DNA of 64,000 bases, taken from positions 1 to 64,000 of the forward strand of contig CAWKDB010000004.1 of NCBI GenBank assembly GCA_963848295.1, in the 5' to 3' direction. This DNA is from an uncultured delta proteobacterium. GTDB lineage: Bacteria > Myxococcota_A > Polyangia > Haliangiales > Haliangiaceae. The notes beneath the pieces were generated by a model. That model worked only from the letters and a program-made list of their open reading frames with translations. It ran no database searches and had not been told where the DNA came from. Made by a program: the position numbers and the translations under genes. This document shows positions 1 through 64,000 of this stretch, in pieces (positions within the stretch are counted from its first letter, which is position 1; the number at the start of each line of letters is the position of its first letter).

Positions 1-135
1 GTGCGCCGTCTCTTGATGAAGAAGACGAAACACCTCGTCTACTACGTTCACGACGAAAACAACGCCGTCGTTTACGTCATCGCGGTGTGGGGAACGCCGA
101 AGGGTTCCGATCCGGTCCTTCGGGACCCTCGGTGA
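1..135 (+). CDS. RelE/ParE-family toxin, C-terminal part (truncated by window edge)
   Basis: Frame 1 reads VRRLLMKKTKHLVYYVHDENNAVVYVIAVWGTPKG...TGA, typical of a RelE/ParE C-terminus. Confidence 0.65.
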   Translation: MRRLLMKKTKHLVYYVHDENNAVVYVIAVWGTPKGSDPVLRDPR

Positions 136-186
136 ACTGTCTACGTTGCGAGGAGGTCGATCGCGATGGTCCCGATTACGAACCGC

Positions 187-200
187 CCCGTCGGGGTCGC
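187..200 (+). other. tRNA 3'-end-like sequence, possible att remnant
   Basis: CCCGTCGGGGTCGC resembles the T-stem/acceptor 3' end of tRNA-Glu-type genes and lies just past the integrase remnant; no full tRNA is present. Confidence 0.3.
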
Positions 201-238
201 TCTTTTTCGCCAACGTCTAGCAGCACTTCGCTCGGCCG

Positions 239-800
239 TCACAAGTGCTGTCCCAAGTAGCCGCTCATGATGTCCGACTTGGCGGCGTGAGTGACGACGC
301 GGTGAACCACGCGCGCAGGTCGTGGCCGCCGCGCGAGCGGTGCTCGCCCGCTTTGACGCGGAGCCCGAGTGTCGTCAGGTCGGTGGTCATCGAATGGCGA
401 CCGTCGGCCGCATCGACTGACGTCATGTTCCGCGTCGGCACGATCAAGTCGTCGGCGGTCGGAGCGCGGCCGTAGATGCGCTCCCAGTGCGAGAGCTTCC
501 ACGCGCCAAGGATCGCCGCGAGCGCCGGGTGTACGGGCACGCGCCGCGTAACCTCCGTCTTTGTCCGGCAGGTGTCGTAGCTCGTCGCGATGACGAGGCG
601 TCCTAGCTTCGAGCGTTGCGTCGTAGTGGCGCCAGCGAAGACCAGCCACCTCACCGTGGCGAAGACCAGCGATCGCCTTGAGCGCGTACGGAACCCGCCG
701 CTCGACCGGGACGCGCGCGTCGGAGATGAGCTGCTCGACCTCACTCACGGTAGACGTCGCGAGCATGCGCCACTCCGGGGCCCTGTCGACCTGCGCGGGT
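239..800 (-). pseudogene. Tyrosine recombinase/integrase remnant, frameshifted and N-terminally truncated
   Basis: Motifs are split over frames: AGLRHGEVAGLRW in ORF 239..895; TKT..RRVPVHP and HDLRAWF in ORF 265..744; THA...IMSGY back in the first frame. Confidence 0.8.
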
Positions 801-816
801 AGGCTCGCGTGCGCGG

Positions 817-1572
817 CTACATCGACTCGGAGATCCCGATCGAATAGCGATCGGCGTTGAACGGAATCGGCTGCTTCGGGCGCTCGACCCGGCACAGCGG
901 GGGCACGCTCGCGTCGGGAAAGTAACGCGCGACGATCTTGTCGAGATCGACGGTTTCACCGAGCGCGTGCGACCACTGCTGCGATGGCCACGCGGTGTAG
1001 TCGTCGTGCTCGCTGCAGATCTCGTCGATCGACGCGGGAAACACGAGCTCGCCGTCGCGAAACTGGGCGTAGATGCCGGTGCAGGAATGATCTCCGTAGC
1101 CGAGCAGGAATGCCTCGCCGCCGCGGCTGAGCTCACGAGCGAGCTCGGCGCAGCTCGCCTCGGTCTCGCTGTCGGATTGGGCTTCGGTCGCGGGGGCGGA
1201 CTTCGCCTGCGTGTCGTGAATCGACCCGCGCGCGAGTGACCACGCTTGCTGCACTACATCGGCGAGCGAGCCGCCATTCGCTGCCGATGCGCGAGCAGCC
1301 GCGAGTTCCGACTCGGGAAAGAATAGACCGGTCTTCGCGGGGTGCACGTCGGAGTCGGCTTCAGCCGCGTCAGTGTCGTCGTCGGAGTCGCCGCGCTGAT
1401 CGTCGTAGAACGCGATCATGTGCAAGTCGCGCGCGATCGGCGACTTCACTTCCGCCGCGATTGCATGGCGAAACAGGTCCGCGTATGGCGTGTATCGCGT
1501 GATCAGCTCGGCGAGACGCTCTACTGAAGCCGGCTTGCCGCGATACGCGACGAGCTCAAAGTCGATCCCCAT
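817..1572 (-). CDS. Hypothetical protein
   Basis: 251-aa ORF with protein-like composition; TATACT box 7 nt upstream of the ATG. Confidence 0.7.
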   Translation of the reverse strand: MGIDFELVAYRGKPASVERLAELITRYTPYADLFRHAIAAEVKSPIARDLHMIAFYDDQRGDSDDDTDAAEADSDVHPAKTGLFFPESELAAARASAANGGSLADVVQQAWSLARGSIHDTQAKSAPATEAQSDSETEASCAELARELSRGGEAFLLGYGDHSCTGIYAQFRDGELVFPASIDEICSEHDDYTAWPSQQWSHALGETVDLDKIVARYFPDASVPPLCRVERPKQPIPFNADRYSIGISESM

Positions 1573-2000
1573 CGCGGCGAGTATAAGCGTTGGCGGTGCA
1601 CGTGCAAATGAGGCGCGAGCGCAGCTTCCAAAGCGATGCTGGCTAGGCGTCGGCGTGAGCGCGAGCCCACGGACCAGGGAGCAGCTCGTCGAGCTGGCGC
1701 TTCAGGTGGTCCTGCAGTCACCAAGCCCGACACGCTGCCGAAACGACAGCCGATGGTCTAGGCACCGCCGGCCGTAGGCCTCGCTTCGGCGAGGTTGCAG
1801 GTGGAGCTTCGGCCGCATCGGTTAACCATTGTTACAATCGAGCGCCGGCTGCGACGGCGTCATGGCGACGGACGTCCTTCACCTCGCGAAGCTCGTCGCG
1901 ATCGCCACCGTTATCGCGTTGCTCGGCTCGGCTAAAGCACGCGCCGGTCGAGAAGGATGGCTTCGACGAGACGTGACGATCTGATACGTTCCCCTCCCCG

Positions 2001-2147
2001 ATGAACGCCAACAAGACAACGAAGCATACGACCGCAACCGCGGGCGGTGATCCCGCCACACGCATCAAGCAGATCGCGTTCGAGCGCGAACGCCGACGCG
2101 CGAAACGCGCGCTCCTCAAGCGGCGCCGAGCGAAATCCGGTCAATAG
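2001..2147 (+). CDS. Possible small basic protein (48 aa)
   Basis: Manual ORF MNANKTTKHT...RIKQIAFERERRRAKRALLKRRRAKSGQ. Confidence 0.3.
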   Translation: MNANKTTKHTTATAGGDPATRIKQIAFERERRRAKRALLKRRRAKSGQ

Positions 2148-2642
2148 CAGGCTGCGGGCTAGCGGTCGCCATGCGCATCGATGCCGTACTTGTATCGAGA
2201 CAGGTCCGCGCGGTCGGTCTCACCGACGATCGTGACTGTCAGCATCGGAAGCATCGCGAGGTTCAAGGCAAGTGCGACGAAGCCGGTACTGCGAGGCCCA
2301 GGGCTCGAGCGGCGACATCCACCATCTCGGCGGCGGTTGCGGCGCATTTCCGGCGTCGCCACAATCGATCGATCCGCCGGCCGACGCAGCAACTCGTTCT
2401 GCATCCTCGACGCATCGAGCTCCGACCAAGCCGGCGAGTCGCCGTGGCACTACGAGCTCCACGTTCGAGTCAGCAAGACCGATCGCACGATCGATTTCTC
2501 AACGGTCGCTTGCCCAGGTGGGTGATCACCTCGGCATCGGCGGTCTCGAAGCAAATGGCCCGCGTGCCAACCCATCGCGAGCGAGGATGCTGCGCCGATT
2601 TCGCACTGCCGCGCGTTGTCGGCCCGCTCGCGCGGGCCGACA

Positions 2643-3590
2643 TCACAGGCGCTGGGTGCCCTTCTTCCGGGCGAGGTACGGCGCCCAGTCGAAGTCGAGC
2701 GGCGTCACGGAGAGGATCCCGCGCAGCGTTCGCTTCAGGGCCTCGCGGTAGCCGGCGTGGCCAAACGCGAGCCCCAGGTTCATCACGCGGTTCGCGAGGA
2801 AGCGCATCCGCGCCGGAAGCGCTCGATCGTACGCGGTGAGCAGCCAGAACCCTTCCTGCTTGTCGTCGTCCCAGTCACCCGTCTTCATCCAGTGCTCGAC
2901 GTGGCGCGCTAGCAAGGCTTCATCGACGGGCCCGTCCGGCACGGGCAGGTACATGAACGCCGGCATGTCCGCGCGCGGGCACCATTGGTTGGGCGAATGC
3001 GGCTCGTCGTCGCGCGCCTTGTCGGCCCGGCCGCGCAGGCTCTTCAGCACCAACGTCACGTCCGGAAAGCGGATCAGGAGCTCCTTCTCGCTGCTATGTG
3101 TAAGGTCGGCACAGCTGAGCGACGTCACATTCGACAGGCCGATCAGCATGACCAGCTCATCCCGGAGCGTTTCGAGCTCGGTGGCGGGTTCGCGCGCGCT
3201 CTGTAGGACCTTGTCGAGTGCTCGAGCCTTGCGCGCGTCGAGTACGCCGAGCTGGGCGAACGCGGCCGCAGTCGCGCTCGGATCTGGAAGCTCGTCACCC
3301 GGCTCGCGGCGCCGCTGTAGATCGATCGTGACCACACAGGTGCCGCGGTCGAACCCGCGGATCCACAGACCGTGATCCTCGGCGTAGGTGTAGTGAACGA
3401 GCACGCCAGGGTTGTGCTTCACGACGTCATCGATCGGCGCGCCGGCCTCGCTGGCACCGTCCACGAGGAACGGGACGAAGGCGGTCGAGGTCGGCAGCAC
3501 CGCACCGTAGCGACGCGCGGCGCGTAGGAGCCTCGCCACGTCCGCAGGGTCCGCGGTCCGAAGGTGGTAGCTGTCGCTGAACTCGCTCAT
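2643..3590 (-). CDS. Hypothetical protein
   Basis: Long ORF with protein-like composition; likely start MSEFSDSYHL. Confidence 0.7.
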   Translation of the reverse strand: MSEFSDSYHLRTADPADVARLLRAARRYGAVLPTSTAFVPFLVDGASEAGAPIDDVVKHNPGVLVHYTYAEDHGLWIRGFDRGTCVVTIDLQRRREPGDELPDPSATAAAFAQLGVLDARKARALDKVLQSAREPATELETLRDELVMLIGLSNVTSLSCADLTHSSEKELLIRFPDVTLVLKSLRGRADKARDDEPHSPNQWCPRADMPAFMYLPVPDGPVDEALLARHVEHWMKTGDWDDDKQEGFWLLTAYDRALPARMRFLANRVMNLGLAFGHAGYREALKRTLRGILSVTPLDFDWAPYLARKKGTQRL

Positions 3591-3862
3591 TTCGAAGCCA
3601 CCGGGACGCTCCGGCGAATGACTGTGCACGTGGGCGGAAGTTGAGACGTGATGTGCAGGATCATCTCAGACTGTCACAGGGCCGGCATAAAGGCCGCCTA
3701 TCACGCATATCGCAACCTCGAGTCGCGGCTGCCACGCCACAAGTCGCCGACGGCTTCACCGAGGACCAGCAGTGTTGCGCCGTTTGGTGGCCGCTTCGCG
3801 AATGTGACGCACCCGCTTGGCCGCCGGACGCGCTGCGCTCCGGCCGACATACGCAAACCGGC

Positions 3863-4411
3863 TTACCCCAGCGCCACGATCAGCTTCTTGAGACTAGGGG
3901 CCGCGAACCCGGCGGCCTGTCGCGGAGCGAACGCGCCGAACACCAGCGCTCCGATGATGAAGGAGAGCACGGCCGACGAGTCGTGCACGCCAAGAGCGCC
4001 GCCTGATAGTCGGCCGATCACGTCGACCTCGGAGGCGAGATGCCTTCGCATCCGGTCGAACAGCGCGGGGTCTCGCACCGCCTCGGCGAACAGTCCGACC
4101 CAGCAGCGCGCCGAGACAACGTCCGAGGTTTCGTCGAGGGCCAAGGCAGCCTCTGCGTAGTTGTCGAGAGACGTCGTGTTGTGGCTGCGACTCCGGGTCC
4201 GCTGCCGGAATCGAGCGATCAAGGTTTCGAGTAGGCTACCCACCATCTCCTGCTTGCTCTCGAAGTGATGGTGTAGCAGCCCCGGTGTGACACCGGCCTC
4301 CGCCGCCACAGCGGTGATGGTCGCGCCGGCATAGCCATGGTCGGCAAGTACCCGTGCAAACGCGCTGAGGATCGCCGCACGGCGTTCGGCTCGCATGCTC
4401 GGGCGCCCCAT
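3863..4411 (-). CDS. TetR-family regulator (BetI-like)
   Basis: N-terminal HTH ATITAVAAEAGVTPGLLHHHFESK. Confidence 0.9.
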   Translation of the reverse strand: MGRPSMRAERRAAILSAFARVLADHGYAGATITAVAAEAGVTPGLLHHHFESKQEMVGSLLETLIARFRQRTRSRSHNTTSLDNYAEAALALDETSDVVSARCWVGLFAEAVRDPALFDRMRRHLASEVDVIGRLSGGALGVHDSSAVLSFIIGALVFGAFAPRQAAGFAAPSLKKLIVALG

Positions 4412-4416
4412 TTAGC

Positions 4417-4432
4417 TTGGTTGTACATCCAA
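4417..4432. promoter_or_regulatory. Probable TetR operator
   Basis: Near-palindrome TTGGTTGTACATCCAA immediately upstream of tetR, between divergent genes. Confidence 0.55.
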
Positions 4433-4462
4433 TCTATAGTTCGTACCGTCAAATTCGTCCCG

Positions 4463-4960
4463 ATGGATGGAATCAATACACGCGTGGCCGCAGTGAACGC
4501 GATCTGGGACCGAGCCGTCCGCAGGCAACGCTGGGCGTCGCGAGTCGAATGCCTGGTCGGATTGACCGTCGTTGCGGTGATCACGGTCTGGAGCCGGTCG
4601 CCGATGTGGCTCTTCAGCCTGTGTGGAGTACCGCTGGATGTGAATCCTTTCGGCGGGCCATCGCTGATGCGCCGGGGACTTGTTCCAACCCGCTCGCCGC
4701 GAGCCACCGTAGTGTTGTCGAAGGATGCGGTGCGAGTTTGGGTATCAGGCACGACCTGCGTCGTTCCCAAGAGCGCGATCGTCGGTGCGGAATACCGTTT
4801 TCAGAATGGGTTCACAGTACTTCGCGGTTACGACGATGTCCTGTTGCTGAAGGTCGGTGAGTCTGTTCCGCTCGTGGTGCCGGGGAGCGCACACGGGTTC
4901 AGCGAGCTGCTTCACTGGCTCGATGTCAACGCCTTGACCACGCGCACGGAGGTCGAGTGA
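4463..4960 (+). CDS. Hypothetical membrane protein
   Basis: ORF divergent from tetR with a hydrophobic segment CLVGLTVVAVITVW. Confidence 0.5.
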   Translation: MDGINTRVAAVNAIWDRAVRRQRWASRVECLVGLTVVAVITVWSRSPMWLFSLCGVPLDVNPFGGPSLMRRGLVPTRSPRATVVLSKDAVRVWVSGTTCVVPKSAIVGAEYRFQNGFTVLRGYDDVLLLKVGESVPLVVPGSAHGFSELLHWLDVNALTTRTEVE

Positions 4961-5209
4961 TTTCTCGGCAGGCGCGAACGCCGCCACCAACGAGGCGGTA
5001 CGCGAGCGAGCACTTCATTTTCTCCGCGCGCGGCGGGGGAACGGGTCGTGACGTGCTCGGGACCAGTAGCCGAGACCACGCTTTCGAGGTTCGCATCGCC
5101 GCTGATCCGCCAGACCTTGCGCGCACTGTCGGGCGTACGCGCCGGGTGAAGGTCAGCCGTTCGGGGAACAGAACGAGGAACACCTCCCGGAGGTCGCGAC
5201 GGTCTCATT

Positions 5210-5346
5210 GTCGATGAGCTCGAGCGTGCGTCACGCTGCTCGAGAACAGTCCCGACATCGGCACGATGTCTCATGGCACGAACGTGGTGGGCGTTCGCCG
5301 GCTCCTGATGAAGCTGACGAAGCACCTCGTCTACTGCGTTCATGAA
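5210..5346 (+). pseudogene. Degenerate RelE/ParE toxin copy
   Basis: VDELERA / frameshift / VTLLENSPDIG...VRRLLMKLTKHLVYCVHE; 5293-5346 aligns with bases 1-54. Confidence 0.65.
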
Positions 5347-5375
5347 GCCGCGTCGAGCTTGATCGAAGGGGAGGG

Positions 5376-5419
5376 CGCAGGTCTTGCGCTCGACGCTGGG
5401 CCGCCGCGCAAATCTCGCG
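5376..5419. promoter_or_regulatory. Paired CGCA-N5-TGCG enhancer-like sites
   Basis: CGCAGGTCTTGCG (5376) and CGCAAATCTCGCG (5407), 31 bp apart. Confidence 0.65.
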
Positions 5420-5449
5420 CGAAATGTCCCGGTGCTGAAGCGATCCGGC

Positions 5450-5465
5450 TGGCACACGACGTGCT
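5450..5465 (+). promoter_or_regulatory. Sigma-54 promoter
   Basis: TGGCACACGACGTGCT; ATG 14 nt after the -12 C. Confidence 0.75.
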
Positions 5466-5477
5466 GTTCAGATCGCG

Positions 5478-6056
5478 ATGAGCACGCAAGACGTCGCGCA
5501 TGAGGAATCCCCCATTTCTGTCGATCCATTTGGCGGCGACGTCGAGCGCCGCACCTCGATCGAGCTGACCACGCTCGCGATCTCGCCGCCGACCGTGTCG
5601 ATCGCGACGCCGATGACGTTTGCGGCCACCGCGGATCAGGTCTGGGACCGACTGATGTTCTACGAGCAGCTGGACGGTCGGCCGCCGTTCCATCTGCGCT
5701 TGCTGTTGCCGGTTCCGATCCGCACGATCGGTGACAAGTCCCACGTCGGTGACGAAGCGCGCTGCGTCTATGAAGGGGGCCACCTGATCAAGCGCATCAC
5801 GCAGATCGATCGCGGACGGATCTATGCGTTCGAAGTCGTCGAGCAAGCGCTCGAGGTCGGCGGTGGCATGAAGCTCCTGGGCGGCGAATACAGGCTCGAC
5901 GAGATCACACCGGGCACGACGGAGGTGACGCTCTCGACCCGTTACACGAGCACGAAGCGGCCGCGTTGGCTGTGGCGACCGATCGAGGCCGCGGTCTGTC
6001 ACTCGTTCCATCGCCACATCCTGCGCACGATGCGCCGCGACGTGGAGTCGCGCTGA
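5478..6056 (+). CDS. SRPBCC/START-like domain protein
   Basis: ATADQVWDRL...YAFEV...TEVTLSTRY...FHRHILRTMR pattern. Confidence 0.7.
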   Translation: MSTQDVAHEESPISVDPFGGDVERRTSIELTTLAISPPTVSIATPMTFAATADQVWDRLMFYEQLDGRPPFHLRLLLPVPIRTIGDKSHVGDEARCVYEGGHLIKRITQIDRGRIYAFEVVEQALEVGGGMKLLGGEYRLDEITPGTTEVTLSTRYTSTKRPRWLWRPIEAAVCHSFHRHILRTMRRDVESR

Positions 6057-6057
6057 C

Positions 6058-6417
6058 ATGGTGCCGCGACTCCTCATGCGCAGCGCCGTCGCCGGCGTGT
6101 GGATCTACGAAGGCCTGTGGTGCAAGCTGCTCGGTCACGAGCCTCGCCAGGTCCAGGTCGTCGAGGCGGTGCCGGTGTTCGGTCCGCGCTTCGGTCCCAT
6201 GTTCTTGAAGGCGCTCGGCGTCGTCGAGGTCGGGATCGGCGTGTGGACGCTCAGTGGCGTCGCACCGGTGCTGTGCGCGCTCGTGCAGACACTGCTGTTG
6301 GTCACGCTCAACGCGAACGGCCTGTTGTGGGCACGGCACATCATCCACGACCCCGGCGGGATGGTGGTCAAGAACTTCGCGCTGCTGGTGCTCGCATGGG
6401 TCGCGGCGTTGCGATGA
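6058..6417 (+). CDS. DoxX-like membrane protein
   Basis: AGVWIYEGLWCKL...DPGGMVVKNF with 3-4 hydrophobic helices. Confidence 0.75.
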   Translation: MVPRLLMRSAVAGVWIYEGLWCKLLGHEPRQVQVVEAVPVFGPRFGPMFLKALGVVEVGIGVWTLSGVAPVLCALVQTLLLVTLNANGLLWARHIIHDPGGMVVKNFALLVLAWVAALR

Positions 6418-7313
6418 TGGCGAGCTCCGACACGCCGTGGGAGCGCGGCCGGTTCGACACGCGTGGTGGCCCGAGCAAGGTGTTGTTCGGGCGCATGTAC
6501 GAAGACACGGCGATCGAGCTGAATGCGTTCGCGCAGCGCGGCCGCGTGTTCTGCATTGCCTCTGCCGGTTGTACTGCCTTGAAACTCGCGTCTCGCCACG
6601 ACGTCGTCGCCGTCGACATCAACGCGATCCAGCTCGAATATGCTCGGCAGCGGATCGCGGGCGCTCCGGCGATCCGAGGTACCGCGGAGCGGATCATGGG
6701 CCTCGGTCGCGCACTCGCGCCGTTGGTCGGCTGGTCGCGGTCGCTCGTGCACGCATTCCTCGATCTCGACGCGCCGGCGGAACAGATGGCGTTCTGGCGC
6801 CGGCATCTCGACACCCGGCGGTTCCGCACGACGGTCGACGGTCTGCTGTCGCTCACGGCCCTACGCCGGATCTATGCGGCCCCGTTGCTGGCGTTCCTGC
6901 CACCGCATCTGGGCGGCGTGATGCGCGGACGGATGGAGCGGTGCTTCGCGCACCATTCCAATCGCGATAACCCGTATGCGCGGGCGTTGCTGCTGGGCGA
7001 GCTCGATGAGCTGGCGACGCAGGCGGCGTCGCATGCGATCCAGCTCGCCCATGCCGATGCGGCCGAGTTTCTCGAGCACGAGCCGGCGGGGACGTTCGCG
7101 GGCTTCACGCTCTCCAACATTCTCGACGGTGCGGACGACGGCTATCGTCGGCGTCTGTGCGCCGCGGTGAAGCGTGCGGCTACGCCCGATGCCATCGTCG
7201 TGATGCGTAGCTTTCGCGAGCCCGCGGTTGCGTTCGCGGACAATCGCGCGGCGGCGGATCGCTCGATGATCTGGGGCATCGTCGACGTGCGACCGGCGGC
7301 GACGCTGATCTGA
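6414..7313 (+). CDS. DUF3419/BtaA-like SAM-dependent transferase
   Basis: LFGRMYED, CIASAGC, VAVDIN and LSNILD motifs; ATGA overlap with the upstream gene. Confidence 0.75.
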   Translation: MMASSDTPWERGRFDTRGGPSKVLFGRMYEDTAIELNAFAQRGRVFCIASAGCTALKLASRHDVVAVDINAIQLEYARQRIAGAPAIRGTAERIMGLGRALAPLVGWSRSLVHAFLDLDAPAEQMAFWRRHLDTRRFRTTVDGLLSLTALRRIYAAPLLAFLPPHLGGVMRGRMERCFAHHSNRDNPYARALLLGELDELATQAASHAIQLAHADAAEFLEHEPAGTFAGFTLSNILDGADDGYRRRLCAAVKRAATPDAIVVMRSFREPAVAFADNRAAADRSMIWGIVDVRPAATLI

Positions 7314-7348
7314 CCTCGGACAAGTGCACGTTTCGTCCGCCTTCCGAC

Positions 7349-10300
7349 TCACGCGGTCGCCGGTGCGGGATTCCCTCGCAGGTACGCGATCAACGGATCC
7401 TTCACGAGCTTGACGACGTCGGGGAGCATGTGGGGCAACAGTGCGTCCATGACCCCCGGGATCATCTGCGGCATCTGCGCTGCCATGTATTCGGGCATCG
7501 GTACCGATGCGGTGATCCGGTCGAGCATGACCGGTAGCAGCTCGGGCATCATCTTCGGAAGCAGAAACGCGAACAGGACGCCGAACATCGGCTTCATCGC
7601 GCGGAGCACGCCCGGAACCTTGCCGAACAACCGCATCACACGGCCCAACCCCCACGGCATCGCGGCGATCAGCTCGGGCCACATCGTCGCCAGGAGGCCA
7701 GCGAATCCCTCCGGGGTCAGCAGCGCGATCATCTTCTCGAACACGGCCCACTGCGCGCGGACCTCGGGATGCGGATCGGGCAGCTTGTAGCCGAGCCGCT
7801 CGGCGGCGAAGTGCGCGAGATCGACGACCTCGACATCGACCTTCCGCGCGTCGGCGCTGACGCGGAGCTGGAACTCGCAGCACGGGCACAAGGCGACGAC
7901 CTTCTCGGCGCCGACGGCAATCGCTTCGTCGAGCCGTGTCTTGCCGACATCGGCGGCGACGGCGGGATCCTTGAGCAAGGTGAGCACCGAGCCGCAGCAG
8001 TGCGCGTGCTCGCGATTGTGCTCCATCTCGCGGAGCTCGACATCGGGGAGCGCCGCGAGCAGCTCGCGCGGCGGCTCGTACACGCCCGAAGCGCGACCGA
8101 TGTGGCAGCTGTCGTGCCACGTCACGACGTCGAGGTGACGCTTGCCGTCGCCGACCGGTTTCGGAAACTGGAACGTCCCGGCCTCGAGCTTCTCGGACAC
8201 CAGCTCGGAGTAGTGCTTCGTGGTGATCGCGTAATCGATGCCGAGCTTCTCCGCCCACTCGGGATAGACCTTGCGCCACATCATGTCGCACGCCGGGCAG
8301 GACGTGATGACCGTGTCGGCGCCGGCTTCCTTCACTGCCGCCACGTTCTTCTTCATGGTCTCGGCGAACACGTCCCACTTGCCGGCGGCGAGCATCGGTG
8401 TCGCGCAACAGTTCTCTTGCTCGGCGAGGTAGGTGAAGTCAACGCCCGCCGCGTCGAGCAAGCGCACGCTGCCGATCCCGATGTCCTGCTCGACATAGCT
8501 CGCGGTGCACCCCGCGAAGTACACGTTCTTGCTCTTGTGCGACGGGCCGTGCGTGGCCTTCAGGTCCTCGGGAAACCACGCCGCGCGGTCCTTGCGATAG
8601 CCAGCCCAGATGTCGCCTTCAGCCCGCGTGGCGGCCTTCATGATCTCGAACGGCGGGAACGTCATGCGCCCCTCGTCCTGGATCAGCCGGCCGCGGAGCT
8701 TCATCCACGATGGCTCGACGGGCAATGCTTCCGGACAGCGGACGTTGCACAGCTCGCACGTCGTGCACGCGAGGAACGAGTCGACCATCTTCTGGCTCAT
8801 CTCCTCCTTGTGCTCGATGTACTCGCGCAAGAAGAACCACTTGCCGCGCGGCGACTGGCTCTCCCAGCCACGACCGTAGAACTGGTCGCATTCGTCGACG
8901 CAATACCCGCACTGCGAGCACGCGTAGGCGTACTCCACGACATCCGCCGGGATGCCGCGCTTGTCGCCATGTCGGCGCTCGCCCGGCTCGCTCTTCACGC
9001 GGTTGGCGACGAACCGCACGACCGGCTCGAACGCCTCGGCCGCGCGCACGGCCGTCGAGAGCACCCCCGCGCCGATCACCTTGCCCGGATTCATCACGCC
9101 TTCGGGATCCACGTCGTGCTTGAATCGTTCGAGCCGGTCGAGCGCTTCGGCACCGAGCACGTCGCGCGCCTTGTGGCGGAAGTACAGGCCGGTGCTGTAC
9201 GCGCGGCCGCCGTGGTGCTCGGCGATCTTGATCACGCTGAGCGCGAGCCCGAACGCGAGATCATAGCCGAGCGTGCGCTCGTCTTGCGGAATGAACCCGA
9301 GCAGCACGATCTCGGGCTCGCCGTTCGCGCCGCGCGCGACCGCGATCCCGTCGAGGACGAGCGGCTGATCGATCTTCGAACGCAGGTCTTCCAAGGTCTC
9401 GCGCAAGGTCTCGAGCGGGACCACGACCTCGGCGGGCACGAGCGACGGGCCGAGGCGCTTGACGCGCATGATGCGGAATCGATCGTCCCACTCGTGACGC
9501 GCGAGCTCGTCCGCGAGCCGTTCGGCGTGCGCGGTCCTGATCAATTCATCGAGCCGCGACGCCGTGGTCTCGGCATCGGCTGCACGCATCGCGAGCATGA
9601 CCAGGTAGCACACGGGCATCTCGACGTTGTCCTCGCGCGGATGCGCGCGCGGCGGACAGCGATTGGTGAGCTCGATCATCGCCGGATCGACAAACCCGAG
9701 CGACCAGATCGGAAGCTTCGCGGCGACCACACCGTCGAGCAGCGCCGCGAGCGAGACCGGATCCGGGCAGCGCACGCCGACGATCGCGAGCGGCTCCTGC
9801 GCCATCACGCGCAGCGTGACCTCCGAGATGAAACCCGTGATGCCCTCCGCACCGGAGACCACGTCGAGCTCGGCGCCCTCGAGGACGCGCACTTCACCCG
9901 ACGGCAACACCAGCCGTGCCGAGATGACATTGTCGCGAAACCAGCCGAACTCGTACGAACCGTAGCCGGCACCGCCTTGGGCGAGCCAGCCGCCGACGGT
10001 CGCCGACGGGTACGAGCTCGGGTAGAGCCGCAGCGTCAGTCCGTGCGTGCCGAGCTCGCGATCGAGCCGCTCCCACACGATGCTCGGCTCGACCGTCACG
10101 GTTCGTGCGGCGGGATCGACGCGAACGACGCGAGTCATGCGACGTAGGTCGACGACGAGCCCGCGATTCACCGGGACGACACCGCCGTAGCCGGAGGTGG
10201 CCTTCGCGCGAGGCGTGAGCGGTACGCCATGCTCCGCGGCCCAGCGAACGAGCTCGATCAGCTCGGCTTCGGTTTGCGGTTGGACGACCGCATCGGGAAC

Positions 10301-10444
10301 CGGGTGGCCAGATAACGGCCGGATCCGTCGCGGCAGCACGCCGACATCGTGCCCGTATAGCCGACGCTCCGTCGGATCAAACGAGACGCGGTCGGCGAAC
10401 ATCGTCTCGAGCTCTATGCGGCGCGCAGACGACAGTTCGTGCAT
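7349..10444 (-). CDS. FAD-binding plus 4Fe-4S plus CCG-domain oxidoreductase (GlcD/GlcF-type fusion)
   Basis: FAD-binding N-terminus, CSQCGYC and CTTCELC ferredoxin motifs, and cysteine-rich ENCC, HDSC, CCG and CPCC motifs. Confidence 0.9.
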   Translation of the reverse strand: MHELSSARRIELETMFADRVSFDPTERRLYGHDVGVLPRRIRPLSGHPVPDAVVQPQTEAELIELVRWAAEHGVPLTPRAKATSGYGGVVPVNRGLVVDLRRMTRVVRVDPAARTVTVEPSIVWERLDRELGTHGLTLRLYPSSYPSATVGGWLAQGGAGYGSYEFGWFRDNVISARLVLPSGEVRVLEGAELDVVSGAEGITGFISEVTLRVMAQEPLAIVGVRCPDPVSLAALLDGVVAAKLPIWSLGFVDPAMIELTNRCPPRAHPREDNVEMPVCYLVMLAMRAADAETTASRLDELIRTAHAERLADELARHEWDDRFRIMRVKRLGPSLVPAEVVVPLETLRETLEDLRSKIDQPLVLDGIAVARGANGEPEIVLLGFIPQDERTLGYDLAFGLALSVIKIAEHHGGRAYSTGLYFRHKARDVLGAEALDRLERFKHDVDPEGVMNPGKVIGAGVLSTAVRAAEAFEPVVRFVANRVKSEPGERRHGDKRGIPADVVEYAYACSQCGYCVDECDQFYGRGWESQSPRGKWFFLREYIEHKEEMSQKMVDSFLACTTCELCNVRCPEALPVEPSWMKLRGRLIQDEGRMTFPPFEIMKAATRAEGDIWAGYRKDRAAWFPEDLKATHGPSHKSKNVYFAGCTASYVEQDIGIGSVRLLDAAGVDFTYLAEQENCCATPMLAAGKWDVFAETMKKNVAAVKEAGADTVITSCPACDMMWRKVYPEWAEKLGIDYAITTKHYSELVSEKLEAGTFQFPKPVGDGKRHLDVVTWHDSCHIGRASGVYEPPRELLAALPDVELREMEHNREHAHCCGSVLTLLKDPAVAADVGKTRLDEAIAVGAEKVVALCPCCEFQLRVSADARKVDVEVVDLAHFAAERLGYKLPDPHPEVRAQWAVFEKMIALLTPEGFAGLLATMWPELIAAMPWGLGRVMRLFGKVPGVLRAMKPMFGVLFAFLLPKMMPELLPVMLDRITASVPMPEYMAAQMPQMIPGVMDALLPHMLPDVVKLVKDPLIAYLRGNPAPATA

Positions 10445-10456
10445 GACCCATACACA

Positions 10457-10472
10457 AGCATCGAGCGTGCCA
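10457..10472 (-). promoter_or_regulatory. Sigma-54 promoter
   Basis: TGGCACGCTCGATGCT; ATG 10444 is 14 nt after the -12 C. Confidence 0.75.
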
Positions 10473-10504
10473 CCGCCCCCTTGTTTCGCTGCTGTAGACG
10501 GTCG

Positions 10505-10547
10505 CGCAGCCCGTGCGGTGTTACGCCCCCCGAACGCAGGATTTGCG
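10505..10547. promoter_or_regulatory. Paired CGCA-N5-TGCG sites
   Basis: CGCAGCCCGTGCG (10505) and CGCAGGATTTGCG (10535), 30 bp apart, between divergent genes. Confidence 0.75.
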
Positions 10548-10568
10548 GAATCGTCGTTATGGTCGGCC

Positions 10569-10584
10569 GGACATGCTCTTTGCT
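10569..10584 (+). promoter_or_regulatory. Degenerate sigma-54 promoter
   Basis: GGACATGCTCTTTGCT (GA at -24); GTG 13 nt after the -12 C. Confidence 0.35.
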
Positions 10585-10595
10585 AGCATCGACTC

Positions 10596-11558
10596 GTGCT
10601 CTCACCTGGACTCGAAGTCGCGTGGCCTGGCTACGCACCGTGGGCGACGACGGTCGTGGCGTGCCGCCGCGAGTTCGTTCGCGTCGCGCGCAGCTTCTGG
10701 CTCATCCCCGAGCTGATCCCACCGATCGCGCGCGAGGACATCGCTCTGCTCTACTGTTTTTGTCGAAGGCTCGACGACGCCATCGACGAAGCGCCAGACA
10801 TCGAGCACGCGCGCGCCGCGCTCGCAGCATGGCGCGCGGAGCTCTCGGGGCACGCGGCGCCGCGGCCGCTGATCGCCGCGCTCCTCGCCGGGGTGCCACG
10901 CAACGGCTTGCCGCTCGAGTGCGCGTCGCACTTGCTCGAAGGGATGGAGGCCGATCTCGGCGTGGTCCAGATCTCCGACGACGACGAGCTCTTGCGCTAC
11001 GCGTATCGCGTGAGCGCCGCGGTCGGCCTCATGCTGGCACCGCTGTTGGGCGTGCGCGGCGAGGCGGCCGAGCAGCGCGTCGTCGATCTCGGCCTCGCGC
11101 TGCAGGTGAGCAACATCCTCATCGGCGTCGCGGGCGATGCGCGACGCGATCGCGTGTACTTGCCCGCGACTCGCCTCGCCGCCGCCGGCCTCAGCCCGGC
11201 GGATGTGTTGCGCGCTCCGGGAGATCCTCGGTTGCGCGTGGTGTTGCAGGGCTTGGCGGCCCTCGCCGACGACTATTATCGCAGCGCAGCCGCTGGAGCC
11301 GCGGTGGTCCCGCTCCGTTATCGACACGGCGTACTGCTGCTGGGCCGCGTGTACGGCGAGCTCGGTAGGCGCGCGGCCCGAGGAGAAGCGACGCCGGACG
11401 TCCCCGCGCAGCTGCCGTTCCGCGCCAAGGCGGTGCGGCTCGGGGAGCTGTTCCTCCGCGCATGGCACCCGCGAACGCTCGGGCTTGCGGCTTCACGTTC
11501 GCACGATGCGACGCTGCACCGAGCTGTCGCCGGCTTGCGCGGGGCTCACGTCGCTTGA
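10596..11558 (+). CDS. Squalene/phytoene synthase-family protein
   Basis: SFW, LYCFCRRLDDAIDE, YAYRVSAAVG, LGLALQVSNI and RVYLP motifs. Confidence 0.85.
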   Translation: MLSPGLEVAWPGYAPWATTVVACRREFVRVARSFWLIPELIPPIAREDIALLYCFCRRLDDAIDEAPDIEHARAALAAWRAELSGHAAPRPLIAALLAGVPRNGLPLECASHLLEGMEADLGVVQISDDDELLRYAYRVSAAVGLMLAPLLGVRGEAAEQRVVDLGLALQVSNILIGVAGDARRDRVYLPATRLAAAGLSPADVLRAPGDPRLRVVLQGLAALADDYYRSAAAGAAVVPLRYRHGVLLLGRVYGELGRRAARGEATPDVPAQLPFRAKAVRLGELFLRAWHPRTLGLAASRSHDATLHRAVAGLRGAHVA

Positions 11559-11564
11559 GCACCC

Positions 11565-11580
11565 GCGCACAGTTCTTGCG
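11565..11580 (+). promoter_or_regulatory. Degenerate sigma-54 promoter
   Basis: GCGCACAGTTCTTGCG (CG at -24); GTG 13 nt after the -12 C. Confidence 0.4.
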
Positions 11581-11591
11581 ATGCACCGGAT

Positions 11592-12557
11592 GTGAACGGA
11601 GTGAGCGCGCAACAATCGACATCATGGCTCGCGACTTCCACGTTACCGCGCATTGTTTTCGTGCTCGGCAAGGGCGGCGTGGGGCGGAGCACCGTCGCGG
11701 CGGCACTCGGTCTGCAGCTAGCGGAGCGCGGCGAGCGAGTGCTCGTGCTGGAGTGGGCGGTCGCCGATTGTATCGGCCCGTGGTTCGGCGCGCCGGTGGT
11801 CGGCTCCAAGCCAGTCTCGATCACGCCGCGCCTCTCGCTGTGCAACTATGCGCTCGAAGAAGCACTGCGCGCGTACTTCGTCGATCACCTTCATCTCGGG
11901 TTGGTCTATCGGCACATCGTCCGCTCCCCGGCGGTGGCACAGGTGCTCGAAGTCGCGCCCGGTGTTGCGGAGATGCTGTTCCTGGGCGAGCTGTGGTGGC
12001 TGATCACGCTCGCCGAACGCGAGGTCGGCTTGCGCTTCGATCGGATCGTCGTCGATGCGCCGGCGACCGGTCACGGGGCATCGCTCCTCGACGTGCCCTC
12101 GACCCTGTCGACCATGGGTGTGTCGAAGCTGCTCGCGGTGGAGACCCGCCGCGTGACCGAGATGATGGCGGATCCCGCGCGCGTCGGCGCGGTCGTCGTC
12201 AGCCTGCCGGAGCCGCTGGTGGTCGACGAGACGCTCGAGCTGATCCCCCGCGTCACGGCGCGCCTCGGCCGCGCGCCGCTCGCGCTGGTCGTGAACCGCA
12301 GCGCGGTGACGATCGCGAACGACGCAGAGCACCCGGCCTGGCTCGACGACCTGCGCGGGCGCGTCTCGGTGCACGCGTATCGCGCGATCGAGGCGTTGCG
12401 CGACGAGTTGCGCGCGCACGTCGAGCTCGAGCTCGAGCTGCGACGGCGGGTTCGAGGCGCGGTCGCTGCCGGCGTCGTTTCGCTCGCAGAGCTCCCAGGC
12501 CGTGCGCCGATCGACGTCGTGCGCAACATCGCGCACATCCTTGGTGAGTCGCGATGA
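11592..12557 (+). CDS. ArsA/Get3-family ATPase, subunit 1
   Basis: GKGGVGRST, APGVAE and DAPATGH motifs. Confidence 0.85.
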   Translation: MNGVSAQQSTSWLATSTLPRIVFVLGKGGVGRSTVAAALGLQLAERGERVLVLEWAVADCIGPWFGAPVVGSKPVSITPRLSLCNYALEEALRAYFVDHLHLGLVYRHIVRSPAVAQVLEVAPGVAEMLFLGELWWLITLAEREVGLRFDRIVVDAPATGHGASLLDVPSTLSTMGVSKLLAVETRRVTEMMADPARVGAVVVSLPEPLVVDETLELIPRVTARLGRAPLALVVNRSAVTIANDAEHPAWLDDLRGRVSVHAYRAIEALRDELRAHVELELELRRRVRGAVAAGVVSLAELPGRAPIDVVRNIAHILGESR

Positions 12558-13618
12558 CGGCACGACTCCATGTCCTGCTCGGCGGCGGCGGTGTCGGCAA
12601 GACCACGCTCGCGGCGGGATACGCGCTCGCGCTCGCGCAGCGCGGCAGGCGCGTCGGCCTGTTGGGGATCGATCCGTCGCGGCGACTCCAAGACGCCCTC
12701 GGCCTCGAGCTCGCGGATCTCGACGCGCCGGTCCCGGGAGCAGGCGACCTGCGCGCGGCGATCGTCCATCCGCATCAGGCTCTCGAGCGCTGGGCCGCGG
12801 AGACATGTCCGGATCGCGACGCGCTCGCACGGCTCGAGCGCAATCCGTTCTTTGCAGCGCTCGGCGATCGCCTCGCGACCGCAACCGATATCCTGGCCGC
12901 GGTGAGGATCGCGGAGTGGGCCGAGCGAGATCCGGCGCTCACCGATCTCGTGGTGGACACCGCACCCGGCATCGCCGCGGTTGATTTCCTGCGTTCACCC
13001 CGCCAGGTCGAGGCGCTCGTCAACGGTGCGCTGGTCCGGTGGTTGCGCGGCGCCGCGACCGCGAGCAATGGACACTTCCAGGGCGTGGGCTTCGTCGCCG
13101 GCCGGGTTCTCGGAGTGCTCTCCCGCGTCACCGGGACGCGCATGGTGGCCGATCTCGCCGAGTTCTTCACGCTCGCGCATGCGCCGCTCGAGCGCATTCT
13201 GGTGCGGATCGAAGCCGCGCAGCGCTGGCTCCAGTCCGCGCAGACCGAGCTATTGATCGTCACGTCGCCTCGCGACACCGGTGCGAGCGCGGCCCAACGC
13301 CTCGTGGAGGTCCTGCGCGACGAGCAGCTGTCGCCACGCGCGCTGATCGTCAATCGCACGTGGCCGGCCGACGTGTCGAGCGAGCTCGCCGCGATCGAGG
13401 TTCCGGCCGGATCGGAGGCGTTCGTCGGCTACGTGCGCGCGGAGCTCGATGCGCAGACTGCGGTCTTTGCGGCTGTCTCTAGACTCTCGACCGCCGTGGT
13501 CACGCTTGCTTCGAATCCGGCGCTCGATCGCGCACGGCGGCCAGCGCTCGTCGAGCTGGGGACGGCACTCGTGCTGGGCCTCGACGCAGCACCGCGCGAC
13601 CCCGCACGTGCGGCTTGA
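12554..13618 (+). CDS. ArsA/Get3-family ATPase, subunit 2
   Basis: GGGGVGKTT, IDPSRRL and DTAP motifs; 4-nt overlap with subunit 1. Confidence 0.85.
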   Translation: MTARLHVLLGGGGVGKTTLAAGYALALAQRGRRVGLLGIDPSRRLQDALGLELADLDAPVPGAGDLRAAIVHPHQALERWAAETCPDRDALARLERNPFFAALGDRLATATDILAAVRIAEWAERDPALTDLVVDTAPGIAAVDFLRSPRQVEALVNGALVRWLRGAATASNGHFQGVGFVAGRVLGVLSRVTGTRMVADLAEFFTLAHAPLERILVRIEAAQRWLQSAQTELLIVTSPRDTGASAAQRLVEVLRDEQLSPRALIVNRTWPADVSSELAAIEVPAGSEAFVGYVRAELDAQTAVFAAVSRLSTAVVTLASNPALDRARRPALVELGTALVLGLDAAPRDPARAA

Positions 13619-13642
13619 TCCGCGATAGCGCCGCATCGCGGA

Positions 13643-14293
13643 TCACCAGCCGAGGATCGCGACGACCACGCCGGTCGCGACGATCAGACCGCCGGCGGCG
13701 CTATCGCCATAGCGTTCCGCCCAGCGGCCTCGAATCACCGAAGCACCGGCGCGCGCCGCCGTGGTCAGCGCGACCATCGTGGCGATCGTCGCGAGCTCGT
13801 AGACCAGCACGATCGCGAGCGTCGCGCCGCGAGATAGGGGAGCCGCCGCGAACACGATCGGGACGACCGCGACGCATGGATCCGCGCAGTAGATCGCGAA
13901 CAGCGTCCACACGGTCGTCTTCGGCGCATCGTGAACGTGACCGAAGTGTGCGTGGTCGTGACCGTGAAGCCGACGCGCGATCAGGTGCCGCGCGCCCCAC
14001 AGGGCGTACGCGGCGCCAAACCCGATCAGCAACACGCCGGCGACTGCGCCGGAGCGCGCGCCCAACGCCTCGATCACCGCGACGCCGGAGACCAGGGCGA
14101 CGATGCCCAGCGTGGCCGAGACCGTCACGTGCCCGAAGCCGCAGAGGAGCGCGATCCGCGCGGTCCGGCGTAGCGACCAGCCTCGTGCGCGCGATACTGC
14201 AGCGACCGGGACCCAATGATCGGGCGCGAGCGAGTGGAGGGCGCCGACCGTCGCCGCCGCGATCGCCAGTGCGGGTCCGAGCGCTGCGGTCAT
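13643..14293 (-). CDS. Nickel/cobalt transporter-like membrane protein
   Basis: GALHSLAPDHW, His-rich loop HGHDHAHFGHVH, about 6 TM helices; overlaps the hypB stop. Confidence 0.8.
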   Translation of the reverse strand: MTAALGPALAIAAATVGALHSLAPDHWVPVAAVSRARGWSLRRTARIALLCGFGHVTVSATLGIVALVSGVAVIEALGARSGAVAGVLLIGFGAAYALWGARHLIARRLHGHDHAHFGHVHDAPKTTVWTLFAIYCADPCVAVVPIVFAAAPLSRGATLAIVLVYELATIATMVALTTAARAGASVIRGRWAERYGDSAAGGLIVATGVVVAILGW

Positions 14294-15054
14294 CGCGTGG
14301 TCCGGATCGACGACTGCGCGCGTGTACCCGCCGGCAGCGCCACGCGGAGTGACGTCGATGCGACCACTCGGGCGATCGGACGCCGCGCCTCGAGCCAGGC
14401 AAGCCACTCGGGGATGCCCTCGCCGGTCTTGCCGGAGATCGCGATCATCCGGGGTTCGGGCATGACGCGGGCGAGCCCGTCGCGGATCGCGTCGAGGTCG
14501 ACCTCGAGGTGCGGCAGAAGGTCGACCTTGGTGAGCAAGACGAGATCGGCGTGTTGGAACATCACGGGGTACTTGAGCGGCTTATCTTCGCCCTCGGTGA
14601 CCGACAGCGCGACGACGTTGGCGGCTTGGCCGAGATCGTAGATCGCGGGGCACACCAGGTTGCCGACGTTCTCGATGAAGAACACGTCGAGCTCGCGCCA
14701 CGGCAGATCGTGCAGGGCGTCGTGAACCAGGCGCGCATCGAGGTGACATGCCGATCCGGTCGTGATCGGCGCGGCCGTGATCCCCGCCGCGCGGAGGCGC
14801 TGCGCGTCGCGGTCCGTGGCCAGGTCACCGGAGACCGCTCCGAGCCGGAGGTGTGGGCCGGCGAGCCGGGCGGTTTGTTCGAGCACGGCGGTCTTGCCGG
14901 CGCCGGGCGATCCCATGAGGTTGATGGCCAGCACGCCGGCCTCGACGAAGTGCTCGCGCAGATGCGCCGCGCGCGCGTCGTTGTCGGCGAGGATGCGCTC
15001 GTGGATCGCCACCGGCACGAGCTCCGAGTCACCACATCCGCAGTCTTCACACAT
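14290..15054 (-). CDS. hypB: Hydrogenase nickel incorporation GTPase
   Basis: MCEDCGC, GSPGAGKT, CHLDA and ENVGNLVCP motifs. Confidence 0.95.
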   Translation of the reverse strand: MCEDCGCGDSELVPVAIHERILADNDARAAHLREHFVEAGVLAINLMGSPGAGKTAVLEQTARLAGPHLRLGAVSGDLATDRDAQRLRAAGITAAPITTGSACHLDARLVHDALHDLPWRELDVFFIENVGNLVCPAIYDLGQAANVVALSVTEGEDKPLKYPVMFQHADLVLLTKVDLLPHLEVDLDAIRDGLARVMPEPRMIAISGKTGEGIPEWLAWLEARRPIARVVASTSLRVALPAGTRAQSSIRTTR

Positions 15055-15388
15055 CGCGAACCTCCATCTCGATCCGATCGAGGAAGATGTCATCACCCGC
15101 TTCGAGCCGCGCCGGGCCGTCGCAGCAGCGCAGGACCGCGCCGCGAACCAGCGCGCGATCGCATTTCCGGCATCGCCACACCGCCGGTACGGGAACGATC
15201 GCGAGCTCGGCATCCTCACAGACCGTGCGTGCGCGAAACGTCTCGAAGGCCGTGCGTAGCAGCGGAATCTCCACGCCGGCGAGCTCGCCGATCCGGACGT
15301 GCAGGCGGTGCACGATGGCTCCCGGCCGCGTGTCGACTTCGCGCTGCACGCGATCGACCAGCGACGCGACGATCGAGTACTCGTGCAC
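15047..15388 (-). CDS. hypA: Hydrogenase nickel metallochaperone
   Basis: MHEYS start, IGELAGV, and CRKC/RCC zinc site. Confidence 0.95.
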   Translation of the reverse strand: MHEYSIVASLVDRVQREVDTRPGAIVHRLHVRIGELAGVEIPLLRTAFETFRARTVCEDAELAIVPVPAVWRCRKCDRALVRGAVLRCCDGPARLEAGDDIFLDRIEMEVRDV

Positions 15389-16221
15389 TACTCGACTCCG
15401 AACAGCGGCGCTCGGCGCGCGAAGAACGCGGCGAGACCTTCGGCGAAGTTCGGTCCGTTCGCGATCCGCGCGAGCTCCGTGAGCTCGGCGTCGAGATGAT
15501 TATCGAGACGATCCATCCCGGCGGCGCGATTGAGCAACTGCTTGGCGACCCCGACCGCGGTCGTCGGAGCTTCCGCGAGCCGGTGCGCCAGCTCGAGGGC
15601 ACGCGCGTCGAGATCGGCGTCGGCGGTGACCTCGTTCAACAGGCCGATCGCGAGCGCCTCGCGCGAGGTCAGCCGCGGCCCGAGCAGGACGAGCTCCATC
15701 GCCTTGCGAAAGCCGACGAGGCGCGGCAGGAAAAACGTCGTGCTCTCGGCGCCGGTCAGCCCGGTCTTGAAGTAGCCCCACTCGAACGTCGCGCGCTCGG
15801 ACGCGATCACGAGATCGCACGCCATCGCGATCCCGAGGCCCCCGGCGGCGGTCGGGCCGTCGACCGCGGCGAGCCACGGCTTCGGCGCGCGGCGGATCTC
15901 GGAGATCGTCGAGTGGATGTACTCGAGGATCTGCTTGAACACCGCGCCGTAGCCGCCGGCCGCGGGCCGTGCCTCGGGAGACAGGTAGGCGACGTCCTCG
16001 TCGCCGCCCCGCGCGATGTACTTGAGATCGGCGCCGCTGCAGAACACGCCGCCATCGCCGCGCAGGACGACCGCGCGGACCTCGCGATCGCGCGCGAGCT
16101 GGAGGCCGGCCTTGCGCAAGTCCTGGGCGGTCTCGACGTCGAGCGAGTTGAACCGATCACGCCGCGCGATCGTGAGCACGCCGACGGCGCCGTGGCGTTC
16201 GATGCGGATGTGGTTGCCCAT
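15388..16221 (-). CDS. Enoyl-CoA hydratase/isomerase (crotonase) family protein
   Basis: FCSGADL, KPWLAAVDG, AAGGLGIAMACD and EGLAAF motifs. Confidence 0.9.
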   Translation of the reverse strand: MGNHIRIERHGAVGVLTIARRDRFNSLDVETAQDLRKAGLQLARDREVRAVVLRGDGGVFCSGADLKYIARGGDEDVAYLSPEARPAAGGYGAVFKQILEYIHSTISEIRRAPKPWLAAVDGPTAAGGLGIAMACDLVIASERATFEWGYFKTGLTGAESTTFFLPRLVGFRKAMELVLLGPRLTSREALAIGLLNEVTADADLDARALELAHRLAEAPTTAVGVAKQLLNRAAGMDRLDNHLDAELTELARIANGPNFAEGLAAFFARRAPLFGVE

Positions 16222-16228
16222 GGTGCCC

Positions 16229-17266
16229 TCAGCAGATCCTCGGTTGGAGCTCGCCTTCAGCCTCGACGAGCAGCCGGCGGCCGAACCCGGTATCGGCGAT
16301 CACGCTGCCGGGTCGGTCCTCGACGCACTCGCCGACGATTGCCGCTCCGCGGCCGAGCGGGTGCGACCGGATCGCATCGAGCACCGCGTCGGCGCGCTCG
16401 GGGCGGATGCCGATCACGGCCTTGCCTTCGTTCGCGACCAGCAATGGATCGATCCCGAGTAGCTCGCCAACCGCGCGTACATCATCGCGGATCGGGACAG
16501 CGCGTTCGTCGAGGATCACGCCGACGCGGCTCTTGTCGGCCATCTCGCGTAGCGCGCTCGCGAGCCCGCCGCGGGTCGGGTCCTTCATCGCGACGATCGC
16601 ATCGCCGCCGACCGCGAGCGCGCGGCGGATCAAGCTGTTGAGCGGCGCGACGTCGGATGCGAGCGCGGTATCGAGCGCGAGCTCGCCGCGGGTCGCGAGG
16701 ATCGCGAGCCCGTGGTCGCCCATCGTGCCGGTGACGATGATCCGATCGCCGGGCCGCAGCCCACAGTCCGGCACGACCCGCGAGGTCAGGGCGACGCCGG
16801 TCGTCGTCAGCACGATCCGATCGAGCTCGCCCTTGCGCATCACTTTGGTATCGCCAGTGACGATCGTCGTGCCGGCTTCCTCGCAGGCGATCCGGATCGA
16901 CGCCCAGATTCGCTCGAGCTCGGCGCGCGGGAAGCCGTCCTCGAGGATCGCGGCGCAGGTGAGCGCGAGAGGCTCGGTCGCGCCCATCATCGCGAGGTCG
17001 TTGACGGTGCCGCACACCGCCAGCCTGCCGATGTCGCCGCCGGGAAAGAACACCGGTTGCACGACGTGGGAATCGGTCGTCACGACCAGCCACCTGTCAC
17101 CGACCGGGATCGCCGCGCCGTCGTCCATCGCCGACAGACCGATGCCTCCGGCAACGTCACCGAATCCAGGTGCGAACACCTGCTCGATCAACGCGCGCAT
17201 CGCGCCACCACCGGCGCCATACTTCAGCGTGATCCGCTCGTCGACGAAACTCGGATTCCTGATCAC
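16229..17266 (-). CDS. hypE: Hydrogenase maturation carbamoyl dehydratase
   Basis: GAGG, TTDSHVV, GTVNDLAMMGA, DPTRGG and C-terminal PRIC; GTG start overlaps the hypD stop. Confidence 0.95.
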   Translation of the reverse strand: MIRNPSFVDERITLKYGAGGGAMRALIEQVFAPGFGDVAGGIGLSAMDDGAAIPVGDRWLVVTTDSHVVQPVFFPGGDIGRLAVCGTVNDLAMMGATEPLALTCAAILEDGFPRAELERIWASIRIACEEAGTTIVTGDTKVMRKGELDRIVLTTTGVALTSRVVPDCGLRPGDRIIVTGTMGDHGLAILATRGELALDTALASDVAPLNSLIRRALAVGGDAIVAMKDPTRGGLASALREMADKSRVGVILDERAVPIRDDVRAVGELLGIDPLLVANEGKAVIGIRPERADAVLDAIRSHPLGRGAAIVGECVEDRPGSVIADTGFGRRLLVEAEGELQPRIC

Positions 17267-18402
17267 GACGCGCGCCTGCCGATCTGTCGCAAGTCCGGGT
17301 GGCCGCCGTACTGATGCCAGATCTTGCACGTCCCCTCGGCGCTCACCATGCAGGCCCCGACCGGCGAGCCGGGGGTGCACTCGTTACCGAACAGCGTGCA
17401 GTCGTGCGGCGACGCGATGCCCGCCATGATGTCGCCGCACTGGCACTGCGCGACGAGCGCCGGAGGCGTCTGATCCAGCAGCGCCCCGAGGTCGATGTCG
17501 AACCGCCTTCGCGCGTCCCATGCCGCGAACTCGTCGCGCAATCTGAGATTGCCGTTCGGCACGTGCGCGATCCCGCGCCATCGGCCGCCCTGGAGCTCGA
17601 ACACGCGCCACAGGCGCGCTTGTGCCTCGAGGTTGCCTTCGCGGGTCACGCAGCGCGGAAAGCAGTTGTCAACACTTGGCTCGCCCGACGCGATGATCTC
17701 GACGAGCCGCACCAGGCCCGCGAGGATGTCGAGCGGTTCGAAGCCCGCGACAACGACCGGCACCCGATGGCGCTCGACGAACCGCTCGAACACGCCCCAT
17801 CCGGTGATCGTTGCGGCATGCCCGGCGGCGAGAAAGCCTTCGATCTTCGAGCCGGGCATCTCGGCGACGATCTCCATGACCGGCGGGATGTACTTGTGCG
17901 CCGACAGGATCGAGAAGTTCGGCGGCGGATCGGCAAGCAGCACCGCGGCCGTCGCGACCGCGGTCGTCTCGAACCCCGATGCGAAGAACACGAGCGGCTC
18001 GGAAATCGTTCGTGCGAGCTCGGCGGCCTGTCCCACGCCGTACACGACGTCGACCTTCGCGCCCTCGGAGCGCGCGTCGGCGAGCGACTTCGCGGTGCCC
18101 GGGACGCGGAGCATGTCGCCGTAGGTCGCGATCCGGACGCCTTGGAGCGCGAGTGCGACGGCCTCGTCGACCTCGGGCACGTCGGTGACGCACACCGGGC
18201 ACCCCGGGCCCATCCTGACGTCGAGCTCCGCGGGCAACGCCGCGCGTAGCCCGAACTTCGCGATTGCCTGCTCGTGACTCCCGCACACGTGCATGATCGA
18301 TACGGGGGCTCGGCCGATCGCGCGAGCTCGATCGGCGAGGGTCGCCTCGAGCGCTGCGGCGCGCTGGGGATCGCGAAACTTCAGCTGGTCGAAGCTATTC
18401 AC
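17263..18402 (-). CDS. hypD: Hydrogenase maturation protein HypD
   Basis: HVCGSHE, GPGCPVC, GFETT and PVGACMVSAEGTC motifs. Confidence 0.95.
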   Translation of the reverse strand: MNSFDQLKFRDPQRAAALEATLADRARAIGRAPVSIMHVCGSHEQAIAKFGLRAALPAELDVRMGPGCPVCVTDVPEVDEAVALALQGVRIATYGDMLRVPGTAKSLADARSEGAKVDVVYGVGQAAELARTISEPLVFFASGFETTAVATAAVLLADPPPNFSILSAHKYIPPVMEIVAEMPGSKIEGFLAAGHAATITGWGVFERFVERHRVPVVVAGFEPLDILAGLVRLVEIIASGEPSVDNCFPRCVTREGNLEAQARLWRVFELQGGRWRGIAHVPNGNLRLRDEFAAWDARRRFDIDLGALLDQTPPALVAQCQCGDIMAGIASPHDCTLFGNECTPGSPVGACMVSAEGTCKIWHQYGGHPDLRQIGRRAS

Positions 18403-18682
18403 GGTGGGATCCCGTCGCGTCGAGCTCGCCACGAACGTCGGCAGCCATGAGGTCATCGGCGTCGGCCCGCCGCAGCAGCTCGTCGTACATCGCGAGGGTC
18501 TCGCCGATCTCCGAGGCCGGGATCCGCCGGATCGCGAAGCCGACGTGGTTGAGCACGTAGTCTCCAGGCGCGACGGGCGCATCCACGACATCCAGGCGCA
18601 CCGGCTTGGTGACGCCCCAGAAATCGACGAGCGCGATGTCGCCTTCGATCGAGATCACGCGGCCGGGAACGCCGAGGCACAT
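18395..18682 (-). CDS. hypC: Hydrogenase chaperone HypC
   Basis: MCLGVPG start and GDYVLNHVGFAI. Confidence 0.95.
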   Translation of the reverse strand: MCLGVPGRVISIEGDIALVDFWGVTKPVRLDVVDAPVAPGDYVLNHVGFAIRRIPASEIGETLAMYDELLRRADADDLMAADVRGELDATGSHRE

Positions 18683-18695
18683 GTCGGTGTGCGGT

Positions 18696-18711
18696 TGCAT
18701 CGCGCATGCCC
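18696..18711 (-). promoter_or_regulatory. Sigma-54 promoter (internal, before hypC)
   Basis: GGGCATGCGCGATGCA; ATG 15 nt after the -12 C. Confidence 0.7.
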
Positions 18712-18740
18712 GCAGAAAACGTCGTCAGGTGGCGATTTCA

Positions 18741-18783
18741 CGCACCGATTGCGCGGTGCGCGGGCGATCGCGAAGATCATGCG
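18741..18783. promoter_or_regulatory. Paired CGCA-N5-TGCG sites
   Basis: CGCACCGATTGCG (18741) and CGAAGATCATGCG (18771), 30 bp apart. Confidence 0.6.
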
Positions 18784-21032
18784 CGGGCGATCGCGTCTGC
18801 GACGAGTGCCTGACCGAGTGCGATACCGCCGTCACCCGGCGGGACCTCGCGGTGGACATAGACCTCGAGATCGCGCAGGGCTCGTCCAATGCCCTCGGCG
18901 AGCCGGGGATTCTGGAATGCTCCGCCGGTGAGCACGATCGGCAACCGTCCGCGGGCTTCGACCGCGGCGCGCACGCGCTCGACGGTCGCGACGATCAGCG
19001 TGTCGTGGAACCGCGCCGACACGACCGACGGCGGAACTCCGGATTGCAGCTCGCCGGCAACCGCACGGACGAGCGGGCGCAGATCGACGGCTGGCAACTC
19101 CCCGGCGACCGCGAACGGGTAGACACCGTGTGCGCCGTCGGCCGCGACGTTCCATGCGACCGCGAGCTGCCCCTCGTAGCTCGAGGCTCCGCGGCCCAGC
19201 CCGAGTGCGCCGATGCCGTCGAAGAACCGCCCGATGCCGCGCGCGTACGACGTGTTGACCTCCGCGCGGATCATGCCCCGAACGACCGCGATCGAGCGCG
19301 CGGGCACGGCGTCGAACAGCGGCAGGTTTGCGAGCGGCGCCTCGCCGCCGAACGCATCGTCGAGTAGCGCCAGCGCGATTCGCCACGGCTCGCGGATCGC
19401 GAGATCGCCGCCGGCGAGGGCGACCGGCCGGAACGTCGCGAGCCGCTCGAACCCGGCGTAACGTGCGAGCAGGATCTCGCCGCCCCACGCGGTGCCGTCG
19501 GTGCCCCAGCCGGTGCCGTCGTAGGCGACGCCGATGACCGGACCGTCGAGCCCGTGCTCGGCCATCGCGCTCGCGACGTGCGCGTGGTGATGCTGCACGC
19601 CGATCCGACGCTCCGGGCGATCGTGCGCGTATCGCGTCGACAGGTACCCGGGATGCAGATCGTAGGCGATGACCTCCGGCCGAACTTCCAGGATCTGTTC
19701 CATCCGAGCGATCGCACCCTCGAAGAACCCGAGCGCGGGGACGGTCTCGAGATCCCCGATGTGGGGCCCGAGGTACGCGCTATCGCCGGCGGCGACGCAG
19801 AACGTGTTCTTGAGCTGCGCACCGACGGCGAGCACCGGCCGCGCGACCGCACGCGCCAGCGGGATCGGGCGCGGCGCATAGCCGCGCGATCGGCGGAGCA
19901 GCGTCGGCCGCCCCGCGATCACGCGTGCGACCGAGTCATCGCAGCGCGTCGCGATCGCACGGTCGTGGACGAGCAATGCGTCGGCGATCGCGCCGAGCCG
20001 GTGCACGGCCTCGGCGTTGTCGGCGCAGATCGGCTCTTCGGACGGATTGGCCGAGGTCATCACCAGCGGTCGGCCAACCGCGGCGAGCAGCAGGTGATGG
20101 AGCGGGGTGTACGGCAGCATCAGCCCGACGAGCTCGGTCTCGGGCGCGACCGCGCGGGCGAGCGCGGCGTCCGTGCGACGACGAACGAGCACGATCGGCC
20201 GCTCCGGTGCCACGAGCAACGCGATCTCGGCGGCGTCGAGCTCGGCGAGCGCGTGCGCGGCGACGAGATCGGCCACCATCACGGCGAACGGCTTTTCGTC
20301 GCGGCGCTTGCGCCGGCGCAGCGTCGCGATCGCCGGCGCGCAGGTCGCGTCGCACGCGAGATGGAACCCGCCGAGGCCCTTGATCGCGACGACCTCGCCC
20401 CGCTCGAGCCGCGCGGCGGCGTCGCCAAGCGGATCGGCGGTCGCGATCGGCGCTCCGTCGGGGGACCACAGCGCAAGTCGGGGGCCGCACATCGGGCACG
20501 CGTTGGGTTGCGCATGAAATCTGCGATCGCGCGGATCGTCGTACTCCCGCTGGCAAGCCGGGCACATCGCGAACGGCGCCATCGTCGTCGCCGGCCGGTC
20601 GTAGGGCACCCCCGTCGCGATCGTGAAGCGAGGACCGCATGCCGTGCAGTTCGTGAAGGCGTAGCCGTGCCGGCGATCGTGCGGGTCGGCGATTTCGCGC
20701 GCGCAGTCGGGGCACGTCGCGAGGTCGGGTGGGATCGACAGCGCGCGCGGACCGCCCTCGACGCTGTGCACGATCACGAAGTCGTTCGCCGACTCGTGCG
20801 GAATCGCTTCGGCGACCAGCTCGCGGACGCGCGCCGGCGAGGGTGGCTCGCGTAGTCGAGCGACCAAGCGATCGAGCGCGTGCTCGCCGCCGAACGCTTC
20901 GATCGTCACGCCGCGGGCATGGTTGTGCACTCGCCCGGCGACGCCGATCTCGTGCGCGATGCGGTAGACCCACGGCCGGAATCCGACTCCCTGCACGGTC
21001 CCGCGGATCTCGATGCGCAGGCCTCCATTCAT
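18777..21032 (-). CDS. hypF: Carbamoyltransferase HypF
   Basis: GTVQGVGFRP, zinc fingers CPDC..CTACGPRF and CPAC..CPMCGP, KGLGGFHL, QHHHAH and PGDGGIALGQ motifs. Confidence 0.95.
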   Translation of the reverse strand: MNGGLRIEIRGTVQGVGFRPWVYRIAHEIGVAGRVHNHARGVTIEAFGGEHALDRLVARLREPPSPARVRELVAEAIPHESANDFVIVHSVEGGPRALSIPPDLATCPDCAREIADPHDRRHGYAFTNCTACGPRFTIATGVPYDRPATTMAPFAMCPACQREYDDPRDRRFHAQPNACPMCGPRLALWSPDGAPIATADPLGDAAARLERGEVVAIKGLGGFHLACDATCAPAIATLRRRKRRDEKPFAVMVADLVAAHALAELDAAEIALLVAPERPIVLVRRRTDAALARAVAPETELVGLMLPYTPLHHLLLAAVGRPLVMTSANPSEEPICADNAEAVHRLGAIADALLVHDRAIATRCDDSVARVIAGRPTLLRRSRGYAPRPIPLARAVARPVLAVGAQLKNTFCVAAGDSAYLGPHIGDLETVPALGFFEGAIARMEQILEVRPEVIAYDLHPGYLSTRYAHDRPERRIGVQHHHAHVASAMAEHGLDGPVIGVAYDGTGWGTDGTAWGGEILLARYAGFERLATFRPVALAGGDLAIREPWRIALALLDDAFGGEAPLANLPLFDAVPARSIAVVRGMIRAEVNTSYARGIGRFFDGIGALGLGRGASSYEGQLAVAWNVAADGAHGVYPFAVAGELPAVDLRPLVRAVAGELQSGVPPSVVSARFHDTLIVATVERVRAAVEARGRLPIVLTGGAFQNPRLAEGIGRALRDLEVYVHREVPPGDGGIALGQALVADAIARA

Positions 21033-21034
21033 CG

Positions 21035-21589
21035 TCACAACCCCAACGCGCGGGCGCCCTCGTCGTGCGCGCCGAGCGCCTGCTCGCGATGATGAGGCTC
21101 GATGCCCAGCCGCCCGAGCTCCACGATCACCGCCTCGACCAGCCCGTCGAGGCTCGCGGCGACCTCCGGCGTACAACCCAGCCGGAGCTCGGTCATCGCG
21201 GGCACGACGCCGACGATCACCACTTCGTCGGGATACCGATCGCACAACGTCGCTCCCGCGAGCAGGTCTGCGACGCCGATCTGGTGCGCCGAGAGTCGCT
21301 CGTAGACCGCGGGCGCGACGTCATCGCCCGCTAGGCGGATCAGCGTTCCGGGTGGGCCGTCACCACGCACGGCGTCGACGAGGATCACGCGGTCGGAGGC
21401 GGCGATCAACGCGAGCAGATCGAGCCCGAGCGTACCGCCGTCGACGATGCGTACGCCATCCGGCATCGCCCACTCGCGACGCACGCGGTGCACGGCGGCG
21501 ACGCCGGCGCCGTCGTCGCCGCAGATGATGTTGCCCAGGCCCAGCACGAGGACCCGGATCCGATCCGGGTCACTTGTCGGTGTCGTCAT
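21035..21589 (-). CDS. Hydrogenase maturation endopeptidase (HyaD/HybD family)
   Basis: [21 protein letters not shown] and SAHQ motifs. Confidence 0.9.
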
Positions 21590-22292
21590 CGGGGATCCGG
21601 TCCTTCGGCAGGAACTTGTAGCCACTGAAGATCGAGTCGAGCGTGCCGTTCTTCTCGACGCGCGACACGAGCAGCGCGCTGAAGATGTGGTGAACCACGA
21701 AGCCGAGCAGCAGCCACATCACGACGTGATGGATCCACCGCGCCCCCTGGACACCGTGGAAGATCGGCAGCAGGAATCGCCAGACGTGCATGTAAGAGGT
21801 GGCATCCACCGAATAGATCGCGAACCCCGTGGCGATCATCACCAGGTACAGCCCGAACACCGCGACGTAGGTGAGGCCGGCGAGCGGGTTGTGGCCGATC
21901 ACCGGCGGCGGTACGCGCTGCAAGAACATGTAGAACTTGAGGCTCTCGATCAGGCCGCGGCGGCGACGGCGGCTGGTCGGGATGAATTGCCGCCAGTTCG
22001 TTCGGCGCGGCCCGATGAACATCCAGACGATCCGGGACGCGACCGCGAGCGAGAACACGATCGCCGCATACGAGTGGATCACCTTGGCGTATCCGGTCAC
22101 GAAGTGCTCGCGCGCGGGCCCGGATGCCGAGATGAACGGATGGCCCAGGTAGATGCCGGTGACGGCGAGGACGATCATCGAGAACACGATCAGCCAGTGC
22201 GTCGCGCGCACGACCAGGTCCCACACGTAGACCGGCTCGAGCGCCGCCTCGCCGGCCTGAGCGTCAGTGCTCGGCGCCCGCGCGGTCGCCAT
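21570..22292 (-). CDS. hyaC: Ni/Fe-hydrogenase b-type cytochrome subunit
   Basis: [19 protein letters not shown], His ligands and SIFSGYK. Confidence 0.9.
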
Positions 22293-24017
22293 CACCGCAC
22301 CTTGACACGCGATAGCTCGCGCCCGGCCGGGTCGATCGACGTGGACCCCGCACGCCATGCACGGATCGAACGAATGCACGGTGCGCAGGATCTCGAGCGG
22401 CTGTTCGGGATCCGCGACCGGCGTGCCGAGCAGCGCGGCCTCGTAGGGGCCGGGCGACTTCATGCGCGTCGCGCGGTCCCGCGTTCCACGTGCTCGGCAC
22501 GATGCACTGGTAGTGCGCGATCGCTGCCGTTCTCGATGTGCGACCCAGTGGCCGAGCGACGCCGCGCGGCGCCTCGTGGAAGCCTGCGCCCACCGCCTTC
22601 GCGGGCCAGCTCGACGGATCCCACTTGTCGTTGTCGTGGATGCGGAGCTCGTCCGCGACCCATGTTGTCCGCGAGCTCGTCGACCCAGTCGCCCATCTTG
22701 TCGGCGAGTACAGCGGTCTCGATGCCGCGCGCCGCGACGCGCCCGAGCGTCGAGAAGAGCGCCTCGGGGCCGACGCCGAGCTTGGCGAGCGCGCCGTCGA
22801 CCAGCGCCTTCACCTGTGGCGTGCCCCGACGCGTACGCGACGAGCATGCGCGCGAGCGGACCGACCTCCATCGGCACGCCGTCGTAGCGCGGCGACTTGA
22901 GCCAGCGAATACTTCGCGGTCGGTGTCGAGCCGCTCGTAGGGCGGCTTCGGGCCCGTGTACGTCGGCTTCGTCTCGCCCACCGACGGATGCAGCGCGACG
23001 TCGTCGCCGCCCTCGTAGTCGTACCAGGAGTGCTTGACCTGCTCGGTGATCTTGGCGGGATCGAGCTTCTCGATGTGCGACAGGTCGCGGTTGCGGATGA
23101 CGCCGCTCGGCAAGAAGCGCGGCGCGTTCGGGCCGTCGTCGAGCGGGTACTCGCCGTAGACCATGTAGTTGCCGACGCCCGGCGCCGTAGCCCGCCCAGT
23201 CCTTGTAGAACGACGCGACCGCGAGCAGATCCGGGATGTAGACGCGCGTTGACGAACGCGCGTGCGCCTTCGCGATGAGCTGCGCGCAGCGCCGCGATGG
23301 TGCCGATGTTGAGCGCCGCTTGCGTGTTCGGATCGACCGGCGTCGCCATGCCGCCGACGAGGAAGCTCTGCAGGTGCGGGTTCTTGCCGCCGAGGATCGC
23401 GTGCAGCTTGATGAACTCGCGCTGCCAGTCGAGCGCCTCGAGGTAGTGCGCGACCGCCATCAGGTTCGCCTCGGGCGGCAGCTTGTAGGCGGGATGGCCC
23501 CAGTACGCGTTCGCGAACGGGCCGAGCTGACCGCGATCGACGAACGCCTTGAGCCGATCGCTGCACGCCTGTGAAGTACGTCGCGCTCGAGAGCGGCCAG
23601 TCGGAGATCGACTGCGCGAGCGGCGAGGTCTTCGGCCGGGTCGGCCGACAGCGCCGACACGACGTCGACCCAGTCGAGCGCGTGCAGGTGATAGAAGTGG
23701 ATCACGTGGTCCTGGACGCATCTGCGCGGCGATGATCAGGTTGCGCAAGACGCGTGCGTTGGGCGGCGGCACGGCGCCGATCGCGTCCTCGACGGCGCGA
23801 ATCGACGCGATCGCGTGCACCGTGGTGCACACGCCGCAGATCCGCTGGCGTGAACACCCACGCGTCGCGCGGATCGCGACCCTTGAAGGATCAGCTCGAT
23901 GCCGCGGAACATCGTCGAGGACGACCACGCGTCCTTGACGAGGCCCCCGTCGACCTCGGCCTCGATGCGGAGGTGACCCTCGATGCGGGTCACGGGGTCG
24001 ACGACGATGTGGGTCAC
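22292..24017 (-). pseudogene. hyaB: [NiFe]-hydrogenase large subunit (group 1), many frameshifts, probably sequencing error
   Basis: [41 protein letters not shown] and DPCMACGVH are spread over all three frames. Confidence 0.9.
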
Positions 24018-25187
24018 GAGTCACCTGTCTTGTCGGAGGCGGATTCGGTCGGCGTCGCCGCGGATTCGGCGGGCGGAGGAGGCGCCGTTGGCGCGTGCGC
24101 GTCACGTCGTTTGTCGAGCTTGCTCTTGCCGATCTGGACCAGCGCCGTGGCCGGCGAACGCGACGCCGACCGCGGCGGCCGCGAGGGCGCCGACCTTGTC
24201 GATCGCCGGTCGCGTCGCCGAAACCGGGGATCGCCCGACAGGTGACTGTAGAACGGCGTCATTCGGTCCCAGAACTCTGGCTCTGCGCAGCCGATGCACG
24301 GGTGACCGCACCCGATCGGCCAGTTGGTGTCGTCGTTCCAGCGGATGTTCGGGCAGTTCTGGAACGTCGACCGGACCCTTGCAGCCCATCTTGTAGAGGC
24401 AATGGCCGTCGCGATGGCCCTCGTCGCCCCACATCTCGACGTACTGCCCGGCATCGAAGTGCGCGCGTCGCTCGCAGTCGTCGTGGATCGACTTGCCGTA
24501 GGCGAACATCGGTCGATTGAGGTGATCGAGTGGCGGCCAGCGGTCGAACGTGAGGAAGTACGTGATGAGCGGCGACCAGGTTCTCGCCGTTGACCGGACA
24601 TGCCGGCATGTTGATCAGCGTTCTTGATCCCGGGCACGGCGTCGGCCACGCTGAGCGCGCCCGTCGGGTTCGGCGCCGCGGCCGGCAGCCCGCCGAACGC
24701 GGCGCACGTGCCGACCGCGATCACCGCGAGCGCATCCTTGCAGGCCTCCTCGCGCGATCTGCAGCGCCGAGCGGCCGCCGATCGTGCAGTACGCGCCGTC
24801 GGCGCCGATCGGGATCGACCCTTCGATCACGACGATGTACTGACCCTTCTTCGTCGAGAGCGTCGTCGCGAGGGCCTCCTCGGCGCGCTTGCCGGCCGCC
24901 GCCATGATCGTCTCGTGGTAGTCGAGGGAGAGGAGATCGAGGATGACATCGGCAGCGGTCGGCTTGGACGCGCGCAGGAACGATTCGGTGTTGCCGGCGC
25001 AGTCCTGAAACTCGAGCCAGACGACCGAAGGCTTCTGCTTGGTCTCGAGCGCGGTGAGGATCTTCGCGGCCGCCGATCGCTGCAGTCCGAGCATCGCGGC
25101 GATCCCTGCACAGAACCCCACGAAGTCGCGGCGAGTGATGCCACGGGCTTCGAGCTCGCGCTCCAAGGAGCTGATGTCACGCGCCAT
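24014..25187 (-). pseudogene. hyaA: [NiFe]-hydrogenase small subunit with Tat signal and C-terminal anchor, frameshifted as given
   Basis: TRRDF Tat motif, [37 protein letters not shown] and GHPCIGC across frames. Confidence 0.9.
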
Positions 25188-25199
25188 GTGATCGTTCCC

Positions 25200-25215
25200 A
25201 GCAAGTCATGTGCCT
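25200..25215 (-). promoter_or_regulatory. Sigma-54 promoter of hydrogenase operon
   Basis: AGGCACATGACTTGCT, near-consensus; ATG 14 nt after the -12 C. Confidence 0.85.
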
Positions 25216-25244
25216 GCAAACGGAGGCTCCATGCAGGACAATGG

Positions 25245-25287
25245 CGCTACCATTGCGACCTTCGGCGGCTCCCGCGCAGGTCTTGCG
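25245..25287. promoter_or_regulatory. Paired CGCA-N5-TGCG sites
   Basis: CGCTACCATTGCG (25245) and CGCAGGTCTTGCG (25275), 30 bp apart. Confidence 0.7.
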
Positions 25288-25364
25288 CGAAATTTGACCG
25301 CCGCACCTCGATGCCGCGGTGGCGACGTCGCGCAAGCGAGCGATCGGCTCGACCGAGCCCCCTC

Positions 25365-25380
25365 TGGCTCGCGCGCTGCA
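25365..25380 (+). promoter_or_regulatory. Sigma-54 promoter
   Basis: TGGCTCGCGCGCTGCA; ATG 14 nt after the -12 C. Confidence 0.7.
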
Positions 25381-25392
25381 GGGATGGCGGTG

Positions 25393-25740
25393 ATGCAGTC
25401 TCCTGTCGAGATCACGTTTCGCGGAATGTCCCCAAGCCCTTCAGTCGAGGAGGCTATTCAGCGCTCGGTCAGTCGCCTCGAGCAAAGCTTCGACCGCGCT
25501 CTGAGCTGCTCGGTAGTCATCGAAGTACCGCATCATCACCGTCAGCGCGGCAACCTGTTTCACGTCCGCGTCGAGTTGAGAGTGCCTGGGCTGGAGATCG
25601 AAGTATCGCGGGACCCCGCGCGCGACCAGAGGCACGAAGACGTGTATGTCGCTCTGTCGGATGCGTTCCGCGCGGCTCAGCGCCAGCTGCAAGAACATCT
25701 ACAGATCCGCCGTGGGGATATCAAAAGTCACAGCCTGTGA
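25393..25740 (+). CDS. HPF/RaiA-family ribosome-associated protein
   Basis: MQSPVEITFRGMSPS...CSVVIEVPH...HEDVYVALSDAF. Confidence 0.85.
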   Translation: MQSPVEITFRGMSPSPSVEEAIQRSVSRLEQSFDRALSCSVVIEVPHHHRQRGNLFHVRVELRVPGLEIEVSRDPARDQRHEDVYVALSDAFRAAQRQLQEHLQIRRGDIKSHSL

Positions 25741-25839
25741 TCCCGGGGACCAGGGCTCGCACGATCCCGCGACACGGATCCGGTGCCCGGGTCAGAAGCA
25801 AGCTCCGCGCAGTATCGCGTCGCGAGCTTTCTTCGTTGG

Positions 25840-28452
25840 CTACGCAGCAACTGCGCGCCGGCTGTCCCGTTCTGCAATGGATCCGAGCGCGAGCGGAGCC
25901 TCCGAACCGGTCAGTCGAGGGATCACCCGGTGTTTGACGACCTCGACGAGGGCGAGGTAGGTCGCGACGACGATCGTCACGAACAAGAGGTAGCTCGGTG
26001 GCATCGGCACGAGGCCAAGCGTCGCGGCGACCGGGGTGTACGGCAGCACCCCGCCGATCGTCACCACGAGCAGCGTCGTGATCGTGAGCGGGAGGCTCGG
26101 TCGGTTCGACCACGGCCGCCCCGCGGTCCGGATCACGAACAGCACGAGCGTCTGCGTGGCGAGTGACTCGAGAAACCAGCCCGTGTGAAAGGCCGCCTCG
26201 CCGAAATGGAACCAACGCAGCAGCACGAAGAACGTCAGGAAGTCATACAGCGAGCTGATCGGACCCATGATGATCATGAAACGACGGATGAGCCCGATGT
26301 CCCAGCGCTGGGGCCGGCGGATGTGGATCGGATCGACGGTGTCCGTCGGGATCGTGATCTGCGCGAAGTCGTAGAGGAAGTTGTTGAGCAAGATCTGGGT
26401 CGGCAGCATCGGCAGGAACGGCAGGAGCAGCGCCGCGCCGACCATGCTGAACATGTTGCCGAAGTTCGAGCTGGTGCCCATCAACAGGTACTTGAGGACG
26501 TTCCCGAACGACCGACGGCCGGCGATGATCCCCGCGTGCAGCACTTCGAGCCGCCGCTCCATCAAGATGATGTCAGATGCCTCCCGTGCGATATCGACGG
26601 CACCGGCGACCGAGATCCCGACATCGGCCGCGTGGAGCGATGGTGCATCGTTGATCCCATCCCCCATGAAGCCGACGACATGGCCGCCTGCCTTGAGCGC
26701 TTGGATGATCCGGTGCTTCTGGCCGGGCGAGACCCTCGCGAACACGCGCGTCTGATCGGCGAGATGGGAGAGCGCGACTTCGTCCAGGTGCTCGACCTCG
26801 TCACCGAGTACGATCTGCCCCGCATCGACACCGGCCTGGTCGCAGATGTAACGCGTGACAAGCTCGTTGTCGCCTGTGACGATCTTGATCTCGACGCCGT
26901 CACGGCGGAGCTCGTCGATCGATGCGCGCACGCCGTCGAGTAGATGATCCGCGAAGGTCAGGAACCCGACAAACGTGAGATCGCATTCGTCGTCGAAACG
27001 AAAGCCCGCGCCACGGGTCACCGGGCGATATGCGACCGCCAGAACGCGGAACCCGCGGCAACTCAACTCGTGAAACTGCCCCAGGCTCAGCTCGCGCGCG
27101 TCGGCATCGAACGCACGCACTTCGCCGTCGACCTCGTAGCTCGAGCACACACCGAGCACGCTCTCCGGTGCACCCTTGGTCACGAACAAGTAGCTCGCGT
27201 CGTGCTCGAGGACGACCGACAGCCGACGGCGCTCGAAGTCGAACGGAATCTCGTCGGTCTTGCGGTAGCCAACGGTGGCGAGCTGGCGAGCGAGGATCGC
27301 GACATCGAGGGGGCTCCGGATCCCCGACTGGAACGTGCTGTTCAGATGACCGAGGATCAGCGGGCGATCGGCAGGCCGGCCGGTCGGGTCGATCGACACA
27401 TCGAACGACATCGTCCCAGCGGTCAGAGTGCCGGTCTTGTCGCTGCACAGGACGTCGATGCTGCCGAGGTTCTGGATCGCCGACAGGTGCTTCACGATCA
27501 CCTTCTCGCGCGCCATCCGCACGGCGCCCTGCGCGAGCGTGACCGTGGTGATCATCGGCAGAAACTCTGGGGTCAGCCCGACGGCGAGTGCGACCGAGAA
27601 CAGGACCGACTCGAGCGCGTTACGGCCGAGCGCGACATTGATCACGAGGATGAACAGCACGAGGAAGCTCACGGTCTGGAGGATCAGCATCCCGAACCGC
27701 CGCATCCCGCGATCGAACTCGGTCTCGGCGGGACGGGCGGCGAGCCGGGCGACGATGTCGCCGAACGCGGTGGCTTGACCCGTCGCGAGCACGACCGCGG
27801 TCGCGGTACCGCTCACGATCGACGTGCCTAGAAATAGTAGCTCCGGCGTATCCGGCCCGGCGGACATGACTGCGCCAGAGCTCGCGGACTTCTCGATCGG
27901 CAGCGACTCTCCGGTGAGCGCCGCCTGCTGGACATGGAGATCCACGGCTTCGATCAGCCGAACGTCGGCCGGTACGAGATCGCCCGCGGACAACCGAACG
28001 ACATCGCCGACGACGATCTCCCTCCGCAACAACTCGACCCAGCCATCGTCGCGCCGGATCGTGGCGGTCGGAGCGACCTGCGTCTGAAGCCGCTTGACCG
28101 CGCGCTCGGATCGAAACGTCTGCCAGAAGTTGATGCCGGCGCTCAACGACACGATCCCGCCGATGATCGCCGCATCGACGACCTGACCGAGAAAGGCCGA
28201 TGCCACGCACGCCACGAGCAGGATCATGACGAGTGGGTTGAGCGCGGCGCGTACGATCTCGACGATCTTCGCGCCAAGACTCGTAACGGCGAGCTGATTC
28301 GGACCGGCGTCGTCGAGACGTCGTCGAGCCTCGACCGAGCTCAGTCCCTTCGGCGAGGTCCGGAGTCTGAGAAGCAGCTCCGCGAGCGACTCGCTCGACA
28401 GGGTGCCCTGGCGTGATGCCGCGACACCGCGTGTGGAGAGACCGGATCGCAC
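25840..28452 (-). CDS. mgtA: Magnesium-translocating P-type ATPase
   Basis: LTGES, GLTPEFLP, DKTGT, KGAPE, GDGINDAP and SSNFGNMFS motifs. Confidence 0.9.
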   Translation of the reverse strand: MRSGLSTRGVAASRQGTLSSESLAELLLRLRTSPKGLSSVEARRRLDDAGPNQLAVTSLGAKIVEIVRAALNPLVMILLVACVASAFLGQVVDAAIIGGIVSLSAGINFWQTFRSERAVKRLQTQVAPTATIRRDDGWVELLRREIVVGDVVRLSAGDLVPADVRLIEAVDLHVQQAALTGESLPIEKSASSGAVMSAGPDTPELLFLGTSIVSGTATAVVLATGQATAFGDIVARLAARPAETEFDRGMRRFGMLILQTVSFLVLFILVINVALGRNALESVLFSVALAVGLTPEFLPMITTVTLAQGAVRMAREKVIVKHLSAIQNLGSIDVLCSDKTGTLTAGTMSFDVSIDPTGRPADRPLILGHLNSTFQSGIRSPLDVAILARQLATVGYRKTDEIPFDFERRRLSVVLEHDASYLFVTKGAPESVLGVCSSYEVDGEVRAFDADARELSLGQFHELSCRGFRVLAVAYRPVTRGAGFRFDDECDLTFVGFLTFADHLLDGVRASIDELRRDGVEIKIVTGDNELVTRYICDQAGVDAGQIVLGDEVEHLDEVALSHLADQTRVFARVSPGQKHRIIQALKAGGHVVGFMGDGINDAPSLHAADVGISVAGAVDIAREASDIILMERRLEVLHAGIIAGRRSFGNVLKYLLMGTSSNFGNMFSMVGAALLLPFLPMLPTQILLNNFLYDFAQITIPTDTVDPIHIRRPQRWDIGLIRRFMIIMGPISSLYDFLTFFVLLRWFHFGEAAFHTGWFLESLATQTLVLFVIRTAGRPWSNRPSLPLTITTLLVVTIGGVLPYTPVAATLGLVPMPPSYLLFVTIVVATYLALVEVVKHRVIPRLTGSEAPLALGSIAERDSRRAVAA

Positions 28453-28456
28453 GCTG

Positions 28457-28948
28457 TCACCGGTTCGCGAACGCGAGCCGCGGGCGAGGCGGGAGCAACT
28501 CGAGCTCGGCGAGTCGATCGCGGAGCTCGGCGGTCGCGAGCTTCGTGAAGTCGCGCTCGAGCTCCGTGATCGTCACGGTACGGCGTAGCGGCTCGAGCGA
28601 TGCCTGGAGCTCGCCGAGCATCCGGGAGCTCGCGACGATGACGAGCTTCTGATAGCTGTTGTCGTGGGTAATCCGGGTCAGCTCGCCGACGATCTGTCTC
28701 GCAAAGTTGGTATCGAGCTGATCGAGGTGGTGTTGGCGATGGTCGTCGAACGCGTACCCGCGATGCCCGGTGTGGTTCGCTCCCGTATCGTCGGAGAACA
28801 GCTCGCTCGGTCGCTGACGGCGCGCCGAATCGACGAGGTCGACTTCCTCGCGGAGCTCGTCGTGAGGCTCGTCCGGCTCGAGGCGTTGTTCGTAACTGTA
28901 GATCCGTGCACGAGCGGCGTCGGCAACGACAAGACAGATTCGCTTCAT
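28457..28948 (-). CDS. Host-attachment (AtsE-like, aeRF1-related) protein
   Basis: LVVADAARARIY...FARQI...LVIVASSRMLGEL...RDFTKL. Confidence 0.8.
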   Translation of the reverse strand: MKRICLVVADAARARIYSYEQRLEPDEPHDELREEVDLVDSARRQRPSELFSDDTGANHTGHRGYAFDDHRQHHLDQLDTNFARQIVGELTRITHDNSYQKLVIVASSRMLGELQASLEPLRRTVTITELERDFTKLATAELRDRLAELELLPPRPRLAFANR

Positions 28949-28960
28949 GACGTGGAACGC

Positions 28961-28976
28961 TGCAAGGCTCTGGCCG
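28961..28976 (-). promoter_or_regulatory. Sigma-54 promoter
   Basis: CGGCCAGAGCCTTGCA; ATG 14 nt after the -12 C. Confidence 0.7.
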
Positions 28977-29005
28977 GGTTCGGCGGCCGCTCATCGGTCA
29001 AACCG

Positions 29006-29047
29006 TGCAGACGCTGCGCTCGCCCCCTCCGCAACGCAATCGGTGCG
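29006..29047. promoter_or_regulatory. Paired CGCA-N5-TGCG sites
   Basis: TGCAGACGCTGCG (29006) and CGCAATCGGTGCG (29035), 29 bp apart. Confidence 0.7.
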
Positions 29048-29078
29048 CGTTATTCGCGCCCGATCGACGAGCATGGAT

Positions 29079-29094
29079 TGGAACACGAGGTGCA
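29079..29094 (+). promoter_or_regulatory. Sigma-54 promoter
   Basis: TGGAACACGAGGTGCA; ATG 17 nt after the -12 C. Confidence 0.7.
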
Positions 29095-29109
29095 GAGACG
29101 AGCTTCATT

Positions 29110-29292
29110 ATGATGAAGACGACGATCGGTCAGCTCGTAGCCAGTCTGTTCACCCAGTACGAGCACCGTTATCACGACGAGGAGCTCGCCGCGGTCGCGA
29201 CCCAAGTGACCGTCGATGACCTGATCAGCGCGCGTCGCCGGCACGATGTCGAGCTCCGCGTGGCCACGCGGTCGCGCCGCCGGGCGGCCTGA
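29110..29292 (+). CDS. Small hypothetical protein (60 aa)
   Basis: MMKTTIGQLVASLF...DEELAAVATQV; follows a sigma-54 motif. Confidence 0.7.
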   Translation: MMKTTIGQLVASLFTQYEHRYHDEELAAVATQVTVDDLISARRRHDVELRVATRSRRRAA

Positions 29293-29301
29293 GGAGACGC
29301 G

Positions 29302-29997
29302 ATGCGCATCTCGTCTATCATGGTCTTGCTGGCAGCTTGTGCAACGACGAGTACGACGTCGACACCGAAGGGTGGACCGCGTGGACTGCGGGTCAGTGAC
29401 CATCTCGAAGTTGCCGCACAGCAGGACCAACAAGCGCGCGATCGGTCGGCGTGGCCCGAGACGTCGGTGATGACGCCCGGCGGCTATGCCACGGACCAAC
29501 CCGTCGCGATGCCATGGTACCGGTCGTGGGATACCGCCGCCGAGCACGAGCGTCTCGCCGCGATCCACCGTAGCCAGGCCGCCGAGCTCGAAGCGGAGTA
29601 CGAGCAGGCCTGCGGCAACACGCCGGCCGCGGATGTCGCGATGTCGCCGCTCGTCCGCTACGGCGTCGGTGGGTGGCCCACCGCGAACGGTGTGATCGTC
29701 TACTTGTCGCCAAACGCCGGAACGCCCGACCAGCTGCTCGCTGCAATGAAATGCCATCGCGCATTCATGATGCTCGCGCCCGCCGATATGGATGACTGCC
29801 CGCTCGATCTACCCGGTCTCGAGCTCGATGCCCGCGGTGACCCGAACGGAGTCACGGTCTCGATGACCGTGAAGGACAGTGCACTGATCCCGGAGCTTCA
29901 GCGCCGCGCCGCGCACGATCTGGAGGCCGGCCAACACCAGCGTGCGGGAATGTCGTTACACAAGGAAAATGGTGCTGGTGAAGCGCCACGGCATTAA
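29302..29997 (+). CDS. Hypothetical lipoprotein
   Basis: Signal peptide with lipobox LAAC; GAGGAG before the ATG. Confidence 0.75.
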   Translation: MRISSIMVLLAACATTSTTSTPKGGPRGLRVSDHLEVAAQQDQQARDRSAWPETSVMTPGGYATDQPVAMPWYRSWDTAAEHERLAAIHRSQAAELEAEYEQACGNTPAADVAMSPLVRYGVGGWPTANGVIVYLSPNAGTPDQLLAAMKCHRAFMMLAPADMDDCPLDLPGLELDARGDPNGVTVSMTVKDSALIPELQRRAAHDLEAGQHQRAGMSLHKENGAGEAPRH

Positions 29998-30006
29998 CGC
30001 GCTCGG

Positions 30007-31918
<1,912 letters not shown>

Positions 31919-31929
<11 letters not shown>

Positions 31930-33034
31930 GGCCGAGCCACACGCAGAACGCCGCGCCCGGCGACGCATCCTCGATCCAGATCCGGCCGCCGTGCGCGTCG
32001 ACGGCAAGCTTGCAGAACGCGAGGCCCAGACCGCGGTTGGTCCGCGTCGTGGTCTCGGTGCCGGCCTGCACGAACCGTTCGAACACGCGCTCGCGTTGGT
32101 CGAAGGGGACGCCCGCGCCGGCGTCGGTGACGCGAAGCTCGATGCCGTCGTTCGCATGGCGCGTCGTGATCCGCACCTCGGATCCCTCGGGTGCATGCCG
32201 GATGGCGTTCTCCGTCAGGTTCTCGAGCACGCGGCGCAGCAGATCGGGATCGGCGGATAACGTCGGCGCATCGATCTGACGCGCGAGTCGAACGTCCGCC
32301 GATTGTGCTCGCACGTCGAGCTCGGTGATGACTCCGGCGACCAACTCGTCGAGCTCGATGCGGCTGCGCGTTGGTGCGAGCTGGCCTTCGTCGGCCTTCG
32401 CGATGTCGAGCAACGTCGTGATCATTCGCAGCAGGGATCGGCCTTCGTCACGGATCTTTTCGGCGGCGCGCTTCGAGCGTTCGCTGCCTTCGCGATCGCG
32501 GATCACGAGCTCGGCGTGCAGTCCGATCGCGTTGACCGGATTCTTGAGATCATGAACCACGAACGCGACGAGCTGTTCTTTCTGGAGCTGCAGCCGCTGG
32601 AGGTCGTCGCGCTGGCGCTTGACCTGGGCATAGAGCTCGCTGCGCTCGGCCGCGAGCTTACGCAACCTGAGAGCCGCTTCGACGCGCGCGATCAGCTCGT
32701 TGGGACGGAACGGCTTGCTCAAGAAGTCATCGCCACCGGCAGCGACGGTGCGATCGAACGTCTCGACGTCGCGCAACGCGGTCACGAACACGATCGGCAC
32801 ATCGTGGCCACCCGGTAGCGCGCGCATCCGCGCACACGCGGTCGGACCATCGGTCCCGGGCATCCGGACATCCAGCAACACGCAGTCGGGCCGATCCCGC
32901 TCGAACGCAGCGATGCCATCTTCGCCGCCGAAAGCGAGCACGACGCGATACCCATCGTCTTCGAGCGTTGCCTTGGCAAGCGCGCGATTCTCGGCGTTGT
33001 CATCGACCACGAGGATCGTCGCTCCCGAGCTCAT
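31919..33034 (-). CDS. Receiver-histidine kinase hybrid
   Basis: ILVVDD and LLDVRMP receiver motifs, HDLKNP, ENAIRH and GLGLAFC. Confidence 0.9.
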
Positions 33035-33056
33035 GACCGCAGGACTCTAGCCCACG

Positions 33057-33143
33057 CGCAATCGGTGCGCGATGACCGAGCGCTGCAACCACGTGATTGC
33101 TGCGTATATCGCGGGTTCGCCGTTTCATGACGCAATTATTGCG
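33057..33143. promoter_or_regulatory. CGCA-N5-TGCG sites
   Basis: CGCAATCGGTGCG (33057) and CGCAATTATTGCG (33131); spacing is not the usual 30 bp. Confidence 0.6.
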
Positions 33144-33173
33144 GGCTTTTCACCTGCATCAGATACCGACGGC

Positions 33174-33189
33174 TGGAGCGGGCATTGCA
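33174..33189 (+). promoter_or_regulatory. Sigma-54 promoter
   Basis: TGGAGCGGGCATTGCA; ATG 14 nt after the -12 C. Confidence 0.7.
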
Positions 33190-33201
33190 ACTCCGTTGAC
33201 C

Positions 33202-33669
33202 ATGGAGACCAAACCTGAACCCGAGCTCCCGCCGCGTCGCGGGTTGCGTCTGCTGCTTCCGGATCACCACCGCCGGATCGAGGCAAAATGCCGAGAGCTG
33301 CTCGCCTCGGCCTACGCCGATGATGCTCGCGAGCTCGTCACGCGCTGGTGTGAGCTCGAGGCCGAGCTCCTCGATCACATCGCCGCCGAAGAAGAAGTCA
33401 TCCTACCGAGCTATACCGAGCACGCACCTGGGGATGCGAAGCGGATCCTCGACGATCACGCGCGGATCCGCGAGCTCGTGACGCCGATCGGCGTGGAGGT
33501 CGAGCTTCACGAGATGCGCGCGGCTCGGCTGCGCCGGCTCGTCGAGGCGCTCGATGCCCATGCCGCTCACGAAGACTCCGTGATGTACCCGTGGGCGCAG
33601 CTCAACCTGCCGGCGGTCGCACAGCGCTTGTTGGCCACGCGGATCGGCCGATGGCTCGGGGGGACGTGA
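33202..33669 (+). CDS. Hemerythrin-domain protein
   Basis: DHHRRI, HIAAEEEVILP, DDHARI and HAAHEDSVMYP motifs. Confidence 0.8.
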   Translation: METKPEPELPPRRGLRLLLPDHHRRIEAKCRELLASAYADDARELVTRWCELEAELLDHIAAEEEVILPSYTEHAPGDAKRILDDHARIRELVTPIGVEVELHEMRAARLRRLVEALDAHAAHEDSVMYPWAQLNLPAVAQRLLATRIGRWLGGT

Positions 33670-33708
33670 GCGGTCCGTGCTGATCCGAGCGAGCATCCCC
33701 GTGCCGCG

Positions 33709-34983
33709 GTGAGCTCGCGGCAACTCCGAGAGTCGTTGAGCCTGCTTCGTACGCGCAGGTTCGGCACGTTCTGGTTCGCGACACTGCTCTCGAACATCGG
33801 GTTCTGGGCGCAGGAGGTCGCCGAACCCTGGCTCCTGCTCTCGCTCGGCGCGTCGTCGTTCCTCATCGGGCTCGACGCGTTCGTCGGCGATGCACCGGCG
33901 TGGGTGCTGACGCTCGTCGGCGGCCTGCTCGCGGACCACTTCGATCGACGCAAGATCATCACCGCGTTTCAGTCGATCCAGATGCTGTGCCCGATCGCAC
34001 TCGTGGTCTTGCTCGTGACGGGCACGGTCCAGCCATGGATGGTGATCGCGCTCTCGCTCGTGGTCGGCGTGACAGACGCGCTGTCGATGCCATCGTTTCA
34101 ATCGATCGTCCCGTCGATCGTCGAGCACGACCAGATCGGCGCCGGACTCGCGCTGAGCTCCACGCAGTTCAACGTGTCGCGGATCCTCGGCCCGGCCGTG
34201 GCCGGTCTGATGATCGCGGGAGTCGGCGTGATCGGCTGTTTCGCGATCAACGCCGTGTCGTACATCCCGTTCATCCTCGTCGCGCTGTGGATCCTGCCGC
34301 GGCACGAGCCCGCCAAGGCGCGGTTCGACCGCACCCGTCCGTTCGTCGGAATGGGAGCGATCATCCGGCAGCCGCACCTCCGCGGCGCGCTCCTCACGGT
34401 ATGCACGACGTCATTGCTCTGCGGTCCGCTGATCACGTTCTGCCCGGTCCTGATCCGCGACGCGTTTAACGGCAGCGCCGGCCGGTTCAGCCTGGCGATC
34501 GCCGCGTTCGGGATCGGCGGGCTACTCGGCGCGGTCCTCTTGCTCGGTACCGATCCCGATCGCGATCGCCGGCGGCTCAGCTCGTGGTGTGCGCTGGGCT
34601 ACGGCGCCGTCGTGATCGCTGCCGCGCTCGATCCGTGGTTCTGGGCACTGCCGGGACTCGTGCTCGCGGGCGGCCTCGCGATGACGATGAGCAATACCGC
34701 AGCGAACACGTTGATCCAGGCGACCGCGGCTCCGGAGCTCCGCGGGCAGACGGTGAGCATGTTCATGCTCGCGATCCGTGGCGGAATGGCCCTCGGGAGC
34801 ATCGCGACGGGCGTCTCGATCAGCTTGCTCGGCGTCCGCGCCGCGCTCGCGATCGACGGTCTGCTCGCCCTCGTCGCGCAGCTAACGATCGGGCGGATCT
34901 GGCTGCGATGCGAGCTTCCACTCGAACGAGCAGACCTCGGCACCCATCTTGCTTCTCGAGGCGAACGCGCAGGAGCCGCATGA
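33709..34983 (+). CDS. MFS transporter
   Basis: About 12 TM helices, [12 protein letters not shown] and ELRGQ motifs. Confidence 0.9.
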
Positions 34984-37340
34984 ACACGAACACCCTCGAA
35001 GACGACGAGCTCCTCGCGATCGACGCCTACTGGCGCGCCGCGAATTACCTGACCGTCGGTCAGATCTACCTGCTCGCGAATCCCCTGCTCCGGGAGCCGC
35101 TGCGGGTCGAGCACATCAAGCCGCGCCTGCTCGGACACTGGGGAACATCGCCGGGCTTGAGCCTGGTGTACGCGCACGTCAATCGAATCATCCGGAACCA
35201 CGATCTCGACGTCATCTATCTCGCCGGTCCCGGCCACGGCGGCCCCGCGATCATCGCCAACGTCTATCTCGAGGGCACGTACTCCGAGATCTATCCCGGC
35301 GTGACCGAAGACGCCGCGGGGATATTCCGCTTGTTTCGCCAGTTCTCCACACCGGGCGGAATTCCGAGTCATGTCGGCCCGACGACGCCCGGATCGATTC
35401 ACGAAGGTGGCGAGCTCGGTTACGTGCTGACCCACGCGTTCGGCGCCGTGTTCGACAATCCCGGGCTCGTCGCGGTGGCGGTGGTCGGTGATGGCGAGGC
35501 GGAGACCGCGCCGCTCGAGGGATCGTGGAAGGGAATCAAGTTCCTCAATGCGGCACGCGACGGTGCCGTGCTGCCGATTCTCCATCTCAACGGCTACAAG
35601 ATCTCGGGCCCCACGGTCCTGGGGCGCGCGACCGACGAGTCGGTCCGCAGCTTGCTCGAAGGTCACGGCTACGACGTCCACTTCGTCGCCGGCGATGATC
35701 CGATGCCCGTGCATCGCGCACTCGCGGAAACCCTCGATACGTGCGTCGCGAAGATCCGATCGATCCAGGACGCCGCACGCACGCGCGGGATCCGCGGCAC
35801 GCCACGCTGGCCTGCGATCGTCCTGCGCACGCCGAAGGGATGGACCGGCCCCAAGTTCGTCAACGGGCTTCCGGTCGAGGGCACGTTTCGCGCGCATCAG
35901 GTGCCACTCGCTGCGGTGCGCACCGATCCAGACCAGCTCTTAGCGCTCGAGAGCTGGATGCGGAGCTATCACCCGGAACAACTGTTCGACACCACCGGCC
36001 GGCTCGCGAGTCGCCTGCGCGCGCTTGCACCGACGGGCGCGCGACGAATGGGCGCGAACCCGCACGCGAACGGCGGCGGACATCACACGGCCCTCGATCT
36101 CCCCGACACCGCGCCGTACGCGCTCGAGGTCGCGCGTCCCGGCGTTGTCCGGCACGAGTCGACGCGGGCACTCGGCGAGCTGGTGCGCGACGTCTATACC
36201 AAGAATCCGACGACGTTCCGGCTGGTCTGCCCCGACGAGACCAACTCGAATCGCCTCGGCGCCGTGTTCGACGTCGACAACCGCTGCTTTCAGGAGCCGG
36301 CGATCGCGATCGACGATCACGTGTCCGCCGACGGGCGCGTGATGGAGGTCTTGAGCGAGCACAACTGCGAGGGCTGGCTCGAGGGCTATGTGCTGACCGG
36401 CCGGCACGGGCTGTTCGCGACCTACGAGGCGTTCGCGCTGGTCGTCGCATCGATGACGACCCAACACGCGAAGTGGCTCGAGATGACCGAGCGCCTGCCG
36501 TGGCGCGTCGCGGTGCCGTCGCTGAACTACCTGCTGACCTCGACCTGCTGGCGCAACGACCACAACGGGTTCTCGCATCAAGGTCCCGGCTTCATGGATA
36601 CGATCATCTCGAAGAAGGGCACGGTCGCGCGGGTCTACCTGCCGCCCGATGCCAACTGTCTGCTCTCGGTTGCGGACCACTGCCTGCGCAGCGCGAGCTA
36701 CGTCAACCTCATCATCATCGACAAGCAGCCTCAGCTGCAGTGGCTCGGCCCAGCCGCGGCGCGCGAGCACTGCGCACGGGGCGCGTCGATCTGGAGATGG
36801 GCCGGAACCGAAGGCGCCGACGAGCCGGATGTGATCCTCGCGTGCGCCGGCGATACGCCCACGCTCGAGACGCTGGCCGCTGCCGCATGGCTCCGAACGT
36901 ACGCGCCCGAGCTACGCGTGCGCGTAGTCAACGTCGTCGACCTGATGAAGCTGTTCTCGCCGCGCGAGCATCCGCACGGAATGACCGAGGCCGCGTTCGT
37001 CGATCTGTTCACGCGCGACGTCGATGTGTGTTTCTCGTTTCACGGCTATGCCGGCGCGATCCATCAGCTGCTCCACGCGCGACCGAACGCCGGGCGGTTC
37101 CACGTCCGCGGTTACAAGGAAGAAGGCACGACGACCACGCCGTTCGACATGGTCGTGCTCAACGAGACCAGCCGATATCACATCGCGATCGACGCGCTCC
37201 GGCGCAGCCGCCGGCCGGTGCCGAACGCGAAGGAGCTGACCGCGAAATGCCTCGACATGCTCGCGCGCCACGCGTCGTACGTCGCGGAGCACTTCGAGGA
37301 TCTGCCCGAGATCCGCGACTGGACGTGGCCCTCGTGCTGA
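34980..37340 (+). CDS. xfp: Phosphoketolase (xylulose-5-P/fructose-6-P)
   Basis: [48 protein letters not shown] and [11 protein letters not shown] motifs. Confidence 0.95.
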
Positions 37341-37363
37341 CGGTGCACCCCGCGATGTAAGCC

Positions 37364-37406
37364 CGCAGCGAGTGCGCGACTCGGAGCTGATCACGCAAGC
37401 CGTTCG
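37364..37406. promoter_or_regulatory. Paired CGCA-N5-TGCG sites
   Basis: CGCAGCGAGTGCG (37364) and CGCAAGCCGTTCG (37394), 30 bp apart. Confidence 0.65.
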
Positions 37407-37435
37407 TGATTCGTCGCAGCTATCGCGCCGAGGCT

Positions 37436-37451
37436 TGGCGCGTCGCTTGCG
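37436..37451 (+). promoter_or_regulatory. Sigma-54 promoter
   Basis: TGGCGCGTCGCTTGCG; ATG 15 nt after the -12 C. Confidence 0.75.
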
Positions 37452-37464
37452 TAGGAGTCTTGCC

Positions 37465-37902
37465 ATGGATGCCGAGGCCACCCGTAGGACGCTCGTCGCA
37501 CAGCACGACAAGATCCGCGCTCACTTGAACGGGTGCAGCCTCCTGGCCCGGCTGCTCCTCGAGGGCGAGCCGGTCCGGGTCGAGCTCGACGCGGCCCTCG
37601 ATCGCCTGCGTGCCGACTTCGCGGTGCACAACGCGACCGAGACCGAGCTCGTCCGCCCGCTGCTGCACGACTCGCCGAACTGGGGCGCGGTGCTGATCGA
37701 CCGGATGCTGGAGGAGCACGTCGCCGAGCATGCCGCGTTCTGGGAGATGCTGGCTGGATCGACCGTCGAGGTCGCGGCGCGCATGGACGAGCTGATCGAC
37801 GAGCTCGACGCGCACATGGCAGCCGAAGAACGGACGTTTCTCAGCCCGGCCGTCCTTCACCCCGACGTGATCACCCGGCGTCGCCAAGAGGAGCCAACAT
37901 GA
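37465..37902 (+). CDS. Hemerythrin-domain protein
   Basis: QHDKIR, HNATETE, EHVAEH and HMAAEERTFL motifs. Confidence 0.8.
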   Translation: MDAEATRRTLVAQHDKIRAHLNGCSLLARLLLEGEPVRVELDAALDRLRADFAVHNATETELVRPLLHDSPNWGAVLIDRMLEEHVAEHAAFWEMLAGSTVEVAARMDELIDELDAHMAAEERTFLSPAVLHPDVITRRRQEEPT

Positions 37903-38432
37903 AGGACCAAACCGTTCGCAGTCACGACCAGGTGAGCCAGCCGTACCCGCGCGTGCGCGACACCTTGCTCGCGAATCCGCATTACGTGTTTCGCCACGCG
38001 ACCGCAGCCGCGACGACACAAGCCGCGACGTTGCACGTCCGGATCGGGGCGCTCGATATCGGCGCCGACGTCGCGATCGAGCTCCTAGGCATCGAATACG
38101 ACGACGCGTTCGATCGACCGGAAACGCGACTGGCGCTCGAATGGCACGCCGCGAAGACTCCGACGCTGTTTCCGTCGATGAAGGCCACGCTCGCAGTGTT
38201 TGCGCTATCACCGACCGAGACCTGCCTCGAGCTCGAAGGACAGTATCGAGTGCCTATGGGAAAGGTCGGCGAGTGGCTCGACGCCGCCGTCGGCCATCGG
38301 ATCGCGGAGGCGTCCGTGACGCGCTTCGTTCAAGAGGTGGCGGGGTGGCTGCGCGAGGAGCTGACGACCTCCGCCGCGAACGACGAAGCAATGCCAGCGT
38401 CGCGGTTCGAGCCGATCATCGATACCGACTAG
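37899..38432 (+). CDS. Hypothetical protein (possibly SRPBCC-like fold)
   Basis: ATGA-coupled ORF; LFPSMKATL...LEGQYRVPMG...HRIAEASV. Confidence 0.7.
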   Translation: MKDQTVRSHDQVSQPYPRVRDTLLANPHYVFRHATAAATTQAATLHVRIGALDIGADVAIELLGIEYDDAFDRPETRLALEWHAAKTPTLFPSMKATLAVFALSPTETCLELEGQYRVPMGKVGEWLDAAVGHRIAEASVTRFVQEVAGWLREELTTSAANDEAMPASRFEPIIDTD

Positions 38433-38446
38433 CGCCTTCCCTGCGA

Positions 38447-39187
38447 TCAACGATCGCGAATGGCCGCGTGACAGTGTGCGCACGTCGCGAGCAGCTCTCC
38501 GAAGATCGCAGCGCGTCCGTCCTGATCGCGCATGGCGAGCGCCCGGTTCGCGTAGAGACGAACGCGCGCGACGTCATCGCCGATCTTTTCGCCGTCGGCG
38601 AGCCCCATGTCTTTGAGCTTCACCGTCATCGGTTCCTCGGCGACGATCGTGAGCGGGACCTGCGTGAGCGCCTGCGCACCTTCGAGCCAGCGATCGTTCG
38701 ATGGCCCGATCAGCCCGTCCCACATCCGAGCGGCGGCCCACTGGTGCCCCAGCATCTGCGGCAGCAGCGTGGTGTCGGCGGTCGGGCGAGGGTCAGCGGA
38801 GAATACGATCTTCGCCGCCGTCGCTTCGTGGCAGCGTGCGCATTCGCGACCGAGCGCCGCGGTCGCCTTCGCCGCGGCGACCACGTCCGCAGCGCGCTCG
38901 ATGTTGTGCGAGGACGTCGCGATCCGGTCCAGATACGGCCGCCATTGCGGCAAGGCATCGGGCTCGTCGGACGCGGAGATCGCGCGCGCCTCGAGCTGTA
39001 CTCGAGCGAGGTCGCTGTGGACGACGGCCTGTTCGATCCGGCGCGCGGATTCGAAGCGCTCGTGCATGCGAGCCTGAGCCGCTTGAATCGTCGCCGCGAG
39101 TGACGGTCCGCTCGGGGCCGGCTCCACGTCGTCCTGGCAGCCAAGTGTGGAGAGCGTGAGTGCGAGCGATGCCGAAATCAGGCGCAT
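38447..39187 (-). CDS. Di-heme c-type cytochrome lipoprotein (cytochrome c'-like)
   Basis: Lipobox TLGC; CARCH and CAHCH each at the end of a helical domain. Confidence 0.8.
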   Translation of the reverse strand: MRLISASLALTLSTLGCQDDVEPAPSGPSLAATIQAAQARMHERFESARRIEQAVVHSDLARVQLEARAISASDEPDALPQWRPYLDRIATSSHNIERAADVVAAAKATAALGRECARCHEATAAKIVFSADPRPTADTTLLPQMLGHQWAAARMWDGLIGPSNDRWLEGAQALTQVPLTIVAEEPMTVKLKDMGLADGEKIGDDVARVRLYANRALAMRDQDGRAAIFGELLATCAHCHAAIRDR

Positions 39188-39199
39188 GTGCCGCGTTGT

Positions 39200-39215
39200 T
39201 GCATTCGATGTGCCC
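39200..39215 (-). promoter_or_regulatory. Sigma-54 promoter
   Basis: GGGCACATCGAATGCA; ATG 14 nt after the -12 C. Confidence 0.75.
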
Positions 39216-39235
39216 GTCGAGGCGAGGGCCGCTCG

Positions 39236-39277
39236 CGCAGCGATTGCGCCCGTGAGGCGCGAGCCGCGGTTCTTGCG
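39236..39277. promoter_or_regulatory. Paired CGCA-N5-TGCG sites
   Basis: CGCAGCGATTGCG (39236) and CGCGGTTCTTGCG (39265), 29 bp apart. Confidence 0.7.
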
Positions 39278-39306
39278 CGCATCACATGTCTTGCTCGAGC
39301 CTTGCG

Positions 39307-39322
39307 AGGCACGCGGGATGCA
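39307..39322 (+). promoter_or_regulatory. Sigma-54 promoter
   Basis: AGGCACGCGGGATGCA; ATG 39335 is 14 nt after the -12 C. Confidence 0.75.
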
Positions 39323-39334
39323 ACTCATGCGCGC

Positions 39335-39424
39335 ATGAACCACGAAGCGCCAATGGCCCCTCGCGTTATTGACGTTGGATCCGGGCTCGGCGTCGCGGGT
39401 TGGCTCGCGGCGAACGGCGCGTAG
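39335..39424 (+). pseudogene. SAM-methyltransferase-like N-terminal fragment ending in an in-frame TAG
   Basis: MNHEAPMAPRVIDVGSGLGVAGWLAANGA*, resembling motif I; same frame as the downstream ABC ORF. Confidence 0.45.
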
Positions 39425-39430
39425 ACTGCC

Positions 39431-41083
39431 GTGGGCTCGACGACCGCAGCGCGCCCGCTGCCCGAGGTCCGGAACCTGCTCGCTCCTGATGTGACCCGGT
39501 GGCCTCTCGACTCCACCAAGCCGGTGATCGAGCTCGAAGGCGTTTCGCTCGCCTTCGGTGACAAACGCGTGCTCGATGATCTGGACCTCGCGATCGAGCC
39601 GGGGAAGACCACCGTAATCCTTGGCTGCGGCGGCTCCGGTAAATCGGTCTTGCTCAAGCTGATGATGGGGTTAATCCAACCCGATCACGGGCGAGTGCTC
39701 GCGTTCGGACGCGATCTCGCCCTCGTCTCGCCGATCGAGATGCTCGAGCTCCGCAAGCGCATGGGGATGGTGTTCCAGAACTATGCGCTGTTCGACGCGT
39801 TGTCAGTCGAGGACAACGTCGGGTTCTCGCTGGCCGAGAACTCGGGGCTTCGCCACGCCGAGATCGCTTCGCGGTCGCACGAGCTACTCGAGCTACTCGA
39901 TCTCGTGGGCAGCGAACGGATGTTGCCCGGCGAGCTGTCCGGAGGGATGCGCAAGCGAGTCAGCCTCGCACGGGCGCTGGTAGCAAATCCCGAGGTCGTC
40001 CTGTTCGACGAGCCGACGACGGGTCTGGACCCGGTGATGGTCGAACGCGTCGACGAGTTGATCAGGTTGGTGAACGCTCGGTATCGGGTCACTTCGGTGA
40101 TCATCAGTCACGACCTGACCAGCGCGAGGCGGCTGGCCGATCGCGTCGCGTTCCTCGACGGCGGCAAGATCGCGTTCACCGGCACATTTGACGAGCTGTT
40201 GGCGAGCGAGGTCGCTTCGGTCCGGAGCTTCGTCGAAGCAGCGAAGGTCTCGGCCTCTGTGGTCGAGCACCTCGAACGTCGCTCCTCGCTGGCCGAGACG
40301 CCCGTCGTCGAGCTAACCGGCGTCACCAAGTCGTTCGGCGCCAAACAGGTGCTGCGTGGCGTCGATCTCGCGATCTATCGGGGGCGAACCACCGTGCTGA
40401 TCGGCGCTAGCGGCTCCGGCAAGTCGGTCATCATCAAGCACATCTTGGGGCTGCTCAAGCCCGACAGCGGCAAGGTCCTCGCATTCGGCGAAGACGTCGG
40501 CGCGATGAACGATCTGGAGCTCGCTCGAATCCGCACCCACTTCGGGCTCGTGTTCCAGCACGCTGCGCTACTCGATTGGCTGTCGGTCTTCGACAACGTC
40601 GCGTTCCCGCTGAGAGAGCGCCCGGGCCGAACCGATCCCGACGCAGATGCGCGGGTGGCCGAAGTGCTGGATCGACTCCATCTTACAGAGATCGCGCGGC
40701 GCATGCCGGGAGAGCTCTCGCTCGGCCAGCGCAAACGGGTCGGGCTTGCTCGCGCGATCGTGACGAAGCCAGACGTCGTGATCTACGACGAGCCGACCAC
40801 GGGTCAAGATCCCATTCGCACGCTCGAGATCGACGACATGATCCAGGAGATGCAAGCGCGTTACCATCTCACGAGCATCGTGATCAGCCACGACATGGCG
40901 TCGGCGTTTCGCATCGGCGACATGATCGCGATGTTGCACGAGGGTGTGATCGTGGCGTTCGGAACGCCAGACGAGCTACGGGCTTCCAGCAACGAGCATG
41001 TCCAGCGCTTCATCCACGCCGGCGTTGGCAATTCTCCCCGCAATTCTCCCCGGCGCGCGACCGGTACGGGACAGGGCGCATGA
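39431..41083 (+). CDS. ABC ATPase with two tandem MlaF/Mkl-like domains
   Basis: GCGGSGKS / LSGGMRKR / DEPTTGLDP and GASGSGKS / LSLGQRKR / DEPTTGQDP. Confidence 0.85.
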   Translation: MGSTTAARPLPEVRNLLAPDVTRWPLDSTKPVIELEGVSLAFGDKRVLDDLDLAIEPGKTTVILGCGGSGKSVLLKLMMGLIQPDHGRVLAFGRDLALVSPIEMLELRKRMGMVFQNYALFDALSVEDNVGFSLAENSGLRHAEIASRSHELLELLDLVGSERMLPGELSGGMRKRVSLARALVANPEVVLFDEPTTGLDPVMVERVDELIRLVNARYRVTSVIISHDLTSARRLADRVAFLDGGKIAFTGTFDELLASEVASVRSFVEAAKVSASVVEHLERRSSLAETPVVELTGVTKSFGAKQVLRGVDLAIYRGRTTVLIGASGSGKSVIIKHILGLLKPDSGKVLAFGEDVGAMNDLELARIRTHFGLVFQHAALLDWLSVFDNVAFPLRERPGRTDPDADARVAEVLDRLHLTEIARRMPGELSLGQRKRVGLARAIVTKPDVVIYDEPTTGQDPIRTLEIDDMIQEMQARYHLTSIVISHDMASAFRIGDMIAMLHEGVIVAFGTPDELRASSNEHVQRFIHAGVGNSPRNSPRRATGTGQGA

Positions 41084-41125
41084 CGGACGACCTCTACGAA
41101 TCGTTCACGCGACTTTGAAGCCTCG

Positions 41126-41167
41126 CGCATGTTTTGCGCCGCCGTCCCCGGCTCCGAAGGCTTTGCG
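41126..41167. promoter_or_regulatory. Paired CGCA-N5-TGCG sites
   Basis: CGCATGTTTTGCG (41126) and CGAAGGCTTTGCG (41155), 29 bp apart. Confidence 0.7.
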
Positions 41168-41197
41168 CGTATCGCTGTGTGGGAACCGGCCGACGCG

Positions 41198-41213
41198 AGG
41201 CACGTGCGATGCA
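41198..41213 (+). promoter_or_regulatory. Sigma-54 promoter
   Basis: AGGCACGTGCGATGCA; ATG 16 nt after the -12 C. Confidence 0.75.
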
Positions 41214-41227
41214 GCTCTAGTGTGGTC

Positions 41228-42472
41228 ATGAGTCAGGACGCTGCTAGCTCGGCAACCGCCGCCCCGTCGCCCCATGGCGTGAAGACACGGACGAGTCATC
41301 GCGCTCGCAATGCGATCATCGCGAGCCTCGCCATCGCGCTCGCGCTCTTCGGCGCATATCTCTGGCGCTCGGCTTCGCGGGACAGCCGGCCGGTGTTCCA
41401 GTTCGAGCTCGCCAATGCGGGCCGAGGACCGATCCAGGCGAAGGTGACCGCGACCGGGACCGTCAATCCGATCGTCACGGTTCAAGTCGGCACCCAGGTG
41501 TCCGGGACGATCGAGAAGCTCGGCGCCGACTTCAACTCGACGGTCACGCCGGGCCAGATGATCGCGCAGATCGACCCGAGACTGTTTCGCGCCGCGGTCG
41601 AACAGGCGCAGGCGAATCTGCTCGCGGCGCGCGCGAGCACGCACAAGGCGCGGGCCCAGCTGATCCTCGACCAGCGAACAGCCGTGCGCAACCGCGGACT
41701 CGCGGCCCAGCAACTGATCGCGCAGGCGACGGTGGAAGCGAGTGACACCGCGGCCGTCGTCGATCAGGCCCAGCTCGAGCAGTCGATCGCCGCCGAAGCG
41801 CAAGCGCAGGCCGCGCTCGATACCGCAACGTTGAACCTTCACTACACGACGATCACCTCGCCGATCGCGGGCACCGTGATCACGCGCAACATCGACGTCG
41901 GCCAGACCGTCGCCGCGTCGTTCGCCGCTCCCACGTTGTTCCTCATCGGGCAGGACCTCACGAAGATGGAGGTCGATAGCAACATCGCCGAAGCGGATGT
42001 CGGAAGGCTCGCGCCGGGGATGACCGCCACGTTCTCGGTCGACGCCTACCCGACGCGGAGCTTTCACGGATCGATCCGTCAGGTTCGCAGCTCGCCGCAG
42101 ATCGTCCAGAACGTCGTGACCTACAACGCGGTCATCGACGTCGATAACACCGACCTCGCGCTCAAGCCTGGCATGACCGCGAATCTCGAGGTCATCTACG
42201 CGGATCGAAAGGACGTCAATCGCGTCGCGAACGCTGCCTTGCGGTTTCGGCCACCTCCGCAGCTCGCCGGAAAGACCGGGGTGGCAGTCCCGCCGGGCAA
42301 GAAGGTGGTCTGGGTGATGCGTGCCGGTGCGCCACGTCCGATCGAGATCACGACGGGCGTCAGCGACGGCACCGACACCGAGGTCGTCAACGGCGACCTC
42401 CAGCCCGGAGATCAGGTCGTCACCGAAGCGAATCCCACGCATCGCGCATCCGGTGCCGGGAGGATCCTGTGA
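41228..42472 (+). CDS. MacA-like periplasmic adaptor subunit
   Basis: N-terminal TM, VQVGTQVSG, TITSPIAG and GQTVAAS motifs. Confidence 0.9.
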   Translation: MSQDAASSATAAPSPHGVKTRTSHRARNAIIASLAIALALFGAYLWRSASRDSRPVFQFELANAGRGPIQAKVTATGTVNPIVTVQVGTQVSGTIEKLGADFNSTVTPGQMIAQIDPRLFRAAVEQAQANLLAARASTHKARAQLILDQRTAVRNRGLAAQQLIAQATVEASDTAAVVDQAQLEQSIAAEAQAQAALDTATLNLHYTTITSPIAGTVITRNIDVGQTVAASFAAPTLFLIGQDLTKMEVDSNIAEADVGRLAPGMTATFSVDAYPTRSFHGSIRQVRSSPQIVQNVVTYNAVIDVDNTDLALKPGMTANLEVIYADRKDVNRVANAALRFRPPPQLAGKTGVAVPPGKKVVWVMRAGAPRPIEITTGVSDGTDTEVVNGDLQPGDQVVTEANPTHRASGAGRIL

Positions 42473-43194
42473 CCGACGCTCGACCGTCGACCGCGTTGAT
42501 CGAGCTCGATCGCGTCGTCAAGATCTACTCTCTCGGCGAGGTCGAGGTAATCGCGCTCGATGACGTCTCGCTGCAGATCCCCGCCGGACAGTTCGTCGCG
42601 GTGATGGGTGCCTCCGGATCGGGTAAATCGACGCTGATGAACGTGATCGGTTGCCTCGATCGCCCGACCTCCGGTGTCTACCGGCTCGCCGGCCGCGAGG
42701 TGGGCCATCTCGAGCGCAACGAGCTCGCGCGGATCCGCAACGAGACGATCGGGTTCGTGTTCCAGCACTTCAACCTGCTCGCGCGCACCACGGCGCGCGA
42801 GAACGTCGAGCTGCCTCTGCTGTACTCGAACATTCCCGCACGCGAACGCTCCGAGCGCGCGATGGCGGCGCTCGAGCGCGTCGGACTCGCGGGCCGAGCC
42901 GACCACACACCGAATCAACTGTCCGGTGGTCAGCAACAGCGCGTGGCGATCGCGCGAGCGCTCGTCAACGATCCGAAAATCATTCTCGCGGACGAGCCGA
43001 CCGGCGCGCTCGACTCGCGCAGCGGCATGGAGATCATGGAGCTGTTTCAGACTCTCGGTCGCACTGGAATCACGAACGTGGTCGTCACGCACGAGCCTCA
43101 CGTCGGCGGCTGCGCCGAACGCATGATCACGATGCGCGACGGTCGCGTCATCTCGGATGTCGCGCAGCAACCAGCCGCGGCGGTCGCCGCATGA
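42469..43194 (+). CDS. MacB/LolD-type ABC ATPase
   Basis: [24 protein letters not shown] and DEPTGALD motifs. Confidence 0.9.
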
Positions 43195-44420
43195 ACGCGA
43201 CGCTCATCGTGCGCAGCGCGGGTCGGGCGCTCGCCCGCAACAAGATGCGGTCGTTTCTCACGGCGATCGGCGTGGTCATCGGGGTCAGCGCGGTGATCGC
43301 GATGGTCGCGATCGGTGAGGGCGCGAAGCGTCGCGTCGAGCAGACGTTCGAGGCGATGGGTACGAACTTGCTGATCGTCTTGCCCGGCTCGGCATCGTCC
43401 GGTGGAATGATGGGCGGCACCGGCACCAAGGCGACGCTGACCTGGGCCGATCTCGCGGCGATCCGCAAGGAGCTCCCGGCTGTGCTCGCCGCGGCGCCGG
43501 TGTTGCGCGCGAGCGTGGTCGTTCAGGGGGAGGATCAGAACTGGACGACCGGGGTGATCGGGACGATCCCCGACTACCTGACGATCCGGAGCTGGAACAT
43601 CGCGCGCGGTCGCGCCTTGGACGTCGGCGATGTCGACGGCGCCGCGAAGGTGGTGGTGCTGGGGCAGACCGTGGTCGATAACGTGTGGGGTAAGAGCTAC
43701 GACCCGGTCGGCCATACGGTACGAGTCCGCGGGATCCCGTTCACGGTGATCGGCGTGCTCGAGCGGAAGGGCCAGTCGCCGGTCGGCCAGGACTACGACG
43801 ATACCGCGCTCGTTCCGTCGTCGACGTTCGAGACCAAGATCCAGGCCGGCCTCGGTGGCTACGTGAACGGCGCGATCTTCGTCAGTGCGATCGCGGCCGA
43901 TCAGACCCAGCGCGCGCAAGACGAGATCACGAGCCTGCTCCGCGATCGCCATCGGCTCGCGGTCGGAATGGATGACGACTTCTCGGTTCGCAATCTGGCC
44001 GAGATGGCCGCAGCGCAGCAGCAAGGAACGGCGATCCTGACCACGTTGCTCGCCGCGATCGCCGCGGTCTCCCTGCTCGTCGGCGGCATCGGCATCATGA
44101 ACATCATGCTCGTGAGCGTCACGGAACGTACGCGAGAGATCGGGCTGCGGATGGCGGTCGGCGCGAGGTCGTGGGATGTGCTCGCGCAGTTCCTCGCCGA
44201 AGCGCTCGCGCTATCGCTCGGCGGCGGCCTGATCGGCATCGGGTTCGGACTGGTCGCGGCGAACCGACTCGCCGCGCACTTCAAGTGGCCGTTCTCGATC
44301 CACCCAGAGATCCTCGTGATCGCTGTGGGATTCAGCGCGCTCGTCGGCGTCGTGTTCGGTCTGTATCCGGCCCGCAAGGCATCCCGCCTCGATCCGATCG
44401 AGGCGTTGCGGTTCGAGTGA
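43191..44420 (+). CDS. MacB-type ABC permease
   Basis: RNKMRSFLT, GGIGIMNIMLVSVTERTREIG and DPIEALRFE motifs. Confidence 0.9.
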   Translation: MNATLIVRSAGRALARNKMRSFLTAIGVVIGVSAVIAMVAIGEGAKRRVEQTFEAMGTNLLIVLPGSASSGGMMGGTGTKATLTWADLAAIRKELPAVLAAAPVLRASVVVQGEDQNWTTGVIGTIPDYLTIRSWNIARGRALDVGDVDGAAKVVVLGQTVVDNVWGKSYDPVGHTVRVRGIPFTVIGVLERKGQSPVGQDYDDTALVPSSTFETKIQAGLGGYVNGAIFVSAIAADQTQRAQDEITSLLRDRHRLAVGMDDDFSVRNLAEMAAAQQQGTAILTTLLAAIAAVSLLVGGIGIMNIMLVSVTERTREIGLRMAVGARSWDVLAQFLAEALALSLGGGLIGIGFGLVAANRLAAHFKWPFSIHPEILVIAVGFSALVGVVFGLYPARKASRLDPIEALRFE

Positions 44421-44458
44421 GGTAGCGGTCGTCGCTGCGTCCTCGTACAGCGCTCGCG

Positions 44459-44474
44459 TGGCACAGAGGCTGCA
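44459..44474 (+). promoter_or_regulatory. Sigma-54 promoter
   Basis: TGGCACAGAGGCTGCA; ATG 15 nt after the -12 C. Confidence 0.75.
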
Positions 44475-44487
44475 CTCGCTATCAGCC

Positions 44488-44892
44488 ATGCTGATGCCTC
44501 CCATCTCTCGGTACATGACTCGTCAACCGTGGACTATCCGAAAGGACGCGACGATGGCGGAGGCGCACCACATGATGCGCCTGCACCGGATTCGACACCT
44601 TCCTGTCCTCGAAGCAGGCAAGCTCGTAGGAATCGTCACGGAGCGTGATCTCCATTTGATCGAGACCCTACCTGGCGGAGACCCAGACGCCGTGACGGTC
44701 GAGGAAGCGATGACGGTGGACGTCTACGCGGTGCATCCCGACGGCGCCGTCGACTCGATTGTCGAGAAGATGGCAGACCACAAGTACGGTTCCGCCGTCG
44801 TGCTCGACCGACAAGGCGCGGTCGAGGGCATCTTTACGACAGTGGACGCGCTGCAGGTGCTCGCCGAGGTGCTGCGGCGCGCGACCGCCTAG
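44488..44892 (+). CDS. CBS-domain protein
   Basis: IRHLPVLEAGKLVGIVTERD and YGSAVV...GIFTTVD. Confidence 0.9.
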   Translation: MLMPPISRYMTRQPWTIRKDATMAEAHHMMRLHRIRHLPVLEAGKLVGIVTERDLHLIETLPGGDPDAVTVEEAMTVDVYAVHPDGAVDSIVEKMADHKYGSAVVLDRQGAVEGIFTTVDALQVLAEVLRRATA

Positions 44893-44918
44893 CCAGCCCG
44901 ATTCGCGTCGACGCTTCG

Positions 44919-44960
44919 CGCACGACTTGCGCGGGCCGTGATGGCAATGCGGTCGTTGCG
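44919..44960. promoter_or_regulatory. CGCA-N5-TGCG site pair between convergent genes
   Basis: CGCACGACTTGCG (44919) and TGCGGTCGTTGCG (44948), 29 bp apart. Confidence 0.5.
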
Positions 44961-45049
44961 CGATCGCGGCCTAGCAAGATGGTCGCGCAGAAATTTCGCA
45001 CTTCCGGACGACGCGAGACCGAGCTTGGCCTGATCGACCCTCGCCGATC

Positions 45050-45265
45050 CTATGCGAGTCCGGCGTACCGAACCCACTGTCCCGAGCGGCGTTGCACGAA
45101 GCTTCGTTCGACCGCCGCCCACGCGATCCGGTGTGCCACGGCTTCGCGATTTCTCCCATATCTGCGAAGCGCGCCATTCAACGCGAGCCGGTACGTCTCC
45201 TGGGCGTCTTTCGGCAGCTGTGCGCACACGGCCTCCGGGAGCTTCGAGTCTGGCTCATCGTGCAT
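45050..45265 (-). CDS. ChaB-family protein
   Basis: LPEAV...LPKDAQETYR...AHRIAWAAVERSF. Confidence 0.8.
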   Translation of the reverse strand: MHDEPDSKLPEAVCAQLPKDAQETYRLALNGALRRYGRNREAVAHRIAWAAVERSFVQRRSGQWVRYAGLA

Positions 45266-45277
45266 GCCTCATCACCG

Positions 45278-45293
45278 AGCATGCCTTGTGCCA
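45278..45293 (-). promoter_or_regulatory. Sigma-54 promoter
   Basis: TGGCACAAGGCATGCT; ATG 14 nt after the -12 C. Confidence 0.75.
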
Positions 45294-45431
45294 TTTCGCG
45301 TCGTATGCCGAGTCAGTTGCTGCCTTGTAAGTTAGTTAGAAGACCGATGCACAGCCGCCCCAGTGAAGCGACTAGACTAGGTTATCCGCGAGATCGTCGA
45401 CATCGATAGGGACGATGGTACCTCGGCGACG

Positions 45432-48176
45432 GTGGTCGACGCGCCGCGACGCGTGCGGCGTCCGGATACCTCGGACCTCGCGGCCGGCACCCGGCTGGAG
45501 CACTTCCAGATCCTCGACCCGCTAGGCCATGGCGGCATGGGCAGCGTCTACTCTGCATACGACCTGCGACTCGATCGCAAGGTCGCGATCAAGGTGCTCG
45601 CGCACGGTGGCACCGGTACCGAGCTGGAGCACCGCCGCCAGCGCCTCCTGCGCGAGGCGCAGCTGATGGCGAAGCTGTCCCACCCGAACGTCGTGCCGGT
45701 CTACGAGGTCGGGGTCGATCGCGACACGATCTTCATCGCCATGGAATATGTCGCCGCGCGCACCCTCGGCGCGTGGCTCGAGCAGGACAAACCGAGCTGG
45801 CGGGAGATCATCGGCGCGTTCGCGCAAGCGGGGCGCGGACTGGCCGCGGCGCACGAGGCCGAGATCGTGCACCGCGACTTCAAGCCCGCGAACGTGCTGG
45901 TCGACGCGAGAGGCCACGTGCGCGTGGTCGATTTCGGCGTCGCGCAGGGACGCCGGCCCGGCGAGCCGCCCGAGCACGCCCCGACACCGCCCGAACGCAT
46001 CGAGCTGCCCGACGGCCGCGAGCTCACCCCGACGCCGCCAGGCACGCCGCTCACCGTGGCCGGATCGCTGATCGGGACGCCCGCGTACATGTCGCCCGAG
46101 CAGTTCCGGACGGCTGCCGTCGATGCGCGCAGCGATCAGTTCTCGTTCTCTATCGCGCTCTACGAGGCCCTTTTCGGCAAGCGGCCGTTCGCGGGGCGCG
46201 GCAAGGAGCTCGCCGAACACGTTACGCGCGGGGTGATCGAGAAGCCCGATCCGAAGTCGCCGGTCCCGGGTTGGGTGATCGCGATCGTCATGCGCGGGCT
46301 TGCGACCGATCCGGCGCGGCGATTTCCGTCGATGACCGAGCTCGTCGACGCCCTCGAGCGCGACCCGAGCCGACGGCGCCGGCGGCTCGCGATGGCGAGT
46401 GCGGGTACGATCGCGCTCGTGGCGGCCGCATCCCTCATCGGCTGGCGCCTGCACTCTCAAACCCAGGTCGAGCCCTGCACCGAGAGCGATGCACCGTTCG
46501 CGGCGATCTGGGATCCCGGCTCGCGCATCGCGCTCGAGCGCGCGTTCGTCGCGACTGGTGCGCCGTACGCGGAGTCGGCGGCGCATCGTGTCGAGGCGAT
46601 CTTCGACCGCTACCGCGCCGACTGGCTCGCGATGCGCGGCGACGCGTGCCGAGCGACCCGCGTTCGTGGCGAGCAGTCCGAGCACGTCCTCGATCTCCGC
46701 GAGTCGTGCCTCGATCGCCGGCTCGGCGAGATGCGAGCGCTCGCCTCGTTGCTCACCGGGACCCTCGACGCGAAGGCCGTCGCTCGTTCGGTCGAGGCCG
46801 CGAGCGCGCTCGCACCGATCGCCGCCTGTGCCGAGGCCGCTGTGCTGCTCCAGCCGGGCGCGCAGCCCACGGATCCCGCGGCTCGTGCGCGGCTCGCCGC
46901 ACTCCGCGACCGGCTCGATCACCTGCGCGCCGCCGAGCTCACCGGCCGTGCGCAGGCGACGCTCGCCGGCACGCGCGCGCTCGTCATCGAGGCTCGCGCC
47001 ACCGCCGATTCCGCATTGATCGCCGACGCGCTCGAGCTGCAGGGAACGACCGAGACCGACGTCGGCCAGCTCGCTCCAGCCGAGGCGACGCTCGGCGAGG
47101 CGCTGCGTCGCACGCGCGAGCTCGGCGACGCCGACCGGTTCGAGGTCGCCGCGATCGATCTCGCGGACGCGCTGGGCGAGGCCGGCATCTCGACCAGCCG
47201 CGAGGCGCTCGGCGTCGTGCGCGTGGGAGAAGCCATGGTCGACGACACCGCCGATCCGACGCTGCCGGTTCGGCTCGCGTACGAGAAGGCTGACGTTTAC
47301 ATGACGCTCGCCCATCCGGACCTCGCGCTCGAGATCCTCGGCCCGGCGGAAGAGCGTGCTCGCCGCACCCTCGGGGACGATCATGTCGTGGTGTTCCAGT
47401 TGCGCGCGCTGCGCGGCGGCGCGCTCGCACGTACCGGCAAGTACGACGAAGCACGCGCGTTGCTCGCGGCCTCGATCGAGCAGCTCGCACGCGTGGTCGG
47501 CCCGCTGCACCCGATGACCGAGCACGCGCGGTTGCAGCGCTGCCACACGTACGTCGAGGCGAACACCCCCGATCAAGCGGCGCCTTGCTTCGCCGCCGTA
47601 CTCCCCGACGCCGAACGCGTGCTCGGCGCGCGCGACCGCGAGTTGCTGTCGTTCACGGCGGACTACGGCATGTCGCTGGCCTTCACCGGGCGATCCGACG
47701 AAGCTCGCACCGTGCTGGCGCGCGCCTACGCGAATGTGCCGGATGCGGCCTGGGGCGAGCAGTGGTTCATCGCCTCCGAGATCGCGAGCGTGCTCGGCGA
47801 TCTCGAGGTCGATGCGGGTGACTATCGCGCCGGCCTCGAGCACTGCAAGCGCGGCGAGGAGGCGACCGAGGCCAAGCACCGCGGCCCGATCGGTGCCACG
47901 TGCATCGGCGAGGCGTTGCTCGGACTCGGTGACCCGGTGCAAGCGCTAGCCGCGCTCGAAGCCGTGCGCGCGGCGGTGGAGTCGACCGATCCGATGCAGC
48001 TCGGCGCGGAGCCGGCGCAGATCGGTGCGTGGCGGTTCGCCTACGCGCGGGCGGTCTGGGCCGTGCGCCACGACGCGGCCACTGCGCGAGCGTTCGCGGT
48101 GAAGGCGCGCGGCGAGCTGCAGCCCGGGCCGCGGCGCGTCCAGCTCGATGCATGGCTCGCGAAGCTGCCACGGTAA
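45432..48176 (+). CDS. Ser/Thr protein kinase with TM helix and TPR-like C-terminus
   Basis: GHGGMG, VAIK, HRDFKPAN, DFG and GTPAYMSPE motifs, followed by helical repeats. Confidence 0.92.
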   Translation: MVDAPRRVRRPDTSDLAAGTRLEHFQILDPLGHGGMGSVYSAYDLRLDRKVAIKVLAHGGTGTELEHRRQRLLREAQLMAKLSHPNVVPVYEVGVDRDTIFIAMEYVAARTLGAWLEQDKPSWREIIGAFAQAGRGLAAAHEAEIVHRDFKPANVLVDARGHVRVVDFGVAQGRRPGEPPEHAPTPPERIELPDGRELTPTPPGTPLTVAGSLIGTPAYMSPEQFRTAAVDARSDQFSFSIALYEALFGKRPFAGRGKELAEHVTRGVIEKPDPKSPVPGWVIAIVMRGLATDPARRFPSMTELVDALERDPSRRRRRLAMASAGTIALVAAASLIGWRLHSQTQVEPCTESDAPFAAIWDPGSRIALERAFVATGAPYAESAAHRVEAIFDRYRADWLAMRGDACRATRVRGEQSEHVLDLRESCLDRRLGEMRALASLLTGTLDAKAVARSVEAASALAPIAACAEAAVLLQPGAQPTDPAARARLAALRDRLDHLRAAELTGRAQATLAGTRALVIEARATADSALIADALELQGTTETDVGQLAPAEATLGEALRRTRELGDADRFEVAAIDLADALGEAGISTSREALGVVRVGEAMVDDTADPTLPVRLAYEKADVYMTLAHPDLALEILGPAEERARRTLGDDHVVVFQLRALRGGALARTGKYDEARALLAASIEQLARVVGPLHPMTEHARLQRCHTYVEANTPDQAAPCFAAVLPDAERVLGARDRELLSFTADYGMSLAFTGRSDEARTVLARAYANVPDAAWGEQWFIASEIASVLGDLEVDAGDYRAGLEHCKRGEEATEAKHRGPIGATCIGEALLGLGDPVQALAALEAVRAAVESTDPMQLGAEPAQIGAWRFAYARAVWAVRHDAATARAFAVKARGELQPGPRRVQLDAWLAKLPR

Positions 48177-48219
48177 CAACCGCCGGTCCGGCGCCATGCG
48201 CGGGCTGCGGGCACGCGCC

Positions 48220-48247
48220 TTGACCGGGGCGCCCGGCGCCTTATGTT
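48220..48247 (+). promoter_or_regulatory. Sigma-70-like promoter
   Basis: TTGACC-N16-TATGTT, with 6 nt between the -10 box and the ATG. Confidence 0.5.
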
Positions 48248-48253
48248 GTCCGT

Positions 48254-48676
48254 ATGATCGTCCGCTGCGCGTCATGCGCGAAGTCCAACCGCGTTCCCGC
48301 TGCTCGACTGTCTGACCACGCGAAGTGCGCCGCGTGCAAGACGCCGTTGCTGCCCGCTGACCACCCGATCGCGGTAGGCAGCGCGAGTGACTTCGACGAG
48401 CTGGTTCGGAGCTCGCCCGTGCCCGTGCTGGTCGACTTCTGGGCCAGCTGGTGTGGGCCGTGCCGATCGCTCGCGCCCGAGCTCGAGTCGCTGGCCAAGA
48501 GCCGCAGCGGTCGGATCGTGGTCGCCAAGGTCGACACCGAGGCGCTGCCCGCCGTCGCAGGGCGATTCGCGATTCAAAGCATCCCGACCATGATCTTGTT
48601 CAAGAGCGGGAACGAGACCCAGCGGCAAAGCGGGGCGATGCGCGCCGATCAGATCGCAGCGCGGTTCGCGATGTAG
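48254..48676 (+). CDS. trxC: Thioredoxin 2 (zinc-finger thioredoxin)
   Basis: CASC..NRVP..CAAC plus WCGPC active site. Confidence 0.9.
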   Translation: MIVRCASCAKSNRVPAARLSDHAKCAACKTPLLPADHPIAVGSASDFDELVRSSPVPVLVDFWASWCGPCRSLAPELESLAKSRSGRIVVAKVDTEALPAVAGRFAIQSIPTMILFKSGNETQRQSGAMRADQIAARFAM

Positions 48677-48706
48677 CGATCAGCGGCGGCACCATCATCG
48701 CGGCGG

Positions 48707-49830
48707 CTACCCGAGCTTCTTGCGGAAGCGTAGCGCCGACAACACGATGAAGACGCCGCCGATCACGGCGAGGGACTCGATCTCGGGCACGAGGTCTGCG
48801 AGCGTGGCGCCCTTGAGCACGATACCGCGAATGATCCGCAGGAAGTGCGTGAGTGGAAGCGCCTGACCGAGGAGTTGCGCCGGGTACGGCATGCCCTCGA
48901 ACGGAAACAGGAACCCCGACAACAGGATCTGCGGAAGGAATAGAAAGAACGACAGCTGCATCGCCTGCTGCTGCGTATCGACGAGCGTCGATACCAGCAG
49001 GCCGAGCGCGAGATTAGCGACGATGAACAGGGAGGCGAGCGCATATAACGCGAGCCATGACCCCGTGAACGGCACCGAAAACCCGATCGTACCGACCGCG
49101 AGGATGAGCGACATCTGGACATAGCCGATCGCGATGTACGGCACGATCTTGCCGATCACGAGCTCCGCGGAACGAACCGGCGAGACGATCAGCTGCTCGA
49201 GGGTTCCGCGCTCGCGCTCGCGCGCGATGCCCATCGACGTGAACATCACCATCGTCATCGTGAGGATCACTCCGACGAGGCCGGGCACCACGAACACGGC
49301 GGTGCGAAGGTCGGGGTTGTACCAGATCGCGGTTTCCATCGTGATCGGCTCGGTCGCTCCGCCGGTGCGGTGCTCGGCCGACCACGCGGAGATCACCGTG
49401 TTCGCACTCTGGGTCGCGCTCGCGACCGTCTGTGCGTCGGAGCCGTCGACCACGAGCTGGACCTGGGCCGGGTGGCCGGTGACGACCGCCGCCGAGAATC
49501 CGGCCGGGACCACGAGGCCGATCCGCGCTTGTCCACTCCGAAATGTCCGCGCCATCGCGGGATAGTCAGCGACGCGCTCGACGATGTCGTAGAACCCAGT
49601 CGCCTCGAGCCGGCGAACGAGATCGCGGCTCTGAGCCTGGTTGTCGTCGTCCAGCACGACGGTCGGCATGTGGCGAACGTCGGTGTTGATCGCGTAGCCG
49701 AACAGCAACAGCATGATCACCGGCAGCATCACCATCATCCCGATCGTCAGCCGATCGCGCCGGAGCTGGCGGAGCTCCTTTCCCGCGATCACGGCGATCC
49801 GGCCCAGCGGTCCCGATCTCCGCGGTCCAC

Positions 49831-49834
<4 letters not shown>
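48707..49834 (-). CDS. ABC-2 permease (YbhR/YbhS-like)
   Basis: LFGYAIN, WYNP, RERERGTLEQL and LSGFLFP motifs. Confidence 0.9.
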
Positions 49835-50744
<910 letters not shown>

Positions 50745-50748
<4 letters not shown>

Positions 50749-51719
50749 CGGTGGGCCTCTCGCAGCGGCGCGCCGAGACGAACATAGGCGGGCTGGCCGG
50801 CGTAGAGCCGGCCCTCGCGATCGTCGAGGCGCACTCGAACGCGGGCCAATAGGTTCGGTCGCTCGCGCGGGCTATAGATGTAGCGCGGCGTGAACTCGAG
50901 GTGGGGGAAGACCCTCTCGACGACACCCGCGACCTCACGCGGATCTCCTTCGACTGCGAGCGCGATCGCCGCACCGAGGTGAATCCGCGGCAAGTCGGCG
51001 ACCGGCACGAACACGTCGGCGTAGGGCCGGGCGCGATCGACGATCGCCGTGACGGGCGTCCCGGCCGGGACGACCTCGCCGATCTTTGGATAGACGTCGA
51101 CCACCACGCCATCGAGCGGCGAGCTCACCGCGTGCTTGGCGAGGACGCGATCGGCGAGCTCGAGCGTCTGCTGCGCGGTGGCGACCTGCGCCTCCGCGCG
51201 CGCGATCTCTTCGACCCGTGCGCCCTTGGTGAGCGCACGCAGCCGTTGTTCGGCGACACGCCGGTCGCCCAGGGCTCGCGCATACTGCGCGGTCTCTTCA
51301 TCGAGCTGCGCCCTCGTCACCGCGCCCTCTACCACGAGCTTCCGGTCACGTTCCAGATCGCGAGAGCTCACATCCTGGGTCACGCGGGCCGCCTCGAGCT
51401 GCGCTTGGGCGGCACGAACGTCTTCGATTCGAGATCCGGCAAGCACGAGCGCGAGCTCGGCCTTCGCAGTGTCGAGCTCTCGCGCGCGGACAGCTCGCGT
51501 CTGACGATCGATCGCATCATCGAGCGTGGCGATCCGGTCACCGCGGTGGACCGTTGCGCCGGCAACGACATCGAGTGATTCGATCCGCCCGGTGATCTCG
51601 AATGCGAGATCGGTCTGATCGAGCTCGACCATGCCCTGATACCGGCCGTCGGTGAGATCGCGGTTCGTGCATCCGGCGATCAGGGTCACCGTCATGACCA
51701 TCAAGTAGCTCGCGAACAT
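50745..51719 (-). CDS. HlyD/YbhG-like membrane fusion protein
   Basis: Lipobox-like IAGC, coiled coil, SPLDGVV and EFTPR; start chosen from promoter spacing. Confidence 0.85.
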
Positions 51720-51731
51720 TCCTGCGTACGT

Positions 51732-51747
51732 TGCATGCTCCGTGCGC
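51732..51747 (-). promoter_or_regulatory. Degenerate sigma-54 promoter
   Basis: GCGCACGGAGCATGCA (CG at -24); ATG 14 nt after the -12 C. Confidence 0.45.
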
Positions 51748-51777
51748 ACTGCATGCGAGCCACCGACGGTCTTTGGA

Positions 51778-51819
51778 CGCAGGATCTGCGGCCTTCGCGC
51801 TGTGAGCGCACGAAGTGCG
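51778..51819. promoter_or_regulatory. Paired CGCA-N5-TGCG sites
   Basis: CGCAGGATCTGCG (51778) and CGCACGAAGTGCG (51807), both perfect, 29 bp apart. Confidence 0.75.
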
Positions 51820-51849
51820 CGAGTTCCGGCCTCGCGTGATGTAGGTGGC

Positions 51850-51865
51850 GGGCATGCCCGATGCA
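51850..51865 (+). promoter_or_regulatory. Sigma-54 promoter
   Basis: GGGCATGCCCGATGCA upstream of the SPFH gene. Confidence 0.7.
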
Positions 51866-51889
51866 GTCACCCGCAACGAGGTGAGTGTG

Positions 51890-52804
51890 ATGAAGAGAAC
51901 GAGCTCGTTTCCTGCGCTGTTATTGTTCGTGATCGTCGCAGCCGGCTGCGCGCTGGCGTACGCGCTCTACGGCGGCACCGTCGGGCTCGCGAGCACGATC
52001 ATCGTGACCGCTGCGGTGGTCGTAGGGGTGATCGTCGCGGCCGCACTCAAGGTCGCGGCACCGTGGGACCGAGCGGTCGTCCTGCGCTTGGGCCGGTTCC
52101 GCGCGCTACGCGGCCCCGGCTTGTTCGGGATCATCCCGATCATCGACACGATCCCCTACTGGATCGATACCCGCGTGCTCACCACGGGGTTCAAGGCGGA
52201 GAAGACGCTGACCAAGGACACCGTGCCCGTCGACGTCGACGCCGTGCTGTTCTGGAAGGTGCTCGATGCCGAGAAAGCGGCTCTCGCGGTGGCCGACTAC
52301 ACGACCGCGATCGGCTGGGCGGCCCAGACCGCGCTCCGCGATGTCATCGGCAAGACGGTGCTCGCCGACATGCTCGAAGGCCGCGAGAAGATCAGTGCCG
52401 AGCTGCAGCGGATCATCGATCTGCGCACCGAGCCGTGGGGCGTCAACGTGATCGCGGTGGAGGTCAGGGACGTCTTGATCCCGCCGGCTCTCGAGGATGC
52501 GATGTCGATGCAGGCACAAGCCGAGCGCGAGCGGCAGGCTCGCGTGATCCTCGGCGACTCCGAACGCCAGGTCGCCGAGAAGTTCGGCGAGGCGGCGAAG
52601 ACCTATGCCCACGATCCGGTCGCGCTGCACCTGCGTGCCATGAACATGCTGTACGAGGGTCTCAAGCAGAACTCGACGATCGTGGTGGTCCCGAGCTCCG
52701 CGCTCGAGTCGATGCAGCTCGGCGGACTCGCCGGGATCACGGCGCTCACCATGGGACTTGGTAAGGACGGAGCGGCCAAAGAGACCGCGGTCGCGAGCCA
52801 CTGA
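51890..52804 (+). CDS. SPFH/stomatin (slipin) protein
   Basis: AVVLRLGRF..GPGL, LTKDTVPVDVDAV, AQTALRDVIG and QAQAERERQAR motifs. Confidence 0.9.
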   Translation: MKRTSSFPALLLFVIVAAGCALAYALYGGTVGLASTIIVTAAVVVGVIVAAALKVAAPWDRAVVLRLGRFRALRGPGLFGIIPIIDTIPYWIDTRVLTTGFKAEKTLTKDTVPVDVDAVLFWKVLDAEKAALAVADYTTAIGWAAQTALRDVIGKTVLADMLEGREKISAELQRIIDLRTEPWGVNVIAVEVRDVLIPPALEDAMSMQAQAERERQARVILGDSERQVAEKFGEAAKTYAHDPVALHLRAMNMLYEGLKQNSTIVVVPSSALESMQLGGLAGITALTMGLGKDGAAKETAVASH

Positions 52805-52822
52805 TCGCCCCGAGGAGGTCCC

Positions 52823-53932
52823 ATGCCGGAATCAGCGCCGATAGAACATCATCACCGTTGGGCGTGGAGGCTCGGCAGCATCGCCGGCGTCCCGATCTAC
52901 ATCCACGCGACGTTCGTCCTCTTGCTCGCGTGGGTGGCGATGAGCCACCTCGACGCCAGCCACGAGGGCGCGATGATCGCGAAGGGCCTTGTGCTCGTCG
53001 TGAGCGTGTTCGCGATCGTCGTGCTTCACGAGCTCGGCCACGCGCTCGTCGCGCGGCGTTTCGGGATCCCCACGCACGACATCACGCTCTATCCGATCGG
53101 TGGGATCTCGCGGCTCGACCACATGCCCGAGCAGCCCAGGCGAGAGCTGCTCGTGGCGATCGCCGGGCCGGCGGTCAACGGCATGCTCGCGCTGGCGATC
53201 TACGCGGGCCTTCGGCTCTCCAACGCGGACGCCGGAGGAGACCCGCTGTCGGTCGGCGGCGCATTTGCTGTACAGCTGATGTGGATCAATATCTCGCTTG
53301 GCGTGTTCAACCTGCTACCGGCGTTCCCCATGGATGGTGGTCGGGTCTTGCGGGCCACGCTGGCGTTGTGGATGGACCGCCCTCGGGCGACTGCCGTCGC
53401 AGCGCGGATCGCCCGAGGGCTCGCGGTGGTGATGGGAGTCGCCGGCCTGATGTGGAGTCCGATGCTCGCGGTGATCGCCTTGTTCGTGTGGATGGCCGCT
53501 GGAGCGGAAGCTGCTGCGGAGCAAATGAAGTCCGCGCTCGGCGGCGCGACGGTCGCCAGCGCGATGGTGACCGGCGTCGAGACGCTCGCACCCGAGACCG
53601 GAATCGGGATCGCCGCCGGTCGGATCGCGACCGGATTTCAACACGACTTTCCCGTCGTCGATGGCACGAGTGTCGTCGGAGTCCTCACCCACGCCGATGT
53701 GATGCGCGGCCTCGCCGCTCAGCGTTCAGATCTGACGGTCGGTGACGTCATGCACCGCGAGTACGCGATCGCAGGTGCCGCGGAAGGTCTTGCCGGCGTG
53801 CTCGGGCGGATTCCACGCGACGGGAGCTCGATCGTCGTGCTTCACGACGATCACCTCGTAGGTTTGCTCGATCTCGAGCACATCAACAAGCTACTCGCTA
53901 TGCGAGGTGCGATCGCCAGCCACCATGCATAG
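52823..53932 (+). CDS. Site-2 protease (M50) with CBS domains
   Basis: HELGH and NLLPAFPMDGGR motifs with a C-terminal CBS pair. Confidence 0.9.
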   Translation: MPESAPIEHHHRWAWRLGSIAGVPIYIHATFVLLLAWVAMSHLDASHEGAMIAKGLVLVVSVFAIVVLHELGHALVARRFGIPTHDITLYPIGGISRLDHMPEQPRRELLVAIAGPAVNGMLALAIYAGLRLSNADAGGDPLSVGGAFAVQLMWINISLGVFNLLPAFPMDGGRVLRATLALWMDRPRATAVAARIARGLAVVMGVAGLMWSPMLAVIALFVWMAAGAEAAAEQMKSALGGATVASAMVTGVETLAPETGIGIAAGRIATGFQHDFPVVDGTSVVGVLTHADVMRGLAAQRSDLTVGDVMHREYAIAGAAEGLAGVLGRIPRDGSSIVVLHDDHLVGLLDLEHINKLLAMRGAIASHHA

Positions 53933-53960
53933 CGCGCGATCAACCTGTTAGGGTGATCAG

Positions 53961-54650
53961 ATGCCGCCGCTGCTCGTCGTCGAAGAGCTGTCGATCGCCT
54001 TCGGGGAAGCCGATGTGTTGCAAGGCCTGACGTTCCACGTCGACCGCGGCGACTCGCTCGCGATCATCGGGCCGAACGGCAGCGGCAAGACGGTCCTGTT
54101 CAAGGCGCTCGTCGGGTCGATCCCGTTTCGTGGCCACATCCAGTGGGCTCGTGGCGCCCGCATTGGCTATGTCCCGCAGAAGCTCGATCTCGAGCGCGAC
54201 CTACCGATCACGGGGCTGGATCTGCTCGCGGCAAAGCACCGGGTGCTCGAGAGCGGCGACGACGTCGATGCGCTCGTACGACGCGTCGGTCTCGACGGCC
54301 AGACGCATAAGCCGATCGGCACGCTGTCGGGCGGGCAGCTTCAACGATTGCTGGTCGCCCTCGCGCTCGTCGGCAAGCCCGACGTGCTGCTCCTCGACGA
54401 ATTCACTGCGGGCGTCGATGCCCCCGGGCAGGAGCGGTTGAGCGAGCTGGTCCGAAGTCTCCAGGTCGAACACGGGCTGACCGTGCTCTCGATCTCGCAC
54501 GATCTCAGCGTGGTGTATCGATCTGCCACCAACGTGCTGTGCCTGGCGCGAGACCACGCCTGCATGGGCCCTCCACGGAAGATCCTCACGCCGGATCTGC
54601 TCGCGGAGATCTATGGCACCCCGGTGGAGTTCCACGTCCATGACCCTTGA
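53961..54650 (+). CDS. Metal ABC transporter ATPase (ZnuC-like)
   Basis: GPNGSGKT, IGYVPQK, LSGGQLQR and SHDL motifs. Confidence 0.85.
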   Translation: MPPLLVVEELSIAFGEADVLQGLTFHVDRGDSLAIIGPNGSGKTVLFKALVGSIPFRGHIQWARGARIGYVPQKLDLERDLPITGLDLLAAKHRVLESGDDVDALVRRVGLDGQTHKPIGTLSGGQLQRLLVALALVGKPDVLLLDEFTAGVDAPGQERLSELVRSLQVEHGLTVLSISHDLSVVYRSATNVLCLARDHACMGPPRKILTPDLLAEIYGTPVEFHVHDP

Positions 54651-55404
54651 GGTCGCCGCCTTCGCGCTGTCGATCGTGACCGCGAGCGTCGCCGGGTTGG
54701 TGGGATGCTTCGTGGTGATGCGGCGGATGACGCTCGGCGCAGATGCGCTATCGCACGTCGCGCTGCCCGGCATCGGCGTCGCACTCGCGCTCGGGATTCA
54801 TCCGCTGTTCGGCGCGACCGCGATGCTGCTCTTCGGTGCGCTGATCATCTGGGGCGTCGAGCGGCGGACCCGGATCGCGACGGAGGCGATCATCGGCGTC
54901 GTGTTCACGACCGCGCTCGCGGTCGGCAGCCTGATGAGCTCGGGCGAGGAGCTCATCGATGCGCTGTTTGGTGGCTCGGGCGCTCAGACGATCGGCGAGC
55001 TCGTGTTCGGAGCGGTCGTCGCGATCGCGATCGGCACCTTCATCGTCGTCGAGCGCAGTCGGCTCATTCTTTGGCTGGTGTCGCCGGAGATCGCGCGAAC
55101 GGCGGGGGTCGACGTCGCGCGGCTCGACTTGATGTTCCTGTTGATCTTCGCGCTCACGGTCGCGCTTGGCTTGCATTACCTCGGGGTGCTGCTCATGGGC
55201 TCGCTGATCATCATTCCCGCGGTCACCGCGAAACGCCTCGCGCGCGGGTTGAACGAGATGATGGGCTATGCCATCGGCATTGCGGTGGTCGCGACCGTCG
55301 TCGGCACGTACGTCGCCCATCGGGTTCACCGTCCGACCGGCCCGATCATCATCACGGTCGCGGCCCTGTGCTTCGTTGGCAGCTTGATCAAGCGGCGACG
55401 GTGA
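54640..55404 (+). CDS. Metal ABC transporter permease (ZnuB-like)
   Basis: DALSHVALPG, GVLLMGSLIIIPA and TGPIII motifs. Confidence 0.85.
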   Translation: MTLEVAAFALSIVTASVAGLVGCFVVMRRMTLGADALSHVALPGIGVALALGIHPLFGATAMLLFGALIIWGVERRTRIATEAIIGVVFTTALAVGSLMSSGEELIDALFGGSGAQTIGELVFGAVVAIAIGTFIVVERSRLILWLVSPEIARTAGVDVARLDLMFLLIFALTVALGLHYLGVLLMGSLIIIPAVTAKRLARGLNEMMGYAIGIAVVATVVGTYVAHRVHRPTGPIIITVAALCFVGSLIKRRR

Positions 55405-55461
55405 CCGTTGCGATCGCCGCTGGTTGCCGTTGCCACATCGACGAGTGATAGCCGAGCCCGG

Positions 55462-56334
55462 TCATCGCGGGCCCTTCGAGACGGAGGATCCGAGATGGCG
55501 TCCGGGTTGTACATCGCTAGCTTGGTCCGCGAACGCGGGCTCGAAGCTCTCGGGCGCGGCGAGATAGGCACGGAACGCGCTCATCGCCCTGCTCACGTGC
55601 CAGCCATCCGCGTAGCGGTGATCGATCGTCGCGGTGATCGGGAGGATGTCGCGCACCTCGACACGGCGATCGACGACGACCCCGCGCGCGGTGATCTCGC
55701 CGACCAGGACCAGCAGCGGCACGTCGTACATCCACGCGAGCGGTGCGAACCCCTGCGGCAACCCGAACATCCCGACGTTGGTGACCATCGCGCTGCCGAA
55801 CGGGGAACGGTGCAGCGATAGCGCGGGTACGTCTAGCTCGAGCTCCTGGGTCAGGAACGCGGTGGCCTTCAAGACACCACGCAGGAGCCAGGAAGGCGTG
55901 AGATCGAGCAGGTGCTTGGTCTGCGCGAGGTCGCGGTCGTTGCCTTGCTTCATCGCGGTGCTGCGCTCGGTCAGCTCGCGGGCGATCGCGAATGCCGGTT
56001 TCACATCGGCGTTCGCGATCGCGACGCCGGAAAGATCGTGACCCTTGGCGACCGCGGTGATGAAGAAAATATCGACCGACCGGCGCGGGCGCACGCGGCC
56101 GCGCCGAATACGCACGTTGAGATCGGGAACCTCCCGCAAGACGTGGGCGAGTGCACGACCGACGACGTGCGTCGCGGTGACGTGATGACCCGCGGCGCGC
56201 GCACGCGCGATGAACGCCAGCGTTGGTCCCGCATCGACGTCGAGCTCACCGAAGATCTGCGGATCGTCTGGTGCGTGCCACATCGCACTCGCGACTCGTC
56301 GCCAGCCCGTGAGGCGCGTGCTCGGTCGCATCAC
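55462..56334 (-). CDS. Stand-alone 2-oxoacid dehydrogenase E2 acyltransferase catalytic domain
   Basis: GSAMVTNVG and TIDHRYADG; no lipoyl domain. Confidence 0.8.
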   Translation of the reverse strand: MMRPSTRLTGWRRVASAMWHAPDDPQIFGELDVDAGPTLAFIARARAAGHHVTATHVVGRALAHVLREVPDLNVRIRRGRVRPRRSVDIFFITAVAKGHDLSGVAIANADVKPAFAIARELTERSTAMKQGNDRDLAQTKHLLDLTPSWLLRGVLKATAFLTQELELDVPALSLHRSPFGSAMVTNVGMFGLPQGFAPLAWMYDVPLLVLVGEITARGVVVDRRVEVRDILPITATIDHRYADGWHVSRAMSAFRAYLAAPESFEPAFADQASDVQPGRHLGSSVSKGPR

Positions 56335-57510
56335 GAGGTCCGCTCCTTGCGCGGGATCGCGACGTCGAACGTCGTGCCGCTCGACGACGATGCGACCTCG
56401 ATCGTGCCGCGATGGAGTGCGACCAGGCTATGCACGATCGACATCCCCATCCCGGTCCCGCCCTCCTTCGTCGAGAAGAACGGCTCGTAGATCCGGGGCA
56501 ATACGTCGGCCGGGATCCCGGCACCGTCGTCGCTCACGCGGATGTGAACGTGGCCATCGACGGGAACGACAGCCACGATGACATGACCGCCGGCGGTCAC
56601 CGCTTCGATCGCGTTGTGGATCAAGCTATCGACGACCTGTCGGACCTTCGAGGCATCGATCTCGGCAACGACGGGCCCGGACGCGCCGCCGAGCGTGAGC
56701 GTCGCACCGCGCTGTATCGCCAGCGGCCGGTCGTGCTCGATCACATCGCGCACGAGGGCGACGAGGTCTTGAGACCGTAGCGCGAGTGCCTGCGGTCGCG
56801 CGAACGCAAGGAACTCGTCCAGCAAGGTCGTGAGCCGCTCGAGCTCGTGGTCCGCCAGCTCGATCGGCTCCACGAGCGTCGGATCATCACCGGCGCGACG
56901 CAGCCGGCGCTCCGCGAGCTTGAGCTGGAGCTTGGCGGAGTTGAGGGGGTTGCGCACTTCGTGTGCGAGCCCGGCGCACAGGGTCTGCATCGCCTCGACC
57001 TGCTCGATGCGGCGCTGCTGTTCGGCCGAGACCAGCCGCTCTTCCGAGTCGATCTGATATTGACGCAAGATCACGGCGAGCTCGAGGTCGAGGAGTTTGT
57101 CGACCGCGTTGCGGAAGGCATGCGCCTCCAGAGCAGCCGGACATGCGACGACGATCCGGTCGCCGTACGCGCGCCGGATGACGTTGAGCGCCGGCGACCA
57201 TGTAGTGCTGTGCGAGCCCGATCGCGACGTGGCGTCGACCGATTTGCGAGCGTTTCGCGATGAACACATCGTCGTAAGGCCCGAGCAATCCGGTCGACAT
57301 CCAATCGATCAGTGCGAGGCGCAGCCGCGCGACTTGTTCGGAGCTCGACAGGATCGCGGCCGTGCTCGCGTTCGCCAGTGCCACCGCGTAGAACGCATCG
57401 GCGATCGCCGGAAACGAAGGTGCGAGCACGGGGTGGAGCGCGACGAGCCGTTCGCGATCGTCTGCGCCGAGCGCGAGGTATGCGAGGATCTCGTCGAGGA
57501 GCTCGGTCAC
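56331..57510 (-). pseudogene. Globin-coupled (protoglobin) sensor histidine kinase, one +1 frameshift near 57192
   Basis: Globin part (IADAFY, IGRRHVAIGLAQHYM) in ORF 56887..57510; AVDKLLDLELAVIL, AHEVRNPLN, HNAIEA and GTGMG in ORF 56331..57269. Confidence 0.85.
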
Positions 57511-58925
57511 CTCTGACCATTTCGCTCGTTGCCGAGAGCGGCGTCCTTGGCCTGCACGACGTCGATTTCGGACCGCGGTGCGGCATGATACTCGTGCAGC
57601 CGATACTGGATCGTTCGCGCGCTGATGCCGAGCATCTCGGCAGCCTTCGAGGTGGAGCCTCCAGCGGCCTTCATGGTCTCGAGGATCGCGTAGCGCTCTA
57701 GCTCGGCCATCGTCGAGCCCGGAATCGGCGGGATACCCGAGGTGCCGACCGGCCGAACGTTGGGCGGGAGGTGACCGACTTCGATCTCGGGGCCGGTCGC
57801 GAGCACGATCGCGCGTTCGATCGCATTCTCGAGCTCTCGGACGTTCCCCGGCCAGTCGTACGCGACGAGCAGGTCGAGCGCCTGTGACGAGATCGCCTCG
57901 ACCGGCTTGCCGTTGTCCTTGGCATAGCGATCGACGAAGAACTTCGCGATCGCCGGAATGTCGGATCTGCGGTCGCGCAGCGGCGGCATCTCGATGTTGA
58001 CGACGTTGAGCCGGTAGAACAGATCCTCTCGGAACCGACCGCGCGCGACCTCCTCTTTGAGATCGCGATTGGTCGCCGCGATCACCCGGACGTCGACGCG
58101 GATCGTCTGCGTGCCGCCGACGCGCTCGAACTCGTGCTCCTGAAGGAAGCGGAGCAGCTTGACCTGCAGCGAGGTGGAGATCTCGCCGATCTCGTCGAGG
58201 AACAACGTGCCGCCATCGGAGAGCGAGAATCGGCCGTCCTTGCGCGCCGTCGCGCCGGTGAACGAGCCCTTCTCGTGGCCGAACAGCTCGCTCTCGAGCA
58301 AGCTTTCGGCGAGCGCGGCGCAGTGCAGCTTGATGAACGGGCCACTCGCGCGCGGCGACCGCTGATGGATCGCGTTCGCGACCAGCTCCTTGCCGGTCCC
58401 GCTCTCGCCCGTGATCAGGACGGTCGCCCGACTCGGGGCGACCTGGTCGACGATCTCGAACACGCGTTGCATCGGTGGGCTCGACCCGACCATGTTGCCG
58501 GGCGCAACACGATCGCGGACGCGCTTGCGCAGCTGTGCCGTCTCGCGGCGCATCGCCTGGTTCGCGAGCACCTTGTCGAGCACGACGAGGAGCTCGTCGA
58601 AGTTGAGCGGCTTGGTCAGATACTCCTCGGCGCCGGCGCGCATCGCCTCGAGCGCGGACTCGACCGCGCCGAAGGCGGTCATCACGACAACGGCTGGCGC
58701 GTCCTCCATCGCACGGAGCTTCTTGACCAGCTCGATGCCGTCCATGCCTGGCATCTTCAGATCGGTGATCACGACATGCGGCGCGAACCCCTCGAACTTG
58801 CCGAGCGCCTTGAACGCATCGGCCGAGGTCTCGACATCGAACCCCTCCTCGCGCAGCAGCTCGGCCAGCGCCGTACGGGCGTGAACTTCATCGTCGACGA
58901 CTAGGATGCGTCCGGTGCGGATCAT
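57507..58925 (-). CDS. Sigma-54-dependent response regulator (NtrC/AtoC family)
   Basis: Receiver domain (TDLKMP), [31 protein letters not shown] and Fis-type HTH. Confidence 0.95.
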
Positions 58926-58937
58926 GAGCCATCAGAT

Positions 58938-58953
58938 AGCGAGACGCGTGCCA
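58938..58953 (-). promoter_or_regulatory. Sigma-54 promoter of the regulator gene
   Basis: TGGCACGCGTCTCGCT; ATG 14 nt after the -12 C. Confidence 0.75.
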
Positions 58954-58983
58954 TGGAGATCCGCGGATTTGCGGGTATCAAAG

Positions 58984-59026
58984 CGCAAGACCTGCGACAC
59001 GAGCGACCTGTCGCGCAAGCCGTGCG
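58984..59026. promoter_or_regulatory. Paired CGCA-N5-TGCG sites (autoregulatory)
   Basis: CGCAAGACCTGCG (58984) and CGCAAGCCGTGCG (59014), both perfect, 30 bp apart. Confidence 0.8.
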
Positions 59027-59059
59027 GGATTCCCACAGCCCGGCGTCGGCGTTTCAATA

Positions 59060-60034
59060 CTACGAATCGGCACCCGCGAGCCGCTCGACCAACACGCGCC
59101 ACCACGGCCGAGGCCAGCGAACGTGTGACCGAGGCTCGTATCCGAGCTCGCGTCGCGCTCGGGCCCCATCGAGCACGCCGCCGAAGTGGAAACGCTGGAC
59201 GTTGAGATCATAGCGAAACTCGAAGCCGGCAACGGCGCGCCGCAGCTTGTACAGCGGTGCCATCAACAGCCCGGGGATCGGGATGTCGGCGCGATTGCTC
59301 TCTGCGATCGCACGAGACAGGGGCAGGGTGTCGGCGCCCGGAATGTTGAACACGCCGATCGCTTGCGATCGAGCGGCGGCTGCGAACGCCACCGCCGCAT
59401 CGTCGAGTGCGAGCACGTTGATGATCGGGTCGAAGCCCATGGGTCGGAGGCAGACTCGCGATGACAGGTAGTCCCACAACTGGCTGCCGGTGGCGGGCGC
59501 TAGCAACTCCGCACATCGAAGCACGGCGATCTGCAATGGACCTTCGTGGTACGCGCAGACCGTTAGGTCGGCCTCGACGCGATCACGCAGCCACTGGGGG
59601 ACGGCCGGATCGAACTCGAGCGCTGCGTTCTCGTCGATCAAGCTCGTCGTCGTGTGGCGCTGCGCGTAGACCTCCGCGAAGCTGCGACAGACAAATCGGT
59701 GGATCGTTGGATGGTCGGCACAGTCGAGCAGCAGTTGGCGGGCGGCCTCGACGTTCTGCGCGTGGACGCGGCGCCCGCCGTCGTGAGCGTCCCGATGCTG
59801 GGCGGTGTGAACGATCGTATCGATCGCGTGCTGTCGCGCCGCACCGTGAATCAGGTCGTGCACTTCACGAACGCGCGTGAGGTCGGTCGCGCGATAGACG
59901 AGGCGCGGATCGGTCGACGGCACCTGCGCCTCCAGGCCGATCGCGAGTACCCGCGTGACGTCGGCATCGGCGAGCAGCTGCTTGACGATCGCTGCGCCGA
60001 GGGGCGTGGTCGCGCCGGTGACCACGACTCTCAT
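59060..60034 (-). CDS. NAD-dependent epimerase/dehydratase-like (atypical SDR)
   Basis: VVVTGATTPLG, VHTA and GVFNIPG motifs; no YxxxK. Confidence 0.8.
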   Translation of the reverse strand: MRVVVTGATTPLGAAIVKQLLADADVTRVLAIGLEAQVPSTDPRLVYRATDLTRVREVHDLIHGAARQHAIDTIVHTAQHRDAHDGGRRVHAQNVEAARQLLLDCADHPTIHRFVCRSFAEVYAQRHTTTSLIDENAALEFDPAVPQWLRDRVEADLTVCAYHEGPLQIAVLRCAELLAPATGSQLWDYLSSRVCLRPMGFDPIINVLALDDAAVAFAAAARSQAIGVFNIPGADTLPLSRAIAESNRADIPIPGLLMAPLYKLRRAVAGFEFRYDLNVQRFHFGGVLDGARARRELGYEPRSHVRWPRPWWRVLVERLAGADS

Positions 60035-60867
60035 CGGAAGACTCCACGTCTGGCCATCCGGAGATCTGCGATCTGGTGCTCGAGCACCGAACGGACTCGC
60101 GTTGCGGCCGCGCCGACGATCTCCGGATCGTCGGCGTCAGCGGCGACGTGATCGTGGTCGAGATGAATCGGTGCGCCGTAGTAGATGCGGTAGTGCGCGG
60201 GCAATGGCAGCGGCCACGCAGGAATCGGCAAGTACGGCGCACCGAACCAGCGGAGGCCGAGCTTGGTCGCAAGCGGCCAGCTCTCCTCGGCACCGAGGAT
60301 GGCCACCGGCACGACCGGCGCGCGATGGCGGATCGCGAGCTCGGCAAACCCAACGCGCCACGCTTGGACCTGATACCGATCGCGGAACCGCTTCGCGGGT
60401 CCCGTGACGCCCTCGGGCCAGATCGCGACGAGCTCGCCGCGGTCGAGGAGATGGGCGACGTTCGCGCGCGTGCCGCTGACCACGCCGCAGCGCGCGTACA
60501 CCGTGCTGATGACCGGCAGCCTCGGCACGAAGTGATCGGTAACCGCGCGCGGGATCCTCGGCGGCTCGAGCTTGCGGAGGATGTCGAAACACAGCATCGC
60601 GGCGTCGACCGGGAGCACGCCGCCGTGATTCGCGACCAGGATCGCCGGCCCATCGATGGGCACGTGCTCGATCCCGCTCGACGTGACGCGGAAGTAGCGA
60701 TCATATATCGGCGCGCACACCTCGAGCATCCGAACGAGCGTTGGCGGGTGGAGCCCGAACAGGTCGTAGCCGTAGCCTTCGTCGTGGAAGCCCGCCCCGG
60801 TCGCGTACCGTGCGAGTGATGTCGGCGCGCCGGCAGAGGGTCTTGTACGTGACTCCATGTCCGACAC
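60031..60867 (-). CDS. Lysophospholipid acyltransferase (PlsC-like)
   Basis: LVANHGGVLPVD, WPEG and PVVPVAILGAEE motifs. Confidence 0.9.
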   Translation of the reverse strand: MSDMESRTRPSAGAPTSLARYATGAGFHDEGYGYDLFGLHPPTLVRMLEVCAPIYDRYFRVTSSGIEHVPIDGPAILVANHGGVLPVDAAMLCFDILRKLEPPRIPRAVTDHFVPRLPVISTVYARCGVVSGTRANVAHLLDRGELVAIWPEGVTGPAKRFRDRYQVQAWRVGFAELAIRHRAPVVPVAILGAEESWPLATKLGLRWFGAPYLPIPAWPLPLPAHYRIYYGAPIHLDHDHVAADADDPEIVGAAATRVRSVLEHQIADLRMARRGVFR

Positions 60868-60879
60868 GTGTGGGTTCAG

Positions 60880-60895
60880 TGCAACTTCTCGGCGA
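60880..60895 (-). promoter_or_regulatory. Degenerate sigma-54 promoter
   Basis: TCGCCGAGAAGTTGCA; GTG 14 nt after the -12 C. Confidence 0.35.
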
Positions 60896-60932
60896 AGCGG
60901 CATGGGACGGGGTGATGCATGCGACGCGCCGA

Positions 60933-61367
60933 TCACGACGCGAGCGCGAGCGGCCGAACGGTGATCGCGAGCGTGACCGGAGCCTTCAACGCCCTCGCGA
61001 TGATGCACTGGCGCTCGGCAGCTCGCAGCAGGTTCTCGGCGCGGCTCTCGTCGCCCGCGGCCGTCACGAGATCGACCTCGAGTCGGATCGCCGTGAACGC
61101 GGGGCCCTCTGGTGTCTTGTCGAGCGTTCCGGTCGCGGCGCCGCGCCAGCTATGGATCCGGACCGACTCGCGCCGAACCAGCGCGTCGAACGTGGTCTGG
61201 AGACACACCAGCGCGGCGCCGACCAGCAACTCTTCTGGACTCCACACCGAGTCGATTCCGCCGAACTGGGGCGGCGCACCCGTGCGGATCGGAGCGCGCG
61301 GTGCTGCGGCGAGCTCGCCGTTCGCCAGCGTCACGGCATACGTATGCGGGAACCGCGCGATCGTCAT
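60933..61367 (-). CDS. OsmC/Ohr-family protein
   Basis: APPQFGG..WSPEELL..C and AERQCII motifs. Confidence 0.85.
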   Translation of the reverse strand: MTIARFPHTYAVTLANGELAAAPRAPIRTGAPPQFGGIDSVWSPEELLVGAALVCLQTTFDALVRRESVRIHSWRGAATGTLDKTPEGPAFTAIRLEVDLVTAAGDESRAENLLRAAERQCIIARALKAPVTLAITVRPLALAS

Positions 61368-61369
61368 GG

Positions 61370-62029
61370 CTACCCGATCCGCGTTTGATCGATCACCGTC
61401 TCGACACCGCGCGTGCCCCACACCGCGCCGACGATCGCCAAGCGCTCGGTCAGCGAGTCGATGTCGCCGGTCACCGTGACCTTGCCACCTTCGATATCGA
61501 GCTTCACCTTCTTGGCCTCGCGGGTTGCGTGGCGCTCGAGCGCGCCCTCGATCGCCGTGCGCAAGATCGCCGGCGAGATCGATGGCCCAGCAAGCTTGAT
61601 CTCGTTCTGGACCGCGCACACGCCAGCGAGCTGACCCACGGCGCGGGCGGCGTCTTCGCGTTGCGAAGCGACATCGACCGATCCCGACAACGTGACGACG
61701 CCATCGCTGACCGTCGTTTGAACCCGCTCCTCGGGGACCAGCACATGCCACTTCAACGAGGTGCGCGCCGCCTCGGCGATGTCGGCGTCGCTCGGCTTCG
61801 CCGCATAGAGTTTGACCTGAAGATCGTCGGCGACGTCTCGTACGCCGGCCACACGGTGTGCCGCATCGCGCGCGGCGACGCGCTTCGCCCAGCTCGCGAC
61901 GGTGCCGGTCAACGTCACGATCCCGCGATGGGCCTGGACGCCGACCTCCGTCTCGTCGACGCGCGTGTCCCACTTCAGCTCTTCGAGGACATCTTTCTTG
62001 ATCTGTGAATCGGACTTGATGGTTTGCAT
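61370..62029 (-). CDS. BON-domain protein (3 BON domains, OsmY-like)
   Basis: Three repeats GIVTLTGTV, GVVTLSGSV and GKVTVTGDI. Confidence 0.9.
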   Translation of the reverse strand: MQTIKSDSQIKKDVLEELKWDTRVDETEVGVQAHRGIVTLTGTVASWAKRVAARDAAHRVAGVRDVADDLQVKLYAAKPSDADIAEAARTSLKWHVLVPEERVQTTVSDGVVTLSGSVDVASQREDAARAVGQLAGVCAVQNEIKLAGPSISPAILRTAIEGALERHATREAKKVKLDIEGGKVTVTGDIDSLTERLAIVGAVWGTRGVETVIDQTRIG

Positions 62030-62041
62030 GAATTCTCGCCG

Positions 62042-62057
62042 AGCAAGTCGCGTTCCA
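62042..62057 (-). promoter_or_regulatory. Sigma-54 promoter
   Basis: TGGAACGCGACTTGCT; ATG 14 nt after the -12 C. Confidence 0.8.
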
Positions 62058-62089
62058 CTGGGTCGGCGAGCTCAGCTGCATGTGGCTCG

Positions 62090-62132
62090 CGCACTCTCGG
62101 CGTCGTGACGGCGCGATCGCGCAAACGATGCG
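62090..62132. promoter_or_regulatory. Paired CGCA-N5-TGCG sites
   Basis: CGCACTCTCGGCG (62090) and CGCAAACGATGCG (62120), 30 bp apart. Confidence 0.65.
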
Positions 62133-62428
62133 CGATTCTCGTAGCCCGCGCGCCAGCATTCGAGGTGGCGCCTCGCGCAAGCCCAAGATCTCGCCGTCCT
62201 GCCCGTTACCGGCACCGGTTGGAGTGACTGGGGTTCGCCCAAGCGCGTGTTCGCCAGCCCTGCCGGGACACCTAGCCACGATCGGCTCGTCGCACGCATA
62301 CGCGGCGACTTCGCACTCGCCGGCTGATCGAGGTTTCGAGCCTTCCGGAGCCGTCGTACACTTTTCCGCACGACTGGCGTTCATCGCTGAACGGCGCGAC
62401 GGAGCTGCGCCCTCTCGGGCGATCGCAC

Positions 62429-62644
62429 TCACGCGAGCCGCGATCGCGGGACCCAGATCCCGGCCGCGCGCTGAAAGTAGCGTCTCTTCACCGCCGCCCA
62501 GGCGATCCTGTGAGCGATGGCTTCGCGATCGGCGCCGTACCGTGCGAACGCGTCGTTGAACGCCGCGCGATAGATATCTTGGGCGTGTTGCGGCAGATGC
62601 TTGCGCACGCCCACCGGGAGATTGGAATTCTTGGTGTAGGGCAC
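62429..62644 (-). CDS. chaB: ChaB-family protein
   Basis: MPY..NSNLP..VRKHLPQHAQDIYRAAFN...AHRIAWAAVKRRY. Confidence 0.9.
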   Translation of the reverse strand: MPYTKNSNLPVGVRKHLPQHAQDIYRAAFNDAFARYGADREAIAHRIAWAAVKRRYFQRAAGIWVPRSRLA

Positions 62645-62656
62645 GTGGCCAGCAGC

Positions 62657-62672
62657 AGCACGAGTCGTGCCG
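62657..62672 (-). promoter_or_regulatory. Sigma-54 promoter
   Basis: CGGCACGACTCGTGCT; GTG 14 nt after the -12 C. Confidence 0.75.
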
Positions 62673-62685
62673 AGGTACGCGGCCC

Positions 62686-62701
62686 TGGAACGGTCCATGC
62701 A
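62686..62701 (+). promoter_or_regulatory. Sigma-54 promoter
   Basis: TGGAACGGTCCATGCA; ATG 15 nt after the -12 C. Confidence 0.7.
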
Positions 62702-62714
62702 CTCTCGAAGCACC

Positions 62715-62843
62715 ATGTCTGACAAGTTCCAACAGATTCACCAGCACGAGATCGCCGAGCGGCGCCGGGCCTCGATCTACTTCCTGGTGTTGTCGATCGC
62801 TGTGCTGATCATCATCGCGGCGTTCGCGATCGCCGTACGCTGA
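62715..62843 (+). CDS. Small single-TM protein (42 aa), not in ORF track
   Basis: MSDKFQQIHQHEIAERRRASIYFLVLSIAVLIIIAAFAIAVR; has its own sigma-54 motif. Confidence 0.7.
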   Translation: MSDKFQQIHQHEIAERRRASIYFLVLSIAVLIIIAAFAIAVR

Positions 62844-62914
62844 CCGATCGGGTGGTCCGGCCATGCTGATAGTGCGATAGGCGCGATGCTTCAACCTGTG
62901 CGAAGGAGTGTGTC

Positions 62915-63109
62915 ATGCGACTCAACGAAGGATCGATCGACCGAGTGATGCGCATCGTCATCGGCCTCGTGCTGCTGTCTCTCGTCGTAGCCGGCCCTCA
63001 TTCGCTGTGGGGCCTGTTCGGGCTGATCCCGCTGCTCACCGGAGTCTGGGGCTTCTGCCCGCTGTACCGCGCACTCGGCATCTCGAGCTGCCGCACACGT
63101 GCTGCGTGA
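62915..63109 (+). CDS. DUF2892 (YgaP-like) membrane protein
   Basis: NEGSIDRVMRI...GLIPLLTG..GFCPLY..LGISSC; AAGGAG SD. Confidence 0.9.
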   Translation: MRLNEGSIDRVMRIVIGLVLLSLVVAGPHSLWGLFGLIPLLTGVWGFCPLYRALGISSCRTRAA

Positions 63110-63157
63110 TGCCATGATCGGTCGCGCGCAATCGCGAGGAGCTCACGATTGAATGAC

Positions 63158-64000
63158 ATGCGGTGCTTGCTGACGATCAACGCGGGCTCTTACAGCCTGA
63201 AGACTGCGGTGTTCCGGGAGGACTCTCTCGAGCGACTGGTCGCCGTCGAGGTGACCGGCATCGATCACGTGGCCACCATGACATGGTCGATGGGCGGCGA
63301 TCGTCAGGTCGAGAAGCTCGCAGGCATCAGCGATCACGATACGGCCCTGTCCGCCGTACTGGAGCGGTTGCGGCAGCGATTGGGCCGAATCGAGTGGAAA
63401 GCAGTGGGCCACCGAGTCACTCACGGGTTTGACTGCCTCCAGCCGCGGATCGTCGACACCGAGCTGCGTTCGTACCTCGAAGCTCTCATTCCGCTCGCGC
63501 CGCTGCACCAGCCGCACAACCTGGCTGGGATCACGGCGGCCGAGCGCCTCGCCCCAAGCGCGTTACAAGTCGCTTGCTTCGATACGTCGTTTCACCGGAC
63601 GATTCCCGACGTCGCGCGCCGCTATGCGTTGCCGCGCGAGCTCAGCGCTGACGGCATCGAGGCCTATGGATTCCACGGGCTGTCGTACGAATACATCGCG
63701 TCGATCCTGCCGAGTCATCTCGGGCCACGCGCCGACGCACGCGTGATCGTCGCGCACCTCGGCAGCGGCGCCAGCATGTGCGCCATGCGCGAGCGCAAGT
63801 CCGTCGCGACCACCATGGGGCTCACCCCGTTGGACGGCTTGCCGATGGCAACGCGATCAGGCGCACTCGATCCCGGCGTCATCTTGTACCTGCTCGAGAC
63901 TCGCAAGATGGACGTCGCCGACGTCCGAGATCTGCTCTATCAACGCTCCGGCCTCCTCGGAGCTTCGGGCGTCAGCGACAGCATGAAGGAGCTACTCGCG
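63158..64000 (+). CDS. ackA: Acetate/propionate kinase (runs off window)
   Basis: INAGSYSLK, GHRVTHG, APLHQP, FDTSFH, YGFHGLSY, HLGSGAS and TMGLTPLDG motifs in one frame. Confidence 0.92.
   Translation, partial: MRCLLTINAGSYSLKTAVFREDSLERLVAVEVTGIDHVATMTWSMGGDRQVEKLAGISDHDTALSAVLERLRQRLGRIEWKAVGHRVTHGFDCLQPRIVDTELRSYLEALIPLAPLHQPHNLAGITAAERLAPSALQVACFDTSFHRTIPDVARRYALPRELSADGIEAYGFHGLSYEYIASILPSHLGPRADARVIVAHLGSGASMCAMRERKSVATTMGLTPLDGLPMATRSGALDPGVILYLLETRKMDVADVRDLLYQRSGLLGASGVSDSMKELLA

Follow-up and report, generated by a model that had tools for sequence, protein, structure and literature searches.

Sigma-54 promoters placed at start codons and predicted leaderless mRNAs in a putative low-oxygen island of an uncultured member of the Haliangiaceae

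Introduction

Can a sigma-54 promoter lie so close to its gene that the transcript begins on the start codon and, if so, does this layout belong to one stress regulon or to the lineage that carries it? The question is raised by a stretch of 64,000 nucleotides from an uncultured delta proteobacterium of the Haliangiaceae (GCA_963848295.1, contig CAWKDB010000004.1, positions 1 to 64,000), which will be referred to as the window. An initial annotation had listed 19 GG-N10-GC motifs at a nearly constant distance from start codons and had proposed a 58-kb regulon of leaderless sigma-54 mRNAs. Both sigma-54 promoters and leaderless mRNAs are familiar by themselves, but in the literature searched no paper was found in which sigma-54 promoters are a main source of leaderless mRNAs.

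Results

The GG-N10-GC motif was confirmed at all 19 coordinates. With d counted from the C of GC to the initial base of the initiation codon, and with gene starts taken from our own hexamer gene caller, a start codon was found at exactly d = 14 in 12 of the 19 motifs and at 14–17 nt in 18 of them, as had been reported (Table 1). The nineteenth site, 51850, has GTG codons at d = 17 and d = 23 and an ATG at d = 26, the last two preceded by GAGG, an arrangement that probably yields a leadered mRNA. A twentieth site, absent from the first list, was identified at 60917 on the minus strand. The statement that such motifs precede nearly every transcription unit was overstated, as inspection revealed no site of at least 7 bits just upstream of six first genes (10596(+), 33034(−), 33709(+), 45453(+), 48254(+), and 51719(−)).

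Scoring with an untrained consensus detected 23 sites in the window compared to 11.4 in resampled DNA (100 second-order Markov resamplings). An ATG at d = 14-15 was present in 13 of the 23, whereas the resamplings gave a mean of 0.23 and a maximum of 2; the comparison with randomised sequence that the initial annotation had suggested thus yielded a peak far above background. Altering the GG–GC spacing by one base (9 or 11) abolished the peak. An SD-like sequence occurs in 1 of 20 spacers, and Pfam domains start at residues 1–9 in HypC, the HPF-like protein, Host_attach, CBS, both ChaB proteins, the hemerythrin at 37465, and the activator. Wrongly called start codons as the source of the peak were ruled out by these Pfam starts together with the orthologues described below. 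Every sequence test run supports the boxes in the window as sigma-54 promoters, their dependence on sigma-54 and an activator being predicted.

Table 1: Predicted sigma-54 promoters and regulatory genes in the window. Enhancer positions are centres relative to the C of GC; "none" refers to enhancers of the GCGCA-N5-TGCGC type.
Span (strand)	Site	Enhancers	Sigma-54 box	Start codon (d)	Gene product and remarks
5375..5480 (+)	5450	pair, −82, −51	5450-5464	ATG 5478 (14)	first gene of three-gene unit: SRPBCC-like (below cut-off), DoxX-like, DUF3419
10442..10548 (−)	10457	pair, −83, −53	10472-10458	ATG 10444 (14)	FAD/Fe-S oxidoreductase, 1031 aa
18680..18784 (−)	18696	pair, −80, −50	18711-18697	ATG 18682 (15)	HypC, Pfam match from residue 1; internal promoter for hypC-D-E and genes after
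25185..25288 (−)	25200	pair, −80, −50	25215-25201	ATG 25187 (14)	[NiFe] hydrogenase small subunit, head of hydrogenase unit
25365..25740 (+)	25365	no pair at −80/−50; divergent pair at −98/−128 could serve	25365-25379 (weak)	ATG 25393 (14)	HPF/RaiA-like protein (PF02482), 115 aa
28457..29048 (−)	28961	pair, −79, −50, common to divergent promoter	28976-28962	ATG 28948 (14)	Host_attach/baeRF12 protein, then P-type ATPase
29079..29292 (+)	29079	same pair as 28948 gene, here −81, −52	29079-29093	ATG 29110 (17)	60-aa protein without Pfam match
30007..33034 (−)			no box at start		receiver-HisKA-HATPase hybrid kinase (33034-31919) and PAS-kinase-receiver protein
33056..33204 (+)	33174	perfect site −125; two-mismatch site −51	33174-33188	ATG 33202 (14)	hemerythrin
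37363..37467 (+)	37436	−80 (one mismatch); proximal site three mismatches	37436-37450	ATG 37465 (15)	hemerythrin; only spacer of 20 with SD-like AGGAG; phosphoketolase upstream, same strand
39185..39215 (−)	39200	shared, −41/−70, off usual positions	39215-39201	ATG 39187 (14)	246-aa protein without Pfam match
39235..39337 (+)	39307	pair, −79, −50	39307-39321	ATG 39335 (14)	in frame with ABC protein 39431-41083, one stop codon between
41125..41230 (+)	41198	pair, −80, −51	41198-41212	ATG 41228 (16)	MacA/MacB-type exporter unit
44459..44490 (+)	44459	none	44459-44473	ATG 44488 (15)	CBS-pair protein
45263..45293 (−)	45278	none	45293-45279	ATG 45265 (14)	ChaB
51777..51892 (+)	51850	pair, −80, −51	51850-51864		Band 7 protein; probably leadered
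56331..57510 (−)					Protoglobin-HisKA-HATPase sensor kinase (NmpU-like), frameshift-split here
57507..58925 (−)					NtrC-type sigma-54 activator (receiver, AAA+, HTH), 472 aa
58923..59027 (−)	58938	pair, −81, −51	58953-58939	ATG 58925 (14)	activator's own promoter
60901..60931 (−)	60917	none	60931-60917	ATG 60903 (14)	acyltransferase
62027..62133 (−)	62042	pair, −83, −53	62057-62043	ATG 62029 (14)	triple BON-domain protein, then OsmC-like
62642..62672 (−)	62657	none	62672-62658	GTG 62644 (14)	ChaB
62686..62717 (+)	62686	none	62686-62700	ATG 62715 (15)	42-aa protein without Pfam match

GCGCA-N5-TGCGC enhancers form a full pair at 11 of the 19 promoters, with centres 29–31 nt apart at about −80 and −50; four further promoters have a partial or shared arrangement and four have none nearby. 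The pair was detected at 0 of 20000 random positions, and at 10 of 18 sites in the window compared to 8 of 513 elsewhere. Since four promoters are without a nearby NmpR-type enhancer, the island is not one regulon, contrary to the original proposal, and at least four promoters would need another of the genome's ~60 activators. The 472-aa protein encoded at 58925-57507 (−), for which ATG 58925 is the sole in-frame start, is likely the NmpR-type activator of the island, its binding being predicted; among the matches listed, the closest named ones are myxobacterial proteins, 55–60% identical. Directly behind it lies the protoglobin kinase gene (PF11563 plus HisKA/HATPase), which forms one uninterrupted frame in a second genomic copy and in 24 of 25 relatives from the genus. 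Frameshifts interrupt both the sensor kinase and the hydrogenase genes in the assembly, which may reflect partial decay of the island or assembly errors. The hybrid kinase 33034-31919 (−) has the domain order of NmpS, which is a common one.

The spacing was also conserved in relatives, where the initial annotation had proposed to look: each of the 25 activator orthologues from the genus for which upstream DNA was available keeps box and ATG, at d = 14 (15), 15 (5), 16 (3), 17 (1), and 18 (1). All 25 carry at least one enhancer with at most one mismatch, and the 13-nt spacers between box and ATG are merely 35% identical. An SD-like 4-mer was found in 7 and a TANNNT box in 8 of these 25 spacers, so that additional promoters or longer mRNAs may also contribute to expression of the activator gene. 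In the genome's second activator copy, an ATG is missing at d = 14, and translation would begin with a TTG (d = 24) preceded by GAGAGG.

The genome (assembly 85% complete) contains one rpoN, whose product is 58% identical to RpoN of Nannocystaceae, 55% to that of Polyangiales, and 53% to that of Myxococcales among named genomes. MYXO-CTERM matches occur at 10 places, and the organism is likely a myxobacterium; the assembly gave no 16S match, and RpoB went undetected in two of the three named myxobacterial genomes. Matches to the activator domain PF00158 number 77, approximately 60 of them near full length and one in the window. Intergenic sigma-54 sites for which a gene was called number 387. 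Their start codon lies at d = 14 in 126 cases and at d = 15 in 57 (183/387 together), followed by 45 at d = 16-18 and 12 at d = 10-13; the weight matrix behind these fractions was built from 137 sites with d = 14-15, which biases them to the peak. Untrained counts are free of this bias: for GGCAY-N6-TGCW sites (n = 231), an ATG was found at d = 14 in 68 and at d = 15 in 23 cases, whereas the remaining positions between 4 and 39 each had counts of 0–10. Off-peak distances (d = 7-12) replaced the reversed-pattern control in the genome search because the latter does not rise and fall with the count of sigma-54 sites.

The features of the spacers are consistent with a start of transcription at the start codon. 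SD 4-mers are present in 5 of the 183 spacers with d = 14-15, compared to 49 of 132 with d = 22-150; among random intergenic 12-mers the share is 6.7%. ATG is the start codon in 154/183 versus 76/132 genes of the same two groups (P = 2e-7; ATG and GTG alone counted). Transcription start sites follow a pyrimidine/purine rule. Of the bases before these 154 ATG codons, 76% are C and 1% are A, compared to 45% and 7% for 1112 SD-led starts, the pattern predicted for transcripts whose +1 is the A of ATG. The same step was observed at sites with distant starts (n = 80), where the share of purines rises from 33% at d = 13 to 59% at d = 14. Overlap with sigma-A −10 boxes was rejected as a cause of the peak, as a TANNNT box occurs in 5 of the 183 spacers.

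When the genome is divided into 119 bins of 64 kb, the window ranks first in density (16 sites; next bin 15, median 1) because it holds the NmpR-type regulon. Other dense sigma-54 islands also carry USP, CBS, and BON genes. The assumption that the architecture is special to the island was not borne out and a window-specific layout was rejected, since the spacing is found genome-wide: 202 of 217 sites with d = 14-15 are without the enhancer pair, kinases, a helicase, a glycosidase, and transporters being among their genes, and sigma-A promoters behave alike. A sigma-A −10 box lies 7–8 nt from the start in 999 of 6418 genes versus 106 at a control distance, which places about 900 sigma-A genes (~14%) at leaderless distance. 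The distance peak was detected in 35 of 35 published genomes of the genus and is absent from 47 other named genomes pooled; 19 genomes of other classes had been picked for high counts, and their ratios are no fair sample. The close spacing characterises the lineage as a whole and is not peculiar to the window.

Discussion

The proposed start of sigma-54 transcription about 12 nt past the C proved slightly short, as mapped S. meliloti sigma-54 starts lie at d = 14, 14, 11, 13, 13 and 13, 13 (PMC3616915, Table S10), that is, within 11–14 nt and mostly at 13–14. These offsets strengthen the leaderless reading; if +1 lay at d = 11-12, leaders would be 2–3 nt long rather than zero. The claim of leaderless or nearly leaderless mRNAs is supported, as an inference from the geometry, the scant SD sequences, the ATG bias, the pyrimidine at −1, and the spacing kept in orthologues. 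By these sequence criteria, approximately 180 genes genome-wide likely have an mRNA that starts on the start codon, without a ribosome-binding leader. Low oxygen is likely the signal of the island. The protoglobin kinase and the NtrC-type activator would sense it, the activator would bind the paired enhancers and fire the sigma-54 promoters, transcription would start on or 1-2 bases from the start codon, and ribosomes would load straight onto the 5′ AUG. The leaderless layout would then be a lineage default applied to sigma-54 and not an invention of the low-oxygen regulon. On the whole, we consider it quite probable that the window contains a low-oxygen stress island in which an NmpR-type activator and sigma-54 promoters produce leaderless mRNAs, with a layout given by lineage default.

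Alternatively, the layout might have been selected in the island regulon itself, so that intact 70S ribosomes translate its mRNAs during a low-oxygen shutdown of translation. Genes for HPF/RaiA-like and aeRF1-like Host_attach/baeRF12 proteins do sit under such promoters, and Balon-type aeRF1 homologues are described, in the part of PMC10901736 available to us, as hypoxia-induced hibernation factors beside RaiA, OsmC, and OsmY. The start codon lies at d = 14-15 in 15 of 18 enhancer-bearing promoters compared to 202 of 513 others (P < 0.001), and in 7/7 compared to 121/205 among high-score sites (P = 0.044); the USP, CBS, and BON genes of other dense islands point in the same direction. However, false sites dilute the set used for comparison, and the difference narrows with rising score (5/5 versus 69/106, P = 0.17). 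The same layout is shared by the 202 sites without the enhancer pair and their varied genes and by the ~900 sigma-A genes, and a lipobox-like signal marks 66 of the 183 genes with d = 14-15 compared to 833 of all 6418. In addition, the M. xanthus NmpR target mxan_4236 is hypoxia-responsive with an mRNA that is apparently leadered and SD-led. Selection within the island regulon therefore appears unlikely, and the hibernation idea is not needed to explain the layout. The broader proposal of ~200 leaderless sigma-54 genes per genome, with the low-oxygen regulon kept translatable by 70S ribosomes while its HPF-like and aeRF1-like factors silence ordinary translation, is doubtful.

That the boxes are secondary promoters or repressing sites at the start codon, the proteins being made mainly from longer or sigma-A transcripts, is very improbable. 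It would fit the SD-like 4-mers and TANNNT boxes in the spacers of the activator orthologues, the AGGAG at 37436, and the dual sigma-A and sigma-54 promoters of M. xanthus ahpC reported in the accessible part of PMC12754779, but genome-wide each of the two elements is confined to 5 of 183 spacers, and a repressing site needs neither a one-base-sharp distance to the ATG nor C at −1 nor enhancers at activating positions. GG-N10-GC is common in DNA of 67% GC and the excess of sites in the window is merely twofold; nevertheless, chance matches or an artefact of start codon choice deserve next to no credence, because the peak is independent of gene calls, and chance was refuted by the distance null, the spacing control, the untrained genome counts, and the orthologues.

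If the lineage-default reading is true, a Gram-negative lineage expresses ~180-230 sigma-54 and ~900 sigma-A genes leaderless; expression of these genes would then depend almost wholly on how activators control promoter opening, and riboswitches, small RNAs, and SD tuning would have no 5′ UTR to act on. Spacing this constant would serve as a practical marker for start codons and sigma-54 regulons of uncultured genomes, placing them to the single base, and in the present case it reveals a putative NmpR-type hypoxia regulon joining hydrogen uptake, hemerythrins, and candidate hibernation factors. Comparison with the apparently leadered M. xanthus version would be a direct test of whether hypoxia favours leaderless mRNAs.

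Comparison with Known Systems

The closest counterpart is the NmpRSTU oxygen-utilisation system of Myxococcus xanthus, which is induced by hypoxia and includes a heme-dependent kinase (PMC11841059). Its NmpR enhancer consensus is likewise GCGCA-N5-TGCGC, with two sites separated by 14-15 bp ahead of a sigma-54 box, and its NtrC-type activator is under its own control, as suggested here by the sites at −81/−51 on the activator unit. Both systems contain a protoglobin histidine kinase and a receiver-HisKA-CA hybrid kinase (NmpS, receiver-HisKA-HATPase in the accessible part of PMC11841059, which acts in a relay with the response regulator NmpT), the one in the window being a candidate NmpS counterpart; hemerythrin and P-type ATPase genes are targets, predicted ones in the window, and CBS proteins are encoded in the island. 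In contrast to M. xanthus, the targets are packed in one island with activator and protoglobin kinase adjacent, and the window adds [NiFe] hydrogenase with maturation genes, HPF-like, baeRF12, BON, and MacAB genes, while cbb3 oxidase and hemN were absent among the window proteins scanned. Moreover, the window promoters abut the start codon, whereas, judging from the primers of PMC11841059, the −12 box of mxan_4236 lies at least 38 nt from the ATG, which is preceded by AGGAG; this promoter appears leadered.

DosR-type hypoxia islands (Balon/Rv2629, RaiA), as far as they are covered by the available part of PMC10901736, resemble the window in their HPF/RaiA-like, aeRF1-like, OsmC-like, and BON genes; here control would be exerted by a sigma-54 activator, and the baeRF12 protein is a candidate relative of Balon.

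Leaderless mRNAs from sigma-70-type −10 promoters have been described for B. japonicum (PMC4842269), Leptospira (PMC5243855) and, in the accessible part of PMC12340547, Deinococcus-Thermus; a leaderless mRNA is predicted for myxobacterial pexR (PMC12754779, available part). In B. japonicum, an extended −10 motif lies upstream of leaderless starts, and RpoN motifs are given separately (PMC4842269). The promoters of the window share with these the start-site distance from an AUG-biased start and the missing Shine-Dalgarno sequence, but are of the activator-dependent sigma-54 type.

Canonical sigma-54 (RpoN) −24/−12 promoters (S. meliloti dctA, glnB, and glnK; PMC3616915) show the same TGGCAC-N5-NTGCW motif with strict GG-N10-GC, upstream activator sites, and a start 11–14 nt past the C. 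Leaders in S. meliloti are ~50-160 nt long, whereas in the present genome the expected +1 coincides with the start codon at about half of those intergenic sites for which a gene was called.

Start Codons Abutting Sigma-54 Boxes in the Window

All 19 GG-N10-GC sigma-54 boxes listed in the initial annotation were present in the window. With d defined as the distance between the C of the conserved GC and the start codon's first base, the start lies at d = 14 in 12 cases, at 15 in four, at 16 in one and at 17 in one; for site 51850 it is probably located at d = 23 or 26, with GAGG upstream. An additional site, 60917, has an ATG at d = 14. With a consensus score that had no training on the present data, an ATG at d = 14-15 was found at 13 of 23 window sites, whereas 100 resampled windows averaged 0.23 and never exceeded 2; the peak was lost when the GG-GC spacing was altered by one base. 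That such boxes precede nearly every transcription unit was too strong a statement, as inspection revealed six first genes without a site.

The start codons assigned to these boxes are judged to be real, since Pfam domains begin near residue 1 (onset at residues 1-9 in HypC, the HPF-like protein, Host_attach, CBS, two ChaB, the hemerythrin at 37465 and the activator) and six sites (5450, 10457, 25200, 28961, 58938 and 62042) offer no alternative in-frame ATG or GTG, whether upstream or up to 14 codons downstream, the closest candidate being codon 14 at 10457. The seeming 29-aa ORF at 39335 is one stop away from, and in frame with, a 550-aa ABC protein.

Genome-Wide Spacing

The window covers the initial 64 kb of contig C4. 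Its source assembly (7.78 Mb, 68% GC, 85% complete, one rpoN copy) likely represents a myxobacterium, based on ten MYXO-CTERM matches (0 in 14 control genomes), an RpoN that shares 53-58% identity with those of three named myxobacterial genomes, and a sigma-54 activator domain that is matched 77 times, about 60 times near full length. Independently of gene calls, GGCAY-N6-TGCW sites showed an ATG at d = 14 in 68 of 231 cases and at 15 in 23, with 0-10 at other positions; for TGGCAC-N5-TTGC it was found at 14 or 15 in 8/8. A weight matrix trained on 137 such sites (cut-off 10 bits, intergenic sites only) yielded 531 sites, 144 of them without a called gene within 200 nt. The remaining 387 had d = 14 in 126, 15 in 57, 16-18 in 45 and 10-13 in 12, fractions that the choice of training set biases toward the peak. 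Among 119 bins, the window ranks first in site density (16 sites; next bin 15, median 1). Two strong, near-identical boxes that share similar sequence downstream and lack a called gene, on contigs C2 (1408670, minus strand) and C4 (305247, minus strand), possibly belong to a repeated element or small RNA.

A sigma-A-type signal, TANNNT ending 7-8 nt before the candidate start, was detected in 999 of 6418 genes versus 106 at 20-21 nt. This excess of about 900 genes over background predicts widespread sigma-A leaderless transcription in this likely myxobacterium.

Position of the Transcription Start

Shine-Dalgarno (SD) 4-mers were scarce in the spacers at d = 14-15 (5/183) and 16-18 (0/45) compared to starts at d = 22-150 (49/132); random intergenic 12-mers contained them in 6.7%. 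ATG was used in 154/183 starts at d = 14-15 versus 76/132 at 22-150, and the base preceding these 154 ATGs was C in 76% and A in 1%, compared to 45% and 7% for 1112 SD-led starts. Transcription initiation favours a pyrimidine at -1 and a purine at +1. At 80 strong sites with distant starts, purines rose from 33% at d = 13 to 59% at d = 14, a pyrimidine-to-purine step.

In the part of the S. meliloti RpoN sheet (Table S10) considered here, nine rows carry TGGCAC, four of them "virtual" without a mapped start and five with starts mapped at d = 14, 14, 11, 13 and 13; two more near-consensus rows, from one part of 141, both have d = 13, and the one leaderless start has a weak, non-consensus prediction (PMC3616915). 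Given these offsets of 11-14, leaders at d = 14 sites are most likely 0-1 nt long. The leaderless mRNAs proposed in the initial annotation agree with SD scarcity, ATG bias and C before ATG, with the qualification that a leader of up to 3 nt would result if +1 lies at d = 11.

Island Content and Enhancers

According to Pfam, the island encodes a [NiFe] hydrogenase with Hyp genes, two hemerythrins, HPF/RaiA-like, Host_attach/baeRF12, P-type ATPase, CBS, BON, OsmC-like and two ChaB proteins, phosphoketolase, acetate kinase and exporters. Its regulators comprise a receiver-kinase hybrid and an NtrC-type activator whose gene precedes that of a protoglobin kinase. The frame breaks in the hydrogenase genes are assembly indels or decay.

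Coordinates of island features in the window
Feature	Position	Strand	Remark
[NiFe] hydrogenase small and large subunits, cytochrome b	21570-25187	-	reading spread over several frames
HPF/RaiA-like	25393-25740	+	
Host_attach/baeRF12	28457-28948	-	
NtrC-type activator	58925-57507	-	
Protoglobin kinase	56331-57510	-	frameshift-split; single frame in 24/25 genus relatives and in second genomic copy
Squalene/phytoene synthase, then two ArsA-type ATPases	10596-13618	+	divergent from 10457 promoter; no own sigma-54 box
Start region of receiver-kinase gene	33034-33070	-	TAGAGT box ends 10 nt before ATG, adjoining perfect enhancer site
Back-to-back sigma-54 boxes 62672-62658 / 62686-62700	62429-62843		divergent small genes; boxes 13 nt apart; no NmpR-type enhancer

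Of the 19 promoters, 11 are preceded by an enhancer pair of the M. xanthus NmpR type, in which GCGCA-N5-TGCGC appears twice, with centres at about -80 and -50. Four promoters have a single good site or off-position shared sites, and no enhancer of this type was found at 44459, 45278, 62657 and 62686. The pair occurred at 10/18 window sites, 8/513 sites elsewhere and 0/20000 random positions; when enhancer, box and d = 14 ATG were combined into a single exact pattern, 32 of 121 genomes of the class matched, a few plainly by chance. The TAGAGT before the receiver-kinase gene is a possible sigma-A promoter controlled by the same activator.

A second stress island on contig C10 (G000:C10:1860001-1920000; L131-L133) contains 15 start-abutting sigma-54 sites per 64 kb, with USP, CBS, BON, M50 peptidase and PCMT-erythromycin esterase genes. 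Since only three sites there carry the enhancer pair, it is likely run by another activator.

Conservation in Relatives

A close match to the activator was found in 31 of 39 published genus genomes. Among 29 loci from other genomes, the unpublished one, one ending at a contig edge and two distant paralogues (66-68% identical, with neither a protoglobin gene beside them nor a box at a start) were dropped. The 25 orthologues have d = 14 (15), 15 (5), 16 (3), 17 (1) or 18 (1), and their 13-nt spacers share a mean identity of 35%. An SD-like 4-mer in 7/25 and a TANNNT box in 8/25 spacers count against a purely leaderless reading. These TANNNT boxes (L097-L121) sit inside the sigma-54 spacer, aimed at the same ATG, an arrangement which suggests that a sigma-A and a sigma-54 promoter overlap to provide basal and induced expression. 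The genome's second activator and protoglobin kinase pair (G000:C10:4211012-4213569, L085) is 78% identical; its sigma-54 box lacks an ATG at d = 14, and the reading frame would open with TTG at d = 24, behind GAGAGG, which also counts against a purely leaderless reading.

The spacing recurs in relatives. All 35 genus genomes examined (published genomes only, G010 left out) contain 17-85 copies of the strict pattern with an ATG at d = 14. Per-position ratios against off-peak d = 7-12, read as ranges rather than tests because kin are not independent, were 7.6-82 (median 22) in 21 genus genomes, 6-28 in seven of nine genomes from the order's other families and close to 1 in the remaining two, at least 7.8 in 4/15 genomes from other orders within the class, and at least 5 (d = 14-15) in nine of 25 further class genomes. 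For 50 named genomes among the matches listed in a protein search the median was 1.0, and 1.1 pooled without the three myxobacteria (Shigella: 8 at 3 positions versus 20 at 6). Myxobacterial ratios were 4.1 (Polyangiales), 2.0 (Nannocystaceae) and 1.1 (Myxococcales); one genome labelled Limnocylindrales reached 4.8, and some genomes from the phylum's other classes, chosen for high counts, 7-19. Outside the class, an excess at d = 13-15 (ratios of about 5-19) is seen in G075, G141, G142 and G166, three of them chosen for high counts; the spacing habit may therefore have arisen or spread more than once.

Selection for Ribosome Hibernation or a Lineage-Wide Habit

The layout might have been specially selected in the island in connection with ribosome hibernation. 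Its HPF/RaiA-like and Host_attach/baeRF12 proteins, encoded 3 kb apart, are candidate hibernation factors, and the latter may be Balon-like; Balon homologues are described beside RaiA, OsmC and OsmY and as hypoxia-induced (PMC10901736). Enhancer-bearing promoters also had their start at d = 14-15 more often than others (15/18 vs 202/513, P<0.001), although the enhancer-less comparison group is diluted by false sites. Higher score cut-offs gave 11/14 vs 162/331 (P=0.052) and 7/7 vs 121/205 (P=0.044), but the highest gave 5/5 vs 69/106 (P=0.17), and counting by first in-frame start 11/17 vs 172/370 (P=0.21).

The majority of leaderless sigma-54 sites fall outside the NmpR-type regulon. Among 31 leaderless sigma-54 genes in eight chosen 20-kb regions, seven encode USP, CBS-only or BON proteins and 11 lack a Pfam match, but kinases, a helicase and a glycosidase are included as well; lipobox-like starts occur in 66/183 leaderless sigma-54 genes versus 833/6418 genes overall. 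We consider special selection improbable; a lineage-wide habit accounts for the data without it.

Proposed Mechanism and Comparison with Known Systems

Most likely, low oxygen would be sensed via a protoglobin kinase relay, by analogy, and the phosphorylated activator would bind the enhancer pair and open the sigma-54 promoter. Judging by geometry and base bias, transcription would begin on or beside the A of the ATG. Ribosome loading on a 5' AUG without SD is established for leaderless mRNAs, and the SD-free spacers observed here would fit such loading. The enhancer pair at the activator's own promoter points to positive feedback.

The titles and abstract openings searched, including those on myxobacteria and mostly outside subscription journals, contained no leaderless sigma-54 regulon; for myxobacterial pexR a sigma-A leaderless mRNA is predicted (PMC12754779). 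The feature is real, consisting of known parts in a combination not found in the literature searched. The present analysis adds the layout of the NmpR-type enhancers, the set of activator orthologues, a comparison with sigma-A-type starts and the difference from M. xanthus.

M. xanthus NmpR is reported to work via sigma-54, to receive its input from a heme protoglobin kinase and to raise mxan_4236 expression 6.5-fold in hypoxia; its binding site and 14-15 bp gap are the same as in the window (PMC11841059). In contrast, primer positions suggest a distance of at least 38 nt between the mxan_4236 -12 box and the ATG, which is preceded by AGGAG (PMC11841059), so that at this gene the known NmpR regulon appears to be leadered.

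Follow-up and report, generated by a model that had tools for sequence, protein, structure and literature searches.

We wondered what a crotonase gene is doing in the middle of a hyp operon. HypX, the N10-formyl-THF-dependent CO-ligand synthase of [NiFe] hydrogenase, consists of a formyltransferase and a crotonase domain; it liberates CO from formyl-CoA and is needed for the CO ligand when oxygen is present. A preliminary description of this DNA had proposed that the gene might encode a split or alternative HypX-like source of CO. The window, i.e. the whole analysed stretch of 64,000 nucleotides from an uncultured delta proteobacterium, carries the gene on its minus strand (positions 15388-16221, ATG start; protein P0001, 277 aa). 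ECH_1 and ECH_2 are the sole domains of its product (Pfam ECH_1: E 4.3e-47, 161 bits, cut-off 27) and an N-terminal formyltransferase domain is absent.

Genes of the locus follow each other on the minus strand in the order small subunit, large subunit, cytochrome b, protease, hypF, hypC, hypD, hypE, crotonase, hypA, hypB. The tight packing that had been read from the sequence is borne out: 7 nt lie between hypE stop codon (TGA, 16229-16231) and crotonase ATG (16219-16221), which bounds the crotonase ORF at its 5' side, and crotonase TAG (15388-15390) has 1 nt in common with the GTG start of hypA. The hypE gene (16229-17380; TIGR02124, 374 bits, cut-off 251.6) probably has its true start near 17236; its product terminates with QPRIC, so that the PRIC motif ends 7 nt before the crotonase start. 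Further upstream lie hypD (17263-18402; TIGR00075, 385 bits), for which the GTG start at 18402, overlapping the end of hypC, was chosen; hypC itself (18395-18682, 95 aa), whose translation begins with MCLGVPG and whose counterpart in the relative L014 matches Pfam HupF_HypC; and the carbamoyltransferase gene hypF (18777-21245; TIGR00143, 736 bits). Downstream, hypA (15047-15388; Pfam HypA, E 2.8e-21) codes for a product beginning with MHE, and hypB (14290-15219; TIGR00073, 256 bits) is of uncertain start, its listed ORF overlapping hypA.

The hydrogenase genes precede this set. Hydrogenase maturation endopeptidase (21038-21706) is 71% identical to the G023 protease, which matches Pfam HycI, and the b-type cytochrome subunit (21570-22226) is recognised by Ni_hydr_CYTB (E 7.9e-30 in ORF 21570-22877). 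Both [NiFe] hydrogenase structural genes are broken in the assembly, the large subunit (22295-24035) into 14 pieces by 12 frame changes and the small subunit (24101-25214) by at least 4, which counts against a role of the crotonase in CO maturation here. These frameshifts are, however, probably assembly errors. In ungapped tblastn, most pieces of the large subunit, the sole PF00374 locus in the genome, share 78-95% identity with the G023 ortholog, which is intact (one piece shares 57%), and contigs of relatives are one base short at frame-change sites 22559, 22920, 23180/1, 23721, 23847/9 and 24368/9. Logan contigs from four runs covered 21500-25300 with low-depth or related contigs only, among which no clear same-strain run was found, an outcome that suits true pseudogenes as well as assembly errors. 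Hydrogenases linked to the family are of types resembling A. vinosum/Hyd-5 and E. coli Hyd-2. The Cys-Thr-Cys-Cys signature known from C. necator HoxK is missing from their small subunits, so that a HypX-like tie to oxygen tolerance is not evident.

Further, we examined conservation of this organization. The crotonase ortholog directly follows hypE (65-88% identity) in 78 of 80 related loci, and upstream flanking DNA is missing in the remaining two. This place is kept in Myxococcota, Acidobacteriota, Methylomirabilota/Rokubacteria and Gemmatimonadota. The distance from hypE does not exceed 52 nt in 66 of the 75 loci measured, the hypA start lies between -8 and +6 nt from the crotonase end in all 61 loci measured, and four of four congeneric orthologs display the order hypD-hypE-ECH-hypA-hypB. 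Among 401 Myxococcota genomes, hypE was detected in 115 and the crotonase ortholog in 29; all 29 belong to the hypE-bearing set (0 of 286 genomes without hypE have it), and in 28 of them crotonase gene and hypE are neighbours. The hypE-crotonase-hypA order, whose conservation the preliminary description had made a touchstone of its proposal, is thus preserved, and unconserved linkage to hyp genes was not seen. Purifying selection acts on the crotonase gene as strongly as on hypD and hypE (dN/dS 0.13-0.25, compared with 0.13-0.21 for hypE, 0.11-0.26 for hypD and 0.20-0.42 for hypA). Since 86 of the 115 hypE-bearing Myxococcota genomes have neither the crotonase ortholog nor a detected HypX, hydrogenase maturation does not generally depend on it.

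BLASTP aligns the crotonase with C. necator HypX over 251 aa (30% identity, 57 bits) and places Tyr150 and Glu159 opposite HypX Y439 and E449, residues equivalent to Y416 and E426 of A. aeolicus HypX. Neither residue varies in any of the 81 members of the crotonase family. According to PMC6802093, C. necator mutants at Y439 or E449 have a HypX-minus phenotype. The motif Tyr-x3-Gly-Leu-x-Gly-[Ala/Ser]-Glu recurs with the same spacing in all 12 HypX sequences taken from four phyla. Of the nearest 150 representative crotonases, 76 combine Tyr with an acidic Asp that mostly belongs to a Pro-Asp loop; Gly-Ala-Glu is found throughout the 81 family members. The tyrosine is not special to HypX, and the Gly-[Ala/Ser]-Glu part alone is both shared and distinctive.

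When the HypX C-domain was used as phmmer query against 24,836 ORFs of the crotonase's own genome, the hyp-linked crotonase scored best (42.2 bits; next crotonase 28.4); tblastn of the same domain against this genome missed the gene, which phmmer on translated ORFs recovered. In four of five other ECH-bearing genomes the hyp-linked crotonase is the only HypX match at E<=1e-8. An HMM built from 12 HypX C-domains gives a median of 81 bits on the 81 family members, 54 on other near crotonases and 25-48 on E. coli PaaF, PaaG, CaiD, MenB and ScpB, the ranges overlapping in that generic representatives with a single domain score up to 78 bits, above the 64 bits of the lowest-scoring family member. 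Raw similarity favours generic crotonases (133 bits to 2EJ5 vs 57 bits to HypX). HypX itself was found neither in the crotonase's own genome (85% complete) nor, at E<=1e-25, in the 401 Myxococcota genomes, with a query that recovers itself on pHG1. Where annotated records show the upstream gene (Cupriavidus, Bradyrhizobium, Rhizobium, Mesorhizobium, Sulfurovum; five of five), HypX directly follows hypE. The crotonase resembles HypX/HoxX (C. necator pHG1, R. leguminosarum; A. aeolicus 6J0P) both in the motif and in place after hypE. On the contrary, it has no N-terminal formyltransferase domain and comprises 277 aa instead of 560-600, contains an additional conserved helix segment (FKQILEYIH) and an FEW triplet before the tyrosine, and has its family members in other phyla and next to different types of hydrogenase.

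Because the crotonase had also been described as generic and PaaG-type in appearance, with a passenger role as a possible consequence, its relation to metabolic crotonases deserves attention. It would then be a metabolic enzyme that sits in the operon by chance and takes no part in hydrogenase maturation. The generic look holds to a degree: relatives are publicly annotated as PaaG or enoyl-CoA hydratase, the best NCBIfam models are PaaG-like, and the nearest generic neighbours are PaaG/"alternative oxepin-CoA hydrolase" crotonases, with 33-38% identity to solved PaaG structures, a general crotonase core and Tyr or another aromatic residue at position 150. Yet the nearest named models all remain far below their cut-offs (oxepin_alt, NF046063, 177.5 of 300 bits; PaaG, TIGR02280, 146.1 of 345), and the PaaG Pro-Asp is replaced by Gly-Ala-Glu (LIPDCGG in E. 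coli PaaG, LTGAEST in the crotonase at the same site). We take the Asp of this loop to be the PaaG catalytic residue, as the title of D136N mutant entry 6SLA supports. Enoyl-CoA hydratases such as E. coli PaaF and CaiD share the Pfam ECH_1 fold and oxyanion-hole glycines with the crotonase, which has Gly130 and Tyr150 where these enzymes have their two catalytic glutamates. No paa genes lie near the crotonase in the window. Together with linkage to hypE across four phyla and absence from hypE-less Myxococcota, this brings the chance-passenger explanation close to refuted, and we consider it highly improbable. The passenger role once entertained is unlikely because of the hyp linkage, the Tyr/Glu pair, the rank as best HypX match in its own genome, the grouping in the tree and formyltransferases upstream in 6 of 80 loci (see below for the latter two).

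To compare the crotonase with the HypX C-domain, a phylogenetic tree and a structure model were used, both comparisons having been suggested beforehand. In the IQ-TREE phylogeny (75 rows, rooted with MenB), a clade with support of 100/99, which is nested in PaaG-like crotonases, unites 13 hyp-linked crotonases with 10 C-domains of HypX and 5 near representatives. The stand-alone representative P0136, a singleton on a 3-kb contig, is placed beside HypX. The alternative in which HypX is placed outside the PaaG-like subclade is not rejected (delta lnL 17.3, p-AU 0.22), in a test whose group was named only after the tree had been seen and with a very long HypX stem (3.4 changes per column); the AU test thus leaves room for a looser relation of the crotonase to HypX. 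The AF2 model (pLDDT 89.6) has its best structural match at Z 34.4. The A. aeolicus HypX C-domain aligns along the model's full length, with 250-253 residues at an rmsd of 2.4-2.7 A (Z 30.0-30.5), and ranks 11-25 among 1000 structural matches. While at least 250 residues of the model superpose on HypX, only about 213 do so on PaaG structures, because the C-terminal helices of the model fold onto its own core. Foldseek search against pdb, on the other hand, gives generic crotonases on top, HypX being absent among the matches listed; it does not discriminate within the crotonase superfamily.

In 6 of 80 loci the crotonase is directly preceded by a Formyl_trans_N gene, which in the five of these with enough upstream flank is located between hypE and crotonase. 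Database proteins P0395, P0397 and P0398 are fusions in which such a formyltransferase domain is joined to a crotonase bearing the family motif. Since these hyp-linked formyltransferases barely resemble the HypX N-domain (E 0.02-0.5), the pairing may have arisen separately from HypX. Other long representatives of the 50% library (P0130, P0148, P0140, P0169, P0180 and others) were set aside as double crotonases or seemingly merged or frameshifted calls; P0134 looks like a merged call including HypA, and a formyltransferase domain was found in none of these proteins.

A linked formyltransferase is absent here and in 74 of the 80 loci. The earlier statement that the window contains neither hypX nor a formyltransferase gene proved correct: whole-genome search with PF00551 (genome 85% complete) gave two matches, in open frames of 256 and 328 aa, both on contig C11 and none on the contig of the window. 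No ortholog of the hyp-linked formyltransferases was found in the crotonase's own genome (best match 28% identity, E 4e-5), and searches of this genome gave neither formyl-CoA transferase (best 139.7 of 504 bits) nor oxalyl-CoA decarboxylase (best 94 of 739 bits) above cut-off. In 12 loci without hypAB, genes downstream of the crotonase are mutually unrelated (TctABC, Rieske/cytochrome b, multihaem cytochromes, transposon-like ATPase) and include no conserved formyl-CoA supplier.

Taken together, the gene product is rather likely to be a stand-alone CO-ligand maturase of [NiFe] hydrogenase, one that would probably act by decarbonylating formyl-CoA. The original idea of a split or alternative HypX-like CO source is in this way supported by linkage, by the HypX Tyr/Glu pair, by the best match to HypX, by the grouping in the tree and by the upstream formyltransferases; as to chemistry, we infer release of CO from formyl-CoA. 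In the proposed mechanism, the thioester carbonyl would occupy the oxyanion hole that is conserved in crotonases (CSGAD 61-65, AAGG 125-128), Tyr150/Glu159 would provide the base that drives decarbonylation, in line with the proposal for HypX, and the released CO would then be captured by iron on HypCD. Supply of formyl-CoA would here be left to a housekeeping formyltransferase or to some other route. It is possible, though rather doubtful, that the crotonase makes the CO ligand entirely by itself, independently of any formyltransferase, and receives formyl-CoA or another acyl-CoA from a route that has so far no known connection with hydrogenase maturation.

Operon membership and selection are equally strong, and silent on substrate, if the enzyme contributes to hydrogenase maturation by another CoA-thioester reaction (hydrolysis, isomerisation or decarboxylation of another acyl-CoA) that yields no CO from formyl-CoA and whose product could serve as an alternative C1 donor or regulate the Hyp machinery. 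Lack of a recognisable formyl-CoA source in the genome, the 74 loci without formyltransferase and the PaaG-like isomerases and hydrolases as nearest generic relatives would all suit such an enzyme. The distinctive motif is nevertheless that of the HypX decarbonylase domain, and the partner gene, where present, is always a formyltransferase, the same domain being carried by the fusions; we regard this alternative as unlikely. In operons that, like this one, have no formyltransferase, the crotonase could also be the remnant of a two-gene HypX-like module; inactive in CO formation on its own, it would persist as a subunit that binds CoA or acts as scaffold within the HypCDE machinery. PMC6802093 describes constitutive binding of CoA by HypX and a complex of HypX with HypC and HypD, and the partner formyltransferase is missing here, both of which agree with a relic. 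Its Tyr, Glu and oxyanion-hole motifs are, however, invariant or nearly so in the 81 members, most of which have no formyltransferase at the locus, and its dN/dS equals that of catalytic Hyp proteins. Since the form without formyltransferase is the majority, in 74 of 80 loci and in four phyla, a working enzyme fits better than a relic, for which we see little probability. The decarbonylating maturase is the reading that we retain.

Our literature search, which covered papers outside subscription, returned no description of a stand-alone or two-gene HypX-like crotonase. The proteins described here form an unnamed crotonase family that travels with hydrogenase-assembly genes in several soil phyla. 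It offers a concrete, cloneable candidate of 277 residues, locked to hyp genes in abundant soil phyla, equipped with the catalytic pair of HypX and usually devoid of its formyl-transfer half. If the crotonase releases CO, the pathway would have the decarbonylase at its core and the formyl-donor step would be interchangeable (absent, encoded by separate gene, or fused); surveys that score HypX as absent would then miss a CO source. If it is in fact a formyltransferase-independent synthase, the [NiFe] CO ligand would have a second enzymatic source, widespread among soil bacteria without HypX, which may also give a lead on the precursor long sought for the "anaerobic" pathway.

The stretch analysed is the initial 64 kb of contig C4, part of a 7.78 Mb assembly (68% G+C, 11 contigs, 85% complete), and close protein relatives carry labels of Kofleriaceae or Myxococcales MAGs. 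Its hydrogenase cluster is encoded entirely on the minus strand, in the order small subunit (about 24101-25214), large subunit (about 22295-24035), b-type cytochrome (about 21570-22226), maturation protease (21038-21706), hypF (18777-21245), hypC (18395-18682), hypD (17263-18402), hypE (16229-17380), crotonase (277 aa, 15388-16221), hypA (15047-15388) and hypB (14290-15219). The preliminary description, which placed the crotonase 7 nt past hypE and overlapping the hypA start, was right in all details: seven nucleotides separate the hypE TGA from the crotonase ATG, GAGGG lies immediately 5' of this ATG, and the crotonase TAG and hypA GTG have one base in common. Convergent with hypB are three tandem genes (10587-13618, plus strand; 324-357 aa). 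The last resembles ArsA/Get3-type ATPases (BagB-like, 117 bits, under cut-off); the other two match neither Pfam nor NCBIfam models. Further on, a 1031-aa protein (7349-10444, minus strand) combines FAD-binding oxidase domains, a 4Fe-4S dicluster and two CCG cysteine-rich domains, and represents a fused GlcD/GlcF-like dehydrogenase.

Large- and small-subunit genes of a [NiFe] hydrogenase occur in the genome only at window positions 22295-25214 (minus strand). Compared with the intact ortholog of congener G023, the large-subunit gene falls into 14 ungapped pieces with 12 frame changes (pieces mostly 78-95% identical, one 57%), and the small-subunit gene contains at least four frame changes; the crotonase and hyp genes are intact. 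Since the shifts go mostly one way and frame splitting also affects three cox1 loci on other parts of the assembly, the cause is more likely to be indel errors introduced in assembly. A single open frame (21570-22877, minus strand) spans the large-subunit end and the entire b-type cytochrome, probably as an effect of the frame changes and not as a true fusion. The intact large subunit of G023 resembles the A. vinosum and Salmonella Hyd-5 type, that of congener G012 the E. coli Hyd-2 type, and the Cys-Thr-Cys-Cys signature of C. necator HoxK is absent from the small subunits of both. In the N-terminal part of the small subunit (window about 25000-25060; related locus L013:16768-18114), the window and G023 read DCAGNTES, HoxK ECTCCSES and G012 ECTGCTES, so that Asn stands in the former two where HoxK and G012 have Cys. 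With haem-copper oxidases encoded in its genome (COX1, 469 bits), the organism is able to respire oxygen. A HypX-like tie of the crotonase family to oxygen-tolerant hydrogenases is not evident.

Orthologs of the crotonase were found in four of 24 congeneric genomes (84-86% identity; the 20 lacking it include G010, an unpublished genome), and the next-best crotonase in any relative is at most 42% identical. All four retain the order hypD-hypE-crotonase-hypA-hypB. Scanning one genome per species yielded 199 relatives, the best 80 of which (65-88% identity) come from Myxococcota, Acidobacteriota (Thermoanaerobaculia, Vicinamibacterales), Rokubacteria/Methylomirabilia and Gemmatimonadales. In 78 of these 80 loci the crotonase is preceded by hypE in the same orientation, the remaining two (L065 and L085) having nearly no upstream DNA. 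Of 75 loci in which the hypE-crotonase distance was measured, 66 have 52 nt or less, and the crotonase-to-hypA spacing lies between -8 and +6 nt in every one of the 61 measured. Linkage to hypE, part of the hypE-crotonase-hypA order whose conservation had been proposed as a check, is strongly conserved. One related locus (L075, record titled Nitrosotalea sp.) is an archaeon-binned contig with a bacterial-type hypF-hypD-hypE-crotonase block, its crotonase being 68% identical to that of the window; the archaeal assignment is probably a binning error.

Sampling of 401 Myxococcota genomes detected the ortholog in 29 (E<=1e-70) and hypE in 115. All 29 ortholog-bearing genomes have hypE, and the ortholog occurs in none of the 286 hypE-less ones. 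Both genes are adjacent in 28 of the 29; the exception, G401, has them at contig ends. Since 86 of the 115 hypE-bearing genomes have neither the crotonase nor detectable HypX (the query recovers itself on pHG1), the crotonase is a feature of one hyp-module lineage rather than of hyp modules in general. Pairwise dN/dS of the crotonase against seven relatives is 0.13-0.25, similar to hypE (0.13-0.21) and hypD (0.11-0.26) and under hypA (0.20-0.42). The crotonase is a member of the hyp operon and very probably not a passenger, an option left by the preliminary description that its linkage to hypE and its absence from hypE-less genomes speak against.

The window protein matches Pfam ECH_1 (161 bits), and all named NCBIfam models score far under cut-off, the best being alternative oxepin-CoA hydrolase (177.5 against 300) and PaaG (146 against 345). 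In alignment, the E. coli hydratases PaaF and CaiD carry their catalytic glutamates at positions occupied by Gly130 and Tyr150 in the window protein, and E. coli PaaG reads LIPDCGG in place of LTGAEST. Oxyanion-hole segments CSGAD (61-65) and AAGG (125-128) are retained and are invariant, or nearly so, family-wide.

C. necator HypX (597 aa) is encoded directly 3' of hypE on pHG1. Its C-domain is 30% identical to the window protein over 251 residues by BLASTP, which pairs Tyr150 with Tyr439 and Glu159 with Glu449. Muraki et al. 2019 (PMC6802093) name the equivalent pair in A. aeolicus HypX, Tyr416 and Glu426, as candidate bases in the decarbonylation of formyl-CoA and describe R. eutropha Tyr439 or Glu449 mutants as HypX-minus. 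Tyr150 and Glu159 are invariant in all 81 family members. All 12 HypX sequences compared (Pseudomonadota, Actinomycetota, Cyanobacteriota) contain Y-x3-G-(N)-L-x-G-S-E, five with spacing exactly as in the window protein. Tyrosine by itself is not diagnostic, since among the nearest 150 representatives (50% clusters) 76 also have it, followed by Pro-Asp; HypX and the crotonase family share Gly-[Ala/Ser]-Glu, whereas generic neighbours have Pro-Asp-Gly instead.

When 24,836 ORFs (>=150 aa) of the genome were searched with the HypX C-domain (phmmer), the window gene ranked first (42.2 bits; next crotonase 28.4). Full HypX was found in none of five other carrier genomes tested (from four phyla), and in four of the five nothing but the hyp-linked crotonase matches HypX at E<=1e-8. 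An HMM built from the 12 HypX C-domains gave 64-95 bits (median 81) for the 81 family members, a median of 54 for 126 other near representatives (top single-domain 78, one double crotonase 104) and 25-48 for five E. coli crotonases. In a careful IQ-TREE phylogeny (75 rows, LG+C20 PMSF, rooted on E. coli MenB; P0240 and one long paralog from the genome were left out after a quick tree), 13 hyp-linked crotonases, 10 HypX C-domains and five near representatives form a clade (100/99) nested among PaaG-like crotonases. Grouping the other 44 rows of the enclosing 54-row PaaG-like subclade without HypX, a group named after the tree was obtained, cost 17.3 lnL units and was not rejected by the AU test (p-AU 0.22). 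An AlphaFold model (pLDDT 89.6, low at 76-88 only) can be superposed, along its whole length, on residues 285-549 of A. aeolicus HypX, with Z 30.0-30.5 and an rmsd of 2.4-2.7 A. HypX chains rank 11-25 of 1000 crotonase chains (best chain Z 34.4), and Foldseek gave generic crotonases throughout among the matches listed; the modelled fit is compatible with kinship, not discriminating. Tests of HypX as closest relative mostly agree, none being decisive, and the alternative left unrejected by the AU test is to be set against them. Kinship with the HypX decarbonylase domain is well supported, if unproven.

Canonical hypX is annotated in pieces on plasmids of Sulfurovum mangrovi (L103:3001-4618) and Mesorhizobium huakuii (L105:1555-3132), one CDS being the formyltransferase and another a hypothetical protein or crotonase; the genes there are either broken or naturally split. 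The Sulfurovum order hypE-hypX-hypA parallels hypE-crotonase-hypA of the window.

The gap between hypE and the crotonase exceeds 500 nt in six loci, and in five (L074, L088, L092, L093, L095) it is filled by a Formyl_trans_N gene (E 5e-14 to 4e-19). The sixth, L089, a complete Thermoanaerobaculia chromosome, contains an IS481-type transposase (L089:2205-3473) at the site occupied by the formyltransferase in neighbouring lineages. With a further match at the cut upstream end of L085 (tblastn with partner formyltransferases), a formyltransferase stands beside the crotonase in six of 80 loci. A search for longer proteins returned six, of which P0395, P0397 and P0398 (488-614 aa) join Formyl_trans_N to a crotonase domain. 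The former domain is 35-51% identical to the stand-alone partner formyltransferases; the latter contains FEWAYx[KR]T[GA]LTGAE, is 46-71% identical to the window protein and has hyp-linked crotonases, not HypX, as nearest rows in a further quick tree. These fusions could alternatively be merged gene calls. Since partner formyltransferases barely resemble the HypX N-domain (E 0.02-0.5), their pairing with the crotonase may, judged by sequence, have an origin separate from HypX.

The two PF00551 matches of the genome both lie on contig C11, in keeping with the reported absence of a formyltransferase from the window. An ortholog of the partner formyltransferase was not found in the genome, the best candidate being a PurN-like gene (28% identity, E 4e-5); the best scores for formyl-CoA transferase (139.7 bits, cut-off 504) and oxalyl-CoA decarboxylase (94 bits, cut-off 739) are likewise low. 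In 12 hypAB-less loci, downstream genes are mutually unrelated. Sawers et al. 2025 (PMC12134894) review possible routes to formyl-CoA, none of them tied to the crotonase family, and full-text literature search found no paper on such a hyp-operon stand-alone HypX-like crotonase gene.

A different acyl-CoA reaction within hydrogenase maturation is conceivable but rather improbable, to be weighed with the nesting among PaaG-like crotonases on one side and the invariant Tyr150 and Glu159 on the other. Slightly less probable still is a partner-less remnant or scaffold, an explanation to be set beside both the frequent lack of a linked formyltransferase and the dN/dS values of the crotonase. A metabolic passenger is very improbable in view of the linkage to hypE. 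The best-supported reading, which we hold to be somewhat probable, is that the crotonase represents a HypX-like CO-ligand maturase in stand-alone form, with both its reaction and the supply of its substrate inferred. The crotonase family occurs alone, with no formyltransferase linked (74 of 80 loci, the type of the window included), as two genes and, apparently, fused.
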